A stretch of 53,940 bases of DNA from a virus (taxonomy: Duplodnaviria; Caudoviricetes), in IMG/VR virus record IMGVR_UViG_3300025779_000005, positions 1-53,940 of that record; one strand, 5' to 3'. The notes under the pieces were generated by a model. The model was given only the letters and a program-made list of their open reading frames with translations, did not search any database and was not told the DNA's origin. The translations under genes were made by a program, and so were the position numbers. Below, one piece after another: positions 1 to 53,940 of the stretch; positions within the stretch are counted from its first letter, which is position 1, and each line of letters starts with the position of its first letter.

Positions 1-3000
1 TTGATCGTTACGAACAACAGATTCAATTTGAAGACTGTTAGCGGAAGCAAAAACTTCAAGTTTCTTACTTGGCGAACTCGTCCCAATGCCTACGTTGCCG
101 CTGGAGTCAATACGCATACGCTCAGTAGCAGTTGCAGCGCCACCATTGGTATTAAACGTAAGCGCACTTGGCATACTATTGGTAGCAACAGTTCCGGTTA
201 CAACGGATACAATAGAAGCCGCTTGTATAAATTGCGTACCATCAGTTCCTAAATAGTTAAGAGTCCCAACTCCATCTCCGTTTTGAAGAGCCGTATAACT
301 ATTTACATCGCTTCCTCTGGTTGCACTAATTTGTAATAATGCACCGCCAGAGCCGGGAGTTGTATTTCTAACAATTTGTGCGGACCCAGCAACACCCGTT
401 CCATTTACGTAAAATTTTGGTGTAGTAGCGTTCGCATTTGTTGATGTATTTGCCGTTCCAATTAATACGTTGCCAGACGTATTGATATACATTGCTGTCG
501 TAGCGCCGTTGCTACCAACTTGGAACTGAATAGCATCAGACGTACCCGTTCCTGATGTAGACCGTAAGGAAAGCGTAGACGATGCTGTCGTGCCGCCGAT
601 AACCAATGGCGTTGTTAACGATGTAGTAAGCGTTGGCGATGCAGAATATGATGGCGCAACACCAACACCGCCCGATACCAATACGGAACCTGTCGCAACA
701 TCAGCCAACTTGGAAAGAGCGGTTGTCGTGGAGGCATAAAGAATGTCGCCAACTGTATAAGATGATTGACCCGTTCCGCCATTGGCTGCGACAAGAGTAC
801 CTGCAACCGTAACAGCGCCTGTTGTGGCCGAAGATGGCGTTAAGCCCGTTGTACCAAACGTAATTGATGTAACAGCAGCAGTTGATGGAATTGCACCCCA
901 CGAAGGAGCACTGCCCGTTGTAGCTACAAGAACTTGACCCGTAGTTCCAACGCCCGTAACGCCAAGCGCACTTGTTCCATTACCATAAATGATGCCATTA
1001 GCCGTAAATGTAGCCGCGCCCGTACCACCACTTGCAACTGTCAAGGCATTCGTGAGAGACAATGTACCGATAGCCGTCGTGGAAGTGCTCAAGAACGTAG
1101 CATTACCATTTGAGGCAATTGTTAGAGCCGTTACAGCCCCGTTATTACCCGTTTTAAATACAATATTATCTGTCGTGCCTGAACCTGTTGTGGATTGTAA
1201 TAATAACGACGAGGAAGCAGAAGTTCCGCCGTATACAGATGCGGCAGTCAGTGACGTAAGCGTAGGCGTTGCAGAATAAGAAGGAGCGGCACCAACACCA
1301 CCAGAAATAAGAACCGACCCCGTAGCGACATCAGCCAATTTGGATAAAGCGGTTGTGCTTGAAGCGTAAAGAATATCACCAATCGCATAAGATGATTGAC
1401 CAGTGCCACCATTCACCGCAACAAGTGTTCCAGCTACCGTTACCGCGCCAGTAGATGCCGTATTAGGCGTTAAACCTGTTGTTCCAAACGTAATGGACGT
1501 AACCGCAGCCGTTGAAGGTATTGTAGAAGACCAACTTGGCGCAGCACCTGTCGTGGCAAGCAAAAATTGACCCGTTGTACCAGCCGCCGTAATGCCCATA
1601 GCGGTTGTAGAGGAGCCATAAACTACGCCATATTGCGTCAATGCAGAGGCTTGCCCAGTGCCACCCGCTGTTACAGGTAACGTACCCGTAGTCAGGACTG
1701 ACGTAGACGTAGCATAAACCGCACCGCCAGACGTGAATGACGTTAATCCAGTGCCGCCATTTGTCGTTGCAAGCGTCCCAGCAAGAGTAACTACACCCGT
1801 GGTGGTTGTAGATGGTGTAAATCCAGTCGTTCCAGCTGAAAATGAAGTTACACCGGCATTGGCGATGCTAATTGAACCAGCACCATTGGTAATCGTAATG
1901 CCTGTGCCAGCCGTAATTGTAGAGCGGGTAAACCCAGTGCCATTACCGATATCAATTTGACCATTGGTAGGCGTAGCCGTCAAACCAGTGCCGCCATTTG
2001 CAACATTAAGCGTACCAGCAAGCGTTACCGCGCCATTTGTCGCCGTTGATGGCGTAAATCCAGTAGTCCCCGCTGAGAAAGTTGACACGCCAGAAGATGC
2101 AATTGAAATACCACCCGCGCTATTCGTAATGGTGATGTTTGACCCGGCTGTTAACGTCGCAAGTGTATATCCAGTTCCATTACCAATAAGAAGTTGACCG
2201 TTAGCTGGAGTAGTTCCAAGAGCAGTACCGCCATTTGCAACACCTAACGTGCCACCTAACGTCAGCGTACCTGAAGCCGTAATAGGCCCACCACTAAACG
2301 TAAGACCGGTAGAGCCGCCAGAAGCATCAACGCTCGTAACCGTACCAGCACCCGAAACTGTTGCCCAAGTTGGGTTAGCACTGGTTCCACCCGTACGAAG
2401 AAGCTGCCCCGCTGTCCCCGGTGATAAAGCCGTCCACTGAGTACCGCTACGAAAAATTAATGCACCTTGAGTTGAGCCAATAACAGCGTCCAAGATGGAA
2501 GATAAAGAGTTACCCGTTGGGACTGCTGATACGTTCGATATGTTAGAAAGAATGGCATAGGCACTTACAGAAGCCAACGATAACGTGCGGTTTGCGGAAA
2601 GATCGCCGCCGCCAGATAAGCCCGTGCCAGCCGAAATGGTCGTTGATGCCGATGCTGCACCGATATTAGATGGCGTAATTGTCGTGTTTGACGCTGATGT
2701 AATTCGGCCATATGTGTCTACTGCAATAACAGGAACAGCTGTCGTAGAACCATAAGTAGATGCAGAAACACCGGTAGTTGGTAATGAGATTGTGCCAGTA
2801 GTCGTTATCGTCCCGCCGGACAAACCATTACCAGCCGTAATAGATGTAACCGTACCCGTGCCGTAAGATTGTGCTTTTACGAAAGCCGTAGTGGCCAACG
2901 TGGTGCTATTGTCACTCGACGAAGGCGTTGGGGCTGCAGGTGTTCCAGTGAACGTAGGCGAGGCCAAAGGTGCGGCACCCAAAAGGGTCATTGTTTGCGC

Positions 3001-3309
3001 GACAGTTAGATCTACCGGCTGCGCTGAGCTACCAGAATTGTTGCCTTTAATGGTATTAGCGGCCATTTGGCCAAGGTAGCTATTTGTAATGCTATTGTTT
3101 GAAAGACCGATCGTACCCGTCGTCGTAATTGTCCCACCGGATAAAGGGGATTGCGCCGTAATCGATGTAACCGTACCGCCATTAGCGTTAAGATTGGCAA
3201 TAGCCTGAGTGGTGGTGCGAGTAGACGTGCCAGATTGAACAATCGCAACCTGTTCAGTACCCGATAAGGACGTCGCAACCGGAAGGAGTGTAGTTGTTGT
3301 ATTCGACAT
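1..3309 (-). CDS. Long tail fibre protein, N-terminal part (1103 codons, open at the window edge; absent from the supplied ORF track)
   Basis: ATG at 3309, just after the stop of the upstream gene. Reads MSNTTTLLPVATSLSGTEQVAIVQSG... with no stop down to base 1 (...ERMRIDSSGNVGIGTSSPSKKLEVFASANSLQIESVVRNDQ). G/T/S/A-rich repeats (GTVTSI, VANGGTG, GQLLIGNGTG, RMRIDSSGNVGIG) are typical of phage fibres. Confidence 0.9.
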   Translation of the reverse strand, partial: MSNTTTTLLPVATSLSGTEQVAIVQSGTSTRTTTQAIANLNANGGTVTSITAQSPLSGGTITTTGTIGLSNNSITNSYLGQMAANTIKGNNSGSSAQPVDLTVAQTMTLLGAAPLASPTFTGTPAAPTPSSSDNSTTLATTAFVKAQSYGTGTVTSITAGNGLSGGTITTTGTISLPTTGVSASTYGSTTAVPVIAVDTYGRITSASNTTITPSNIGAASASTTISAGTGLSGGGDLSANRTLSLASVSAYAILSNISNVSAVPTGNSLSSILDAVIGSTQGALIFRSGTQWTALSPGTAGQLLRTGGTSANPTWATVSGAGTVTSVDASGGSTGLTFSGGPITASGTLTLGGTLGVANGGTALGTTPANGQLLIGNGTGYTLATLTAGSNITITNSAGGISIASSGVSTFSAGTTGFTPSTATNGAVTLAGTLNVANGGTGLTATPTNGQIDIGNGTGFTRSTITAGTGITITNGAGSISIANAGVTSFSAGTTGFTPSTTTTGVVTLAGTLATTNGGTGLTSFTSGGAVYATSTSVLTTGTLPVTAGGTGQASALTQYGVVYGSSTTAMGITAAGTTGQFLLATTGAAPSWSSTIPSTAAVTSITFGTTGLTPNTASTGAVTVAGTLVAVNGGTGQSSYAIGDILYASSTTALSKLADVATGSVLISGGVGAAPSYSATPTLTSLTAASVYGGTSASSSLLLQSTTGSGTTDNIVFKTGNNGAVTALTIASNGNATFLSTSTTAIGTLSLTNALTVASGGTGAATFTANGIIYGNGTSALGVTGVGTTGQVLVATTGSAPSWGAIPSTAAVTSITFGTTGLTPSSATTGAVTVAGTLVAANGGTGQSSYTVGDILYASTTTALSKLADVATGSVLVSGGVGVAPSYSASPTLTTSLTTPLVIGGTTASSTLSLRSTSGTGTSDAIQFQVGSNGATTAMYINTSGNVLIGTANTSTNANATTPKFYVNGTGVAGSAQIVRNTTPGSGGALLQISATRGSDVNSYTALQNGDGVGTLNYLGTDGTQFIQAASIVSVVTGTVATNSMPSALTFNTNGGAATATERMRIDSSGNVGIGTSSPSKKLEVFASANSLQIESVVRNDQ
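640..1520 (-). repeat. Internal ~260-bp duplication in the tail fibre (about 640-900 and 1260-1520)
   Basis: Both copies encode IPSTAAVTSITFGTTGLTP..TGAVTVAGTLVA.NGGTGQSSY..GDILYAS.TTALSKLADVATGSVL.SGGVG.APSYSA.PTLT, with mostly synonymous differences. Confidence 0.85.
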
Positions 3310-3311
3310 GG

Positions 3312-4046
3312 TTACACCCCGGTTTGCGGTATCTGGGTATAATTATAAGGCAACCCGACAAGTGCCGTAACTAACAGAGTGGAACCCTGCAAAAGATTAC
3401 CACTAGGTATAGCATTGTTTGTTTGGTAGGTGAAGGCCGTCCCCGTCTTTACGGTAACACTGTAAAACCCATCCGCACCGTTGTTTGAAAGCCCTTCAAT
3501 GGCAATCTGTGAGTCTGTAGACAAACCATGCACTGCAGAACACGTTACCGTAATTGTATTAGTGCCATTGGCAAGAACAGAAAGAGGGTAAAGATTAACT
3601 CGATATGCAGTCTTATCATACAAAGGCATAACGGCATTTTGATCTAACCCTTGTGGTTTCCCGATAGGTTGATCTGTAAGATTTTGCCCGTTTTGTGTTT
3701 GCAGCGTCGTTGTAGATGGGACAGGAATCCCAGTCCAAAAATCAGTTACAGTTGGCGCGTTTGTAGCTACAAAATCTGTCTCAGCCGCAGCGTAGTCCTG
3801 CACACGAGGATTGAGAATTGGCGTAGGATCTGCCGGTAAAACGATAGCGCGAAGTTGGTTTTGCGGGGTGTCGTTGCATGGATTGCATACGAGGATACGT
3901 TTATTGATTAGACCAGCGCCTGCATAGTCGTACTGCCACTGTAAATTAATGTGGTTATAAATAAAACCGCAACGGTCGCACTGCCCCGCCGCCCTCGGAT
4001 TACGAGAACTTACAGATGCCCGTCCGAGTTTTGAGGCGTATCCCAT
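3312..4046 (-). CDS. Conserved virion-associated protein: N-terminal CxxC..CxxC zinc ribbon plus C-terminal beta-rich (E1-FCCH-like) module
   Basis: CDRCGF...CNPCNDTPQ motif; C-terminal ITVTCSAVHGLSTDSQIAIEG..ADGFYSVTV..TAFTY; lies between adaptor and fibre genes. Confidence 0.65.
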   Translation of the reverse strand: MGYASKLGRASVSSRNPRAAGQCDRCGFIYNHINLQWQYDYAGAGLINKRILVCNPCNDTPQNQLRAIVLPADPTPILNPRVQDYAAAETDFVATNAPTVTDFWTGIPVPSTTTLQTQNGQNLTDQPIGKPQGLDQNAVMPLYDKTAYRVNLYPLSVLANGTNTITVTCSAVHGLSTDSQIAIEGLSNNGADGFYSVTVKTGTAFTYQTNNAIPSGNLLQGSTLLVTALVGLPYNYTQIPQTGV

Positions 4047-4051
4047 TAATT

Positions 4052-4990
4052 TTACCTAAAATAGGATTGGATTTGCGGTGAAATATACTGTTGCGCGGTT
4101 TCTACGTTTTGTTCTGCAGCAACTGCGTATGCCTCATCGGCCAATGGTTTTAAAAGAACTGACTTCTGAGGGTTCCAAATGATTGCAAGCCGATGCGCAA
4201 GAGCATAAGCGTAAGCCTCAAGCCAAAGATACGGGATTTCAACCGTCTGACCAGATATAAATGCGCTGTCTTGGATTTGCCTAACGCGATAATACTTCAA
4301 GTATTGCGACGACGTACCATCTGGAACAGGCCAAAGCGTTACCGAAGGACCGGGCGAACCTGTAGAACGAGATGCGTCAATCAATCGGTCAAACCAAAAT
4401 ACGGTGGGAAATCCCACTTGTTGCTTGTTGGGGTATGAAGCGTATTCGGTTCGCGATACTGGAAGAATAATACGATCGATCGGCTGGTTTTGGCTTTGTG
4501 TTGTCGTTACATAAGCATCCAAAAGGACAACAGTATTAGAATCCACGGAATATGTTGCTGCAGGCGTTGAAGACGAAATCGTGCCGCCCGTCGAAGTTCC
4601 AACATATGAGGATGAAAATGATACTGAACCGTTGGAACTTGCCGTGACAGTTTGAACGCCATTAACGCTGCTTGTTCCGGCAACAGTAATTTGTGTACCT
4701 ACTGTATATACAGGCGTGTTTGGAGTGGAATAGGTAACAATAGTGGTTGTTCCGTTACCTATGGCTGTCAAAATTGTTGGGGTCTGGTTAAAATTAACAA
4801 TTTCTTGATCCACAGCCCATAGATTTACGCCACGGTTCGACCAGTTGGAAAGCAACATGTTACTAGCCATACGAGCCGCTTCCATATGCTCTTGAGCAAT
4901 AGCCGTTCCCCGTATCTCACAAAGATTGTAAGCATAAAGAACGACTTCGCCGAGCGATGGATTGTAGGAATAAGTGCCACTCGTGGCCAT
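4052..4990 (-). CDS. Putative head-tail adaptor/connector protein with an inserted beta-rich module
   Basis: MATSGTYSYNP..., WSNRGVNLW, SRTEYASYPNK..G.PT.FWFDR, LWPVPD, EIPYLWLEA: a P22 gp4 / tail-tubular-A-like pattern; position downstream of capsid genes. Confidence 0.65.
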   Translation of the reverse strand: MATSGTYSYNPSLGEVVLYAYNLCEIRGTAIAQEHMEAARMASNMLLSNWSNRGVNLWAVDQEIVNFNQTPTILTAIGNGTTTIVTYSTPNTPVYTVGTQITVAGTSSVNGVQTVTASSNGSVSFSSSYVGTSTGGTISSSTPAATYSVDSNTVVLLDAYVTTTQSQNQPIDRIILPVSRTEYASYPNKQQVGFPTVFWFDRLIDASRSTGSPGPSVTLWPVPDGTSSQYLKYYRVRQIQDSAFISGQTVEIPYLWLEAYAYALAHRLAIIWNPQKSVLLKPLADEAYAVAAEQNVETAQQYISPQIQSYFR

Positions 4991-5763
4991 TAGAGAGTTC
5001 CGTCAGTTGCAACCAGAACGCCCTCACCAAATGCACCGATAGCATAAGTTCCGGCAGTCGTATTAACGCGAAACTGGATGTCTGTTTTTTCCGTATAAAT
5101 CAGCGGATATTGCCGATGAATGTCCAAGATGCTGGTAAATGGCGACTGCGCTACGTTGAACGCGACCTTGGAATTGGCATTTTGCTGCCAGTTAATAAAA
5201 GTCAAGTTGTTAGAAGATGTGTAGGGGTTAGATGCAAACACGTCGATGCGGTTCAAAAAGAACGAGTAACCCGCTGGCACCGTATAGATAGCCATCTGCG
5301 TCTTGCCAACACCGATAGCAATCTGTGCATAGGTCGTTCCGCCGTTCTTAGCTGTAATAGTGCCAACATTTGAATTACCAAGCGTTGCAACGCTAGTGAC
5401 AATCATGCTGTTGATGCGGAAGAATGCCGTGCCGTTGGTGGCCGTACCGGAAGTTCCGCCGGAGAATGTCACCGTATCGGTCACAACTGCATAGTTTGCA
5501 TCCAAACCGGTAACCGTCATTGTCAGGGTTTCAGATGCCGAGCTGGCATATGTCATCGTCAATGCAGAAGTTGGATAGGTATAAACCGATGCGTTTTCCC
5601 AAACTGGGATGCTAGTCGTCGTCACAGAGGCCTGATAGCCAAAAATATTGACTACGTTATGAAGCGTAATCTGACTACGAGCGACTTGAAGCTCAAAAGG
5701 TTCATTGCGTCCAACGCGGGTAATAGACTGGTTGACAGCGCCTGTTTGCTGAATCGTAGCCAT
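4990..5763 (-). CDS. Virion structural protein (beta-rich, conserved in podoviruses)
   Basis: 257 aa, T/S/G-rich, GRNEPFELQVAR...NIFGY...VWE; in the late operon, coupled to the downstream gene. Confidence 0.6.
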   Translation of the reverse strand: MATIQQTGAVNQSITRVGRNEPFELQVARSQITLHNVVNIFGYQASVTTTSIPVWENASVYTYPTSALTMTYASSASETLTMTVTGLDANYAVVTDTVTFSGGTSGTATNGTAFFRINSMIVTSVATLGNSNVGTITAKNGGTTYAQIAIGVGKTQMAIYTVPAGYSFFLNRIDVFASNPYTSSNNLTFINWQQNANSKVAFNVAQSPFTSILDIHRQYPLIYTEKTDIQFRVNTTAGTYAIGAFGEGVLVATDGTL

Positions 5764-5765
5764 GA

Positions 5766-5930
5766 TTATTTGCCTTTTTTCCGTGCCGCAGCGGCGTTGT
5801 CAACTAAATTTAGGTATGGCCTACCAGCCGCCCGTGCTCTAGCTTTAGCACTTTGCTCTTGTTTGTGCGATAGATGCTTTGTGTGATGTCCCTTGGGTAA
5901 CTCTTTGTCCCAAAATGGTTTATCAGACAT
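5766..5930 (-). CDS. Small basic protein (54 aa; below the ORF-track cutoff)
   Basis: MSDKPFWDKELPKGHHTKHLSHKQEQSAKARARAAGRPYLNLVDNAAAARKKGK; its ATG overlaps the TGA of the upstream gene and it fills the gap in the operon. Confidence 0.75.
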   Translation of the reverse strand: MSDKPFWDKELPKGHHTKHLSHKQEQSAKARARAAGRPYLNLVDNAAAARKKGK

Positions 5931-6172
5931 CAGCAGCCCCACTTACGAAGTGATTTATTAATACGACTATCAGGATCAGCAGCTTTAGCCGAACCAGTCA
6001 TTTTTCGCTTTATACCAGTCATCCGCTCACAGAATGATTTATGCCGTGGGTTATCGGAATCTTTGGTTGGAGCCTTGAGGTGATGACCTTCCGCACGAGC
6101 AGATTGCCTCCCACGTTCATTGAGCCCACCAGACGGTGATTTGCCTTCAGATCGTGTCCATGCAGCGGTCAT
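5930..6172 (-). CDS. Small basic phage protein (DUF6321-like, 80 aa)
   Basis: AWTRSEGKSPSGGLNERGR...LKAP...RHKSFCERM...DPDSRINKSLRKWGC; start reassigned to ATG 6172 behind a GGAG RBS. Confidence 0.65.
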   Translation of the reverse strand: MTAAWTRSEGKSPSGGLNERGRQSARAEGHHLKAPTKDSDNPRHKSFCERMTGIKRKMTGSAKAADPDSRINKSLRKWGC

Positions 6173-6183
6173 AATAAACTCCA

Positions 6184-6213
6184 AAAGAGAGAGGAAGGGG
6201 GCCGGAGCCCCCA
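6184..6213 (-). terminator. Possible weak intrinsic terminator or hairpin after the His-rich gene
   Basis: GGGGCTCCGGCCCC stem followed by the pyrimidine tract TTCCTCTCTCTTTT on the minus strand. Confidence 0.4.
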
Positions 6214-6218
6214 ACCAA

Positions 6219-6638
6219 TTATTTACCGTGCATCTCTGGCTCGTACGAGTGATGAGCTTTTGGCTCCATCCCGTGATGAGCAGAAGAAAGCGGGTTCATG
6301 TTCGAACCAGCAGCGCGACCACCGGATTTACGTGGCTTGCGATCGGCGCGGTGATGAGCTTTCATGCCCATTGCGTGACCGACGTGATGCTTCGCCTTGT
6401 GCTTCTTGATCTTACCGCCGTGCTTACGCTCTTCGGCTTCATGAGCAACATGCGAATGCTCGCCTGCGTAGATATCCTTTGGCGACTCATCGTTATCCCA
6501 ATCGCCTTCGGTAGCAGAACCTTCGTTCACGCTATGATGTTCCTGTACATGACCGCCTTTTGCGTGCTCAGCACGTGGGTGGTGATGATGTACGCCATGT
6601 TCAACGTGCCCATGGTGATGACCTTTGTGACCCTTCAT
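6219..6638 (-). CDS. Extremely His/Lys-rich protein with three xxxGG motifs
   Basis: MKGHKGHHHGHVEHGVHHHHPRAEHAKGGHV...RKHGGKI...RADRKPRKSGGRA; AGGAG RBS. Confidence 0.8.
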   Translation of the reverse strand: MKGHKGHHHGHVEHGVHHHHPRAEHAKGGHVQEHHSVNEGSATEGDWDNDESPKDIYAGEHSHVAHEAEERKHGGKIKKHKAKHHVGHAMGMKAHHRADRKPRKSGGRAAGSNMNPLSSAHHGMEPKAHHSYEPEMHGK

Positions 6639-6648
6639 GGCTCACTCC

Positions 6649-7848
6649 TTAAAAGTTGTAGTACTGGGTTGAGCCAACCAAGCCCGTGGTATACGGGACA
6701 TTGTAGGCCTGCGGGGACTGACGAACGATCAGCTTATTTGCACCACTGCTTGAAGTAGCGGCGTAGGTTCCACGAACGTCTGCAGTCGTAGCCGATGGAG
6801 TGGTACGGTCAGCAGGGAGATAACCCGTTGTAGCAGTAACCAATGTCGTTGCGACCAAAGAGGTTGCATAGTTGACAAGGATATCACCAAACGTGTCCGA
6901 ACGAAGTGGAAGACCAAACACGTCAGCAGTACCGACCGAATAGGCGTGAGTCGTATCAGCCGTGCCACCCGAAAGCACCACAGACTTGATATACTTGAAC
7001 GCTTTTCTGCCGTTAACCGTGCTACCTGCAGTGATCGTAATGGCTTCAGACATTGGATACCCGTAGATATCATAGCCGTTAACCGTTGCGGTTGCGTAAG
7101 TAGCACTTGCTGCTGCCGTAATGCTCACTGCGCGACCAAGAAGAGCTTGTGGGCTCCAGTTGGCCATGCTTAACGTCTGAGCATTGTTTGGAACGGCACA
7201 CTGAGCAGGCGTCTGGTAAGCCAAAGTAACTGTACCAGAAGTTGCCGTCAGGTTGCCCGTAAGCTGGTATGTACCGGTTGTACCTTGCGAAACCGAAGAA
7301 TAGGTGCCGGTTGTCGTAAGCTGCGCGATAATCTGTGAACCAAGGGCAGTTCCTTGCGAAACCGTACCAGTGGTTGCCAAAATTACCATGCCGGGGCCAA
7401 TTGGCATCTGGTTGGTCGAAGTCGTGACCGTCAAAATGCCGTTTGAAACCGTACCAGTTACCGATGCATAAGCATCAAGAGCAAGAACCGTGTCAGTTGC
7501 GCCCGTATCCGCACGAACAAAATTCGTGGAATAATAAACGCCAGTTGTGGAGGAGTTAGAAGTGACCAACGAGAGCGTTGCACTTGTAGGGTTAGCCGAA
7601 GCAACAATTGCTGCCGAAGCCGCCGTATAAGGCACTGCACTCAAGGTCGTGATGTTGTCGAACCCAAGCCAGCCAAAGTCGATGGCTGACTGTGCTTCAC
7701 CCGGAAGATAGGTGTAAGGCAAGCGTGGGTCGAGGAAGCCTGCACCTGCATAAAACAGGGACGAGCCGCCGATATCGGGGTTGTAATCAGCACTTGTGGC
7801 AGCTTGGCCAAAAGCGATGACAGGACCAGTGAATGCGTCTACAGCCAT
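6649..7848 (-). CDS. Virion structural protein (minor capsid/decoration-like) directly downstream of the major capsid gene
   Basis: 399 aa, T/A/S/G-rich; MAVDAFTGPV, V.GYDIYGYPMSE.I, G.KAFKYI, VGTADVFGLP motifs; AGGAGAA RBS. Confidence 0.6.
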   Translation of the reverse strand: MAVDAFTGPVIAFGQAATSADYNPDIGGSSLFYAGAGFLDPRLPYTYLPGEAQSAIDFGWLGFDNITTLSAVPYTAASAAIVASANPTSATLSLVTSNSSTTGVYYSTNFVRADTGATDTVLALDAYASVTGTVSNGILTVTTSTNQMPIGPGMVILATTGTVSQGTALGSQIIAQLTTTGTYSSVSQGTTGTYQLTGNLTATSGTVTLAYQTPAQCAVPNNAQTLSMANWSPQALLGRAVSITAAASATYATATVNGYDIYGYPMSEAITITAGSTVNGRKAFKYIKSVVLSGGTADTTHAYSVGTADVFGLPLRSDTFGDILVNYATSLVATTLVTATTGYLPADRTTPSATTADVRGTYAATSSSGANKLIVRQSPQAYNVPYTTGLVGSTQYYNF

Positions 7849-7860
7849 AGTAACTTCTCC

Positions 7861-8775
7861 TTACGAGGTTGGGAATGAGCCGTAGATTGCGCGCCAGTTA
7901 TAGTAACCGAACGAGTAACGCTCGTAGCCCTTTACAAGCAAGTTATCAGTAACAAAATCCACTTGCATGTCAGTTTCAAACTTAATACGTTCCATATAGG
8001 CAAGGCCATCAATGTTCGTAAGTAAGAACCAAGCATAGGCAGAGGTCAAGAAGTCGTTGACAAGATAACCTTCTGGCAAACCACCAGCAGTCGTCATGAT
8101 CGCGTTGACATCGTTATCTGCAGTACCCGGACGCAATTCAGTCTTGAGAAGACGAATAGCAACTGGCTCCAACTGAGGAGGGATGATCAACTTGCGACCA
8201 CGAGCAAACACCTTCAAGTTGGCCTGATCGCGGAAGTTCGTACGGATTGCGATCATCGCATTCAGCAACGTGGCTTCGTTGAGGTCAACCTGAGTGGTAG
8301 GCGTGTTGGCTACAGAACCGCCATCGATAGGATGAGCAGTGTTGCAGAGAGATACGCCGTCGCCACCGACTGCAGCGTTATACGTCTGAGCCGTGTTGAG
8401 GAGGTTTGCACCGTAGATTTCCTTGGTCTGCTGGAAAGATTCAATCAGGCCGAGGTTCGAAGGCGTAAACTGGGTCTTGTATAGGTTATCGTCGATAGCT
8501 TTACGGGTGATTGCGTAGCCGAGTGCAATTTCCGTATGCTCTTGGTTGTAGATAAAACGTTCACCAGCGCCCGAATCAAACGAGGTCTGACCACCTTCGG
8601 TCTTCAACTGAGCCAAACCGAGGTAACGCATTTCAGCGGTACGTTCGAGGGCCATCTTCGAATCGTGCTTAGTGAAAATCTTGTCGTACTGAGATGGGAT
8701 CATCTCGTACTTGCCTTCAACGCCACGGAGACCGGGGAGCAAAAGGTCTTTAATCTGTGAAAGATTAACAGCCAT
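7861..8775 (-). CDS. Major capsid protein (HK97 fold, Mu gpT-like family)
   Basis: 304 aa; ..KDLLLPGL.., HTEIALGYAITRKAIDDNLY, GGDGVSL..TAHP, LIIPPQL, GTADNDVN, ERYSFGYYNWRAIYGS; follows scaffold and decoration genes. Confidence 0.9.
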   Translation of the reverse strand: MAVNLSQIKDLLLPGLRGVEGKYEMIPSQYDKIFTKHDSKMALERTAEMRYLGLAQLKTEGGQTSFDSGAGERFIYNQEHTEIALGYAITRKAIDDNLYKTQFTPSNLGLIESFQQTKEIYGANLLNTAQTYNAAVGGDGVSLCNTAHPIDGGSVANTPTTQVDLNEATLLNAMIAIRTNFRDQANLKVFARGRKLIIPPQLEPVAIRLLKTELRPGTADNDVNAIMTTAGGLPEGYLVNDFLTSAYAWFLLTNIDGLAYMERIKFETDMQVDFVTDNLLVKGYERYSFGYYNWRAIYGSFPTS

Positions 8776-8788
8776 GATTAATTACTCC

Positions 8789-9442
8789 TTATGAGATGCC
8801 GGTCACAGCAGAGTTGCTACGCCAAACTTCATTGTTGAAGCCGACTAACAAGTTGCAGTACTGGGTGGTTTGATCGCCGCCATTACCGAAAGAAACGGCA
8901 TAGTCAACGATAATGAAGGGTGAGGTATTCGTCGTTGCGGTAGCATTGACATAAGCCGTTGAGCGGCCAGTTGCGTTGTTACCACCAGTGCTGTTGCCAG
9001 AAGTTGCGCCAGTCGTGGAGTAAGCGAACGTAACGAGCTGACCCTGAACGCCAGAAGTCTGCGAAGTAGCAGTACCAGTGACTGGGAAACCCGAGCCAGA
9101 AGTCTGAACAACGAAACGAGCTGCAGGATCATCAATGACGTATGCAACAACGTCACTGGTAGCGTCCGAGCCGGGCCAATAAGAAGACCAGACGGTGCGC
9201 TTCTGCGAGGTTGAGAAATACTGGCAACCAACGAAAATACCCGCGAGCTGGACAGAACCACCAGCAGTTGCCTGCGTGATGTAGCCAGTTGCGGTCGAGG
9301 TTACGGGCTGTACTGGGTCACCAGTAAAGATTGGGGTGGTGTTGCTAGAAGCAATACGACGGGTCGATTGAGCGAACGTTGGAGCGCCGCCTGCACCGCC
9401 CTGAGCTTGTAAAAATCCGTAGGGCGCAAAGGTATTCGCCAT
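8789..9442 (-). CDS. Head decoration / minor capsid protein
   Basis: Start reassigned to MANTFAPYGF (GAAAGGAGAA RBS); IFTGDPV, GIFVGCQY, YVIDDP motifs; immediately upstream of the major capsid gene. Confidence 0.7.
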   Translation of the reverse strand: MANTFAPYGFLQAQGGAGGAPTFAQSTRRIASSNTTPIFTGDPVQPVTSTATGYITQATAGGSVQLAGIFVGCQYFSTSQKRTVWSSYWPGSDATSDVVAYVIDDPAARFVVQTSGSGFPVTGTATSQTSGVQGQLVTFAYSTTGATSGNSTGGNNATGRSTAYVNATATTNTSPFIIVDYAVSFGNGGDQTTQYCNLLVGFNNEVWRSNSAVTGIS

Positions 9443-9472
9443 GACGGGTTCTCCTTTCAGAGAGTTCCAATC

Positions 9473-9533
9473 ATCGCGCACCGGGGCGATTCAGAAACAG
9501 GTTAAAATTCAAATCTTCCACACCGAGGGAAGA
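9473..9533 (-). promoter_or_regulatory. Twin C(NCGGU)G hairpins in the 5' leader of the capsid genes
   Basis: TCTTCC-C-TCGGT-G-T-GGAAGA (9533-9514) and ATCGC-C-CCGGT-G-C-GCGAT (9490-9473): same loop and same 3' bulge on different stems. Confidence 0.5.
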
Positions 9534-9560
9534 CAATTTGCATTATTGCAGATTACGTAG

Positions 9561-9588
9561 AAAAAGAAAAGGGGGCAAATACGCCCCC
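9561..9588 (-). terminator. Intrinsic terminator between the scaffold block and the capsid genes
   Basis: GGGGGC-GTATTT-GCCCCC followed by TTTTCTTTTT on the minus strand. Confidence 0.75.
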
Positions 9589-9609
9589 CATCTCATTATC
9601 TTTACCAGA

Positions 9610-10170
9610 TCAATCTGGAATAGGCATTGGCTCGTAACCCTTTTTAATCTTAGGGGCAATTTGAGCATCTTCACGACTAATAAGACCGCCCTTACCCTTA
9701 GGATCCAACTGGCCTTCTTTAATCCTAACCTGATTACGGGCGTTCATGTAGTCACGGTTCTTACGGTCTTCAGTAATTTCAGCAGGGCGCTCACAAAGAA
9801 CCATGCCTTCACGCTCGATCGAACCAACGTAACCTTTAGGCATCATTTCTGGATGACGGTTTGATTCAACTGGCTCCCAGCCGCCGACGGTAATGCGATT
9901 GTAATGCGAAGGATCCTCCCAACCCATGACAGCCTTCATTTTCCATTCATAAGACCAACCTTCCGGTGGTTTAGGAGTGGCGAATTTATCAACACCCTCG
10001 TCCAAGTTGGCATTGTTGTGACCACGAAGTTCTGCGGCGCGCCGTGCTGCACGAGCCCGTGAATCTTCCGTCTTTGAACCATTAGTTTCAACACTTGCGG
10101 CTTCTTCAATCTCGTTAGACCGTAGTTCTGGGCGAAGTTTTGGCCGATCTACTGTTTCTGCGTTTCTCAT
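9610..10170 (-). CDS. Conserved head-assembly-cluster protein
   Basis: 186 aa; PPEGWSYEWK...GWEPV...HPE...G.VLCERP pattern; between scaffold and decoration genes. Confidence 0.6.
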   Translation of the reverse strand: MRNAETVDRPKLRPELRSNEIEEAASVETNGSKTEDSRARAARRAAELRGHNNANLDEGVDKFATPKPPEGWSYEWKMKAVMGWEDPSHYNRITVGGWEPVESNRHPEMMPKGYVGSIEREGMVLCERPAEITEDRKNRDYMNARNQVRIKEGQLDPKGKGGLISREDAQIAPKIKKGYEPMPIPD

Positions 10171-10181
10171 AGTAACTCCTA

Positions 10182-11081
10182 TTAGGATAATTTGCCTTCA
10201 CGGATGAGGGCTTGTTTTTGAACTGCGTATTCACGGTCAGACATACCAAGATCCTTGGCAGCTTCGCGTTCAGCGCGTGAAAGACTAACAACATTTGACC
10301 GCGTACCACCCGTGCCAGTACCAGAACGGGATACAGGAGCTGCAGGTGGGGCAGAACGGCGTTGCGTAGGTGCGGATGCTTCAGACATGGCACTATCTTC
10401 TGAATCGCGAAGACGTGCAGGTTGGATATCGAGCTTTTTCTCAACATAAGAGAAATATTCAGGCGTATCAGCCTTGATACCACGACGCATTGCAGCGTTA
10501 TGAGCATCGATCATGTCAGCTTTAAGAGTTTCGTCCTTAGCATATTCAGGATGAGCCCTAATCCAGTCTGCCGATTCACGTGTAAGTTGCGAAGCAAACG
10601 TTTCTACTGGATCAGATGATGTATTTGCAGGACGAGCTGGCTGTTTTGCCTGTAATTCATACTGTTGCTTACCAGCAACCAACTGGCGCAAGTCCAATTC
10701 AGTCTTGGTCATGTTTGCTTGAATATCAGCAGCGGTATCGTAATCACCAACTGACATAGCATCGCGCAAGTTTTGCTTTAGAATATCTGCATTGCGCTTT
10801 ACCGTATCAATTGCGTTATCAATTAGCTTTAGATTAGTGTCATTGACATCGTTTTTGGCAACAGCAACCTGCTCGTAAGCATCTTTTGCACGTCGTTCTG
10901 CATTTTCACGAGCTTTACGCTCTTCATCAAGACGTGCTTTGAGTTCATTAATGCCATCTTCGACAGTAATTTCACCTTTTGGCTCGTCTTCTACAGGTTT
11001 TACAATAATGTCTTCTTCTTTTGCGGTAGTTTCGATCGGCTCTAGATCTAACTGAAGTTCTGTATCGTCATTCTTTTCCAT
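10182..11081 (-). CDS. Putative capsid scaffolding protein
   Basis: Acidic N-terminus, long coiled coil, W..AHP..., C-terminal VSLSRAEREAAKDLGMSDREYA; position in the head cluster. Confidence 0.7.
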   Translation of the reverse strand: MEKNDDTELQLDLEPIETTAKEEDIIVKPVEDEPKGEITVEDGINELKARLDEERKARENAERRAKDAYEQVAVAKNDVNDTNLKLIDNAIDTVKRNADILKQNLRDAMSVGDYDTAADIQANMTKTELDLRQLVAGKQQYELQAKQPARPANTSSDPVETFASQLTRESADWIRAHPEYAKDETLKADMIDAHNAAMRRGIKADTPEYFSYVEKKLDIQPARLRDSEDSAMSEASAPTQRRSAPPAAPVSRSGTGTGGTRSNVVSLSRAEREAAKDLGMSDREYAVQKQALIREGKLS

Positions 11082-11090
11082 TTTTTATCC

Positions 11091-11525
11091 TTACCAAACA
11101 GCGTCAGGCTGCTGAATACGCGCCCGAACAGTGTAATCTTCTAAAATACGGCATGATTGGCCTTCAATAGCGAGAGCCCATCCATCAGAAGGACGGAATA
11201 CAACCCAATCCCCTTCAGCAATGGACACGCCTTTAAACCATTCGCCTTTTTCATCATTGAATGCAGTAGGTCCAACCTTAAGAACCAGCCCAACCTTGCC
11301 CTGATAGCGGTCTTCTTCAACCGTTTTGTCAGTCAAGATAATGCCGGATTTAGTTTTCTGAGGGCGAATGTAGATGCCAACCAGTATTTGGTTGTTAAAC
11401 AATTCAAAGTCTTTGAGATCTCCGACAGAATTTTTAATTTCTACCGCTGGATCTACATCGTGGTTCATTTTCATAGGAGGCATTTTACTATCCTTAACGC
11501 TTGTCTGTGATATCGTTTGCTTCAT
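11091..11525 (-). CDS. groES: GroES/Cpn10-like co-chaperonin
   Basis: NNQILVG..RPQKTKSGIIL (mobile loop), GKVGLVLKVGP, EGDWVVF; the true start may be an internal Met (MPPMKM). Confidence 0.8.
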   Translation of the reverse strand: MKQTISQTSVKDSKMPPMKMNHDVDPAVEIKNSVGDLKDFELFNNQILVGIYIRPQKTKSGIILTDKTVEEDRYQGKVGLVLKVGPTAFNDEKGEWFKGVSIAEGDWVVFRPSDGWALAIEGQSCRILEDYTVRARIQQPDAVW

Positions 11526-11691
11526 CGATTAATTCAAGAGCAAAAGCGAGCCCCTGAATCATGCCAATCTGACGTTTGTATTCGTCAAAAGAAGCTGCAG
11601 AACCATGGGCAACGTTATCACGAGCGTTTTGGTAGGCATTAGATATCAGTTTTTTCAGTTCTGTTACGAACTGGTCTTTATTCGTTATCAT
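11494..11691 (-). CDS. Small conserved head-cluster protein (65 aa)
   Basis: G.AASFDEYKRQIGMIQGL helical hairpin pattern, directly upstream of the GroES-like gene. Confidence 0.7.
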   Translation of the reverse strand: MITNKDQFVTELKKLISNAYQNARDNVAHGSAASFDEYKRQIGMIQGLAFALELIDEANDITDKR

Positions 11692-11804
11692 TCCAGACCC
11701 CTCTGGTTAAATCCCCTCTGTAAATGGCTGGACCGGACGCCCAGAGGGGGAAAAAGCGCCCGGCCCTCCTCTCATCGGATGGGAGAAAACATCCGAGAAA
11801 AGTA

Positions 11805-13754
11805 TTATTTAAGACCCTTTGGTGGTTTCAAACCATAAGCGTCAATTTTTTCCAACCGAGCATTGGCACCGCCTGCACCCGTATCAATAGGATATGCACG
11901 ACCGCCCGATTTGCGCCCCATTGGCATACCCTGCGGAGGCATTGGAGGCATACCCTGTGGACCCATAGGAGGCATTCCGCCCGGACCCATTGGAGGCATT
12001 CCCTGTGGGGGCATACCCGGCATTGGAGTGCGAGGAGAAACAGGTGCGTTAGGAAGCGGAGCGCCGCCCATTAATCCCATTGGACCCTGTGGCTGTCCAC
12101 GCCCACCAATAATAATATTGATATTGGTTTTTCCTTTACCAGCTTTGCCGCCTGCAGCATGAGCATGACGACCGCCAATTGCGCCCGGAATCTTTTCTTT
12201 GCTATTGCCAGAGAAGGTGCCACCGCCGGAATATTTGCCCATGCGACCACCCATGCACATTTTGCATGAACAATCTTCATGATGCATCGCTTTTCCGCCT
12301 GCAGCTTTTCCATACATAAGGTTTGGCTGGTCAAGTTTAATGCGTTGATCTTCAGAACCAGTAGCCATTGCTGCTGCGCGACCCGGAGTCATGCCACGTT
12401 TCATAGAGCCGGGAGCATAACCACGCTCATCCATACGCTGATGCATCTTGGCAATCATCTGATCGATAGCTTCCTTTTTAGACATCGTAGGACCGTCATC
12501 GGAATATTTGCCCATGCTTTCATTTTTACCAGCAGGAACCATAGCGGCATTTTTAGAATAACCACCGCCTAGTTTATTTACAGCAGTTCGAATGCCCCGA
12601 AGTCGGTTTTTTTCTTTCCGTTCATTTACGCCACGGTTAGTGCCTTTAGCTGCCAAGTCCCAAGATGCTGACTGAATATAATCACCAAGGCGGCCCCCAG
12701 AAACTTTATGAGCGCGATCTTTAAACGCATCTTTTTTCAGTACCTTATGCATTAACTTCTTGTCTTCAGCCTCATCAGGATGACTGGTTTTGCCACCATG
12801 CTTACGACCGGTTTTTTCCTTAGTTTCCTTGGAGAACGAAGCAAAATCAGGCTGTTTACCGGTGCGCTTCATGAGTTCATTCATGGTTTTTACGCCAGAC
12901 TTTGCACCCATAAGTTTCTGCATACCCGGTTCCATCGTATCAGATGGGTGCTGCGTACCACGTGGGTACATCGAGCTACGGGTCATTTTCGATACAGCGC
13001 GTTCTACGTCGCCGCCAGTTGCGCGTTTTAGCCAATCAACTTTATGGCCATCCGTCTTGCCGCCATGCTTGCGGTTCTGAGGCAACGAACGCTGATATGC
13101 TTCTTGCTGTCTATCATAGGCAGCTGCGTTAGCGGCGCGCTGTGCATCTGAACCAGTCATAGTTGCCTTTGACCGAGCAATAGCAGCGGCAGCGTTTTTC
13201 ATTGCGGTATCATAATCAGGAGTCTGTGTCTGAGCGCCTGCTACGTTACCTTCTGAACCATCATGGTGTTCACGATGTTTGTGTTTTGCCACACCGCCCT
13301 TATTCATGACCATGCCGGAAGCCTTGGCCAACGAACGATCTTGCATAGAAACAGGGTTGTCACCCAGCGTACCGCCACCGAGCTTATGGATCTTGCCGCC
13401 CTTCTTAAACCCACCAACATGCTTGACGCCTTCACGGACATCATTTGCCATGCGGACATCGCGATTGATTAAGTCATCCAACCAAGGGGCTTTGTGATCT
13501 GCCTTACCACCGGACTTGCGCGGTTTACGATCTGCACGGAATTGGGCTTTTGCACCTTCTGCTTTACCAACAACCTTGCCACCTTTCTTGTATAAACGTT
13601 TTACAAGAGGACGAGCGCCCGTCTTTACACCAGCATTTTCTGGCTCTGGGGGCGTCCAAGTTGAACTGTCAACTTTTTCATGTGGATCAGTAGAAGTAAG
13701 GCGCTCTGCCTTTTTCTTCATTGCATTACGCGCAGTCTTGGCGGCTTCAGACAT
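11805..13754 (-). CDS. Basic, low-complexity polyprotein-like protein with at least 12 xxxGG repeats (649 aa from MSEAAK)
   Basis: Start reassigned to ATG 13754 (GGAGAA RBS); YKKGGKV, RKSGGKA, FKKGGKI, MNKGGVA, RKHGGKT x2, RATGGDV, KVSGGRL, KAAGGKA, HAAGGKA, RKSGGRA and others; Pro/Met/Gly-rich C-terminus. Confidence 0.8.
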   Translation of the reverse strand: MSEAAKTARNAMKKKAERLTSTDPHEKVDSSTWTPPEPENAGVKTGARPLVKRLYKKGGKVVGKAEGAKAQFRADRKPRKSGGKADHKAPWLDDLINRDVRMANDVREGVKHVGGFKKGGKIHKLGGGTLGDNPVSMQDRSLAKASGMVMNKGGVAKHKHREHHDGSEGNVAGAQTQTPDYDTAMKNAAAAIARSKATMTGSDAQRAANAAAYDRQQEAYQRSLPQNRKHGGKTDGHKVDWLKRATGGDVERAVSKMTRSSMYPRGTQHPSDTMEPGMQKLMGAKSGVKTMNELMKRTGKQPDFASFSKETKEKTGRKHGGKTSHPDEAEDKKLMHKVLKKDAFKDRAHKVSGGRLGDYIQSASWDLAAKGTNRGVNERKEKNRLRGIRTAVNKLGGGYSKNAAMVPAGKNESMGKYSDDGPTMSKKEAIDQMIAKMHQRMDERGYAPGSMKRGMTPGRAAAMATGSEDQRIKLDQPNLMYGKAAGGKAMHHEDCSCKMCMGGRMGKYSGGGTFSGNSKEKIPGAIGGRHAHAAGGKAGKGKTNINIIIGGRGQPQGPMGLMGGAPLPNAPVSPRTPMPGMPPQGMPPMGPGGMPPMGPQGMPPMPPQGMPMGRKSGGRAYPIDTGAGGANARLEKIDAYGLKPPKGLK

Positions 13755-13770
13755 AGTATTCTCCAAGGAG

Positions 13771-16728
13771 TTAGTAGCGGCGTCCCGCTTTTGCTGCCAT
13801 GAGGGGGAAGTTAAGTGCTGGCAGCGCCGCACCTACTTTGCCGAGCGCCTGCTCAACAATTGCGTTATTATGCATTGTACGAGAGTTTTTTGCAACGCCA
13901 CCACGAGCGAGTGGTTTTCCCGTATCAGCGTCAACATATTGTATGGAACCGTTGGGAAGAATTACCTTCTTGATTTTCTTTGGCATTTCCCCGCCGCCCG
14001 GTCCTTGCTTTGATAGAGGAATTCCGTATGCGGGTTGTCCTGCAGCACCAGAAGGGGCGGATGGTGTAACATCTAAGTTATCTCTGCCACCGCCACTGAC
14101 GTTTGTGTTAGACCCATCAGGAACACCATATCCACCTGTTGCGGGGGAAGAAGACGGTTGGTTTAAAGCGTTATATTGTGCAGATCCAAGATTATATGAT
14201 GGCGTAAAAGCATCAGTTAAGAAGTTTGAGAACTGATCAATAGGATTAACGTTACCGTTTGCATCCACAATCGAGGGGTTACGTTGCCCCAAAGACATAT
14301 CGGCTTCAGCGGTAACTGGACCATTTAAACCGTACTTTGCATTATATGATGCGATTAAAGCCGGATCTTCAAGCGATTCAACCGGTATATTATTTGTTGT
14401 GGTCGTAGTTGTAGGAGTAGCTTCTGCAGGCGGGGTTGCCGCTGCATATGAGTTCCAATCCAACTGATCAGGCCGAGCGATTGGCATTGGTACGTTAGCT
14501 ACAGCGGGTGCAGGCGGTGTTTCTTGAACAGGTGCGGGGGCTTCAATCGGTGCAGGGGCAGAAGCGGGTCCGGGGGTTGCCAAAGATACATCGGCATTTG
14601 GAGCGGGAGTTACAGGACCAAACGCAGTGTTCATTACTGACAATCCAGCTTTGGCTTGTGCGGATGCTGCTTTGGCTGCTGCGGTATCTTCATCAGGCTG
14701 CTTTTGTCCCGGCGTAGCAATATAAACGTTTGCATTTGGCGCTGGGGTAGTTGTCGATTCGGGTTGCATAAATGCAGGTTCAACAAGATTTTGTTCTAAC
14801 GTTGATTCATAATGTTGTGGAGGTGCAGCTGGTTCTGGAGCAGGGGTTGGGTTGCTAAGGTCAGGAAGACGAGCGCCAGTTGTTCCACTGATTGCGGTTC
14901 CTGCTGCAGCGGCTGCTTCGTCTTTAGCTTTTTCTGCCGCGAACTGATCAAGAGTTGCCTGAGAAACAGGAGCGGGTTGAACTACTTGTGGTTCTTGTAT
15001 TGTTGATGGTGTTGTCTGAGTAAAATCAGCTAATGGTTTTGCTTCTGCAGGAGAAATTAATGCATTTCCGATAGCACTTCCAACTGAAGATGCACCACTA
15101 GCTATTGCATTACCAATCGAATCCAAAGCGGACTGGTCTTTAGATTCTTGAGCAGTGGTTGTAGCTTGCTGCTGGTCTTGTTCTGCTTGTTGACGAGCGG
15201 AGGCGGAGTTTTCTTGCTGCTGCTGCTGCTGTTGCTGGTCCTGCTGCTGGTCTGGCTGAGATTGATCTGCTTGCTGCGCCTCGTTGCCGCGTGGATCTCC
15301 GCCACTTTGGTCACCGCCGCCGCCGCCTTCTCCACCGCCACCACCACCGTCTCCACCACCCCCGCCATCGCCGTCACCATCGTAGGAAGGCAATCCTGCT
15401 GGACCAATGTGATGCTCATAGCGAACGCCAGAGTTATGGATGTCTGCTTTTTTTAAAAGTTCAGCTTCTTCTTTTGTAATATATGCCAGATGAGTTGACA
15501 CATGATTGGGCGCACTATGCCACCGAACAGGGACGTTAACCCGTGCTTTACTCATTTTTTCTGGTGTATTGCCAATAGGTTGATCCATTTTAAGATCATC
15601 TTTGTGCCAAATAGCACCCTCAACCTTGCCGCCCTTTTTATAAGCAACACGTCCTCCACTGGCGCGTTCGGCCCGCTCTTCAATGTTAAAATCATTTAAC
15701 CGTTGACGGATTGTATTTTGCACCACGTCTTCCTGTTCAGAAACAGGTTTGTGCCAATGAATGGTGCCTGATTTGTCAAGATCTTTTGCCTCATCAATGA
15801 CGCTATCTGGGATTAACCCGTATTCTTTTGGCAATGGATGCAGAAGCGCGTGTGGCTGTAGCGGTGTGTCGCCCATGCCAAGATCATCTTCGTGCCAGAT
15901 TGCACCTTCAACCTTGCCACCTTTTTTGTAGGCTACGCGACCGCCCTGCTCGTATTTCCGCTTAATGCTGACACGGTTGTGGTCAAATACGACGTAGTTG
16001 TGGGTTGGCTGATCCGCTGCACTACGGGATCCTGCATCAAGATACTTAATGCCTTTTAAACCTGATTCTAATAATTTTTTTGCTGTTAAAGCAGAGTATG
16101 CTTGTCCACCACCTTGATTAACAAGTTCTTTTCTAGATTGATGAAACATTTTTTGATGAATTTCATCGCCAGTAAGATTAGATGGAAAATTAGATAAAGC
16201 ATTTTGAACGTGCTCACTCTGCTCACTCAATGGTCTATCCCAATCCAAAAAGTGATCAGGATGCGCGTGGATGGCGACCTCGTACATGTGTCCGGGGCTT
16301 TTCATTTTTCTAACGGCATCTGAAGCACCAACTTGGTTATTGTAAATTTCTTGTGCGGCTTTTTTGCCTCTTTCGTTATGTATCCATTCTTTATCTAATG
16401 AAGATTTAATGTCATCCAACCAATTATCAAATCCTTTTCCATGAAAGTTGTTTTGACTAAATTGAAATGCAAGCATATTGGCGGCATCATTAGAAAGATT
16501 ACCATGCGTTTTAGCAATATCTTGTAATCCATCAATATTTCTTATTACAGAATTTTTATACCCTTCCGCCACAGGCTCATGCTCGGCAAAATACAACCCA
16601 TGCCCATACGCCTGTGCGCCCTCGCCAGTGCCAATCTTGGACGTGTCAAACTGTTCAAAGTCGTGCGGAGAGCCGTGGTAGGCTTGGATAGGCTGCACAC
16701 CCTTGGCGAGGTCGAGAGGGTCCATCAT
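13771..16728 (-). CDS. Polyvalent protein: N-terminal ADP-ribosyltransferase-like domain, GG-motif linkers, HLAYIT..GLPSY domain, long low-complexity tail
   Basis: AYHGSPHDFEQFDTSKIGTGEGAQAYGHGLYFAE...GIKYLD...NYVVFD resembles ART-like domains of phage polyvalent proteins; duplicated GGRVAYKKGGKVEGAIWH.DDL.M; poly-G, poly-Q and P/A-rich segments. Confidence 0.7.
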   Translation of the reverse strand: MMDPLDLAKGVQPIQAYHGSPHDFEQFDTSKIGTGEGAQAYGHGLYFAEHEPVAEGYKNSVIRNIDGLQDIAKTHGNLSNDAANMLAFQFSQNNFHGKGFDNWLDDIKSSLDKEWIHNERGKKAAQEIYNNQVGASDAVRKMKSPGHMYEVAIHAHPDHFLDWDRPLSEQSEHVQNALSNFPSNLTGDEIHQKMFHQSRKELVNQGGGQAYSALTAKKLLESGLKGIKYLDAGSRSAADQPTHNYVVFDHNRVSIKRKYEQGGRVAYKKGGKVEGAIWHEDDLGMGDTPLQPHALLHPLPKEYGLIPDSVIDEAKDLDKSGTIHWHKPVSEQEDVVQNTIRQRLNDFNIEERAERASGGRVAYKKGGKVEGAIWHKDDLKMDQPIGNTPEKMSKARVNVPVRWHSAPNHVSTHLAYITKEEAELLKKADIHNSGVRYEHHIGPAGLPSYDGDGDGGGGGDGGGGGGEGGGGGDQSGGDPRGNEAQQADQSQPDQQQDQQQQQQQQENSASARQQAEQDQQQATTTAQESKDQSALDSIGNAIASGASSVGSAIGNALISPAEAKPLADFTQTTPSTIQEPQVVQPAPVSQATLDQFAAEKAKDEAAAAAGTAISGTTGARLPDLSNPTPAPEPAAPPQHYESTLEQNLVEPAFMQPESTTTPAPNANVYIATPGQKQPDEDTAAAKAASAQAKAGLSVMNTAFGPVTPAPNADVSLATPGPASAPAPIEAPAPVQETPPAPAVANVPMPIARPDQLDWNSYAAATPPAEATPTTTTTTNNIPVESLEDPALIASYNAKYGLNGPVTAEADMSLGQRNPSIVDANGNVNPIDQFSNFLTDAFTPSYNLGSAQYNALNQPSSSPATGGYGVPDGSNTNVSGGGRDNLDVTPSAPSGAAGQPAYGIPLSKQGPGGGEMPKKIKKVILPNGSIQYVDADTGKPLARGGVAKNSRTMHNNAIVEQALGKVGAALPALNFPLMAAKAGRRY
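15585..15946 (-). repeat. Duplicated 23-codon block GGRVAYKKGGKVEGAIWH(E/K)DDL(G/K)M (about 15877-15946 and 15585-15658)
   Basis: Near-identical peptide with many synonymous codon differences. Confidence 0.85.
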
Positions 16729-18038
16729 AGCGCTCCAGTGAACCGAACGTTGCTGCCAACGTGTATACCATGAATTGCTTTTGCAGGATGCTCCTCAAGA
16801 TGATCGCGGAGCTTGTCGTGCCATGTGGCTGTGCCTCCGGCAGCCTTCTTTACTTCTGGATCGTAACCCCATTCATTTAATGAATCGCCATTGGTAAAAA
16901 CATCTTTTGCTTTTACCGTCTTGCTTAAAATTTTATATTTTCCACGAAGAACACTATCTCCGTGCATTTTTGCATAAGCCCTAGATGGCGTGACCCAATC
17001 GCCCGGATTAATGGTTGCAATTGACGATGAAACCTCATTTGGTTGTGTTCTTAATTTTTCACGCAAATCATAGGCATTGTCATACCATTGGCTGCCATTG
17101 GTCGTTCCCGCATCCTTAGGAAGCTTTCTTCTTTTTTGATAAGCAGCCATATCAGATTCAAGTTTAACAAGTTTTTCTTGAGCTGATGGTTCATGCGGAA
17201 TAGCACGATAAATTTTAACAGGAGCTTCTGGTCTGCCTTTTAAACGCACTGTATGGCGATATGATTCTTGATCAATAGGATCAGTTTTGTCGCCATAATA
17301 ATGCAGTCCGTTTGGACCATAAAGATCAGCAGGATAAACGCCAGTCGTGTCATGCAACGGCGCTGCCACATCGTCACTGCGCCGAGGCGCTTGATGTCCG
17401 CCACGGTAATCCTCAACGTCGCCGCCGTCGGCCTTGGTGATGTCAGGGTTAATAGGAGTAACGTGTGATCCATTGGGAACAACGGCAGAAATTGACCCAG
17501 AGTCTTCGCCTTCGTTTTTATAATAATAACCGTTTTTGGCATTACCCTTTTTCAAAGCAGCTTGCATATAGCCATTTGCCTTCCAATCCCCGTGAGGTTT
17601 TTGGATAGAATTTGTCATTGGACCAGTAATGCGAAATGGCTTAATAGATGGCTTAACATCCTGAGGTATTGAGTCACCATTTGAATATTTTAATGGCCCT
17701 TTTGGGTGTTCGTGAGGGTAATAATCCTCTTCAGGAGCGTCCACATTGCGCCCGGTTATTCCGTATTTATTACGTTCAAGGATACGTTTTTTACCTGCCA
17801 ACTTAGTGTTTTGGTATTCACGCGTTCCGTCCCACTCGCCCTCAGCGGGAAACCCAATGGTAGAATGAAGCGCGTCTTCTGCCGCTGCTTTTGTGCCAAG
17901 ATGAAGACCTGTCTTCCCGCCGCGCATGTCTCCGCTTACAGAACCATGCCACCAAGTGCTATCATGTTCATTGTTGCGTCCACCGTATGCTTTATGGGGG
18001 GTTGCCTTCACGCTCTTGGCAAGATCCAAAGTATCCAT
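16725..18038 (-). CDS. Two-domain polyvalent protein, both domains ART-like, delimited by KAYGG / KADGG / KAAGG
   Basis: Domain 1: WWHGS...GLHLGT..AA...YYYKNEGED.GSIS.VV. Domain 2: DYRGGHQAP...VKIYRAIP...INPGDWVTPSRAYAKMHG...NEWGY. Confidence 0.6.
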   Translation of the reverse strand: MDTLDLAKSVKATPHKAYGGRNNEHDSTWWHGSVSGDMRGGKTGLHLGTKAAAEDALHSTIGFPAEGEWDGTREYQNTKLAGKKRILERNKYGITGRNVDAPEEDYYPHEHPKGPLKYSNGDSIPQDVKPSIKPFRITGPMTNSIQKPHGDWKANGYMQAALKKGNAKNGYYYKNEGEDSGSISAVVPNGSHVTPINPDITKADGGDVEDYRGGHQAPRRSDDVAAPLHDTTGVYPADLYGPNGLHYYGDKTDPIDQESYRHTVRLKGRPEAPVKIYRAIPHEPSAQEKLVKLESDMAAYQKRRKLPKDAGTTNGSQWYDNAYDLREKLRTQPNEVSSSIATINPGDWVTPSRAYAKMHGDSVLRGKYKILSKTVKAKDVFTNGDSLNEWGYDPEVKKAAGGTATWHDKLRDHLEEHPAKAIHGIHVGSNVRFTGAL

Positions 18039-18039
18039 A

Positions 18040-20358
18040 TCACTGCCTCGTTATCGATGGGATTACGTTTCCAAGAAGGTTGCGCACGACCTGTTCGCTT
18101 TCAGGATGGACGGCAATGTTTTGAGCTAAATCAACCATCTGGATGCGTTCTTTTGCAAGCAGGGCTTCTTCTTCCATCTTGGTTTTCATAACGGCTGAAT
18201 GCATGTCCGCCCCAAGCTCGACACCCTTAAACTTGGTATCCATAACTTTTGCGTCGGCCAGTTTGTTTTTAATGGCAAGTTCCATACGCTCGACATCAGT
18301 TGGCCCTTGTGCGCCAGCCAAACCTTCACGCATCGTGCGAGCCTTATCCATATCAATCTTTGCCTGATCAAGAGCAAGTTTACCCTGAGCGGTCAGAAGT
18401 TTGGTATCGGCATTCTGTTTATCTGTCTGCAACTTAGCCATTGCCTGCTGCATTTCTGGCGGAGGAGTTCCACGGGTAGACGCAGGGATCATAAACTGTT
18501 CTGGGTTAGACCAGCCAACTGCTTGCAACGCAGCCGTATCGATCGCGATAGGATCATACAATGATGGGTTCTGCGCTTGAATTTGCTTCAGTGCCACAAC
18601 TTTCATGAGACGCTGGGTCTGCGATGCCGTGTTAGGATCTGCTTGCGGGACGAGATCAACCTGATCTAGGGCGCGGATGAATGTCTCTTGATCCCAGCGA
18701 CGGGCAGGTTTGCGGTTCTTCTGCCAGAACGATTCTGGGTTTTCACGGAAGCATTGCACCAACAACTGGAACTCTTCAGCCTGCGCCGAGTGCATACGTT
18801 TATGAACGGAGTTTATGACCTTGGTGGCTTGATCAATCAGGGCAATCGTTGTTCCGACCGGAGCGTCACCCTTACCTTCGCCAACTGCCTGTTCAGACGT
18901 ACCGCCAATGCGCATACCAGTCTGGGCCATGTTATCCGTCAACTGCATCAAACCGGCACCAACGTCTTTGTATGGCAAAGGCATGATTGCTTGGTTGATT
19001 GGCATACCGCCAGTTTTAACAAGTGCGCCACCGCCGGGAGGAATGCGGAAGATGTTGGTGTTTTGGCGAGCGCCAGTATCGGCATAGAGGAAGCCGGGAA
19101 AGTTGGCGTACATACCAGCATCAAGCATTTCGCGCCAAGCTGCGGTCAGTGCGTTAGTGGTATTACCAAGGATATGTAGCAAGCCAATATCATAGAAGCC
19201 CATGCCGGGTACGAAAGTATACTTGACAAAGTTCTGCCGTGGTTCTGGAAGATCTTTGGTATCTTCGTCATAGTTGCGAACGATCGAGAGAATTTCTTTC
19301 GACGATGCATCAATGGTTACACGGTATGGAATTTCTAAACCGGTTTCCCGACCTTTGCGCTTATGTTCCATTCCCTTGAGGTTCAACTCGCAGTAGCACT
19401 CGTAGATTTCCCGATCGCGATCTTCAGGATTATTGTTGTCCATCGTGATGCCCTGTTGGGCCTTCTTTTCACGTTGAGCAGCATCAAGCTCCGGCATTTT
19501 TGGAGTTGACAAATCAATGTCTTTGTACACGCCAAGGATCTGCATACGTTTGACGGTTGACGGGCGCATGTAGATACGATGGGTGATACGGGAAGCGTTG
19601 GACAGATCAGTGGCAGAGTTGTTTACAATCAAGTCATCGGCATCGACGCTTTCGCTAACTGGACGACCGCGTAGGGGACAGAAATATATTTTTTTGAACG
19701 CCGTCCCGCCAAAGCCCAACATGAGGAGCATTCGGTCGGTATCAGGGTAATACTCTTTGGCAGTGGCCGTGAGATAGTGGTTGAGATCGTTTTCGAGGTC
19801 GTTGGCAAGCTGATCTGACTGGAGGTCGGCATTGTTGTTGTCCTCGCGGATTTTTACCGGCCCGTCAGTTGGCAGGAGTTCCGACCGTGCATTGGCTTGG
19901 AACCGTAGGACTGCTTCGAGAAGCAATGGGTGACGAACACGAGACATACCTTCAACGGGAGCGCCATCTGCTGCGCCTGCCAATCCGGGGATCTCAACCT
20001 TCAGGCCAAGCAACTTGATGCCCTGCGCTCTGTCGTCAATCCATTCCTTGCGCGATTCAAGATCGTCTTGGATACCTTTGAGCAAGTCAGACGCGATCGT
20101 ACCCAGTTCCATCTGGTCAATGTCATCAACTAGGTTGTCGAACCAATCGCCGCCGGTTTTACCAGCCTTCTCCAGTGGAGAGCCATCAAGCGTCAACGTA
20201 ATAGCGCCATCGGGCGTCTCAATGGTCATGAGGTTGCCGTGCTCGTCCATCCCCTCGGCTGGTTCGCCGTCATCCATGACGATCTCTACGCCGTCCTCAT
20301 TGAACGGTTCATTGATGTCTTGCCCCGGTAGGCGAAGATTAGGAGGTGCGAGCGGCAT
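18040..20358 (-). CDS. Portal protein (P22-like, long C-terminal helical barrel)
   Basis: 772 aa directly after terL; SRKEW, HPLLLEAVLRFQANARSELLP..GPVK, GTAFKK.Y, GFY.IGL.H.LG, APVGTT.AL motifs. Confidence 0.9.
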   Translation of the reverse strand: MPLAPPNLRLPGQDINEPFNEDGVEIVMDDGEPAEGMDEHGNLMTIETPDGAITLTLDGSPLEKAGKTGGDWFDNLVDDIDQMELGTIASDLLKGIQDDLESRKEWIDDRAQGIKLLGLKVEIPGLAGAADGAPVEGMSRVRHPLLLEAVLRFQANARSELLPTDGPVKIREDNNNADLQSDQLANDLENDLNHYLTATAKEYYPDTDRMLLMLGFGGTAFKKIYFCPLRGRPVSESVDADDLIVNNSATDLSNASRITHRIYMRPSTVKRMQILGVYKDIDLSTPKMPELDAAQREKKAQQGITMDNNNPEDRDREIYECYCELNLKGMEHKRKGRETGLEIPYRVTIDASSKEILSIVRNYDEDTKDLPEPRQNFVKYTFVPGMGFYDIGLLHILGNTTNALTAAWREMLDAGMYANFPGFLYADTGARQNTNIFRIPPGGGALVKTGGMPINQAIMPLPYKDVGAGLMQLTDNMAQTGMRIGGTSEQAVGEGKGDAPVGTTIALIDQATKVINSVHKRMHSAQAEEFQLLVQCFRENPESFWQKNRKPARRWDQETFIRALDQVDLVPQADPNTASQTQRLMKVVALKQIQAQNPSLYDPIAIDTAALQAVGWSNPEQFMIPASTRGTPPPEMQQAMAKLQTDKQNADTKLLTAQGKLALDQAKIDMDKARTMREGLAGAQGPTDVERMELAIKNKLADAKVMDTKFKGVELGADMHSAVMKTKMEEEALLAKERIQMVDLAQNIAVHPESEQVVRNLLGNVIPSITRQ

Positions 20359-20361
20359 ACG

Positions 20362-22005
20362 TTAAACCCCATATAGCGGTACGGGCGGAGTACCACGGTG
20401 CAGCTTGGTGTCATCCAATGCCGCCTGTACTTCCTCTGCCCTCTGAATAAACCCAGATCGGCGCAAGTATCGCATAGCCATGGACACTGTGTCCACTAGG
20501 TCATCGTGTTTGGCCTTTGGAAAGCGGATACACTGCTGGATTACCTCGTCAGCCCAAGCCTTGTCGGGAGCGTAAACCAAGCCTTCTTCGAACAAATGCT
20601 GAACAGAATACAGGCGAGATAGCTTGTCGATGGATCCGGGGTTGTCGAGCTGAACGCCGAAGTTTGACCCTGCATAGAGCCTGCGAAGCTCGGTTGCCAC
20701 CGGAATGCCTGCCGCCTTGTCTTCGATTAGGACGCGATCGATTGGAAACTTCTTGCAGGTCCAAGAGATCTTTTCAACCACGCCTGCGAGCTGTAACCGT
20801 TCCTGCCAAGCGTAAATCAACATAACCTTCGGGTGCGGCTGCTTGTAAACACGCTCGATTTTTGACGATTGCGCGACAGGATCCTCAGAGAACACGCCCC
20901 AAACGGTCATAGCGGTATAGTCGTTCTCGGTCTTCTCGGTAAATGCGGTATCCACTGATCCGATGATGAAGTCGAAATCAGGAAACATATTGTCGTTTTC
21001 CCACAACTGCCAGTGGGCTTTTTTGATGATACCACCATCATCTGGCGTTGGCGTCTGCTGGAACTGCCCTGCAACTGCAAAGGATCCCATGATTTTTTTA
21101 TCACGATCAACGACATGGCGAGGAAAACGGGACTGGAATAGAAGTTCGTTCTTCTCCGTGCGCGGGTCTTCATGGCCCAACATTGTTGGCGCGGCGCGTT
21201 CTGGATCGTACTCCATGGGCAACATGATGTGGTCATAACCAAGCTGCTTCTCAATGATTACACCAGAAACGTCCTCTTCATGGAGCCGCTGCATGATAAC
21301 AATGATGGCCGACTTGTCTGGGTTGTTTAGTCGGGTTGGCACTGCCGTCTCGAAGGTATCGATGGTAGACTGCCGTTGTGCTTCAGAGTTGGCACTATCA
21401 ACAGAATGAGGGTCATCGATCAATACGCGATCGCCACGAGCACCTGTCATGCCATCCATAGCAATCGCTTGGCGAAAACCAGTCATTGTGTTTTCAAACT
21501 TGGTCTTCTGGTTTTGATCGCCTGTAAGTTTTACCCTGTCTCCCCAGCGTTCCTGATACCAGTCAGACGATACGAGGCGTCGCATCTTGGTTGAGTCACG
21601 GATAGCGTTGTTCAGGGAGTGCGAGGCGCAGACATAGCGCAGGTGCGGCATATTGCGCGGACCCCATTCCCATGCAGGCCAGAATACGTTGAGCAGCAAG
21701 GACTTCATCATGCCGGGCGGAACGTTGATCAGAAGGCGATTGTAATACTGTTCATCGTTAATCATCACTTCGTCTGTAATGGCCTGCAAGTGCTTGCAAA
21801 TGAACCCAATATGCCAATTATCCGAGTATGGTTGCCCCGGTTCGACCACTTCCCATGCGTATTTGATAAAGTTTTCTAGACTGCGTTCGCATTTTTCCTT
21901 GCGGACATTGAACAGCGACTTAGTGGCATCGACTATTTCGCCTTTTAAACGGATGTGAACGGGCGCGTCGCGATTAGGGGCTATGATACCGGCTTTCTTG
22001 CTCAT
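20362..22005 (-). CDS. terL: Terminase large subunit
   Basis: RLLINVPPGMMKS (Walker A variant), GARGDRVLIDDPH (Walker B), IMQRLHEED, SVDTAF, IEDKAAG, FP.AKHDDLVD (RNase H-like nuclease). Confidence 0.95.
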   Translation of the reverse strand: MSKKAGIIAPNRDAPVHIRLKGEIVDATKSLFNVRKEKCERSLENFIKYAWEVVEPGQPYSDNWHIGFICKHLQAITDEVMINDEQYYNRLLINVPPGMMKSLLLNVFWPAWEWGPRNMPHLRYVCASHSLNNAIRDSTKMRRLVSSDWYQERWGDRVKLTGDQNQKTKFENTMTGFRQAIAMDGMTGARGDRVLIDDPHSVDSANSEAQRQSTIDTFETAVPTRLNNPDKSAIIVIMQRLHEEDVSGVIIEKQLGYDHIMLPMEYDPERAAPTMLGHEDPRTEKNELLFQSRFPRHVVDRDKKIMGSFAVAGQFQQTPTPDDGGIIKKAHWQLWENDNMFPDFDFIIGSVDTAFTEKTENDYTAMTVWGVFSEDPVAQSSKIERVYKQPHPKVMLIYAWQERLQLAGVVEKISWTCKKFPIDRVLIEDKAAGIPVATELRRLYAGSNFGVQLDNPGSIDKLSRLYSVQHLFEEGLVYAPDKAWADEVIQQCIRFPKAKHDDLVDTVSMAMRYLRRSGFIQRAEEVQAALDDTKLHRGTPPVPLYGV

Positions 22006-22445
22006 TCGTCCTCAGACGCCTCTAAAGACGCAGCAAGAGCCTGTTCAATGATATCCAGCGATTCGTCGTCCAGATCTTTTGCTTCAATGACTTTTGTTTC
22101 AATCTTTACAGGTCCACCATCTTTGCCAACCACTTCATTAACGCGGCGCTCTGCGTAATCATCCCGAAAGCGTGAGGAAATGTTCTTTAGCCACAGCTGG
22201 GCGTTAAAATTACGATTATCAAGGCCATTTTGCCCTGCTTCTTCCCACCAATTCTGCGAATATTCCCTTGCTAACGCGAGAGCTGCTGAAAACTCAGGGA
22301 TTTCCTTATTCCAATAATCCAAAGTACCACGAACAGTACCGCAAGCGATTGCCATCTGAGAATACGATTTCCCCAGTTTACCGAGTTCGATGACTGTCTT
22401 GCAGTACTCAGGCTTATACGTCGATGGGCGGCCAACTTTAGCCAT
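22002..22445 (-). CDS. terS: Terminase small subunit
   Basis: GRPSTYKPEYC..HTH..W...PEF, GKDGGPV; overlaps the terL start (ATGA). Confidence 0.88.
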   Translation of the reverse strand: MAKVGRPSTYKPEYCKTVIELGKLGKSYSQMAIACGTVRGTLDYWNKEIPEFSAALALAREYSQNWWEEAGQNGLDNRNFNAQLWLKNISSRFRDDYAERRVNEVVGKDGGPVKIETKVIEAKDLDDESLDIIEQALAASLEASEDE

Positions 22446-22561
22446 GGGGAACCTCCAATTTCACCTACAACATAAGCCATCCCAAGGGATTTTACCAGTC
22501 CCCCTATACAAACGCATGGATATGCACGGATATCTTCAAGTGATAGGTGTAAACTTTGCCC

Positions 22562-22765
22562 TAAGTCATTGATTTTGCTGCTATAGTAATAGTTAATATA
22601 TATATATATATAAATAATAATAAAATCTTACTATCTCTATAGTTCCAAATCGTGTCAGGGTAACTGTATATCTATGAGTATGTATCTCTCTCTAATGAGT
22701 CTAATTCAGGGATATCCTTCCACTTATACATATGACATGTAAAAGCGTTACAAATCAATGCGTTA
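22562..22765. promoter_or_regulatory. AT-rich non-coding region bracketed by two inverted IHF-consensus sites (candidate origin or packaging-initiation region)
   Basis: AATCAATGACTTA (minus, 22574-22562) and AATCAATGCGTTA (plus, 22753-22765) both match WATCAANNNNTTR; (TA)n and TAA runs lie between them. Confidence 0.55.
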
Positions 22766-22847
22766 CATAAAATATTTAAACAAAAACTTTAAACTTTTCC
22801 AAATAAGTATAACTCGTTGATTGTCCAAAATGGGCTTGAAAAGGCAA

Positions 22848-22876
22848 TTGTCATCAATTCGCAACCATTCTATGAT
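22848..22876 (+). promoter_or_regulatory. Sigma70-type promoter for the small ORF and tRNA unit
   Basis: TTGTCA-17 bp-TATGAT. Confidence 0.6.
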
Positions 22877-22995
22877 GGGGTCGTTTCGCAATTTCAACAG
22901 GAGTACCCAAGCCGATGTTATCGACTGCAACCATAATTTCATTTGAATGGGGTGTCGCAATGACCCCTGTAACTGACAACGAACGGAGTGAGACC

Positions 22996-23295
22996 ATGAG
23001 CTGGAACTATCGCGTTATCATGCTGCCAAAGGACGCAGAAGATTCGTTTTCCGAAGACACGTTTGTAATTCGTGAGGTTTTTTACGACGAGAACGACGAG
23101 ATTGAGTTCTGGATGGAAGAAGATTCAGTTCCACTCGGCGAAACGTTTGAAGAGCTGGCTGACGATTTTGACTTGATGGCAGAAGCCTTCGAGAAACCAA
23201 TCCTTATGTTGACCGTTGATGAAGACGGCGAAGAGAAGTTGGTTGAGATCGAAGAGACCAGCAATGACGTTGACATCGCAGACCACGACGAGTAA
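22996..23295 (+). CDS. Acidic conserved phage protein (MSWNYRV... family, 99 aa)
   Basis: GGAG RBS before ATG 22996; MSWNYRVI...IREVFYD...P.GET..EL..D...M.EA..KP.L. Confidence 0.75.
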   Translation: MSWNYRVIMLPKDAEDSFSEDTFVIREVFYDENDEIEFWMEEDSVPLGETFEELADDFDLMAEAFEKPILMLTVDEDGEEKLVEIEETSNDVDIADHDE

Positions 23296-23343
23296 AAAAA
23301 ATAATCCCCCTAGTATGTTCCTGCATCGCACACTGCTAGGGGG
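23294..23343 (-). terminator. Hairpin with flanking A-tract (possible minus-strand terminator or tRNA-leader processing stem)
   Basis: CCCCCTAG...CTAGGGGG inverted repeat (23306-23343) preceded by an A run. Confidence 0.4.
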
Positions 23344-23354
23344 CATGAGTTTTT

Positions 23355-23431
23355 CAAAGTGTAGCGCAGTCTGGTAGCGCATCTGTTTTGGGACCAGAGG
23401 GCCGTAGGTTCAAATCCTACCACTTTGACCA
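23355..23431 (+). tRNA. trnP: tRNA-Pro(TGG)
   Basis: Acceptor CAAAGTG/CACTTTG + A + CCA; D arm GCGC-AGTCTGGTA-GCGC; anticodon loop TT-TGG-GA; T arm GTAGG-TTCAAAT-CCTAC. Confidence 0.93.
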
Positions 23432-23438
23432 TCTATTC

Positions 23439-23526
23439 GAAGAGGCTGCTCAGACGGCGGATGGGCACCGGACTGTAAATCCGGCACATAGAAACGGAGT
23501 TGGTTCGAATCCAACCCTCTTCACCA
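23439..23526 (+). tRNA. trnY: tRNA-Tyr(GTA)
   Basis: Acceptor GAAGAGG/CCTCTTC + A + CCA; anticodon arm CCGGA-CTGTAAA-TCCGG; long variable region; T arm GTTGG-TTCGAAT-CCAAC. Confidence 0.9.
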
Positions 23527-23531
23527 GTTTT

Positions 23532-23598
23532 TCGGGGCATCGTCTAAACAAGTTCCTGCACCTACTGGCAGGCGATGTGGGAGATCCCACTGCTCCGA
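23532..23598 (+). ncRNA. Degenerate tRNA-like cloverleaf
   Basis: Closing stem TCGGGGCA/TGCTCCGA; CCTGC-8 nt-GCAGG arm; GTGGG-AGAT-CCCAC arm; no TTC loop and no CCA. Confidence 0.4.
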
Positions 23599-23799
23599 GA
23601 TAAAGATGGGGGCCGCAACTTGTAAGGATTGTTTACAAGTTAGCCCTCGGACTAGTTGGCCTTGTCTGGTTTGTGTTCTGGCTTGGTCGTGCGGCTGATT
23701 GTCCGTTTGCTGTAAATACAATGCTGCTATGTTGTACGGGGGCATGGCTTAAGACAATGGATGTGCATGAGTGTGTGCTAACCATAGCCCGTACCCCTT

Positions 23800-24732
23800 T
23801 TACATAATGTACTGCCCACGGAACACCGGACGACCGCGAATCATCTCGCATAGTTCTGGCGGCATCAAGTTCCCATCCTCATCAAAGTTAATGACAACAA
23901 AGCCCATTTGCGATCGGCTGGGGGATCCTTCAGCGTACTGGAACTGTGGTCCAAAGGGGTCGGCTAGTGTCCCAGTCTCAATGCCCCATCGTGAGCCGTT
24001 TCTGTCGCGCATAGCAGTCATCTGGAGCTGGTGCGTATGTCCTGTAACCATGCTAATCCCTCCGTGGAGAGCGTTGTTCCAACCTGCATGGATGCCGCCT
24101 CGGAAACGGTGTCTGATTTCAACGGTGTTGTTAAGTTCGAATGCCCATGCGATTTCCCAGTCGGTAAAGTGCTCTTGGAGGGACATGATATATCCGTCAA
24201 GTTCATTGGCGTTAGAGGCAACGTAATTATCGATTCGGACGTCGTGGTTCCCCATGGTCCAGAGGCGGTGTTTGGTCTTGGGGAGCATTTTAAGCCACTT
24301 CTTGGCAGTCTCGATTTCTTTCTCGATTTTTGGCGCTTTGCTGCCGCGTACTGACGGGTGGCGTGAAATCCTAGCGCCATCGATAATGTCTCCGTTCAGA
24401 ATGATACCATCTGGTTTGAGAGACTTGCATACTTTTACGAAGGCTTTGTAAATCAGGGGCGGGTCGCCATCCCAAATGTGGAGATCAGAACCAATTACCC
24501 ACTGCGTGTTTGGGACATCTTTTGTGATGATACGGGGATAGGTCCACCGGCCAGTGATGTTTTTTTCTGGGGAACCATTAGGGAACTGCTCTCTGGCGCG
24601 GCCTAACCGGTGATCAAATGTCTGCCGTGGAATGTTTAGGGACCGAGCGGCTGCAGAGACGTTGTTGTTGCAATCTTCAAAGACGCGCAGTGTTTCAAGA
24701 AGAAGTTCAAAGCTAATTGGTTGGGTAGGCAT
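23800..24732 (-). CDS. HTH-fused calcineurin-like metallophosphoesterase
   Basis: N-terminal NNNVSAAARSLNIPRQTF (Fis-type HTH); GSDLH, NGDIID, GNHD, H, GHTH motifs; start reassigned to MPTQ (GGAGAA RBS). Confidence 0.85.
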   Translation of the reverse strand: MPTQPISFELLLETLRVFEDCNNNVSAAARSLNIPRQTFDHRLGRAREQFPNGSPEKNITGRWTYPRIITKDVPNTQWVIGSDLHIWDGDPPLIYKAFVKVCKSLKPDGIILNGDIIDGARISRHPSVRGSKAPKIEKEIETAKKWLKMLPKTKHRLWTMGNHDVRIDNYVASNANELDGYIMSLQEHFTDWEIAWAFELNNTVEIRHRFRGGIHAGWNNALHGGISMVTGHTHQLQMTAMRDRNGSRWGIETGTLADPFGPQFQYAEGSPSRSQMGFVVINFDEDGNLMPPELCEMIRGRPVFRGQYIM

Positions 24733-24748
24733 AGTGTTCTCCGAACAT

Positions 24749-24775
24749 AAAAAAAGAGCCCCCCGAAGGGAGCCC
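24749..24775 (-). terminator. Intrinsic terminator immediately upstream of the phosphoesterase RBS
   Basis: GGGCTCCC-TTCG-GGGGGCTC followed by T7. Confidence 0.75.
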
Positions 24776-24780
24776 ATAAG

Positions 24781-24915
24781 TCAAAGGAGGTGCCCAATAC
24801 GGGCGTGGATCATCTTATTCAACTTCTTAACACGCGCAAGGTTATTGCTACGCATAGCGTACACAAGGGCTATAAACATGGCATGAAGAGGGATGTCAGA
24901 AATCTTCTTACTCAC
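24781..24915 (-). CDS. Small hypothetical protein (44 aa)
   Basis: GTG overlapping the upstream TGA; MSKKISDIPLHAMFIALVYAMRSNNLARVKKLNKMIHARIGHLL. Confidence 0.5.
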   Translation of the reverse strand: MSKKISDIPLHAMFIALVYAMRSNNLARVKKLNKMIHARIGHLL

Positions 24916-25157
24916 TGTAATGTAACCTTTTGCATACGATAATCTGTGAATGGGTCAAACTGGTAAACGGTATAAGCAACATCGGCGCACTGTAAGGCAT
25001 AATCAGACTCTTGTTGTCCACATATGACACCCACGAAACATAACGCCTCTTCGACGTGTTTTAATCGCATAGCGGCAATTCTTAGCAGATCAGCATCTGA
25101 TTCCTCATCGTTGTTCGACTTGGCATATAGCTGTTTGATAAGAATGTCGCTGCTCAT
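24912..25157 (-). CDS. Hypothetical protein
   Basis: 81-aa ORF, translationally coupled (TAATG) to the upstream gene. Confidence 0.65.
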   Translation of the reverse strand: MSSDILIKQLYAKSNNDEESDADLLRIAAMRLKHVEEALCFVGVICGQQESDYALQCADVAYTVYQFDPFTDYRMQKVTLQ

Positions 25158-25339
25158 TAAAGAACCTTACGTGGTAGTTTGCCTTGCAATTTGAATGCCC
25201 TGTGGAGAGCCTGCCTGTGGACGCCGAGATATTTAGCCGTTTGAGCCATTGATTTTCCACCGTATATCATTTGTAGAGCGTCATCCAGATAGTCAACGGT
25301 ATATTTTCTATACGTTCCTTTAATACGTCCGCGTGGCAT
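25157..25339 (-). CDS. Small HTH DNA-binding protein
   Basis: ALQMIYGGKSMAQTAKYLGVHRQALHR; GGAGAA RBS. Confidence 0.7.
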   Translation of the reverse strand: MPRGRIKGTYRKYTVDYLDDALQMIYGGKSMAQTAKYLGVHRQALHRAFKLQGKLPRKVL

Positions 25340-25386
25340 AGTGTTCTCCGGTTAGAGTGAAGGGGTGGGGGCCGAAGCCCCCGGTG

Positions 25387-25611
25387 TTATTCTACGTTGC
25401 AATAAGCCTCAAGAGCAGTGTGTGAATCGTTGAACACTTTGTGAAACCAGCGTTGGTCAGTTGGGTGAAGATCTTCTGTTCTCACAAACCATGCCTCTGG
25501 AGCATTTCTATGGCCATCCCAACCTGCCTTACGCCTAATTAATGAAACTTCAAACGCCTTATTGTTTAAGCCGTCAACTTTTTTTGTCATTACAATTTTT
25601 GGAAGAGTCAT
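25387..25611 (-). CDS. Hypothetical early protein (74 aa)
   Basis: Start at MTLPK behind GATGGAGAA; followed by a GGGGC-TTCG-GCCCC hairpin. Confidence 0.65.
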   Translation of the reverse strand: MTLPKIVMTKKVDGLNNKAFEVSLIRRKAGWDGHRNAPEAWFVRTEDLHPTDQRWFHKVFNDSHTALEAYCNVE

Positions 25612-25616
25612 TTTCA

Positions 25617-25681
25617 TTCTCCATCTGGAAGGCACCATTGCCCTGCCCAATCCTTATGTCATCTTTAATTACAGGGGTCAA
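25617..25681 (-). promoter_or_regulatory. Putative early promoter and leader (leftward)
   Basis: TTGACC-17 bp-CATAAG, short leader hairpin GGGCAATGGTGCCT, then CCAGATGGAGAA, which is shared with the element at 38553-38621. Confidence 0.5.
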
Positions 25682-25687
25682 CAAGAA

Positions 25688-25933
25688 TTATAAGTTTTCT
25701 TTCAAACTATCAAAATCTCTTATCGACCTATAGATATCGTAGTACAGGCTCTCATACATGCGGATCTCTGACAGGAAATATTTGATCTGATCGGCAGCCG
25801 CCCATTCAAGGGTAGTTTCTTTGGGAAACGTAGACACACCGGTTTCAGGGCAACGTTCGGAATCTTCACACTCCTGGGCTTGTTTGCGTAAGGCATCCAT
25901 TAGTTCAGATGGAAACATTTCATGGGGTAGCAT
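25688..25933 (-). CDS. Hypothetical protein
   Basis: 81 aa; AGGAG RBS; contains AADQI, a variant of the local AADEIERLR motif. Confidence 0.65.
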   Translation of the reverse strand: MLPHEMFPSELMDALRKQAQECEDSERCPETGVSTFPKETTLEWAAADQIKYFLSEIRMYESLYYDIYRSIRDFDSLKENL

Positions 25934-26018
25934 TATAATCTCCTATACGCGAATGAGTATTAACTGATATTATACGGTTACTCGTATGCGAAAAGTGGCG
26001 CTAAGTGATATAACAGGG

Positions 26019-26651
26019 TCACTCACCTTCTTTCAGTTCTGCGTTTGTGATCATTGAGGTGCCTTCCCACATCAATTCCTGTACTTTGGCGCGGCGTTTC
26101 TCCTTGGCAGCACGATACTCAGCATCGCGTACTTCCTGTTTTGCCTTCTGGTCGGCCTTCCATTCGTCAGTTTGCATATCAGGATTAAGCGTGATCATAG
26201 CTTCTAGCATACCCAAAACGATATAGGCATCACCCGCAATGGCATTCTTCGGGTCAAGGCGGCGAAGTTCTAGCATCATGGTCTCAATCTGGTTTTGGCA
26301 CACCGACAAACTCTTAATTGCGTTGATATAGTGCTCGCGCTTGACCATCATGGCCATCTCGCGATGCACCCGTTCAATTTGATCATTGGCCTTTGCAAGG
26401 TGATAACGCACGTCAATATTATCTTTGCGCTCCAACTCAAACAGTTCCCGCAACCGTTCAATCTCATTGACGGCATCATTTGGCCGATCTTTTGGCCGAT
26501 CTTTTGCAGCCTCCCGTAGCCGTTCAATCTCTGCCTTGTATTCTGTTAGCTGACACTCATGCCGACAAATAATTCGGCCTTCTGTTTTTACCATTGGTGG
26601 CATAAACCCCATGTCATCTGTCCAAACTATTTCTTTTTCGTTATCCATCAC
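26019..26651 (-). CDS. EIERLR-family coiled-coil protein (N-terminus paralogous to 27463-27807)
   Basis: MMDNEKEIVWTDDMGFMPP...EIERLREAAKDRPKDRP; ends LKEGE. Confidence 0.75.
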   Translation of the reverse strand: MMDNEKEIVWTDDMGFMPPMVKTEGRIICRHECQLTEYKAEIERLREAAKDRPKDRPNDAVNEIERLRELFELERKDNIDVRYHLAKANDQIERVHREMAMMVKREHYINAIKSLSVCQNQIETMMLELRRLDPKNAIAGDAYIVLGMLEAMITLNPDMQTDEWKADQKAKQEVRDAEYRAAKEKRRAKVQELMWEGTSMITNAELKEGE

Positions 26652-26901
26652 TCACCCTCCTTCAGTGCTTTTTCAGCCAGACCGACCGCCATCGCCAACA
26701 CAGTCCATGTTGTGCCTTCATTAGGCGTTTTTGGCGTAGGAATGTCTTCATGCTCAATGCTGCGATTTGTTGCAATATGCCCCGCAGCCGTTCAATTTCA
26801 TCGGCGGCTTCATAAGAAAGTCTGTAATCATATTCTGGCTCGTCTTCTGTGATGTGAAGAAAAGCATTTATGCGGCGCAGCCGTTCAACAATATCCATCA
26901 C
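26648..26901 (-). pseudogene. EIERLR-family minigene carrying an apparent 1-nt frameshift near 26760
   Basis: Frame 1 reads MMDIVERLR...AADEIERLRGILQQIA. The shifted frame continues IEHEDIPTPKTPNEGTTWTVLAMAVGLAEKALKEGE*, ending in the family's usual ALKEGE-TGATG junction. Confidence 0.55.
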
Positions 26902-27170
26902 TTATCCCCCCTTAATGCGGTGAGGCATACCGTTTGTAAGTACCTTTCCGTTGGCGATGAATGTTCTGCACCATTGCGATTAACATGATAGTTAATGTGC
27001 CCAATCCAATCCCGGAGCCGTTCAATCTCTTTGTCCTTAATGTCCTTCAAGTGATTGATACGATCCCGCAAGGCCCCGGCGCTATGGCCGCTAATTTCAA
27101 AATATAAATCTTGCTTGGCGTGATCATCTAGCTCACTCAACCATTTATCCAATGTCCAGTTTTCCATCAT
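26898..27170 (-). CDS. EIERLR-family minigene
   Basis: 90 aa; KDKEIERLR; ends ALRGDK with coupled TGATG. Confidence 0.7.
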   Translation of the reverse strand: MMENWTLDKWLSELDDHAKQDLYFEISGHSAGALRDRINHLKDIKDKEIERLRDWIGHINYHVNRNGAEHSSPTERYLQTVCLTALRGDK

Positions 27171-27466
27171 TTATCCTCCGATAAAACAAGGTTAACCATA
27201 GCCGCCCATGCAGCATCCGGTGCTATGCAGGCTAGCCCAAGCGCGTTATCTGCCACCAGCCTGTTCGCGGCCCTGCCTGCCTCTAGCATAGCCGGTGTTG
27301 GCTTCTCAAGGCGACTGCGCAACCGTTCAATTTCTTTGACGGCATCGGTAATTGTTTTTGGCATGAGCCGTAACGCTTCCCGCAACCGTTCAATCTCATT
27401 GGCGGCTTTACCTTGCAGGGGATAATATGGGGCCATAATCTTGAGTTCTTCAACAATATCCATCAC
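27167..27466 (-). CDS. EIERLR-family minigene with PTPAMLEAG motif
   Basis: MMDIVEELK...AANEIERLR...EIERLR...KPTPAMLEAG...AWAAM. Confidence 0.7.
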   Translation of the reverse strand: MMDIVEELKIMAPYYPLQGKAANEIERLREALRLMPKTITDAVKEIERLRSRLEKPTPAMLEAGRAANRLVADNALGLACIAPDAAWAAMVNLVLSEDK

Positions 27467-27807
27467 TTACCCTCCTTCATTGATTCTTGTGCAATCCTTA
27501 CCGTTTCCATAAAAAGTGACAACAAGTAACCTTCGGCGGCGGTCAAGGGTTGAGGTATTCCTTCTGATCCCGCATACACTTCATAAATTTCCCGCAGTGC
27601 TCCCCGCAACCGCTTAATCTCGTCAGCGGCATCTTTTGGCCGATCTTTTGGCCGATCTTTTGCGGCCTCCCGCAACCGTTCAATCTCTTGTTTATATTCA
27701 GTTAGCTGGCATTCTTCACGGCAAATAGTACGGCCTTCTGTTTTTGGTATTGGCGGCATAAAACCCATATCACTTGTCCAAACCGTTTCTTTTTCTTTAT
27801 CCATCAC
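27463..27807 (-). CDS. EIERLR-family minigene
   Basis: MMDKEKETVWTSDMGFMPP...KDRPKDRPKDAADEIKRLR; ends MKEGK. Confidence 0.75.
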   Translation of the reverse strand: MMDKEKETVWTSDMGFMPPIPKTEGRTICREECQLTEYKQEIERLREAAKDRPKDRPKDAADEIKRLRGALREIYEVYAGSEGIPQPLTAAEGYLLSLFMETVRIAQESMKEGK

Positions 27808-28118
27808 TTACCCTCCTTCGCTCTTTTCCATTTAGGGAGACCAATCTCTTCTGGCGACGAGCCATAAATGTAACCGATTACATACCACTTTTTCCCGCCA
27901 TCCATTTCGGCCATGAGATGCATATAATCTTCGTGGCCATATTTTACAATCCAATCATTATGGCTGATGCTGAATTGATGAAAATCATCTCCCCAACGGT
28001 TGTCAGTCCATTGTTTAACAAACCCCACATTCATCAAGTCTTCGAGCGTTTCGAACTCCGATTCTTGCGGGTCAATAGAGACGTAATTCGGCAGATGTTG
28101 TTTAATGATAGCCATCAC
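27804..28118 (-). CDS. Hypothetical protein
   Basis: 104 aa, coupled junctions at both ends; ends AKEGK. Confidence 0.7.
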   Translation of the reverse strand: MMAIIKQHLPNYVSIDPQESEFETLEDLMNVGFVKQWTDNRWGDDFHQFSISHNDWIVKYGHEDYMHLMAEMDGGKKWYVIGYIYGSSPEEIGLPKWKRAKEGK

Positions 28119-28345
28119 TCATGCTCCTTCAGTGCGGCGCGGGCCAAAGCAACATTTTCTTTCATAAGGGTCATTTTGACAGCCCAATTAAATTCTTTGT
28201 TTAAGACCACATCGCAGACCTCAACTGTCTTTTTCAACGCTTCCCGCAGTTTAACATTTTCTTTTATCAAATAATCAGCCAAATCTACTGCCATTTTTTT
28301 ATCGGCCAATAATCTGTTGATCGTCGTTTCTATTTCTTTATCCAT
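28115..28345 (-). CDS. Hypothetical coiled-coil minigene
   Basis: MDKEIETT...ENVKLREAL...ARAALKEHE. Confidence 0.65.
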   Translation of the reverse strand: MDKEIETTINRLLADKKMAVDLADYLIKENVKLREALKKTVEVCDVVLNKEFNWAVKMTLMKENVALARAALKEHE

Positions 28346-28461
28346 CACCACTGCACCTCCCCATTTACAACGATATGCTCATACCAGCGGTCGCCATCCT
28401 TGCCCTCCCATAAAACCCAGACGTTGTGTGGTTCGTATTCGTAGCGGATTAGTGTTTTCAT
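28345..28461 (-). CDS. Small hypothetical protein (38 aa)
   Basis: MKTLIRYEYEPHNVWVLWEGKDGDRWYEHIVVNGEVQW; overlapping start/stop with both neighbours. Confidence 0.6.
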   Translation of the reverse strand: MKTLIRYEYEPHNVWVLWEGKDGDRWYEHIVVNGEVQW

Positions 28462-28649
28462 TTTGGTGGCTCCGGTAATTTCATCCAATGGGTAGGACGG
28501 CAACTTAAATAAAATTTAGGATCATCAATTTGGGCATATTGCCATTGGTCTGCGTAAATCCATTTGGCAACCATAAGATGCCAGCCGGGTTCATATACCA
28601 ATACCCAATGATCTTTTGGGCAGGTTTCTATTGGTTTCCAGTCAGTCAT
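28458..28649 (-). CDS. DUF551-like protein
   Basis: MTDWKPIETCPKD...VLVY...PTHWMKLPEPPK. Confidence 0.8.
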   Translation of the reverse strand: MTDWKPIETCPKDHWVLVYEPGWHLMVAKWIYADQWQYAQIDDPKFYLSCRPTHWMKLPEPPK

Positions 28650-28900
28650 TTTGGCGGCTCCTCTGTTTCCATTATGCTTTTTAAACAGGCCGTAAGCGTA
28701 ATGTAAAATTCCAATTGCGCTTCTTCCAAACCAATTTTGCGAATCTTGGCGGATGCTTCTTCACTACGCCGCTTTAATTCATCTTCCCATTTGGGGTGTG
28801 GATACGGAACAAAAATAATGCTTCCAAGAACAATAATTGCTACAATTGCAGCGCCGCCCCAAGCCAATACGTCATGAATAAAAGGTTGCCAGTCAGTCAT
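28646..28900 (-). CDS. Membrane-anchored minigene with DUF551-like termini
   Basis: Begins MTDWQP and ends EEPPK like the DUF551 neighbours; the core is a transmembrane helix (VLAWGGAAIVAIIVLGSIIFV). Confidence 0.65.
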   Translation of the reverse strand: MTDWQPFIHDVLAWGGAAIVAIIVLGSIIFVPYPHPKWEDELKRRSEEASAKIRKIGLEEAQLEFYITLTACLKSIMETEEPPK

Positions 28901-29250
28901 AGCCCCTCACCTTCTTCCACATCAATTTCAACCTTCACACAAGCAAGACGGTTAGGCGCTTGCAACCTATCGGCATGTTCTTTTGATAAACATCCAATGG
29001 TTGCTCCTTGCGTCTCAGGGACAATATTAAACCAAAACGTCCGCTTGATGCGTGGTTTGACTTCGACGAGATCGTTATGGCACCCATCTACCAACATAAA
29101 AAAGCCCTTATTGGTCCAACTTTGTTGTTCCCATTCTCCTTCTTCTGTTTTAACAGCGCCTTGAATAGTGAATGGATATTTCCCATCCGTCGCATAAATC
29201 CGCACTTCACGCCCATCACGGGTGCGGTAGCGTTTGTCTTTGCTGATCAT
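28897..29250 (-). CDS. Hypothetical protein, paralogue 2 (YRTRDGREVRIYATDG family)
   Basis: Start reassigned to MISKDK; ends ACVKVEIDVEEGEGL. Confidence 0.75.
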   Translation of the reverse strand: MISKDKRYRTRDGREVRIYATDGKYPFTIQGAVKTEEGEWEQQSWTNKGFFMLVDGCHNDLVEVKPRIKRTFWFNIVPETQGATIGCLSKEHADRLQAPNRLACVKVEIDVEEGEGL

Positions 29251-29456
29251 GTCCGCACCATCCCGCAATAGCCGTGGGTTCTTTGAGCGGGCTTCCAATG
29301 GCCTTCACCAACGCCAGTGTTAATCCATTCTTTTTCTTCGTTTTCCCACCGCCAAGCCATGCACTTTGGGCCAGCACAATTAAAATCGTGGATTGGCATC
29401 GGGCATATTTTTTCCTGAGCCTCTTCAGGCGTCACATAGTGTGGGTTGTCAGTCAT
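29247..29456 (-). CDS. Small Cys-rich protein (C..C...CMAWRW..GYCG)
   Basis: Four conserved Cys; paralogous to 30080-30310. Confidence 0.7.
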   Translation of the reverse strand: MTDNPHYVTPEEAQEKICPMPIHDFNCAGPKCMAWRWENEEKEWINTGVGEGHWKPAQRTHGYCGMVRT

Positions 29457-29812
29457 AGCCCCTCTCCTTCTTCGCAGTCTGTTTCAACCTTCACGCAAGC
29501 GATGCGGTGTTGAGAAGCATATTCATCAGCATCTTCTTTTGTGTCAAAAAAATCATCTGTCTGTTTATCAATATTAACCCAAATTGTCTTTTTGATGCGT
29601 TGTTTGACTTCAACAAGGTCAGACGCAGATGAAGGTGAACCATCATAAACTCCACCGCATATAAATTTCCCATCTTTTGCCCAACACATTGCCCACCAAC
29701 CATCTTCCACAAGAATGGCTCCATGAACTGCCCAAATACTATTCCCATCCGTTGCATAAATCCGAACCTCACGACCGTTGCGGGTGCGGTACTGTTTATC
29801 TTTGTTAATCAT
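29453..29812 (-). CDS. Hypothetical protein, paralogue 1 (YRTRNGREVRIYATDG family)
   Basis: Start reassigned to MINKDK; ends ACVKVETDCEEGEGL. Confidence 0.75.
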   Translation of the reverse strand: MINKDKQYRTRNGREVRIYATDGNSIWAVHGAILVEDGWWAMCWAKDGKFICGGVYDGSPSSASDLVEVKQRIKKTIWVNIDKQTDDFFDTKEDADEYASQHRIACVKVETDCEEGEGL

Positions 29813-30078
29813 TTTGGCGGCTCCGGCAATTTCATCCAATGGGTGGGATGAAGAGTTTTTCCTGTTTCTAAATCCATCCAATACAATTCTTTTGATGGTT
29901 CTCCATATGGAGGTTCGTCATAAGTGTGCCAACCTTCATTAATTACAATGTCTCCATCTCTTAAATACAAGATAACCAATGTATCTTTCGGCGCTGTTTC
30001 TATTGGTTGCCAATCAGTTTTTTTTATTTCTTCTAAATCTTTCAACCAATTATCATACCAATCTTTTAACTGACCCAT
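29809..30078 (-). CDS. DUF551-like protein
   Basis: TDWQPIETAPKD...PTHWMKLPEPPK. Confidence 0.8.
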   Translation of the reverse strand: MGQLKDWYDNWLKDLEEIKKTDWQPIETAPKDTLVILYLRDGDIVINEGWHTYDEPPYGEPSKELYWMDLETGKTLHPTHWMKLPEPPK

Positions 30079-30079
30079 T

Positions 30080-30310
30080 TCACTCTCCTATAAAACCGCA
30101 ATAACCACGTTCATCACTATGGTGTGTATTCCACTCGTTTTTCTTATCATCCCACTCATCAACGATGGTTTCCCAACGCCATGCGGAACAACGACGACCA
30201 ATACAACCTTTGCCTGCGGGAAGCCCTTTTACATGCACTGTCGTGCCACCAATACCCATGGCGCATACGATAAGATCTGAATCTTGTTCTACAATATATG
30301 TCGCACTCAT
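30080..30310 (-). CDS. Small Cys-rich protein
   Basis: C...CIGRRCSAWRWE...GYCG. Confidence 0.7.
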   Translation of the reverse strand: MSATYIVEQDSDLIVCAMGIGGTTVHVKGLPAGKGCIGRRCSAWRWETIVDEWDDKKNEWNTHHSDERGYCGFIGE

Positions 30311-30549
30311 TGGATGATTTCCTTTTTTTTCACTGGCGTGACGATAACTTGATAAAATGCACTAGCCAATCGCATACGCTCATCAGAGGGCATGTCTTTG
30401 ATCAATTGAGCAATAAAAGCAATCATCACATTAAGGATCATTCCAATTGGCATTCCGTCTACAGATTTTGCCATGGCGTCATATGCGGCAATTTGTTGCT
30501 TTTGTTGTTTCTTATCCATGTGGTTTTTTAGATCGAGCACTTCAGTCAT
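30307..30549 (-). CDS. Hypothetical protein
   Basis: 80 aa, coupled (ATGA) to the primase gene. Confidence 0.65.
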   Translation of the reverse strand: MTEVLDLKNHMDKKQQKQQIAAYDAMAKSVDGMPIGMILNVMIAFIAQLIKDMPSDERMRLASAFYQVIVTPVKKKEIIQ

Positions 30550-32828
30550 TTTAATTTAAACCTTTTCACTTTGATTTTACGACGGGGATGGATGGTTTCT
30601 TCAAGGGTGATTTGTTTATTGTTCAACATCTCTTTTAGACAACGCTCTATGTCTTCCCTTTTAAACGATTTTAATTTGTTGACAAGTACCCCAAGCGTTT
30701 CTCCTTCTTCTCTGGCCAATAAATTTTCTAATTTGCTAACGAGGGCGGTTTTGGGTGCATCTTTCTGTCGATCGTTACCGATAACGAGACGGGTTTTTTC
30801 TTCGGCGTCACGACGGATTAGGGCGTATGCCCAGCGGACATGTTCAACGGTACGAAGACCAGACGGAACGGCAAGGATAAACGATATTTTGGCAATAAGT
30901 TCCTTGGCGCGGAGAAACAGAGATGACATTCCAGACTGTTCGGTATGGTCTTCGGCAAGTCCGTGCATGATGTCCATAGCGGATTCCAGCATGGCTTCTG
31001 CTTCGGGGGTGGTGGCTACTTCAGTTCGTGGTCCTCTGTTCTCAATCCGATGGTCAGTTTGGTTAAAGTTCCCATTCATATAAAGTTGCTTTAAGGCAAG
31101 ATCAAGTTCCATTGGCATTGGACGTTTGCGGAACTTCTTTTTTTCATGTGGAACATCGTTGCGTTCATTAAAGATCAAAGCGCGCCCAAAAAAACCATTG
31201 GCTGCTGTTTCCTGTGTAACAAGACCATCAAAAGTGATTGGCGTGGTAAAGCCTAATAGGGAAACATACGGTTTTTCTAGTCCGCTTTTGAGAGTGCCTA
31301 AAGATTTTTCCAAGTGATCAACGTCGCGCTTTAAATTTGGGCTTTTGTCGCCATCATCTATTTTGCGGTTTAGTTGGGAAATTTCTTGGAGAATACCTTT
31401 ACGAACATCTTCACGAACGTCACCAGACAGTGGCATCCAACCATTTGCCTTGGAGTACGTGGACATGAGAATACCAATCACGCCTTCAAGATATGCTGCA
31501 CCACCGCGCTTTTGAGCATTCTTAACTTTCTCAAGAAAGATACCGACCTCATCGAGGATATAGAAGGATGCTTGGTTGCGCGTGAGATTGCGAACGACTT
31601 CCTGCTCCGACTTGATAGATGAGTATACGGCTTGCTCGATCCCTGCAGACTTATGAATTTCAAGGGATGCTTGTTGGATGGCTTCTTTACCGGTTCCAGA
31701 TGCAGACACGCAGAAGGCAAAGATGTTTGACGTTACATCTCCAAGTTCATCAGCGTAGCGCAAACCAATGATGTTCCCGATCGAGGTGAGAGCTGCAGCG
31801 ACTGCAATGGTTTCGCGGGGGTAACGAGACTGATCGTTAATCCAATCGGTAATAGTGCCGACGAAGCCGGGAGGGCGTTTAAGATCTACACCCGAAGTAT
31901 CAATCGTGTTTCCGGTAACAGGAGCTTCTTCTTCTGCCGTGATAACTGGGGCTTCGTTTGGCTCAAATGTCACGGGTTGCACCCATCCGCCCTGCTCCGC
32001 GTAATGAACAAGAGTGCCAAGCGTGACTGGGTTTACGGCTTTACCGAGCGAATGCCAGCGGCGTTCAAGAACATCATGCCCCGGATATTTGCTACCTTTA
32101 GATGACCACTTATCCCATAGATCAAAACCTGTCCCAAGGGTTGCATGGTGAATAGCCATGCCGCATCGGATCCAAGTCTCGTGGTCAATATCTGCGTCGA
32201 TATGGGCAAGCATGTCTGCAAGGTCACCATGTGATACGTCAACAGTTCCGGTTCCTATGTCAGCGCGGACGCGATCGGTTTTGGCGAGTCCCTTGATAAG
32301 TTCAGGTGGGGCATCATCAATGTCGGAGGGAGTTCCTGTCAGGACGGTATAATTGCGGCCAGAAGCATGAAGTGAACCGGGGCCAACCACGTAGCCTGAC
32401 GATTTAAAATCGATGCCGGGGTAATCTGGATGGTGCTGGGCTAGGGCCAATCCTTCGTCGCACTTGAAATAGAGATGGCGTGAACCGCCGCCCGATCCTG
32501 TTTCGACAATCATGCCTGCACCGGCAATAGATGGTACATCAGCTATTAAGGCTTCGTAAGATTCAACACCGCCATTACGGGCATCGACATCGATAACAAG
32601 CAGACCGCGAACAAGGACGCCATAACCAGTAATAAACTGATCGGTTTCCTCCATGACTTCAATCTGATCTTCTGACCAATGAGGAGTATGCTGCCAGTTG
32701 GACGCAAGCGGATGTTTTCCGATAGCCTTACAGTCTTTTGTCCCGCAACCGCAGGATCCGTCTTTACGAATAGGATGCAGACCAAAAACACGGTATCCCG
32801 CTTCCCAAAATTCTCTATGATTGGACAT
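30546..32828 (-). CDS. Bifunctional primase-polymerase with PriCT-2 and a C-terminal P-loop (DUF3987-like) helicase domain
   Basis: RVFGLH...CGCG...C...GKHP; VIDVDARNGG; TGSGG..HLYF; GIDFK..GYVVGPGS.H; W..CGMA.H....GFDLWD.WS (PriCT-2); ASGTGKE and LDEVG (Walker A/B); terminal winged helix. Confidence 0.88.
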   Translation of the reverse strand: MSNHREFWEAGYRVFGLHPIRKDGSCGCGTKDCKAIGKHPLASNWQHTPHWSEDQIEVMEETDQFITGYGVLVRGLLVIDVDARNGGVESYEALIADVPSIAGAGMIVETGSGGGSRHLYFKCDEGLALAQHHPDYPGIDFKSSGYVVGPGSLHASGRNYTVLTGTPSDIDDAPPELIKGLAKTDRVRADIGTGTVDVSHGDLADMLAHIDADIDHETWIRCGMAIHHATLGTGFDLWDKWSSKGSKYPGHDVLERRWHSLGKAVNPVTLGTLVHYAEQGGWVQPVTFEPNEAPVITAEEEAPVTGNTIDTSGVDLKRPPGFVGTITDWINDQSRYPRETIAVAAALTSIGNIIGLRYADELGDVTSNIFAFCVSASGTGKEAIQQASLEIHKSAGIEQAVYSSIKSEQEVVRNLTRNQASFYILDEVGIFLEKVKNAQKRGGAAYLEGVIGILMSTYSKANGWMPLSGDVREDVRKGILQEISQLNRKIDDGDKSPNLKRDVDHLEKSLGTLKSGLEKPYVSLLGFTTPITFDGLVTQETAANGFFGRALIFNERNDVPHEKKKFRKRPMPMELDLALKQLYMNGNFNQTDHRIENRGPRTEVATTPEAEAMLESAMDIMHGLAEDHTEQSGMSSLFLRAKELIAKISFILAVPSGLRTVEHVRWAYALIRRDAEEKTRLVIGNDRQKDAPKTALVSKLENLLAREEGETLGVLVNKLKSFKREDIERCLKEMLNNKQITLEETIHPRRKIKVKRFKLK

Positions 32829-32830
32829 TA

Positions 32831-33019
32831 TTAGTCTTTCTTGTGAAAGAGATATTCTACTATTTTGGTCAAGGTTGAAAGCGTTGGGTTGTTGTTTTTC
32901 CCAGTCATTATGGCCCTAATCGTGTTCTCATGAAGACCAATTGCCTCTGCCACTTTTGCGGGGTTTCTGTCTGCGAGAGCACGGCGTATGCGCTCCATTG
33001 GGATGTCAGTTGTTTCCAT
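32831..33019 (-). CDS. Cro/CI-type HTH regulator
   Basis: RNPAKVAEAIGLHENTIRAIMTGKNNNPTLSTL; start uncertain (33019 preferred); divergent from the recombination operon. Confidence 0.8.
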   Translation of the reverse strand: METTDIPMERIRRALADRNPAKVAEAIGLHENTIRAIMTGKNNNPTLSTLTKIVEYLFHKKD

Positions 33020-33047
33020 TAAATTATTCCATTGGCACATTTCGTTG

Positions 33048-33080
33048 TTGACATTCAAACCAGTTTGTTCCATTTGTCAA
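33048..33080. promoter_or_regulatory. Overlapping divergent promoter/operator palindrome
   Basis: TTGACA-21 bp-TGTCAA: a perfect -35 hexamer on each strand, between the two divergent replication operons. Confidence 0.6.
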
Positions 33081-33105
33081 GCGTCGAAGCAGAAAGGAGT
33101 GCTCA

Positions 33106-33885
33106 ATGAGCATATTGAATACGATATCTAAACCAGCCGACCGCCCTGTAATTGCAACGATCTTTGGCAACGCAGGCATGGGTAAAACAACCTTAGCGGT
33201 TACATTTCCAAAACCAATTGTGATTCGCGCAGAAGATGGCTTACAGGCTATTCCAACAAATCTTCGCCCAGATGCGTTTCCGCTTTTAACTAACCCGGAT
33301 GAGTTATGGGATCAGTTAAAGGCATTGATCAATGAACCACATGAATATGAAACGTTGATTGTGGATAGTGTGACGGCATTGGAGCGCATGTTCGCGCAAT
33401 ACATTGTAGATACAGACGTTAAGAAGCCTAAGGGTATTCAACAAGCACTTGGTGGTTATGGAGCAGGCCGTGAGGCGGTTGCAGCGATGCATTCTCGTCT
33501 TCGTAAGGCGGCAGGTCTTCTGGCTGACAAGCGTGGTATGCATACAGTCTTTATTGCCCACAGCGAGATTGGTACTGAAAACCCACCAGACGATGAATCA
33601 TTCTCAAAGTGGGGATTGCGTCTTCATGCTAAATCAGAGCCAGCATATGTCGATGACGTTGATTTGGTTGGTTATCTGAAGTTAGAAACCTTTACCACTG
33701 GCGATGGGGATAAGAAAAAAGCCATTAGTGATGGAACTCGTGTACTAGTTTGTCATGCGACTGCGGCCAATGTTTCAAAGAACCGTTTTGGTATTTCTGA
33801 ACCATTGTCGGTTGTATTGGGAACTAATCCGCTGGTTGATCATATTCCATCATTGCGTCGGGTAACGGTTAAGAAGGAGAAGTAA
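33106..33885 (+). CDS. sak4: Sak4-like ssDNA-annealing ATPase (AAA_24)
   Basis: GNAGMGKTT, IRAEDG, TLIVDSVT, GGYGAG, FIAHS, SKNRFG; AAAGGAG RBS. Confidence 0.85.
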   Translation: MSILNTISKPADRPVIATIFGNAGMGKTTLAVTFPKPIVIRAEDGLQAIPTNLRPDAFPLLTNPDELWDQLKALINEPHEYETLIVDSVTALERMFAQYIVDTDVKKPKGIQQALGGYGAGREAVAAMHSRLRKAAGLLADKRGMHTVFIAHSEIGTENPPDDESFSKWGLRLHAKSEPAYVDDVDLVGYLKLETFTTGDGDKKKAISDGTRVLVCHATAANVSKNRFGISEPLSVVLGTNPLVDHIPSLRRVTVKKEK

Positions 33886-33886
33886 A

Positions 33887-34432
33887 ATGGCTAATTTCTG
33901 GGATCTATCGGACGGCGATGATATTGCTAAAACTGGCAGTCAGTTTGAAATAGGCGGGGGTAATATTGAACCCATTCCTAATGATACGACTTGCACGGCA
34001 ATTATCGATGAAGCCAAGTGGGATACAACACCTACAGGTGAGAACTTAATTTCTTTCCGGTGGTCAGTGCTTGCTCCTATCGAATACAAGAACCGTAAGG
34101 TTTTTCAAAAGCTATGGGTTTCGGACGCGGATCCTAAAGCGAAGAATGCAGACACAAAACGCGATAAGGCTAAACGTATGTTAGCTGCGGTTGATTCGAA
34201 TGCGGGCGGTAAGTTGCTATCTTCTGGCAAAATGCCTACTGACGAATCAATGTCTCTTCACCTGACAAACAAGCCCATGAACATCAAGGTTATGATGTGG
34301 AACATGGAAACTGAAAAGGGTGAAAAGATGAGCGGCAATTGGATTTCTGCGGTTTCTCCAAAGAATGGCATTGTTGCTACGATTAAGAATGTTCTATCTT
34401 CAAAGGTAGAAGACGATAACATCCCGTTCTGA
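33887..34432 (+). CDS. Single-stranded DNA-binding protein (DUF669-like)
   Basis: EPIP....A.IDEAKW...YKNRK.FQKLW; acidic tail DDNIPF; directly after sak4. Confidence 0.75.
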   Translation: MANFWDLSDGDDIAKTGSQFEIGGGNIEPIPNDTTCTAIIDEAKWDTTPTGENLISFRWSVLAPIEYKNRKVFQKLWVSDADPKAKNADTKRDKAKRMLAAVDSNAGGKLLSSGKMPTDESMSLHLTNKPMNIKVMMWNMETEKGEKMSGNWISAVSPKNGIVATIKNVLSSKVEDDNIPF

Positions 34433-34449
34433 GGGGGACGGGGTTGTGG

Positions 34450-34490
34450 AGGGGGCGGTCTTTTAATCCTTGGGGTCGCCCCCTTTTCTT
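34450..34490 (+). terminator. Intrinsic terminator after the SSB gene
   Basis: GGGGGCGGTC...GGTCGCCCCC followed by TTTTCTT. Confidence 0.65.
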
Positions 34491-34498
34491 AAATTTAA

Positions 34499-34885
34499 AT
34501 GGAGAGAAAAATGGTTAATACAGAAGCAGCGATTACGCTTAATGATTTGGTTGCGGGATATCTAAAAGAGTTTGGCCTTGGCCCAAAGGTTCGTGAAAAA
34601 GATGAACCTATAGTTAAGACTTCTGCTGAAAAACGGGGAGAGATGTTGGTTCATGCATCGTTTATTGATGAGCCAGATTATACATCTGTTATACGTGCAG
34701 CTCGCCGAACAGTGAGTGTTTTAGAAGACTTTGAGAATGAAGTTGTTACGAGCGATTTGTCAGAACAGCGTGACTGGCGTCGTAAGATAGAGCAAATTAT
34801 CTCTATCATGCATATTAGTAGAACTTACCCACAAGACGCAATTAAAAGATTGAAACGGCTACGGCCAGTTATGGAGATGGTATAA
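34499..34885 (+). CDS. Hypothetical protein
   Basis: 128-aa ORF (true start probably MVNTE), coupled to the exonuclease by TAATG. Confidence 0.65.
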   Translation: MERKMVNTEAAITLNDLVAGYLKEFGLGPKVREKDEPIVKTSAEKRGEMLVHASFIDEPDYTSVIRAARRTVSVLEDFENEVVTSDLSEQRDWRRKIEQIISIMHISRTYPQDAIKRLKRLRPVMEMV

Positions 34886-35757
34886 TGGAACAACGTTCAC
34901 CAGAATGGTTTGCGGCACGTAAAAATAGAATTACGGGTTCAGCAGTTGGGGCCATTCTTGGTCTTTCCCCCTATAGTTCACCAGACGACGTAATGCGCCG
35001 CATGGTACGAGAAAAGTTTGGTGCGCCTTCAGAATTTACGGGTAATGTTGCGACCGAGTGGGGTGTAGCCAATGAAGCTGGTGCGATTAAAGAATACGAG
35101 ATGGAAACCGGCGTCACGGTTAAGCCTGCAGGGTTCTATACACACATGCATTGGCTTGGCGCGTCCCCGGATGGTCTGGTGGGTGAGGAAGGGCTTATTG
35201 AAGTTAAATGCCCCTACAGCCTACGCCATGAGAAAAGTCCGGTCCCGTTTAAGCCGTTGGCTCTTCAAATGCATTACTACGCCCAAATCCAAATCCAGTT
35301 ATTTATAACGGGCCGTCCTTGGTGTCATTTTTATCAGTGGACGCCTGCTGAGTCGCGCAATGAGATTATTGCGTATGATGATCCTTGGATTCAGGCGAAT
35401 ATGCCAATGCTTCTCGCGTTCTATCAAAGGTTCTTGGTGGAACAAACACATCCAATGGTTGAGCGGCACTTACAGCCAAAGAAGCAAGACAATGAAAAAC
35501 CAGAGTTGCGTCAATTAGCCGCAGAATATTTCGATTTAGTTGAAGACATGAAGGCGAGTGATGAGCGCAAGAAGGAATTGCTTGAAAAGATCGTCCAAGT
35601 GGCAGGTGGGGAGCCTTGTTTTATTAACGGACATAGCCTTACCAAGATCGAACGCGAGGGTGCAATTAGCTACTCCAAGGTTGTTAAGGAGCATATCCCG
35701 CATGTTGATCTGGAACCCTATCGTGGCAAGCCAACAACGTATTGGACGTTTAAATAA
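34885..35757 (+). CDS. YqaJ / lambda-exonuclease family nuclease
   Basis: MEQRSPEWFAARK.RITGS, GASPDGLV, LIEVKCPY, YYAQIQ.Q. Confidence 0.92.
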   Translation: MEQRSPEWFAARKNRITGSAVGAILGLSPYSSPDDVMRRMVREKFGAPSEFTGNVATEWGVANEAGAIKEYEMETGVTVKPAGFYTHMHWLGASPDGLVGEEGLIEVKCPYSLRHEKSPVPFKPLALQMHYYAQIQIQLFITGRPWCHFYQWTPAESRNEIIAYDDPWIQANMPMLLAFYQRFLVEQTHPMVERHLQPKKQDNEKPELRQLAAEYFDLVEDMKASDERKKELLEKIVQVAGGEPCFINGHSLTKIEREGAISYSKVVKEHIPHVDLEPYRGKPTTYWTFK

Positions 35758-37544
35758 TGCTACGACCATATCAACAGGAGGCGCACGATCGGGTGATCCA
35801 ATGGATTACCAAGTCAAAGACGCCATGCATGATTGAAGCCGCTACGGGCGCGGGGAAGAGCCATATTATTGCGGAGATTGCGAACACTATTCACCGCATT
35901 TCCAATGGCAAACATGTGTTGTGTCTTGCGCCTTCTGCGGAGCTGGTAATTCAGAACAGTGAAAAATATGGGGCAACCGGTAATCCGTTCTCACTGTTTT
36001 CTGCCTCTGCAGGAAAGATCTCTTTGCGCCATCCGGTGGTGTTTGGTACGCCATTGACGGTCAAGAACCGGATTGAAAAGTTTGGCAGCCAGTTCGCTAT
36101 GATCGTGATTGATGAGTGTCACGGCATTACACCGACGGTTAAAGGTATTGTACATGCCATGCGGGAGCAGAACGCCAATCTTCGCGTAGTAGGAATGACG
36201 GCAACGCCGTATCGGTTCGGGAGCGGCTACATCTTTCGCCAGTGGGCGGACGGCAATCCCGTTGGTGAGAAAGAAACCAAAGATCCTTATTTTGCTTCGT
36301 GTGTACATCGTATTACGGCGAGGGAATTGATTGATCAGGGGTATCTGACAGAGCCAATCTTGGGCGCGATCAGGGCGGAGTCGTATCATACGCTTGGCAT
36401 GGAATTGAACAGCAGGGGACAGTTTGATGCGGCAGACGTTGACAGGGCGTATATCGGTCAGGGGCGCAAGACAGCGGCTATTATCGCAGACGTTGTTTCC
36501 CAAAGTAGGGACAGGCAAGGAGTAATGATCTTTGCGGCTACGGTGCAACACGCTTACGAATGCATTGAGAGCTTACCAGCGGGCTTGTCTGCGATTGTGA
36601 CCGGCGATACGCCACGCGAAGAACGTTCAAACATCATTGCCCGATTTAAGGCGCGTGAAATTAAGTACATTGTGAACGTGTCGGTGTTGACTACAGGGTT
36701 TGACGCACCGCATGTGGATGTAATTGCGATATTGAGAGCCACGGAGTCGGTTGGCCTTCTGCAGCAAATTATTGGCCGGGGTCTTCGGTTGTATGATGGC
36801 AAAGAAGATTGTCTTTTGTTGGACTACGCAGAGAACATCGAGCGACATTGCCCAGATGGGGATGTTTTTGATCCAAAAGTGAAGGTAACTGGTTTGCAGT
36901 CTGAAGGTTTGACGGTTAAGTGCCGTTGCCCAGATTGTAACAAGATCAATGAGTTTAAGGCGCGAATTAATGACGAGGGCTACAATGTCGATGATGCAGG
37001 GTATTTTTGCGATCTGAATTGGCAGCGTATCCCATCAGAATTTGGCGACATACCGGCGCACCATGGGCGTAGGTGTCAAGGATGGCTTGACGTAAAAGGT
37101 GGCGATCAAGAGCAATGCCGATACCGTTGGACACATAAAGAATGCCCACACTGCAGTGGCGAGAATGATATTGCTGCGCGGTACTGCATAGAATGTAAGG
37201 GCGAAATTGTAGACCCCAATGAAAAGCTCAGGATTGAGTTTCAAGCCATGAAGGCGGATCCTACAAGACGCCAAACAGATAGGGTGCTAGGATGGGAGAT
37301 TCGTCCAACATTAAGCCGTGCAGGGCGTCCTATGATCAAGGTAGATGTTACCACGGCGCATAGGACATTTTCTTATTGGATACCGCAGGAGCCTAACTGG
37401 GCAAAGGGTGTAGAAGAAAAAGCGCGGTATGATGAGTTGGCCGGTGAACAACCGTTAACAATAACGTATCAGAAGGATGCAAACGGCTGGTTCAAGGTCT
37501 TTGCGTATAATAGGAAACCAGATGAAATTTCCAGAGAACATTAA
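35757..37544 (+). CDS. SF2 DEAD/DEAH-box helicase (RadD/YejH-like) with C-terminal Zn ribbons
   Basis: LRPYQ, ATGAGKS, DECH, MTATP, LTTGFDAP, QIIGRGLR, CPDC/CPHC..CIEC. Confidence 0.92.
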   Translation: MLRPYQQEAHDRVIQWITKSKTPCMIEAATGAGKSHIIAEIANTIHRISNGKHVLCLAPSAELVIQNSEKYGATGNPFSLFSASAGKISLRHPVVFGTPLTVKNRIEKFGSQFAMIVIDECHGITPTVKGIVHAMREQNANLRVVGMTATPYRFGSGYIFRQWADGNPVGEKETKDPYFASCVHRITARELIDQGYLTEPILGAIRAESYHTLGMELNSRGQFDAADVDRAYIGQGRKTAAIIADVVSQSRDRQGVMIFAATVQHAYECIESLPAGLSAIVTGDTPREERSNIIARFKAREIKYIVNVSVLTTGFDAPHVDVIAILRATESVGLLQQIIGRGLRLYDGKEDCLLLDYAENIERHCPDGDVFDPKVKVTGLQSEGLTVKCRCPDCNKINEFKARINDEGYNVDDAGYFCDLNWQRIPSEFGDIPAHHGRRCQGWLDVKGGDQEQCRYRWTHKECPHCSGENDIAARYCIECKGEIVDPNEKLRIEFQAMKADPTRRQTDRVLGWEIRPTLSRAGRPMIKVDVTTAHRTFSYWIPQEPNWAKGVEEKARYDELAGEQPLTITYQKDANGWFKVFAYNRKPDEISREH

Positions 37545-37938
37545 AGTTTTTGGCGACGTAAATTTTCGCGGAACATGCGCGGAGGAATCGTTAGAGCAAA
37601 TTACGTTTTTTAATCAACTCCGCCGAACTTATCCTGATACTTGGGGCTTGATTGCTATTCACCCACGCAATGAGGGGAAAAAAGGGTTTCGGCAGGTTGT
37701 ACGTGAAAAAGCAGAGGGCATGACGCCGGGCGCGGCTGATATTATTATACCGGGTAATCCTTCTTTTGTTTGCGAGATGAAACGTCGAGATCACACGAAG
37801 TCAAAATGGCAAGATAAACAATTGGAGTATCTGTATGCAGCGCAAGAAAAAGGAGCGTTTGTCTGTATCGCGCTTGGATCCAGTGCTGCCTTTCATGCCT
37901 TTGAAAAATATTTGGCAGAACGTGACGAGACCAAGTGA
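37522..37938 (+). CDS. VRR-NUC-type nuclease (putative junction resolvase)
   Basis: E..EQ..FF, HPRNEG, K.EG...G..DII, CEMKR...S.....Q..YL. Confidence 0.8.
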   Translation: MKFPENIKVFGDVNFRGTCAEESLEQITFFNQLRRTYPDTWGLIAIHPRNEGKKGFRQVVREKAEGMTPGAADIIIPGNPSFVCEMKRRDHTKSKWQDKQLEYLYAAQEKGAFVCIALGSSAAFHAFEKYLAERDETK

Positions 37939-38152
37939 AATTATAGAAGGTGTTATGGCTGGTCGAATGGCGTTGGAAGATCAATCTCCCATGATTCAAT
38001 CGACTATATCATTGCAAATTTATCATGTGGCGCTTGATATTTTAAGTTTACCAGTTAAAGAACGATTACCTGCAATTGAAAAATTTCCAGTTTTGTTGCA
38101 ACCGCATATTAAAAAGGAAGTGAGAAGAATATGGTTACTCCGCGAGAACTAG
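37922..38152 (+). CDS. Hypothetical protein
   Basis: Probable GTG start (MTRPSEII), 76 aa, overlapping the VRR-NUC end. Confidence 0.6.
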   Translation: MTRPSEIIEGVMAGRMALEDQSPMIQSTISLQIYHVALDILSLPVKERLPAIEKFPVLLQPHIKKEVRRIWLLREN

Positions 38153-38337
38153 CAGAATTTATGGGAGCTATTTGGGCTCTAAGTATGGCAGGAATAATAT
38201 TGAATTTTGTGGTCATAGGAATGATTGAAAATGCTAAAGATAATCGTGAATTACAAAGGAAGTTTGTTGATTACATGCAACGCGAGGTTGAGTCGGCCCT
38301 ATGGAAATTCAATAAAAAGAAAGGAAAAATTGCATGA
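38131..38337 (+). CDS. Small membrane protein
   Basis: One hydrophobic helix (FMGAIWALSMAGIILNFVVIGMI). Confidence 0.55.
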   Translation: MVTPRELAEFMGAIWALSMAGIILNFVVIGMIENAKDNRELQRKFVDYMQREVESALWKFNKKKGKIA

Positions 38338-38549
38338 TCCGTATAGATCCACCATTACCACTAGACACACCAAAAGGGAAAGCAATGGCTCATTTTTTAA
38401 TAGATTATGGGGTTGAGTATCATCTTTGTTGGGTATGCTTTCAAAACGAAACGGGTGAGTGTTGGACTTGGTCAAACAAAGATGTCCGATTAGAAGCAAA
38501 TCCTACAATGGGTAGGTTAGAAAATAATTTTAAAAAAAATGACACTTAA
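38334..38549 (+). CDS. Conserved small phage protein
   Basis: PPLPLDTPKG.A.AHFLIDYG.E....WVCF...TGECWTW.N. Confidence 0.7.
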   Translation: MIRIDPPLPLDTPKGKAMAHFLIDYGVEYHLCWVCFQNETGECWTWSNKDVRLEANPTMGRLENNFKKNDT

Positions 38550-38552
38550 GGG

Positions 38553-38621
38553 TTGCAACATTAATTCAGATGTGGTTTATAGGTGTTGTCAGCGACGCGG
38601 TGTTGCTGCCCAGATGGAGAA
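38553..38621 (+). promoter_or_regulatory. Putative early promoter and leader (rightward)
   Basis: TTGCAA...TGTGGTTTATAG, leader hairpin CAGCGA-CGCGGTG-TTGCTG, then CCAGATGGAGAA. Confidence 0.5.
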
Positions 38622-38626
38622 TACAG

Positions 38627-38950
38627 ATGAACACGAACCTCACCCTTGCAGACCAGTACGCCATCCAATCTTTTGAGATCAAGGACGGTGAGAAGAATTT
38701 AAAAGACTTGAAAGATATGGTTATTGCTACTGGCACTGATCATCTTGAAGGTGACATGTACGATCTTTCCATTCATCTTCGCGCTAAGAAAGTTATTGAC
38801 GAAGAACTCTTGTTTAAGACGTACGGTGTCACCCTTAAGGGCATTGAGGCTCTTGAGACGCTTTTGAAGGCCTATAAATCCTGCACTAAAGACGATACGG
38901 AAATGACCACAGTGGTCACCGTCAAAGCCAAAATAGCACTCGCGGCGTGA
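38627..38950 (+). CDS. Hypothetical early protein (107 aa)
   Basis: Start reassigned to MNTNLTLADQY behind GGAGAA. Confidence 0.7.
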   Translation: MNTNLTLADQYAIQSFEIKDGEKNLKDLKDMVIATGTDHLEGDMYDLSIHLRAKKVIDEELLFKTYGVTLKGIEALETLLKAYKSCTKDDTEMTTVVTVKAKIALAA

Positions 38951-38960
38951 GGAGAAACCC

Positions 38961-39185
38961 ATGCGTACAATTTGGAGTATCTTAATAGAATATCCGTTAC
39001 CAAGTGGCATCAAAGTACGTAAAAACTATGTTACTTCGAACACCATGCAGATCTTGTCTATTGAACGGCATTTGAATCGGGTAAAAGGTAAAATAATTCA
39101 TCGAGTCGTAATGCCTATTATGGATTTTGATGAAATTATGGAAGACATTGACAACAACATTGAAGCACAGGAGATGTTAGTATGA
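38961..39185 (+). CDS. Hypothetical protein
   Basis: GAGGAG RBS, 74 aa. Confidence 0.65.
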   Translation: MRTIWSILIEYPLPSGIKVRKNYVTSNTMQILSIERHLNRVKGKIIHRVVMPIMDFDEIMEDIDNNIEAQEMLV

Positions 39186-39409
39186 GCAGGACACAAAGAG
39201 ATTTTCTTACAGAAGCAGGCGCAAACGAATTGGCCTATAGGGTTCGTCGCCATTGGTTAGAACAAGGCTATCATGTAGATGCAACAGTTCATAAAGCCCG
39301 TGGTTGGGGGGAAAACAGGAAAAGCACTTCTGCCGTATTTGGTGTAAAGTCAAATCTTATCAATGGTTTGCCATTGGATCATGCCCTTCATAAAAAGAAA
39401 GCATCATGA
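39182..39409 (+). CDS. Hypothetical protein
   Basis: D.LT..GA..LA.R...HW...G...V.SNL.NGLP pattern; coupled start/stop. Confidence 0.7.
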   Translation: MSRTQRDFLTEAGANELAYRVRRHWLEQGYHVDATVHKARGWGENRKSTSAVFGVKSNLINGLPLDHALHKKKAS

Positions 39410-39648
39410 AAACGATAGATATAGAAGTAGACGATATGATTGGTAATGTGTCAGTTAGGGGCATGGTTACAGTGCAATATTATAGCGCGAATAATTGGCA
39501 CATTTGCAGCATAGGAATTGATCTTTTTAAAGGAGAAGAAAAGTACGGATATGCACATATAAACCCTTTAGAAATATGGAAAAACTTGATACCAGAACTA
39601 ACTAATGAAATTGAAGATCGTGTAGTCAGCAAAATTTTGGAGCAGTAA
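39406..39648 (+). CDS. Hypothetical protein
   Basis: 80 aa, ATGA-coupled. Confidence 0.6.
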   Translation: MKTIDIEVDDMIGNVSVRGMVTVQYYSANNWHICSIGIDLFKGEEKYGYAHINPLEIWKNLIPELTNEIEDRVVSKILEQ

Positions 39649-39649
39649 A

Positions 39650-40084
39650 ATGGGAAGTTGGAAGCAAGAAGCACGTGAAAAGCAAAGCCAAATTATGAAA
39701 GCTCATCACGCAAAAAAACGTCAAGAAAAATTGGATGCATTGGCACAGCTACCTAAGCGCGGTCGAGGCCGTCCTCGTAAAGAAAAACTAGTTGTTCCTG
39801 TACCGGATCCTATGAAGTTGTTGGAGCAGGATATTATTACTTCTGTTTCTGCAATGTTTGCCACTCGTGATCGTGGATTGCATACGTACATTCGAGACGA
39901 GTTTAATCGGTTTTTGCGTTCAGAGGCGTTGTCTGATGCGTTAAATGTACGGTTAAATGAGTATGCCCAGAAGATTGCAGAGGCTGAGTTTAATCGTATG
40001 GTCAATATTATCGAGGGCCAACCTAAGCTCACTATTGGTCAGCGGTTGTCAGCAGCAGCAAAGATAATTAGGACGGGAAAATGA
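39650..40084 (+). CDS. Basic protein with AT-hook motif
   Basis: PKRGRGRPRK. Confidence 0.65.
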   Translation: MGSWKQEAREKQSQIMKAHHAKKRQEKLDALAQLPKRGRGRPRKEKLVVPVPDPMKLLEQDIITSVSAMFATRDRGLHTYIRDEFNRFLRSEALSDALNVRLNEYAQKIAEAEFNRMVNIIEGQPKLTIGQRLSAAAKIIRTGK

Positions 40085-40278
40085 CGGAGAATGAGTTTCA
40101 CGATGCCCTTCTTGCATCTGATATGCGTTTTGAATGGGCTATGACAGAATTAGGAAAGTACAGGATTGAAAATGAACGTCTTAAAGAAGAGGTTTTACAA
40201 CTTAACCGATACCTCAGAGAGATACACATTAGCGATATCCCAAGTGACTCCTATATCAAATATTACGGAGAAGATTGA
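40081..40278 (+). CDS. Small coiled-coil protein
   Basis: ENERLKEEV; ATGA-coupled. Confidence 0.6.
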   Translation: MTENEFHDALLASDMRFEWAMTELGKYRIENERLKEEVLQLNRYLREIHISDIPSDSYIKYYGED

Positions 40279-40279
40279 T

Positions 40280-40576
40280 ATGATTATTACCAAACGCCAA
40301 CGGACCCATGGGGTATATAAAGAACAGTCCGCTCTTTCTCAGGCCATTAAAGATACATTTCGCACTGGGAAAAATTGGGATGCCTTAAACGATGGTCAAC
40401 GAGAAGCCTTGGAAATGATTGCGGTCAAGATTGCCAGAACGCTTTCTGGGGATTACAATTTTCGCGATCATTGGGATGATATTGTGGGCTATGCACAATT
40501 GGGTACAGAGTCATGCGCCCTGAACATGCCAACGGTTGAGATGGATATCTTAGGAGCAACTGAGGTCCAATCGTGA
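40280..40576 (+). CDS. DUF6378-like protein
   Basis: RQRTHG.Y...EALEMI..KIAR.L.GD....DHW.DI.GYA.L. Confidence 0.75.
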   Translation: MIITKRQRTHGVYKEQSALSQAIKDTFRTGKNWDALNDGQREALEMIAVKIARTLSGDYNFRDHWDDIVGYAQLGTESCALNMPTVEMDILGATEVQS

Positions 40577-40785
40577 CAGGATACCGTGAAAAAGAAAAGA
40601 TACGTTGGTTGGGGCCGTATGCCCCTTCCGACCGCTATGCAGACGATATAACCGTTTCCGATATGGTTCGGGTTCGGAAAGAAAGGGATCGGTATAGGGA
40701 CGCTCTACAGCGTATTACCAAGGCGCAATATAACGCCGACAGTAAGGATATTGCCAATGCCGCCCTTGAACAAACAGGTGATTGA
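40573..40785 (+). CDS. Hypothetical protein
   Basis: 70 aa, GTGA-coupled; ends IANAALE. Confidence 0.6.
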   Translation: MTGYREKEKIRWLGPYAPSDRYADDITVSDMVRVRKERDRYRDALQRITKAQYNADSKDIANAALEQTGD

Positions 40786-40788
40786 TGT

Positions 40789-41049
40789 GTGTACGTAGAC
40801 GAGAATATGAAGTTCCACCAAAAGATGGGGATAAAGGAGATGTACCTACTCAAGGGACGGTCAAGAATTGACCCTCACATAAAAGAACGAGTTATAGACT
40901 CCCATGACGATTTAGAGGTTATGCGAAAAGAACTTCGTGGTATGATGCGTGATCATCCATTATGGGTGTTTTGGATAGAATTAGAGACAGTGAAAGATAT
41001 CAAGAATGACCAAGTACCAGAGAGTTTTCGTCTGCAATCCATCGTTTAA
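40789..41049 (+). CDS. Hypothetical protein (start uncertain)
   Basis: Open frame in operon orientation; a GGAG RBS precedes the internal MYLLKG. Confidence 0.5.
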   Translation: MYVDENMKFHQKMGIKEMYLLKGRSRIDPHIKERVIDSHDDLEVMRKELRGMMRDHPLWVFWIELETVKDIKNDQVPESFRLQSIV

Positions 41050-41353
41050 ATTTAACCCAGACGAATTAGCTCACTTAGCGCATGAGGTTGTTTACGTATG
41101 TGACGCGCCTATGTTTGATAACCTAGCAGGGGACGAGTATATCCCACGGTTTGAAGGGCGCGTTGCAGAACGTATGGCAGACTTTGATCCCAACAAAGAC
41201 ATTATTGCGTACTATGGCGACAGCATGATCTTTGCGATGATGGTAATGTGGATTGCTGATAAATGGGAATCGTTTGACATAGCCAGATATTCAGCAAAAA
41301 AGTCCGGCTACGTCATTCGCAACATTGAGTACGATAATTTTATTATACCGTAG
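41006..41353 (+). CDS. Hypothetical alpha/beta protein, last gene of the rightward unit
   Basis: RVFV....F.P.KD.I...GD.....M pattern; converges on the late operon end. Confidence 0.65.
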   Translation: MTKYQRVFVCNPSFKFNPDELAHLAHEVVYVCDAPMFDNLAGDEYIPRFEGRVAERMADFDPNKDIIAYYGDSMIFAMMVMWIADKWESFDIARYSAKKSGYVIRNIEYDNFIIP

Positions 41354-41540
41354 GATTATCTTCTACAGGGGCAGTCGCAGGAGCAGAAGCAGCAGCTTCT
41401 ACCTGTGGCTTTGCTTGACCATGAATAATAGTGACCAGCTCAGCAACTTCTGCATATGCGCCCGCACCAAGATGTTTTAAGATCGTGTTAATGTTGGCGA
41501 CGGTAAGTTTGAAATCAAGTTCTAGATTTTCCATAATCAT
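41343..41540 (-). CDS. Small hypothetical protein, last gene of the late operon
   Basis: L...IN.IL..LG...Y.EVA.L...I..QA.PQ pattern; AGAGGG RBS. Confidence 0.7.
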   Translation of the reverse strand: MIMENLELDFKLTVANINTILKHLGAGAYAEVAELVTIIHGQAKPQVEAAASAPATAPVEDNPTV

Positions 41541-41549
41541 AGTTCCCTC

Positions 41550-42887
41550 TTAAATGTGTCTATTGGCTACAGCTAAAGCCTTGGCAACAGTGTTGTCATC
41601 AAGGTTGAGAAGGGGCTCTGTTTCCTTGCTCTGTTCTTTTTTAATACTATCCACCATATTTATCAAGGCTTGAGCTTTTAACGAAACAGAATCAATAGTG
41701 CGCCCACCAGATGCCCTTGGCGCGGGTGAACTATCATCAACTACGGGTTCAATCGTATCAATGCTATTCATTGGTTTAGGTTGAGCTGAAGCAGGTTGGC
41801 TTTGTTTTTGCTGTTCTGCAGCGTTGCTCATGGCTTGCTCAAATGGAGATGCAACTTGTGTTGCGGTCTGAGCGGTTTTTCCTGCGACATCTGCAGCAGT
41901 GCCAACAGGAGATCCGGCTACCTGCCCCATTATATAAGCAGCTTTACCCATTGTTTTAGGTGATTGAATCGCAGCTTGACCCGCCAAAGGAATAAGATGA
42001 GCTGCAGCCATTACGGGTTGGCCAGTTGCAAGATGATAACCCGCAGATGCCAAAGCTGTTGCTGCGCCACTCCCCGCTAAAACTTGAGAAAACCCGCCAT
42101 GGGCCAAAGTATCACTTAATTGAGAACCGGCCACCGCATATGGGTGTAATGGATGCCCCGCCCATTGAGGATCAGAAACAGGTAGAAGTCCGGGCTCACC
42201 TTTTGCGTAACCATTGAAAACGTTTTTAACATCTTCAGCAGTATATCCTGCAGGAGCAACGCCTTTCCCAACATCATACGCAGTTTCATATGTTGAAACT
42301 GGAACACCGCTTTCTGCTGAAACAAAACCTTTTGCAACGTTAGAACCAAGGTTTCCAATACCTTTAACAGTTCCAACTACAGCTTTTGTAGGGTCAGTGG
42401 CATAGCTTACAGCCCTTAAAGCCTTAGATGTAAGGTTTGCTGCACGACCTACCGTACTAGCTGCTCCGAGGACTTCTGCCCCTGCACCAAGGGCGCTTGC
42501 TCCTGCGGTAAACGGAATAGAGGCAGCCGTTAGAACGGTAAACGGATCATTGTATAACGTGCGGTAAAACTCATCTTTAGAAGAAAATGGTTGGATTAGA
42601 GCATTGAATGCAGCTTGATCTTTTGGGTTTGTCGGATAACCAAGAGCGCCCTTTGCTTTGGAATATGCTCCATAGCCAACATTACCAAGGGCCGATGCTG
42701 TTTCACTCCAATTGGCAGGATTAAGAGCATGTGCAGTGCCAGCAAGATTTTGAACCGCACTAGGACCAATATTCCCCGCCACGCCGCTCCAATATTCCCT
42801 ACTTCCCATCGTTGCTGGATCCTTAGCAGAAGTCGCAGACACAGGTTCTATAGAAGTTATTTGGTTTTTAGCTTTGGGTAGGGTCAT
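41550..42887 (-). CDS. Putative internal virion / DNA-ejection protein
   Basis: Ala/Gly-rich with hydrophobic segments; C-terminal RASGGRT followed by ...LLNLDDNTVAKALAVANRHI. Confidence 0.6.
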   Translation of the reverse strand: MTLPKAKNQITSIEPVSATSAKDPATMGSREYWSGVAGNIGPSAVQNLAGTAHALNPANWSETASALGNVGYGAYSKAKGALGYPTNPKDQAAFNALIQPFSSKDEFYRTLYNDPFTVLTAASIPFTAGASALGAGAEVLGAASTVGRAANLTSKALRAVSYATDPTKAVVGTVKGIGNLGSNVAKGFVSAESGVPVSTYETAYDVGKGVAPAGYTAEDVKNVFNGYAKGEPGLLPVSDPQWAGHPLHPYAVAGSQLSDTLAHGGFSQVLAGSGAATALASAGYHLATGQPVMAAAHLIPLAGQAAIQSPKTMGKAAYIMGQVAGSPVGTAADVAGKTAQTATQVASPFEQAMSNAAEQQKQSQPASAQPKPMNSIDTIEPVVDDSSPAPRASGGRTIDSVSLKAQALINMVDSIKKEQSKETEPLLNLDDNTVAKALAVANRHI

Positions 42888-42899
42888 AACTTTTACCTG

Positions 42900-45800
42900 T
42901 TATTTTATGTTGAAGTAACGAAGTATCGGAGCGCCATAGGTATTTGCATAATACTTTTTAGAAGCATCGCTCATTTTATTAGCACTTCCGCTTGTAGCTA
43001 CTTCAAAAGCACTTTTCTTTGCTTCGTTTGGTTGACCTTTGTTAACAGTTACTTGATCTTTAAACATCTGTTCAAGCATTTGTTTTTCAGAATCATAGTA
43101 AGCTGGATCATAATGATTATTAAACGAGTTAGTAGCTTGTTCGCCTGTGGCTCTACTAAAATCACCGCCTAAAGATCCGTTAGTTGGTTTAGATGCATTT
43201 TGCCATTGGCGGAAATATTCTTGTTTATCAAGTTCGCGCTGCTGCTGAACCATGATGTCTGCCATAAGTTTTGCTTTTCCGTCTGGCGAATTTGACAACG
43301 ATGGGAAGTTTTGGATCAACGACTGCAATGCCGCATAAGAATGCTGGTCAAGGGCTTGTGCCTGTTGTCCCTGAAGACGAGAAAGAACCTTGTTTACTTC
43401 TTCGGCGCTTGCAAGATTTTCACCATTCCAAATGTTGCCTTTCATTCCAATTGCATGTGCAAGGCTGTTAATTTTTTGTTCTGCCTGTTCAAACAATGGA
43501 GCATATGCGCCAGATCCAAGGGCAGTATCAGAAGGGATCTCTGCCAAAGAATTTCCTAATGCATATATGTTCTGCTGTTGGCCCTTCAAAGAATCAGCCA
43601 ATGCTGACTGCTTCGCAAAAAGGTTTGCAGATAAACGTTGATTACGAATATCTTCAGGCTCTAATGCCACTTTCTTTTGAGCGTCTTGTGCAGCGGCAAC
43701 TTCTTCTGGCGTCAAACTAACCGGAAGAGCATTAACAGGAGTTCCAACAATTGGCTGTTGTTTCGTAGTGCTTGCAGCCTCAGGGTGCGCTTGTACGTAT
43801 TGAGAGGTCAAGCGTGGATCCATTTGAAGCTGACCCTTTTGCATAAGGTCTGTTGCATCCTGTAAGTTATAAGGGCGCATAATTCCATCTGGACCAATAC
43901 CGATGATGCTATCGACGCCATTAATCTTAACAATAAGTTTGGATGGGATACCTGCCATCGTGGATGCAGCAGCAGCATTTGTAGCGGAAATTTCTGCCTT
44001 CTGACGCTGCAATTGTGGGTAAGCCTGAGCTGCACCCGCGAGACCTTCAAGAGCTGCCGCCCCAAGGAATGGACTGCGGGAACTAGCCATGGTGCCAAGA
44101 CCTGTAGCAATGGTTCCCCAGAATGTTGAATCCTGCAGTTCTTTAGGAACACCCAATTTGTTTGCAAGGTAATCAAATGCACCCGGTTCTGGCGCTGCCG
44201 GTGTTGGCAAATATGTTTTAGCGCGAGGAACAAGGCCACCTTCTGGAGCAGACGCATCTGGAGCAGGTTGTGCAGTCGTGTCAGAAGAATCTGCAGCCGC
44301 AAGGGCTGTCTTAGTAGCAGGAAGATCTGGCCCATCCGTAACAACTTTATTGCCGGCGCCCAATCCGGTTGAAACAACTGGCGTATCAGAACCATCAGTT
44401 AAGCCAGCGTTGAATTTTTTTACGTAAGAAGGAACGGTTGTCCCTAATTGATCTGAAGCGTTCCCAGCTTGCGCACGAGGTTTTCCAGAGAACCAAACAG
44501 ACGCGGCATCTTCTGGCGTGCCATATCTGTCCAGCGCCTTACTAAAATGATGTGTAAACACTTGATCTTGCGCTTCTGGGCTTGCCAAGAAATCTTCCGT
44601 AGACATGGGTTTACCAAGGGCTTCTTGAGTCCACGACGGAATATTTGAACCCATTACTTGGTATTTGCCATATCCACGATCGCCCGTCTTTGTAGCTGGA
44701 CCAAGAGCGCCATAATTATTGCTGCTTTCGATTTCTCCAATGACTGGACCGTACTTGGTCAAAACATCATCATCCGCCGTGCCGCCATCATCATAGCCCG
44801 TGCGACCGCCGTACGCTTTTGGAACCATGGCGGCGATGGCCATAAGATCTTTCATTGTTGGATCTTGCATAGAACCAGATGGCGCACTTGATTGCAGCAA
44901 TTTATTTTGCATTGCATCATTTTGATCAGGGATATCCAATGTTCCGCCAGCAGTGTCCGAATACAATCCTTCAGGCGTAGGGCTTCCACCTGCTGCAAGG
45001 CCAGTACGACCGCCACGGGCATTAGGGGTTGGTTCTGCCGGAGTTACTGTATCAATGTTATCTGATTGCGAAGGAGGCATAGGAGTTCCTGCAGGAGCAG
45101 GATTATTGGGCAAAGGATTAAATACAGTTGGCGCTACTTGTTTTAGCCAATCGGTTCCCTTCGTAAATGCAGCGTTTCCTGCATCCCAAGCTTTACCAAT
45201 TTTTTGAGCGCGCTCAACTGCACCTAAACCTTCTTCCATTGCAGACGGCCCAAGCGGATCTGGCTTACCTGCAGGTCTTAAACCACCAACTGGCAAATTA
45301 GCTTCTGGAACGCGACCATGAACACCAATGCCCGTTGATAGGTTTCTAGCGGAAGGAATCGCATTACTACTAGCGTTAGCGTACATCGCTTGGTGTCGTG
45401 CAATAATATTTTGAAGAGAATTTGGGTCATAGTAGTCAGCATAACCACCGTCAGCGTAACCTTCGCCAGCGTGTTGCATCCCAACCATTCCACCTTCGGA
45501 CACTAAACCGCCATGCTGATGTGCTGGACGAGAAGCCTTATCGTAATCAACTGTCTTATAACCGCCAGCCAAGCCAACTGCTTCTGGATGAACTTTTTCA
45601 ACGTCCTGAGCCATAAAGCCGATATGGGTCTGCTCGTTTGGATCCCCCTTATACTTAAACTTGTAAATTGGAAGACCGTTATTTGCAGTACCGACGCGCT
45701 TAATATCTTCTTTAAGGCGACGATCGGAGAAGAACGACATTGGCTGCGTTGCAGTGGTAGTTGAACCGGAAAGAGCACCTGTACCTTCTGCAATGTTGGC

Positions 45801-46997
45801 CAAGAACTGAGCAGTCTGGAATGGGTAAGCCTGTTGCTGCAAGAACTGATTATAAAGAGCCGTATTGCCAGCCTGTTGCGTCTGTTGACCAAGAGTACCT
45901 GCACCAAGTTGTGCTTGAGCGCCTTGCAGACCCGCAGTTTGAGCGCCAGCCCCAAGAGTTCCCTGTTGGGCACCAGCGGCTAATGATAATGGAACACCTT
46001 GCAATGCAGCATTCTGTGCAGCCGTTCCCAAAGCACCATATTGGCCAGCCGCAGTCATACCCTGACCTGCAATATTTGCAATATTAGCTGCGCCTGCCTG
46101 TTGGGCCTGACCTGCGTTGATAAGAGCCTGCTGTGCCTGACCGCCAAGTTGTCCGTATTGATTAGCAAGATTGCCCATCTGTCCGTACATAGCACCCTGC
46201 TGACCCGCAATACCTGCTTGTGCTCCAAGACCGGATAGATAATTTTGAGCTGCAGCCTGATAGCCAGTATTAGCCATCTGCCCAAGAGTTTGGCCCATAG
46301 CAAGGTTCTGCTGACCCATAAGAGCAGCTTGAGAAATATTGCCGCGATCCCCACCAAAAGCACCAGAACTAATTGCATTTCCCTGCAACTGTTGCTGCTG
46401 TTGTCTATTTTGATTTTGCATCATAGCAGCGGTTGAACCCATTGCATTCTGCACATAAGGATTCATATAGCCTTGTACGCCAGCTTGATAGTTTGGAGCA
46501 TTATAACCTTGCGAAATATTTCCAAGGCCACCAATGGTCTGGCCAGTTCCCATAGCCGCACCCATAGTTCCCGCTTGAGCAACTTGGTACCCTGGCTGTG
46601 CGGCATATGTAGCTTGTTGCAAGGGCGTCATTGCTGCAGCAGCTAACCCAGAGGCTTGCTGGTATTGTGGAATAGCACCCGCTGCAATTGTTTGAGCACC
46701 ACTGAAATAAGGCTGAGCTACATTTTGTCCTGCATTAATTTGGTTTATAGCAGATCCAGTTGTATTCATGCCAGCTTGGTAGCCCGTCTGAGCCGCATTC
46801 GCGTATTGATTTATATTACCAATTGCTGTGTTTTGTTGTTGATTTAAAGGCGCGACAAAGGAATTAGGATCACTGCTATATTCTTTAAATGGAGTACTTG
46901 CCGCGCCCTGTGCCGAAGCATTAACGGAGTTATACCGAGCCAACACCTCAGGAGGTATTTGTACACCAGACGTTGTTGTGCCGGTCTTGCCACCCAT
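42900..46997 (-). CDS. Large ejection polyprotein: Gln/Ala/Gly-rich pilot region, peptidase S74 (intramolecular chaperone) domain, lysozyme-like muralytic domain, helical C-terminus
   Basis: MGGKTGTTT start; AFGGDR; SDRRLKEDI..G..IY.F.Y...GFMAQDVE...PEAV...VDY (S74); IES..NY....GDRGYGKYQVM..N...W (lysozyme-like); seven xxxGG motifs in linkers. Confidence 0.8.
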   Translation of the reverse strand: MGGKTGTTTSGVQIPPEVLARYNSVNASAQGAASTPFKEYSSDPNSFVAPLNQQQNTAIGNINQYANAAQTGYQAGMNTTGSAINQINAGQNVAQPYFSGAQTIAAGAIPQYQQASGLAAAAMTPLQQATYAAQPGYQVAQAGTMGAAMGTGQTIGGLGNISQGYNAPNYQAGVQGYMNPYVQNAMGSTAAMMQNQNRQQQQQLQGNAISSGAFGGDRGNISQAALMGQQNLAMGQTLGQMANTGYQAAAQNYLSGLGAQAGIAGQQGAMYGQMGNLANQYGQLGGQAQQALINAGQAQQAGAANIANIAGQGMTAAGQYGALGTAAQNAALQGVPLSLAAGAQQGTLGAGAQTAGLQGAQAQLGAGTLGQQTQQAGNTALYNQFLQQQAYPFQTAQFLANIAEGTGALSGSTTTATQPMSFFSDRRLKEDIKRVGTANNGLPIYKFKYKGDPNEQTHIGFMAQDVEKVHPEAVGLAGGYKTVDYDKASRPAHQHGGLVSEGGMVGMQHAGEGYADGGYADYYDPNSLQNIIARHQAMYANASSNAIPSARNLSTGIGVHGRVPEANLPVGGLRPAGKPDPLGPSAMEEGLGAVERAQKIGKAWDAGNAAFTKGTDWLKQVAPTVFNPLPNNPAPAGTPMPPSQSDNIDTVTPAEPTPNARGGRTGLAAGGSPTPEGLYSDTAGGTLDIPDQNDAMQNKLLQSSAPSGSMQDPTMKDLMAIAAMVPKAYGGRTGYDDGGTADDDVLTKYGPVIGEIESSNNYGALGPATKTGDRGYGKYQVMGSNIPSWTQEALGKPMSTEDFLASPEAQDQVFTHHFSKALDRYGTPEDAASVWFSGKPRAQAGNASDQLGTTVPSYVKKFNAGLTDGSDTPVVSTGLGAGNKVVTDGPDLPATKTALAAADSSDTTAQPAPDASAPEGGLVPRAKTYLPTPAAPEPGAFDYLANKLGVPKELQDSTFWGTIATGLGTMASSRSPFLGAAALEGLAGAAQAYPQLQRQKAEISATNAAAASTMAGIPSKLIVKINGVDSIIGIGPDGIMRPYNLQDATDLMQKGQLQMDPRLTSQYVQAHPEAASTTKQQPIVGTPVNALPVSLTPEEVAAAQDAQKKVALEPEDIRNQRLSANLFAKQSALADSLKGQQQNIYALGNSLAEIPSDTALGSGAYAPLFEQAEQKINSLAHAIGMKGNIWNGENLASAEEVNKVLSRLQGQQAQALDQHSYAALQSLIQNFPSLSNSPDGKAKLMADIMVQQQRELDKQEYFRQWQNASKPTNGSLGGDFSRATGEQATNSFNNHYDPAYYDSEKQMLEQMFKDQVTVNKGQPNEAKKSAFEVATSGSANKMSDASKKYYANTYGAPILRYFNIK

Positions 46998-46998
46998 T

Positions 46999-47493
46999 TT
47001 AATGCTCCGTTATATTCTCGTCGTGTCCAGTTTGGACATTGTATAGGAAAAAAGCCCCAGCAGGAGGCCCGAATTGTCGTTCATAGAGGCGAACTTTTGC
47101 TTCAGTCCGATGGTTCGAAAGCACCCCAATGATAAGTGGAATGTTAAGGTCGTCGGCTACTTTCTTTGAGAACTCACATAGTTTACGAGCGCGTCCACCT
47201 TTTGCACTACGAAACTCAGGGTCAACAAAGATAGCCTTTTCTTCAAGCATCCATTCATCAGAATACCACATCTGTGACGTGCGGAGAAGGACCGCTCCTT
47301 CAATCTTCTTTCCGGGTTCCCCAATGATCCCGACTAACCCCTGCCAAAGATATAATGCGGGCTTGATCATGCCCAACATCTTCATAGGATTTACGCCTTT
47401 TATGCCGTTTTCTTCCCATGCCTTTAGTGCCAAATCTAGCATTGCCGTTTCATCTTCTGGCGTGCCAAGACGTATTTTCAATTCTTCTTTCAT
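46999..47493 (-). CDS. GNAT-fold acyltransferase
   Basis: IRLGTPED, E..IFVDPEFR...GRARKL, LYERQFG; adjacent to the ejection-protein gene, as in many podoviruses. Confidence 0.75.
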   Translation of the reverse strand: MKEELKIRLGTPEDETAMLDLALKAWEENGIKGVNPMKMLGMIKPALYLWQGLVGIIGEPGKKIEGAVLLRTSQMWYSDEWMLEEKAIFVDPEFRSAKGGRARKLCEFSKKVADDLNIPLIIGVLSNHRTEAKVRLYERQFGPPAGAFFLYNVQTGHDENITEH

Positions 47494-48161
47494 TAATCCC
47501 TCTTCGGTCCCGGAAGTTTCTTCAATGTATCAATCGTTTTATTACGATACCCCTTAACAAACTCATCAAGAATTTGGTGTCCGTGGTCTATATCCCCATG
47601 CCCAAGATGTGTAACATCTTCTGGAGAAATTACATACTCACCGCCTGCAGCAACTATTTCAACTGGAGTTTTTCCACCTGCTGCACGGATACCGTATGGT
47701 TTACCGCCTGCATAAGGATTTTCGCCTTCGGCATATGGTTGTTTTTTCTCTTGGAAATATGGTTTGGAAGAGAACATTCGGCGAGCAATCTTGAACCCTG
47801 CCATTGTGTTGCCTTCACCCATAGCGCCAATAATATCAGCGGGAATCACGTAAGACCCAGATTTAACATTCATGGGTAGATGATCTGTACGTCCCGCAAC
47901 TGGGCTATGAATTGGACCCTCATGAACCATGGGCTGACCCTCTAATGGGTAGCTAGGCAATGGAACAGAGATGTCCGGCTTACGATAATCCAATGGGCCT
48001 GTTCGCGTTTCAGTGAACTGATTTGGGCCACCTGCTGCACGAGAATGACGAGCGGTATTTAAAGCAGCAGCAATTGCTTGTTTCTGCGGATGTCCGGCAT
48101 GAATCATTTCACTGATATTTGCACTGATTGTTTTCTGTGATGTACCTTTGTGCAGTGGCAT
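47493..48161 (-). CDS. GG-motif protein with duplicated G(S/E)YVI..D module
   Basis: MPLHKG.SQKTISANISE...QKQAIAAALNTAR, RAAGG, GRTDHLP..V..GSYVIPADII..MGEG, RAAGG, GGEYVISPEDV..LG.G. Confidence 0.7.
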   Translation of the reverse strand: MPLHKGTSQKTISANISEMIHAGHPQKQAIAAALNTARHSRAAGGPNQFTETRTGPLDYRKPDISVPLPSYPLEGQPMVHEGPIHSPVAGRTDHLPMNVKSGSYVIPADIIGAMGEGNTMAGFKIARRMFSSKPYFQEKKQPYAEGENPYAGGKPYGIRAAGGKTPVEIVAAGGEYVISPEDVTHLGHGDIDHGHQILDEFVKGYRNKTIDTLKKLPGPKRD

Positions 48162-48171
48162 GGTTCAACCC

Positions 48172-48582
48172 TTAATTTGATGCGCCAGAGATTTTAAAAG
48201 TAAGGTTTGTCGTCCCCGCAAAGGCTTGTATCGTGTAGTTTGAATCGATAGCAGTCCCGCCACGCCACGAAATAGTTGTATAAGCTGCGATCGGAGCAGA
48301 ATAATAAAGAGCGTTTAATGTGCCCGCAACATCACCAGGCGCTACAAAACAAATCGTAAATGTGTCAGCGGAACCAGACGTATTGCAAATGTCTATACCC
48401 GTAACAGTATATTGAAGAGTGTTGGGGACTGTATAAAGAACGTTAGCAGTTGTTGTTGATTGAACAGTTGGAGAAGGATCTGCAATATAGACATAGGACA
48501 TGTACGACAGAATTTGTGCCATATTGTTAATAGCAACAACGCCATTTTTCTGTGTAGTGAGGATATCGTCTAAACTAGCCAT
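48172..48582 (-). CDS. Small tail-associated structural protein
   Basis: MASLDDILT.QKNGV..IN, LYTVP, ICNT...beta-rich; coupled to the tail tubular gene. Confidence 0.6.
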   Translation of the reverse strand: MASLDDILTTQKNGVVAINNMAQILSYMSYVYIADPSPTVQSTTTANVLYTVPNTLQYTVTGIDICNTSGSADTFTICFVAPGDVAGTLNALYYSAPIAAYTTISWRGGTAIDSNYTIQAFAGTTNLTFKISGASN

Positions 48583-50891
48583 TAGTAGCGCCCATCCAAT
48601 TGATAACGGTATTTAATTCCGCCCAAACGCCAAAATGTGCCAACATCTTTCGAAGACAGAGAAAACGCCATAAACCTAGCACGAATACGACAAGAGATAT
48701 ACTCAGTAGCCTGTGTCATAGGAAACGTAGCAGAACTAACCAGTCCTGATGGCGATCCAGTGTATGAACCCGCAGAAGACAGTGCGTCAACCGAATAATT
48801 GCTGTAATATATTGTAAGATACACCGTAGCGTTTTGATTACCGCTATATGTTCCCCATTTCATATCAGGCCAAATTTGGTCAACAAAAACAATATTGTCG
48901 GCTTCATTTAATTGGAAATAGCCCGTTTGAAAAGACGACAACATAGCTGTTGTTTGATTTCCATTGGAAGCATCGTTACCTACTTCATGCTGATAAAGAT
49001 AAGTATCAGACCCAGCACCAATGGGAGACCCAAGGACAGATTGATCAATCCAAGCAGTGCGGCCAAGAGTACCAAAGTCCCACTGTTGGAGGATTGTGTT
49101 ATATTTGGCATAGCTATCATTTTCTGTAGCTGTCGCAGATGGGTAATACCAAGTTATCTCATTGAATTGACTATTTACGCCGCAGCAAACTTTATAAAGA
49201 TATGCTGTATTGATGTTTTGGAAAATAGCATCCCAAATAGGGCACGGGATAGATTGAGACCCTGTGCCACTAGACATGAAAAATTGTTTTTGGGACATCC
49301 AATAAACAACGCCATTCAATTGCCCGATGCAATGTCTAGAAATAGCGCCACAGTTAGATGCAACTTTATTGAAACCATAAACAAACGGAGGGCCGATGTA
49401 TTGCATCGCCCACATATCAAGATCAGTCCATAGAAGACCTTGTTGAGCAGCCTGAACGCCAGCGACAATTTTAGAACCTGTAGAAATACGGTATGAACCA
49501 GCTTGATTTGTAACGGCAGCATCCCAAACTGTAAAATCAGTTACATCTGACCAACGGACAAGCATAGGATCGGGTGAAGATGTAAATGACGACCCATAAG
49601 CAACAATTTGCCGTTGTGGCATAGCTACAAAAATACCACTATTGACCAATGGGCAATTGCCGCCAATGTATTGAGCTGTTTGCAATTTCCCATTTGGATC
49701 ATATTCATAGATTGTGCCACCAGCGGGGCAAGCGACAAGATAAGACCCAAAGTTATCAAGCGTCCAGTCTGTCGTTGTAATTGGTGTACCGGCAACGGAT
49801 GGTTGAATTGAACCTGCGCCAAATCCCCCCGTTCCAAAACCGCCCACGCCAAACCCCGTAGTTGTAGGTTGTGGACCCAAAGCAATGTAGAAATTAGAAT
49901 TGATTAATCCGCCATTAATGGCCGTCGGGCCACCGCTGGATGTTGCGACAGTAGCTGCATTAAATGTAAATGTATTAGCCGTAGGAACCGTCAAAACTGT
50001 ATATATGCCGGAGAGGGTGATCCCGCCAACAGTAACTGGTATACCAACATAAAACTCATACCCAGCATAATAACCGTGATTATTCAGCGTTCCTGTGACA
50101 ATATAAGAACCGCTAGTTGTGGTAAAAGAATATGACGCACCATCGTTTGTAACGGTAGATGTAGCTAATGTTTCCGCATATATTGCATAATTCGTGCCAT
50201 ATTTTACAGTACCCGCTACTGTTTGTGCGCCCGTTGCGGTGCTTGCAAACGAAACAGACGTTGTAGATGATGCCGTGACAACCCAAGTCCCATTGTACCC
50301 TATTGGCGTAACACCACTTACTACAATAGTGGACCCAATAGGTGCCGCTGCTGCTGCTGCCGAAAATGTAAGAGTAGCCGTTGTTCCGGTTCCACTTGCT
50401 GCCGTCGTTGTGGCTGTCACTGCTACAGATGCGGATTGTAAAGGATATGGTCCATTTAAAATAACGCCGCCCACGGAAACGGGAGTTATGTAATTTACAT
50501 AATCCAAAATAGACGCAATCAAACCATAATCAACGACATTTACAATTGCAGAACCACTTGTCGTAGAAAATTTTGCCGTTTGATTGGTAATTGTTGTTTG
50601 TGGTGTAATATTGATCAAATTATTGTTCGTCAAAACATCTAACGATGATTCCGCCCCAATCCCAAGATGGTTAACGGCGTTAATATCAGACCATCCTTTT
50701 AGCGCACGAATAGTTGATCCAATGGCTGTGTTAAAATAAGAAACCCAACCACCCAATTTTTGAGCCAAGCCAAGACCATTTCGTACTGGCAAAAAACGAA
50801 TCAACTGAGAAGATGAATAAGCGGCTTCATTAAGAGAAGGAGTTGTATTTGTCTCAACGCCCGGTTTTAATTTTATTGTTGTATGAGGCAT
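48582..50891 (-). CDS. Tail tubular protein B / nozzle (P22 gp10-like beta-propeller) with inserted beta modules
   Basis: KPG, KLGGW, WTLDNFG..L, DPMLVRWSD, NQAGSYR, GPPFVYGF, FNEITWYYPS, RTAWID, RIRAR..., WRLG. Confidence 0.8.
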   Translation of the reverse strand: MPHTTIKLKPGVETNTTPSLNEAAYSSSQLIRFLPVRNGLGLAQKLGGWVSYFNTAIGSTIRALKGWSDINAVNHLGIGAESSLDVLTNNNLINITPQTTITNQTAKFSTTSGSAIVNVVDYGLIASILDYVNYITPVSVGGVILNGPYPLQSASVAVTATTTAASGTGTTATLTFSAAAAAAPIGSTIVVSGVTPIGYNGTWVVTASSTTSVSFASTATGAQTVAGTVKYGTNYAIYAETLATSTVTNDGASYSFTTTSGSYIVTGTLNNHGYYAGYEFYVGIPVTVGGITLSGIYTVLTVPTANTFTFNAATVATSSGGPTAINGGLINSNFYIALGPQPTTTGFGVGGFGTGGFGAGSIQPSVAGTPITTTDWTLDNFGSYLVACPAGGTIYEYDPNGKLQTAQYIGGNCPLVNSGIFVAMPQRQIVAYGSSFTSSPDPMLVRWSDVTDFTVWDAAVTNQAGSYRISTGSKIVAGVQAAQQGLLWTDLDMWAMQYIGPPFVYGFNKVASNCGAISRHCIGQLNGVVYWMSQKQFFMSSGTGSQSIPCPIWDAIFQNINTAYLYKVCCGVNSQFNEITWYYPSATATENDSYAKYNTILQQWDFGTLGRTAWIDQSVLGSPIGAGSDTYLYQHEVGNDASNGNQTTAMLSSFQTGYFQLNEADNIVFVDQIWPDMKWGTYSGNQNATVYLTIYYSNYSVDALSSAGSYTGSPSGLVSSATFPMTQATEYISCRIRARFMAFSLSSKDVGTFWRLGGIKYRYQLDGRY

Positions 50892-50894
50892 GGA

Positions 50895-51602
50895 TTACCT
50901 CGTCGGGCTGGCGACAGGAGCAGGCGAATAAGAAGTCCACGCTGCTGCTTGAAACTTTTTACGATTTTCTTCAACCAAAGCGCCAGCCTTTAAAGCTTGA
51001 TATTGACTTTCATATGTTTGAGCCATGGCAGGGTCATCGTTAAGACGCCCAAAGTTGCGCTGATAAGCTGAAATGTAAATCATAGATGCCATTATAAACA
51101 TGTCAGGAAGATACGTTGATATAAATGTTGAAGTGTTGGTAGCGGATAATGGGGCAGCATGAACAGTTCCCGTCAAACGGACTGAATAACCAAAATTTGG
51201 CGTTGGTCCAACAATCATATATTGGCTCATATAACCTGTAGTAGCATTATCACCCCCATAAACAGCAAAATACTGGGGCATTCCTGTCGCAGATCCCGAT
51301 CCGTAAACATTTTGTATGAACTCTTTAGCAACTGGCAAAAGCGGAATTGAATTGCCAAATCCGTCTAACACTTCAAAAGTTTGTGGGACAATAAATTGAA
51401 ATGTTGGAAGCGTTAATTGATTATTGCCAGATGTAAGTGAGTAGGCAGATGTGCTAATTTGTGTAGACAAAAAATCCAGATCGCGCTGCATACGCAATTC
51501 AGCATACGAAATCATTTGAGGCAAAATGATCTGAAAGTTGGTATCCGTTGTGGGAACCACCGACATTGTAGCTATCTGTTGGACGTAAGTATTATAATCC
51601 AT
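50895..51602 (-). CDS. Tail tubular protein A / adaptor-like protein
   Basis: I..AE.R..RDL, G.P.YFA, VGPTP...Y.V, T.IS...PD....AS. Confidence 0.75.
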   Translation of the reverse strand: MDYNTYVQQIATMSVVPTTDTNFQIILPQMISYAELRMQRDLDFLSTQISTSAYSLTSGNNQLTLPTFQFIVPQTFEVLDGFGNSIPLLPVAKEFIQNVYGSGSATGMPQYFAVYGGDNATTGYMSQYMIVGPTPNFGYSVRLTGTVHAAPLSATNTSTFISTYLPDMFIMASMIYISAYQRNFGRLNDDPAMAQTYESQYQALKAGALVEENRKKFQAAAWTSYSPAPVASPTR

Positions 51603-51604
51603 GA

Positions 51605-52117
51605 CTACCTAGCCAAGTTAAAAGCTGCTTGTTCCACATCTGAAACACGCTTAGACCATCCCCGCCCAAAGGTATCATAAGTCGCAAGACTTTGCAAAAA
51701 CGCTAATCGGGCTTCGCAGACTGACGTAACAACATCACGAGGGTTTGCCGCTTCAAGAGCACTAAGTGTAGTTGCCCCAATTTTTCCGTCCGCATTAACA
51801 CCGAGAACCGTTTGAAGGGTTTTCGCTGCGCGGGACGGCCCCGAATTGATGGCAAAATCGAAGACGGCATAATCCACCCCTACAGGAAGATTGTCACCGT
51901 TTATAGCATCCCAATACTTGCTGCGATAGAGAGGTTCGACATCATTTGGCGTCAAAGCTGCAATATCATCTTTCGTCACTGCATGGCCGACGTATTGCTC
52001 CCAAACCGCCTTGGTGCAGCCAAGATTGGTAGCGCCACCAGGGTCTTTTGGATTATCAACATAGCCGCCCTCGTTTTGAAGCACGAGCGTCAAGCATGGC
52101 TGCCAGTTACTTTGCAT
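51605..52117 (-). CDS. Endolysin, glycoside hydrolase family 108 with C-terminal peptidoglycan-binding region
   Basis: EGGYVDNPKDPGGATNLG, YW, FDFAINSG..RA...LQ, DGKIG..T, FG.GW..RV. Confidence 0.92.
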   Translation of the reverse strand: MQSNWQPCLTLVLQNEGGYVDNPKDPGGATNLGCTKAVWEQYVGHAVTKDDIAALTPNDVEPLYRSKYWDAINGDNLPVGVDYAVFDFAINSGPSRAAKTLQTVLGVNADGKIGATTLSALEAANPRDVVTSVCEARLAFLQSLATYDTFGRGWSKRVSDVEQAAFNLAR

Positions 52118-52481
52118 GGACGCCTAATGTCTTTTCATAAGTACGCAAACCAGCCATACCAAGCATGGCCGTTACTAATTCCATAAGGGACTGATCCAAA
52201 GTAGGCAAATCATGCCACCCCGCCCCAACGGCGATTGGACGCAGAAGGTATTGGTATGCGAGGCCAAGTGCGCCAACCCACCCAATAGCAGGCCGCCAGC
52301 CACTAACAAAAATAGAAGACGATTGTGCTTCATTTGCATTCACCGTGTTTTGCTGTGCATCCCATCCCTGCAAAGAAGACCGTAAAGCTGCTTCCGCCTC
52401 TGCTTTTTGAGCGGGGTCTGGAATAAATTTGTTGACGATTTGTAGTCCTGCGTTAATTGCGTCATCGATACCAAAAGCCAT
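52107..52481 (-). CDS. Holin (3TM GTA-holin-like family)
   Basis: K.IPDP, N..EA.S.S.FV.GWRPAIGWV, MLGMAGLRTYEK; overlaps the endolysin start. Confidence 0.85.
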   Translation of the reverse strand: MAFGIDDAINAGLQIVNKFIPDPAQKAEAEAALRSSLQGWDAQQNTVNANEAQSSSIFVSGWRPAIGWVGALGLAYQYLLRPIAVGAGWHDLPTLDQSLMELVTAMLGMAGLRTYEKTLGVHAK

Positions 52482-52491
52482 GTTATTCCCC

Positions 52492-52800
52492 TTAAAATGG
52501 TGCTTCTTGCGTTTGCGAAACAGGTTGCGATAGCTGCTCTACTTGCTTGGCAATCTCGTTTTCGACCGCCGATATGCTAATGCAGCCAGCGACCCACGAG
52601 TAGGCCATGTCATAGGTGATGTCGGCGTATGGCACGAATTCAGCAGGATTTGGCGTCCCCAACTTGGCCGTACCCGAGGCCGACGATGAGATCGTGCCAT
52701 CGGTGCCGGTGCATACCCAATTCACCGCTGTAACAACATCGGTCAAGCCGTCGTATGTCGGCGATACAATGAACTGAGGGAACGTCCATGTGAATTTCAT
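52492..52800 (-). CDS. Small acidic protein after the fibre gene (putative fibre chaperone/accessory)
   Basis: MKFTW....GL.DVV..V.W...GTDG...F.PY.D.T....W; ATG overlaps the fibre TGA. Confidence 0.65.
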   Translation of the reverse strand: MKFTWTFPQFIVSPTYDGLTDVVTAVNWVCTGTDGTISSSASGTAKLGTPNPAEFVPYADITYDMAYSWVAGCISISAVENEIAKQVEQLSQPVSQTQEAPF

Positions 52801-53940
52801 CAGACGCATTCATACCATGTTGAAAGGCTGGCACCGATTGCCGAATAGGTTGCTCCTGCCGGAACAGCAGCAAAGACCGTAAACCCACCGGACCCACCGC
52901 CCACATTGTTATCGGCAATTTGACTTCCATTAACAGTTAATGCTGCCGTGCTAGCACCCCCGTTTACCTGAATGTAGATTGACACGAAGATTAACTTACC
53001 AGTGGTGTTGGTATATGTGGTTCCAAGCGCCCTACTTCCTGTATAATTGGTCCACGTTGTTCCAACTACAGTTCCGGGTGAAGAGTTACCAATTGTAATT
53101 GAACCAGCACCATTCGTGACAGTAATACCTGAACCAGCTGTAATAGTTGAACGGGTAAAGTTTGTTCCGTTTCCAATATCAATTGCACCATTAGCTGGCG
53201 TTGATGTCAAACCAGTACCACCGTTGGCAACTGCTACAGTTCCAGACACGTTTCCGGCTGTTGTTGCATTCGTTGCATTCGTCGCGGTTGCGGCATTTCC
53301 ACCGATGCTTAACGATGAAGCCGTTCCTGTAAGACCCGTACCCGCACCAGAAAATGACGTTGCCGTCACTGTTCCATTAACGGTCAAAAGAGTGCTTGGC
53401 GAAGTCGTCCCAATGCCTACGTTGCCGGAGGAGTCGATACGCATACGCTCAGTTGATGTTCCTGATGTGTTTGCTGTATTAAACGTCAATCGTCCGGGAA
53501 CAATATTAGTGCTAACTGCGGCATCAACCTGAGCTATTATTTCTGCTGATGACGGGGACGACATTGTAGTGCCATCAGCACCAGACCATGCAATGCGACC
53601 TAAATTGTCCCCGCTTTGAACTGCCGTATAAGAACCAACACTGGTTCCTCGGCTTTTTGCCAAATACAAGCCGCCTTGAGTTCCAGCCGAATTAGCAAAT
53701 ACAGTCGCCTGATAGGCCCAACGAGAATCTGTCCCTGCTGTTTGAGTAAAAGGACTTTCTCCGTTATTTGTTGTTATTGATGATGTAGTGCCAATGAGCA
53801 GTTTGCCGGAGGAGTCGATACGCATACGTTCGTCAGAAGTGGTAAAATCACCAGCCGACGTTGTTCCATTGTTATAAAATACTAATGACCCAACGCCGTA
53901 AGAAGTTTGACGCACAAGACCAATACCGGCTTTAGTGGAT
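52800..53940 (-). CDS. Long tail fibre protein, C-terminal part (open at the window edge)
   Basis: Frame open from 53939 (STKAGIGLVRQTSYGVG...); two ERMRIDSSG repeats; VANGGTG repeat shared with 1870-2000; terminal W.NYT.SRA.GTTYTNTTGK.I.V tip domain. Confidence 0.85.
   Translation of the reverse strand, partial: STKAGIGLVRQTSYGVGSLVFYNNGTTSAGDFTTSDERMRIDSSGKLLIGTTSSITTNNGESPFTQTAGTDSRWAYQATVFANSAGTQGGLYLAKSRGTSVGSYTAVQSGDNLGRIAWSGADGTTMSSPSSAEIIAQVDAAVSTNIVPGRLTFNTANTSGTSTERMRIDSSGNVGIGTTSPSTLLTVNGTVTATSFSGAGTGLTGTASSLSIGGNAATATNATNATTAGNVSGTVAVANGGTGLTSTPANGAIDIGNGTNFTRSTITAGSGITVTNGAGSITIGNSSPGTVVGTTWTNYTGSRALGTTYTNTTGKLIFVSIYIQVNGGASTAALTVNGSQIADNNVGGGSGGFTVFAAVPAGATYSAIGASLSTWYECV

Follow-up and report, generated by a model that had tools for sequence, protein, structure and literature searches.

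A conserved diglycine motif at module edges of polyvalent-type proteins in an uncultured freshwater phage, a possible packaging tag

Motif-bearing proteins of the phage

The window, i.e. the whole stretch of 53,940 nucleotides analysed here, comes from an uncultured freshwater podovirus-like phage and is 92% complete. Seven of its proteins (p139, p649, p985, p437, p445, p1365 and p222) carry a short motif centred on Gly-Gly, scored here with the strict pattern [KRHYFML]-x-x-G-G-x-[VIAT] (Table 1). Three of these, p437, p985 and p649, lie directly after the portal gene, and the same layout was found in 22 loci.

Table 1. Features of the motif-bearing genes and of the neighbouring head genes. 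Motif copies are strict copies observed / expected, the expectation being the mean of 2000 whole-protein shuffles scored with the strict pattern.
Feature	Positions	Strand	Motif copies	Description
p139	6219..6638	-	3 / 0.16	small His-rich basic protein (pI 9.1)
Major capsid protein, gpT-like	7861..8775	-		phrog_371; PF25209
Coiled-coil scaffold-like protein	10182..11081	-		read from position and composition only; conserved in relatives
GroES-like co-chaperonin	11091..11525	-		Cpn10, E 9e-9 (Pfam), and PHROGs; end of cargo zone
p649	11805..13754	-	12 / 0.98	hub; conserved Cys cluster, Pro/Met/Gln-rich stretch, tail C
Motif RKSGGRA and tail C of p649	11808..11915	-		residues 614-649
p985	13771..16728	-	5 / 0.62	polyvalent: ART-PolyVal-like domain, two tandem pairs, low-complexity region, last motif, tail A
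Last motif LARGGVA and tail A of p985	13774..13911	-		residues 940-985
Tandem pair 2 of p985	15622..15666	-		RASGGRV-A-YKKGGKV, residues 355-369
Tandem pair 1 of p985	15910..15954	-		YEQGGRV-A-YKKGGKV, residues 259-273; predicted disordered
Folded ART-like domain of p985	15955..16701	-		residues about 10-258; AF2 model
p437	16725..18038	-	2 / 0.33	first after portal; two modules edged by KADGGDV and KAAGGTA; tail B
Motif KAAGGTA and tail B of p437	16728..16847	-		residues 398-437
Portal protein	18040..20358	-		phrog_1216, E 1e-26; cargo zone starts directly downstream
p445	41550..42887	-	1 / 0.31	variable body, one motif (RASGGRT, residue 391), conserved 55-residue tail D
p1365	42900..46997	-	4 / 1.24	giant, internal-virion-type: Q/A/G-rich N-terminal part, Peptidase_S74, modules parted by motif copies
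Peptidase_S74 of p1365	45576..45728	-		residues 424-474; E 3e-13, 50.3 bits vs cut-off 22
p222	47493..48161	-	1 / 0.24	helical-hairpin N-domain, two disordered linkers each with RAAGG, duplicated beta-beta-alpha core

The match of p985 to the Pfam family ART-PolyVal (25.4 bits) is under the cut-off of 31.2. The protein is 40-48% identical to ART regions of relatives, and these match the family with E values of 2e-52, 2e-26 and 3e-15, with four stretches in one ORF. In the AF2 model, p985 consists of one folded domain plus further modules. The last strand of the ART-like domain stops one residue ahead of the first motif (strands to residue 258); pLDDT lies mostly between 50 and 85 as far as about residue 259, apart from brief drops under 50, and stays under 50 from residue 260 on. 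G262, G263 and V265 of the first tandem pair are nearly invariant (alignment A1), and a module of 70 residues separates this pair from the second, nearly identical one. Tail A ends many otherwise different proteins, some p985 HSPs being restricted to residues 910-985. Residues 209-402 of p437, exactly the stretch between its motifs, reappear at the N-terminus of a 1117-aa protein of a relative (L029), and the tail type ..IPGVHI.T...GEP.FTG.L (tail B) was also found again in relatives.

The motif is carried by 57 of the 59 complete ORFs of at least 150 aa found between portal and GroES in relatives. A copy lies 29-53 residues from the C-terminus in 50 of the 59, ahead of conserved tails, and within the first 25 residues in six. 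The tails that follow the last copy fall into four conserved classes, with a fixed gene order B-A-C or A-C. One relative's ORF stops 7 residues after the motif start (..HARGGVAK). A C39 double-glycine leader was considered for these copies and rejected on their position and because neither a C39 domain nor an ABC transporter was detected in the window (39 proteins against Pfam).

p649 is basic (pI 10.2), Gly-rich and predicted to be disordered (Atlas model, pLDDT 0.43, pTM 0.14). It has the stretch ADRKPRKSGG in common with p139, whose homologues in two relatives (L052 and L030) carry 3 and 5 copies respectively. Among the distal proteins, p445 has the motif in 17 of 17 unique homologues, and matches that start at its residue 391 start at the subject's own motif in 8 of 8 rows. 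A homologue of p1365 in MW202675.1 was annotated by its depositors as 'internal virion protein D'; in p1365 the copy HQHGGLV (residue 493) comes after Peptidase_S74, and many homologues have a copy in the same region. p222 is the only clade-specific conserved protein without an assignment, and comparisons of its predicted structure pointed to neither a known nor a protease-like fold. The GG of its AAGGEY sequence is modelled with high pLDDT as a hairpin turn within a folded unit.

Enrichment, conservation and placement of the motif

The first-pass annotation had described a motif recurring about 30 times in the seven proteins, with 12 or more copies in p649 and no comparable clusters in capsid, portal, terminase or replication proteins. 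All the copies that it quoted are present in the genes named, and the strict pattern counts 28, of which 12 are in p649; KAYGGRN, NARGGRT, LAAGGSP and RAAGGPN each miss this pattern at one position. When the seven proteins were shuffled within windows of 30 residues, so that local composition was kept, a mean of 4.19 copies was obtained (sd 2.0, maximum 12 in 5000 shuffles); composition, which had been named as a possible source of the signal, does not explain it. The other 29 proteins of the gene list, among them those for capsid, portal, terminase and replication, contain 7 copies where about 6 would be expected, and the motif is absent from the primase-helicase, the tail fibre, a 769-aa tail protein and the DEAD helicase of the same genome. 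Taken protein by protein, enrichment alone is strong in p649, p985 and p139 (P at most 0.0006), marginal in p437 and p1365 (P about 0.05) and absent from p445 (P 0.34) and p222 (P 0.21), for which conservation in homologues, and only that, suggests the motif. The bare GG dipeptide is enriched only in p649 (24 vs 13.4) and p985 (26 vs 9.7, a count inflated by a poly-Gly run).

Synonymous codons vary from copy to copy, so selection on the motif acts at the protein level and not at the DNA level. In 759 distinct GG contexts, the residue two before GG is K in 31% and A in 16%, a large or aromatic residue stands three before, and the residue right after GG is mostly charged (K/R/E/D/G). Information is symmetric around GG, with 0.38-0.50 bits at each of positions -3, -2, +1 and +2, and G is enriched at -8/-7 and +8/+9. 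Neighbouring copies are most often 8 residues apart (77 of 646 gaps, from 210 ORFs of relatives that bear the motif), which bears out the tandem pairs described at first reading. The motif begins with a large residue (Y/F/L/M or K/R/H); two variable positions, Gly-Gly, a further variable position and V/A/T/I follow, and the flanks span from strongly basic (YKKGGKV, RKSGGRA) to acidic (YADGGEV, FDDGGDV).

The motif is kept in homologues. For p649, 120 of 120 homologues among the matches listed (1103 at E <= 0.001) carry 9-15 copies, and the GG pairs are invariant or at least 90% conserved at 9 of the 12 sites, against a mean column identity of 21%. Since p649 is predicted to be disordered, its copies cannot serve to link folded domains; where conserved islands stand out in a disordered protein, they are typically sites of binding or modification.

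That copies sit where one domain ends and the next begins had also been claimed, and three lines of evidence agree with it. Among 493 homology breakpoints in 111 polyvalent ORFs, 25% fall within 5 residues of a motif vs 4% of random positions, a statistic biased upward since BLAST alignments can be lengthened or terminated by the motifs themselves. In relatives, ART-PolyVal domains are bracketed by copies, residues 741-898 by those at 712 and 915 and residues 784-941 by those at 754 and 958. The AF2 models set motif copies in low-confidence linkers directly after folded parts. The diglycine motif is a non-random, conserved short linear motif found at the C-terminal end of every exchangeable module, singly or in 8-residue-spaced pairs, and it stands in disordered stretches of proteins that are most likely carried inside the head. 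It is not described in the literature searched. No cultured relative carrying it was found. It is absent from Caulobacter phage RW, Roseobacter phage CRP-902 and Planktothrix phage Pag-Yong1, distant cultured relatives with the same head-gene order, indicating that the shared head proteins do not need it.

Possible functions of the motif

Our preferred reading, with a probability of roughly 0.4, is that the motif serves in packaging as a multivalent tag, comparable to the repeats of CsoS2 or the targeting peptides of encapsulins. A procapsid component would bind the motif copies weakly and multivalently, and the hub p649 together with every tagged module would be drawn into the procapsid before DNA packaging. 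The fixed place of each protein would be set by its conserved tail, and modules could shuffle freely between proteins because each would bring its own tag. The binder might be the capsid inner face, the scaffold or the portal, or p649 might bridge to these. The major capsid protein, whose best 120 matches are 91-100% identical, would be a candidate reader, and the scaffold-like protein has no family match in PHROGs or Pfam.

Several observations are consistent with such a tag: the enrichment (28 vs about 4) is confined to cargo-type proteins, selection is at the protein level, all 120 listed p649 homologues keep 9-15 copies, and the GG pairs persist in a protein that is otherwise poorly conserved and predicted disordered. 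In addition, 57 of 59 portal-GroES ORFs are tagged, with four tail classes in fixed order, and breakpoints, ART-PolyVal positions and AF2 linkers all place copies at module edges. Other points weigh against it. No reader was identified, one binding pocket would not usually accept flanks that range from basic to acidic, the C-proximal copy lies some way before the terminus where encapsulin peptides sit right at it, and distant cultured relatives share the head-gene order without the motif. Moreover, that the tagged proteins are in the virion at all is a prediction from gene position and family, and the upward bias of the breakpoint statistic applies here.

The first-pass annotation had proposed that packed polyproteins are cut after GG, and had given a capsid-docking tag as an alternative. 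Much of its description stands, namely a non-random motif in head-internal or ejection-type proteins only, at module boundaries, in a phage without a classical prohead protease, but cutting after GG found no positive evidence, and the docking tag fits at least as well as cleavage. We judge it somewhat unlikely that a host protease, or a phage protease that escaped recognition, processes the packed proteins at or after GG. Separate effectors would then be released, the payload would be detached from the tail that anchors it at the C-terminus, and p649 would fall into basic peptides. In-silico cuts after each strict p649 copy gave 13 pieces of 7-166 residues with pI 8.6-12, which recall the basic core peptides of adenovirus. 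Copies that lie at the edges of modules, immediately before conserved tails and, in 6 of 59 ORFs, after a leader of under 25 residues would also suit cleavage; p1365 already carries a self-cleaving Peptidase_S74, so that cargo processing is not foreign here, and cutting after GG is an established viral maturation signal (PMC4246237, PMC10308890).

The search for an enzyme argues the other way. No peptidase other than Peptidase_S74 was detected in 39 window proteins against Pfam or in 20 against PHROGs, in line with the earlier remark that no prohead protease is recognisable, and p222 gave no clear protease-like fold. HExxH is lacking from the window ORFs that are real genes; relatives have it in 10 of their 111 cargo ORFs, there without shared context, so that no recurrent metalloprotease signature emerges. 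Cysteine proteases of the adenain/pS273R clan were not found in the 39 Pfam-scanned window proteins; a new fold is possible. The head module combines a separate scaffold or scaffold-like protein with a capsid protein without delta domain, which is the protease-free assembly layout of P22 and T7. The motif itself would also make an odd cleavage site: its large residue would be at P5 and not P4, its P1' is mostly K/R/E/D/G, and pairs spaced by 8 residues, with 9-15 copies per disordered hub, are closer to a multivalent binding repeat.

It is unlikely that the motif is a passive joint, that is, a GG turn joining two short strands as a cap at the end of each module, with no dedicated reader or enzyme. 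Such a joint would prevent neighbouring domains from interfering during folding, ejection unfolding and refolding, and would persist because recombination between joints yields viable chimeras. The symmetric information around GG (0.38-0.50 bits) fits a hairpin, as modelled for AAGGEY of p222; copies are found at module edges in flexible regions, and the 70-residue module of p985 is flanked by two nearly identical joints. Junction motifs are known to mark swap points in polymorphic toxins, e.g. VENN in CdiA. Against this, p649 keeps its GG pairs without predicted folded domains to separate, copies 5-20 residues from the N-terminus separate nothing, and the multidomain primase-helicase, tail fibre, 769-aa tail protein and DEAD helicase do without the motif. 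DNA microhomology between joints is weak, since codons differ between copies.

Finally, it is quite improbable that basic copies (R/K-x-x-GG-R/K, with Tyr or Phe) act as RGG/YG-like stickers, by which p649 would form a condensed phase in the head, with DNA or by self-association, and tagged cargo would enter it: the basic, Gly-rich p649 (pI 10.2, predicted disordered) and p139 (pI 9.1), the many aromatic-plus-basic copies, the high and conserved valency (9-15) and the CsoS2 condensates driven by repeats and tyrosines (PMC11365436) speak for it, but copies in polyvalent proteins are often acidic (p985 pI 5.3, p1365 pI 5.4), no DNA-binding family was detected (Pfam, PHROGs), and the idea overlaps the packaging tag instead of excluding it.

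Returning to the packaging tag, we advance tentatively a peptide code for phage cargo loading, in which p649, with 9-15 tags, and the tagged modules would dock to the procapsid lumen, scaffold or portal; an equally novel variant would have the tags then cut by a protease of unknown family. If the code exists, any new domain acquiring a tag would be packed and injected, phage capsids and encapsulins would be functionally linked, and the free shuffling of polyvalent proteins would be explained. The cutting variant, if true, would be the first GG-type maturation system in a phage.

Comparison with known systems

In T4 and phiKZ, a short signal is likewise common to unrelated internal head proteins, including an ADP-ribosyltransferase. 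The T4 capsid targeting sequence and the phiKZ signals stand at the N-terminus, where a gp21-type protease cleaves them off at sites containing Glu, whereas the signal of this phage is internal or C-proximal and Gly-based, and no gp21-type protease was recognised among its proteins. Peptidase_S74 is C-terminal in tail spikes and fibres but lies mid-protein in p1365 (1365 residues); it cuts at its own Ser site, not at GG, and is the sole predicted self-cleavage in the system.

The sites of adenovirus AVP (adenain), (M/I/L)XGG↓X (PMC4246237), and of ASFV pS273R, GG↓X with a hydrophobic residue after GG (PMC10308890), resemble the motif in that they are built on Gly-Gly, recur in several internal or core proteins of a dsDNA virus and stand between functional pieces. 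They differ in detail: the hydrophobic residue of the AVP site is two before GG and the phage anchor three before, and what follows GG is hydrophobic in ASFV but mostly charged in the phage. Both viruses have a protease and eukaryotic hosts, whereas the phage has tandem pairs, high copy numbers and no protease gene found in the searches above.

The polyvalent proteins of Iyer, Burroughs, Anand, de Souza and Aravind (2017; PMC5512222) are large multi-domain proteins beside the portal with ART-PolyVal, which forms up to four stretches in one relative's ORF here, and the extreme domain shuffling between the present relatives is a further likeness. Judged by its predicted domains, the p985/p437/p649 locus shows the same combination of multi-domain proteins, signature domain and portal neighbourhood. 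In that paper, delivery with the DNA was predicted and domain release by proteolysis proposed; 'glycine' and 'linker' never occur in its main text, so the joint motif is not described there. The zincin-like peptidase, the commonest domain of that set (36%), is absent here by Pfam, PHROGs and HExxH.

Encapsulin shells, which have the HK97 fold, take up cargo through short Gly-containing C-terminal peptides (such as GSLxIGSLK and GGDLGIRK) that attach to the inside of the shell, each subunit offering one site (PMC10960027). The likeness lies in a Gly-plus-hydrophobic peptide near the C-terminus after flexible sequence, in the loading of unrelated cargo and, for GGDLGIRK, in the GG with which it begins (PMC10960027). 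Encapsulin peptides are single and at the extreme C-terminus, whereas phage copies are multiple and the last one lies 29-53 residues from the end.

In alpha-carboxysomes, the disordered protein CsoS2 serves as scaffold and attaches multivalently to the shell through (V/I)(T/S)G triplets set at intervals of eight residues (PMC11365436). p649 is unrelated to it in sequence and has no Pfam family at E <= 0.01, CsoS2 included, and the CsoS2 motif serves a BMC shell whereas that of p649 is GG-based and would face an HK97-fold capsid. The two are alike in disorder (predicted for p649), in many tiny Gly motifs at 8-residue spacing and in conserved Tyr, Lys and Cys (PMC11365436). CsoS2 binds its protein shell by many weak contacts, and it is this working principle, and this only, that p649 may share.

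Genome setting and relatives

The window is a single virus record of 53,940 bases with an estimated completeness of 92%, and it encodes the gene set of a podovirus-like phage. A Gly/Thr/Ser-rich tail-fibre gene crosses both ends, each piece containing the repeat ..ERMRIDSSGN/KVGIGT..; the record therefore looks circularly permuted, nearly complete and cut inside this gene. The coordinates of the features are collected in the table.

Features of the window, with the conserved C-terminal tails (A-D) that follow the last motif copy
Feature	Position	Strand	Description
Tail-fibre gene, one piece	1-3309	minus	crosses window end
p139	6219-6638	minus	small, His-rich; motif
Major capsid protein	7861-8775	minus	gpT-like; then p399, p139 and tail genes
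GroES-like protein	11091-11525	minus	after p649; then coiled-coil scaffold-like gene and two small conserved genes
p649 (hub)	11805-13754	minus	large; motif; tail C, RKSGGRAYPIDTGAGG..RLEKI.AYGLKP
His/Cys cluster of p649	~12255-12284	minus	consensus HH.DCTCKMC.GG (39 homologues)
p985	13771-16728	minus	large; motif; tail A, GGVAK...HN.AIVEQAL...LPAL...LMAAKAGRRY
Low-complexity stretch of p985	~15229-15408 onward to ~14000	minus	Gly/Asp/Glu run (DGDGDGGGGGDGGGGGGEGGGGGD), Gln run, then ~400 residues rich in Pro, Ala and Thr
p437	16725-18038	minus	large; motif; tail B, GG.V...IPGVHI.T...GEP.FTG.L
Portal	18040-20358	minus	small and large terminase before it; p437, p985 and p649 after it
EIERLR ORFs (26019-27807)	26019-26651, 26662-26901, 26898-27170, 27167-27466, 27463-27807	minus	five adjoining small ORFs, each with 1-2 EIERLR-type heptads
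Early paralogue pairs	28458-30310	minus	three pairs below
First pair	28897-29298, 29453-29881	minus	both end ..VKVE.D.EEGEGL
Second pair	28458-28649, 29809-30078	minus	common DW.PIET.PKD...HWMKLPEPPK
Third pair	29247-29456, 30080-30310	minus	both Cys/Trp-rich
Second late block	41550-53915	minus (p445, p1365, p222)	p445, p1365, GNAT-like protein, p222, 769-residue structural protein, SU10-type adaptor, endolysin, holin
p445	41550-42887	minus	motif; tail D, 55 residues
p1365	42900-46997	minus	motif
Peptidase_S74 domain of p1365	45576-45728	minus	intramolecular chaperone
p222	47493-48161	minus	motif
Tail-fibre gene, other piece	52800-53939	minus	crosses window end

The portal protein has relatives in 360 freshwater viral contigs, of which 80 were kept (72-85% identity). 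Among named records, the uncultured MW202675.1 comes closest (portal identity 65%), and cultured phages are distant, at about 30% portal identity: pelagiphages HTVC027P and HTVC023P, roseophages CRP-901 and CRP-902, Caulobacter phage RW and Planktothrix phage Pag-Yong1. These cultured relatives have the gene order of the window, namely portal, variable zone, GroES, scaffold, two small genes and capsid. Neither megablast of window positions 11000-21000 nor tblastn of p649 at 1e-5 matched cultured phages; a local tblastn of p649 without low-complexity filtering recovers the MW202675.1 homologue. Nucleotide and protein searches that included cultured phages gave a full-length match to p222 only in MW202675.1. 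Such searches found no cultured phage with the motif, and the distant cultured relatives are devoid of it except for isolated pairs in Pag-Yong1 and HTVC027P.

Conservation of the capsid protein is extreme, with 91-100% identity in the best 120 of at least 7669 database matches. The cargo genes, which occupy the interval between portal and GroES 3 kb away, differ completely among the same relatives. Among the early genes, the five EIERLR ORFs are a paralogous family to which no function is assigned; the first and last have a nearly identical N-terminus of about 55 residues.

Enrichment and conservation of the diglycine motif

The strict pattern [KRHYFML]-x-x-G-G-x-[VIAT] occurs 28 times in seven late proteins, against about 3.9 copies expected from whole-protein shuffles. 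This agrees with the first-pass annotation, which had seen the motif recur about 30 times and asked for shuffled controls: shuffles within 30-residue windows gave 4.19 +/- 2.0 copies, with a maximum of 12 in 5000. A composition artefact is thus ruled out by both kinds of shuffle. Taken singly, p649 (12 copies vs 1.0 expected), p985 (5 vs 0.6) and p139 (3 vs 0.16) are each significant, p437 and p1365 are marginal, and p445 and p222 are not significant. The same annotation had seen no comparable clusters in the capsid, portal, terminase or replication proteins, and indeed the other 29 window proteins hold 7 copies vs about 6 expected. A DNA-level origin (recombination hot spot or slippery site) was also ruled out: Gly, Lys and Tyr codons differ synonymously among copies, indicating that the constraint acts on the protein.

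In 759 distinct contexts from the relatives, information is spread evenly on both sides of the Gly-Gly (GG). Position -3 is K/R/Y/F/M/H, -2 is K or A, +1 is K/R/G/E and +2 is A/V/T/I, with a further excess of G at -8/-7 and +8/+9. Neighbouring copies are most often 8 residues apart (77/646 gaps). A basic-acidic pairing within tandem pairs was rejected, since among 49 distinct 8-spaced pairs both copies are basic in 36, and a basic copy precedes an acidic one in only 8. GroES homologues of the distant relatives contain KTKGGII, KTAGGII or KTKGGLI, which fit the loose pattern; the hydrophobic triplet after the GG of GroES is its GroEL-binding part. Cargo copies have no such triplet, and mimicry of the GroES mobile loop was set aside as a probable coincidence of the loose pattern. 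In the GroES-like protein of the window the presumed mobile loop reads KTKSGIIL instead.

Conservation was followed in 19 of the 80 portal loci, picked for long sequence downstream. ORFs after the portal carry the motif in all 19; the GroES and scaffold ORFs have no copy, and the terminase, capsid and portal ORFs have 0-3, those of the portal being conserved LGFGGTA/MR.GGTA sites. The 80 loci gave 106 unique ORFs of at least 150 aa between portal and GroES or contig end, of which 47 were incomplete and dropped. At least one strict copy is present in 57 of the 59 complete ORFs, one exception being an out-of-frame ORF inside the hub gene. A copy lies 29-53 residues before the C-terminus in 50 of them and within the first 25 residues in 6.

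With 8000 candidates scored per homologue search, p649 has at least 1103 homologues at E <= 0.001, all metagenomic and without Pfam domains. Conservation in homologues, whose absence the first-pass annotation had named as a refutation, is borne out by 9-15 copies in 120 of 120 p649 homologues among the matches listed, all of which keep the first site, Y/F-K-K-G-G-K-V, essentially unchanged. When 39 diverse members are aligned (mean column identity 21%), 9 of the 12 window sites have a GG that is invariant or conserved to at least 90%. At least one copy is kept in 49 of 60 unique p222 homologues, and the motif in 17 of 17 p445 homologues; all 8 alignments that start at p445 residue 391 begin at the subject's own motif. 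Many p1365 homologues have a copy in the region after the S74 domain and more between later modules.

Together, these results establish a genuine, strongly conserved motif that is restricted to a coherent group of proteins. No description of it in phage proteins was found in the limited set of papers searched, and we place it with known kinds (short targeting or junction motifs, polyvalent proteins), in a form not described before.

Position of the copies and the proteins that carry them

The proposal that copies sit at domain boundaries agrees with AF2 models. In p985 (residues 1-455) the last strand of the ART-like domain ends at 258 and the first tandem pair starts at 259, with pLDDT under 30. 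The two low-confidence linkers of p222 (37-75 and 136-163) each hold an RAAGG copy, and a third GG (AAGGEY) forms a hairpin turn within the folded core. ART-PolyVal domains of relatives (741-898 and 784-941) are flanked by copies at 712/915 and 754/958. In p437, the segment precisely bounded by two copies (residues 209-402) reappears at the N-terminal end of another protein, of 1117 residues. Of 493 internal homology breakpoints in 111 unique polyvalent ORFs, 25% fall within 5 residues of a copy vs 4% of random positions, a figure that is biased upwards to an uncertain extent, as BLAST alignment ends are affected by the motifs.

After the last copy comes one of a small set of conserved tails, and the bodies before the tails are completely different among relatives. 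Among 22 loci with the whole portal-GroES interval, the tail order is A-C in 10 and B-A-C, as in the window, in 3; in the other 9 one tail was missed by the crude tail pattern. In MW202675.1 (L082) the polyvalent ORF at 16307-18526 stops seven residues past the start of its last motif (..HARGGVAK) and is overlapped by 4 bases by the next ORF; its tail seems lost or split off.

All seven proteins probably reside in the particle, judging from gene position and family. Given their ART-PolyVal domains, their location next to the portal and the extensive shuffling of their domains, p985 and its relatives are polyvalent proteins in the sense of Iyer et al. 2017 (PMC5512222). The low-complexity stretch of p985 forms a very long spacer that separates the enzyme modules from tail A. 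The hub p649 is predicted to be disordered throughout (Atlas model pLDDT 0.43, pTM 0.14), and its His/Cys cluster could bind metal or form disulfides. The small protein p139 opens with a dense His run (MKGHKGHHHGHVEHGVHHHH..) and has the stretch ADRKPRKSGG in common with p649; it may be a metal-binding mini-version of the hub.

In p1365 (1365 residues) the S74 domain lies mid-protein, not C-terminally, and predicts one self-cleavage that would release the N-terminal 423 residues. The MW202675.1 homologue was annotated by its depositors as an internal virion protein. For the putative muralytic enzyme in p1365 the only pointers are this name and an E-S...GxYQ-like pattern; residues 740-900 match no solved structure (E <= 1, chance rows only) and the whole protein no such family in Pfam or NCBIfam.

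The core of p222 consists of an internally duplicated unit (LPMNVKSGSYVIPADII... and VEIVAAGGEYVISPEDV...), with each half modelled as strand-turn-strand-helix (AF2, pLDDT 66), with many invariant residues including GRTDHLP, PAD, GEGN and GH..LD. Its N-terminal 42 residues match phrog_2423, a widespread small phage protein family. No protease fold was found in p222: its profile gave only a chance-level ribosomal S3 match among solved structures (E 0.21), Foldseek nothing in the PDB at E <= 0.001, and the wide VIA-align a best Z of 3.2; Atlas leads (DUF2213 at TM 0.25-0.28, a crAss cargo family at 0.76) were too weak for use.

Packaging, cleavage and other possible roles

We favour, at a probability of roughly 40%, the view that the motif acts as a multivalent packaging tag. 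The features to be accommodated are a disordered basic hub with high conserved valency, the 8-residue spacing, conserved Tyr, Lys and Cys, and the same short motif near the C-terminus of every cargo protein. In such a scheme the tails would fix the place of each protein and per-module tags would allow modules to be shuffled freely.

Cleavage at GG by a new protease family or a host enzyme comes next and appears rather unlikely. Copies do sit at places well suited to cutting, at the joints of modules and just before the anchoring tails, and domain release by embedded peptidases is proposed in PMC5512222, the main text of which does not contain the words 'glycine' and 'linker'. However, the enzyme required by the cutting mechanism of the first-pass annotation was not found among the window proteins. 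That annotation had itself recognised no prohead protease, correctly: Pfam on 39 window proteins, PHROGs on 20 and NCBIfam on 8 returned Peptidase_S74 as the only peptidase. HExxH matched three window ORFs of at least 50 aa, all out-of-frame, and 10 of 111 cargo ORFs of relatives, with no common context and no metalloprotease signature. Comparing gene content between motif-bearing genomes (window and MW202675.1) and motif-free ones (RW, CRP-902 and parts of HTVC027P and Pag-Yong1) yielded no candidate enzyme; p222 emerged as the one clade-specific conserved unknown. Moreover, the site differs from known GG sites: adenain takes M/I/L two before GG, where the phage motif has K or A, with its large residue three before, and the residue after GG is often hydrophobic for the ASFV protease and mostly charged here. 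Pairs spaced by 8 residues and 9-15 copies per hub are also unusual for processing sites.

A passive turn-forming joint between modules is less probable again. Where a disordered protein has conserved islands, these normally serve for binding or modification, so that a purely passive linker does not explain p649. A sticker for nucleic acids or condensates, which overlaps with the packaging reading, is improbable.

The packaging tag has weak points of its own. No reader for it was found, flank charge varies widely, the last copy is not terminal, and relatives with the same head genes lack the motif. A complex prediction with capsid, scaffold-like protein and p649 residues 40-135, run without controls, scored 0.01 vs a mark of 0.32, which has no bearing on binding either way.

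It is poorly understood how podoviruses that have no T4-type targeting sequence and protease choose the cargo that they pack and inject, and likewise how polyvalent anti-host proteins tolerate constant domain shuffling. Here, the candidate cargo proteins of an abundant freshwater phage clade, as yet uncultured, all bear one 7-residue signature. A loading tag would provide a testable sequence rule for predicting injected proteins, a handle to load foreign proteins into phage heads and possibly a functional bridge to encapsulin cargo loading; a cleavage site would imply a new protease family to be discovered. Either would turn anonymous metagenomic ORFs into a defined, experimentally tractable system.

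The packaging tag is preferred because its feature set matches CsoS2 and encapsulin loading in working principle. According to PMC11365436, (V/I)(T/S)G triplets of CsoS2, eight residues apart, bind the carboxysome shell; CsoS2 has conserved Cys pairs, as p649 has a conserved His/Cys cluster. In encapsulins, as described in PMC10960027, GSLxIGSLK, GGDLGIRK and similar targeting peptides attach to the interior surface of an HK97-fold shell.
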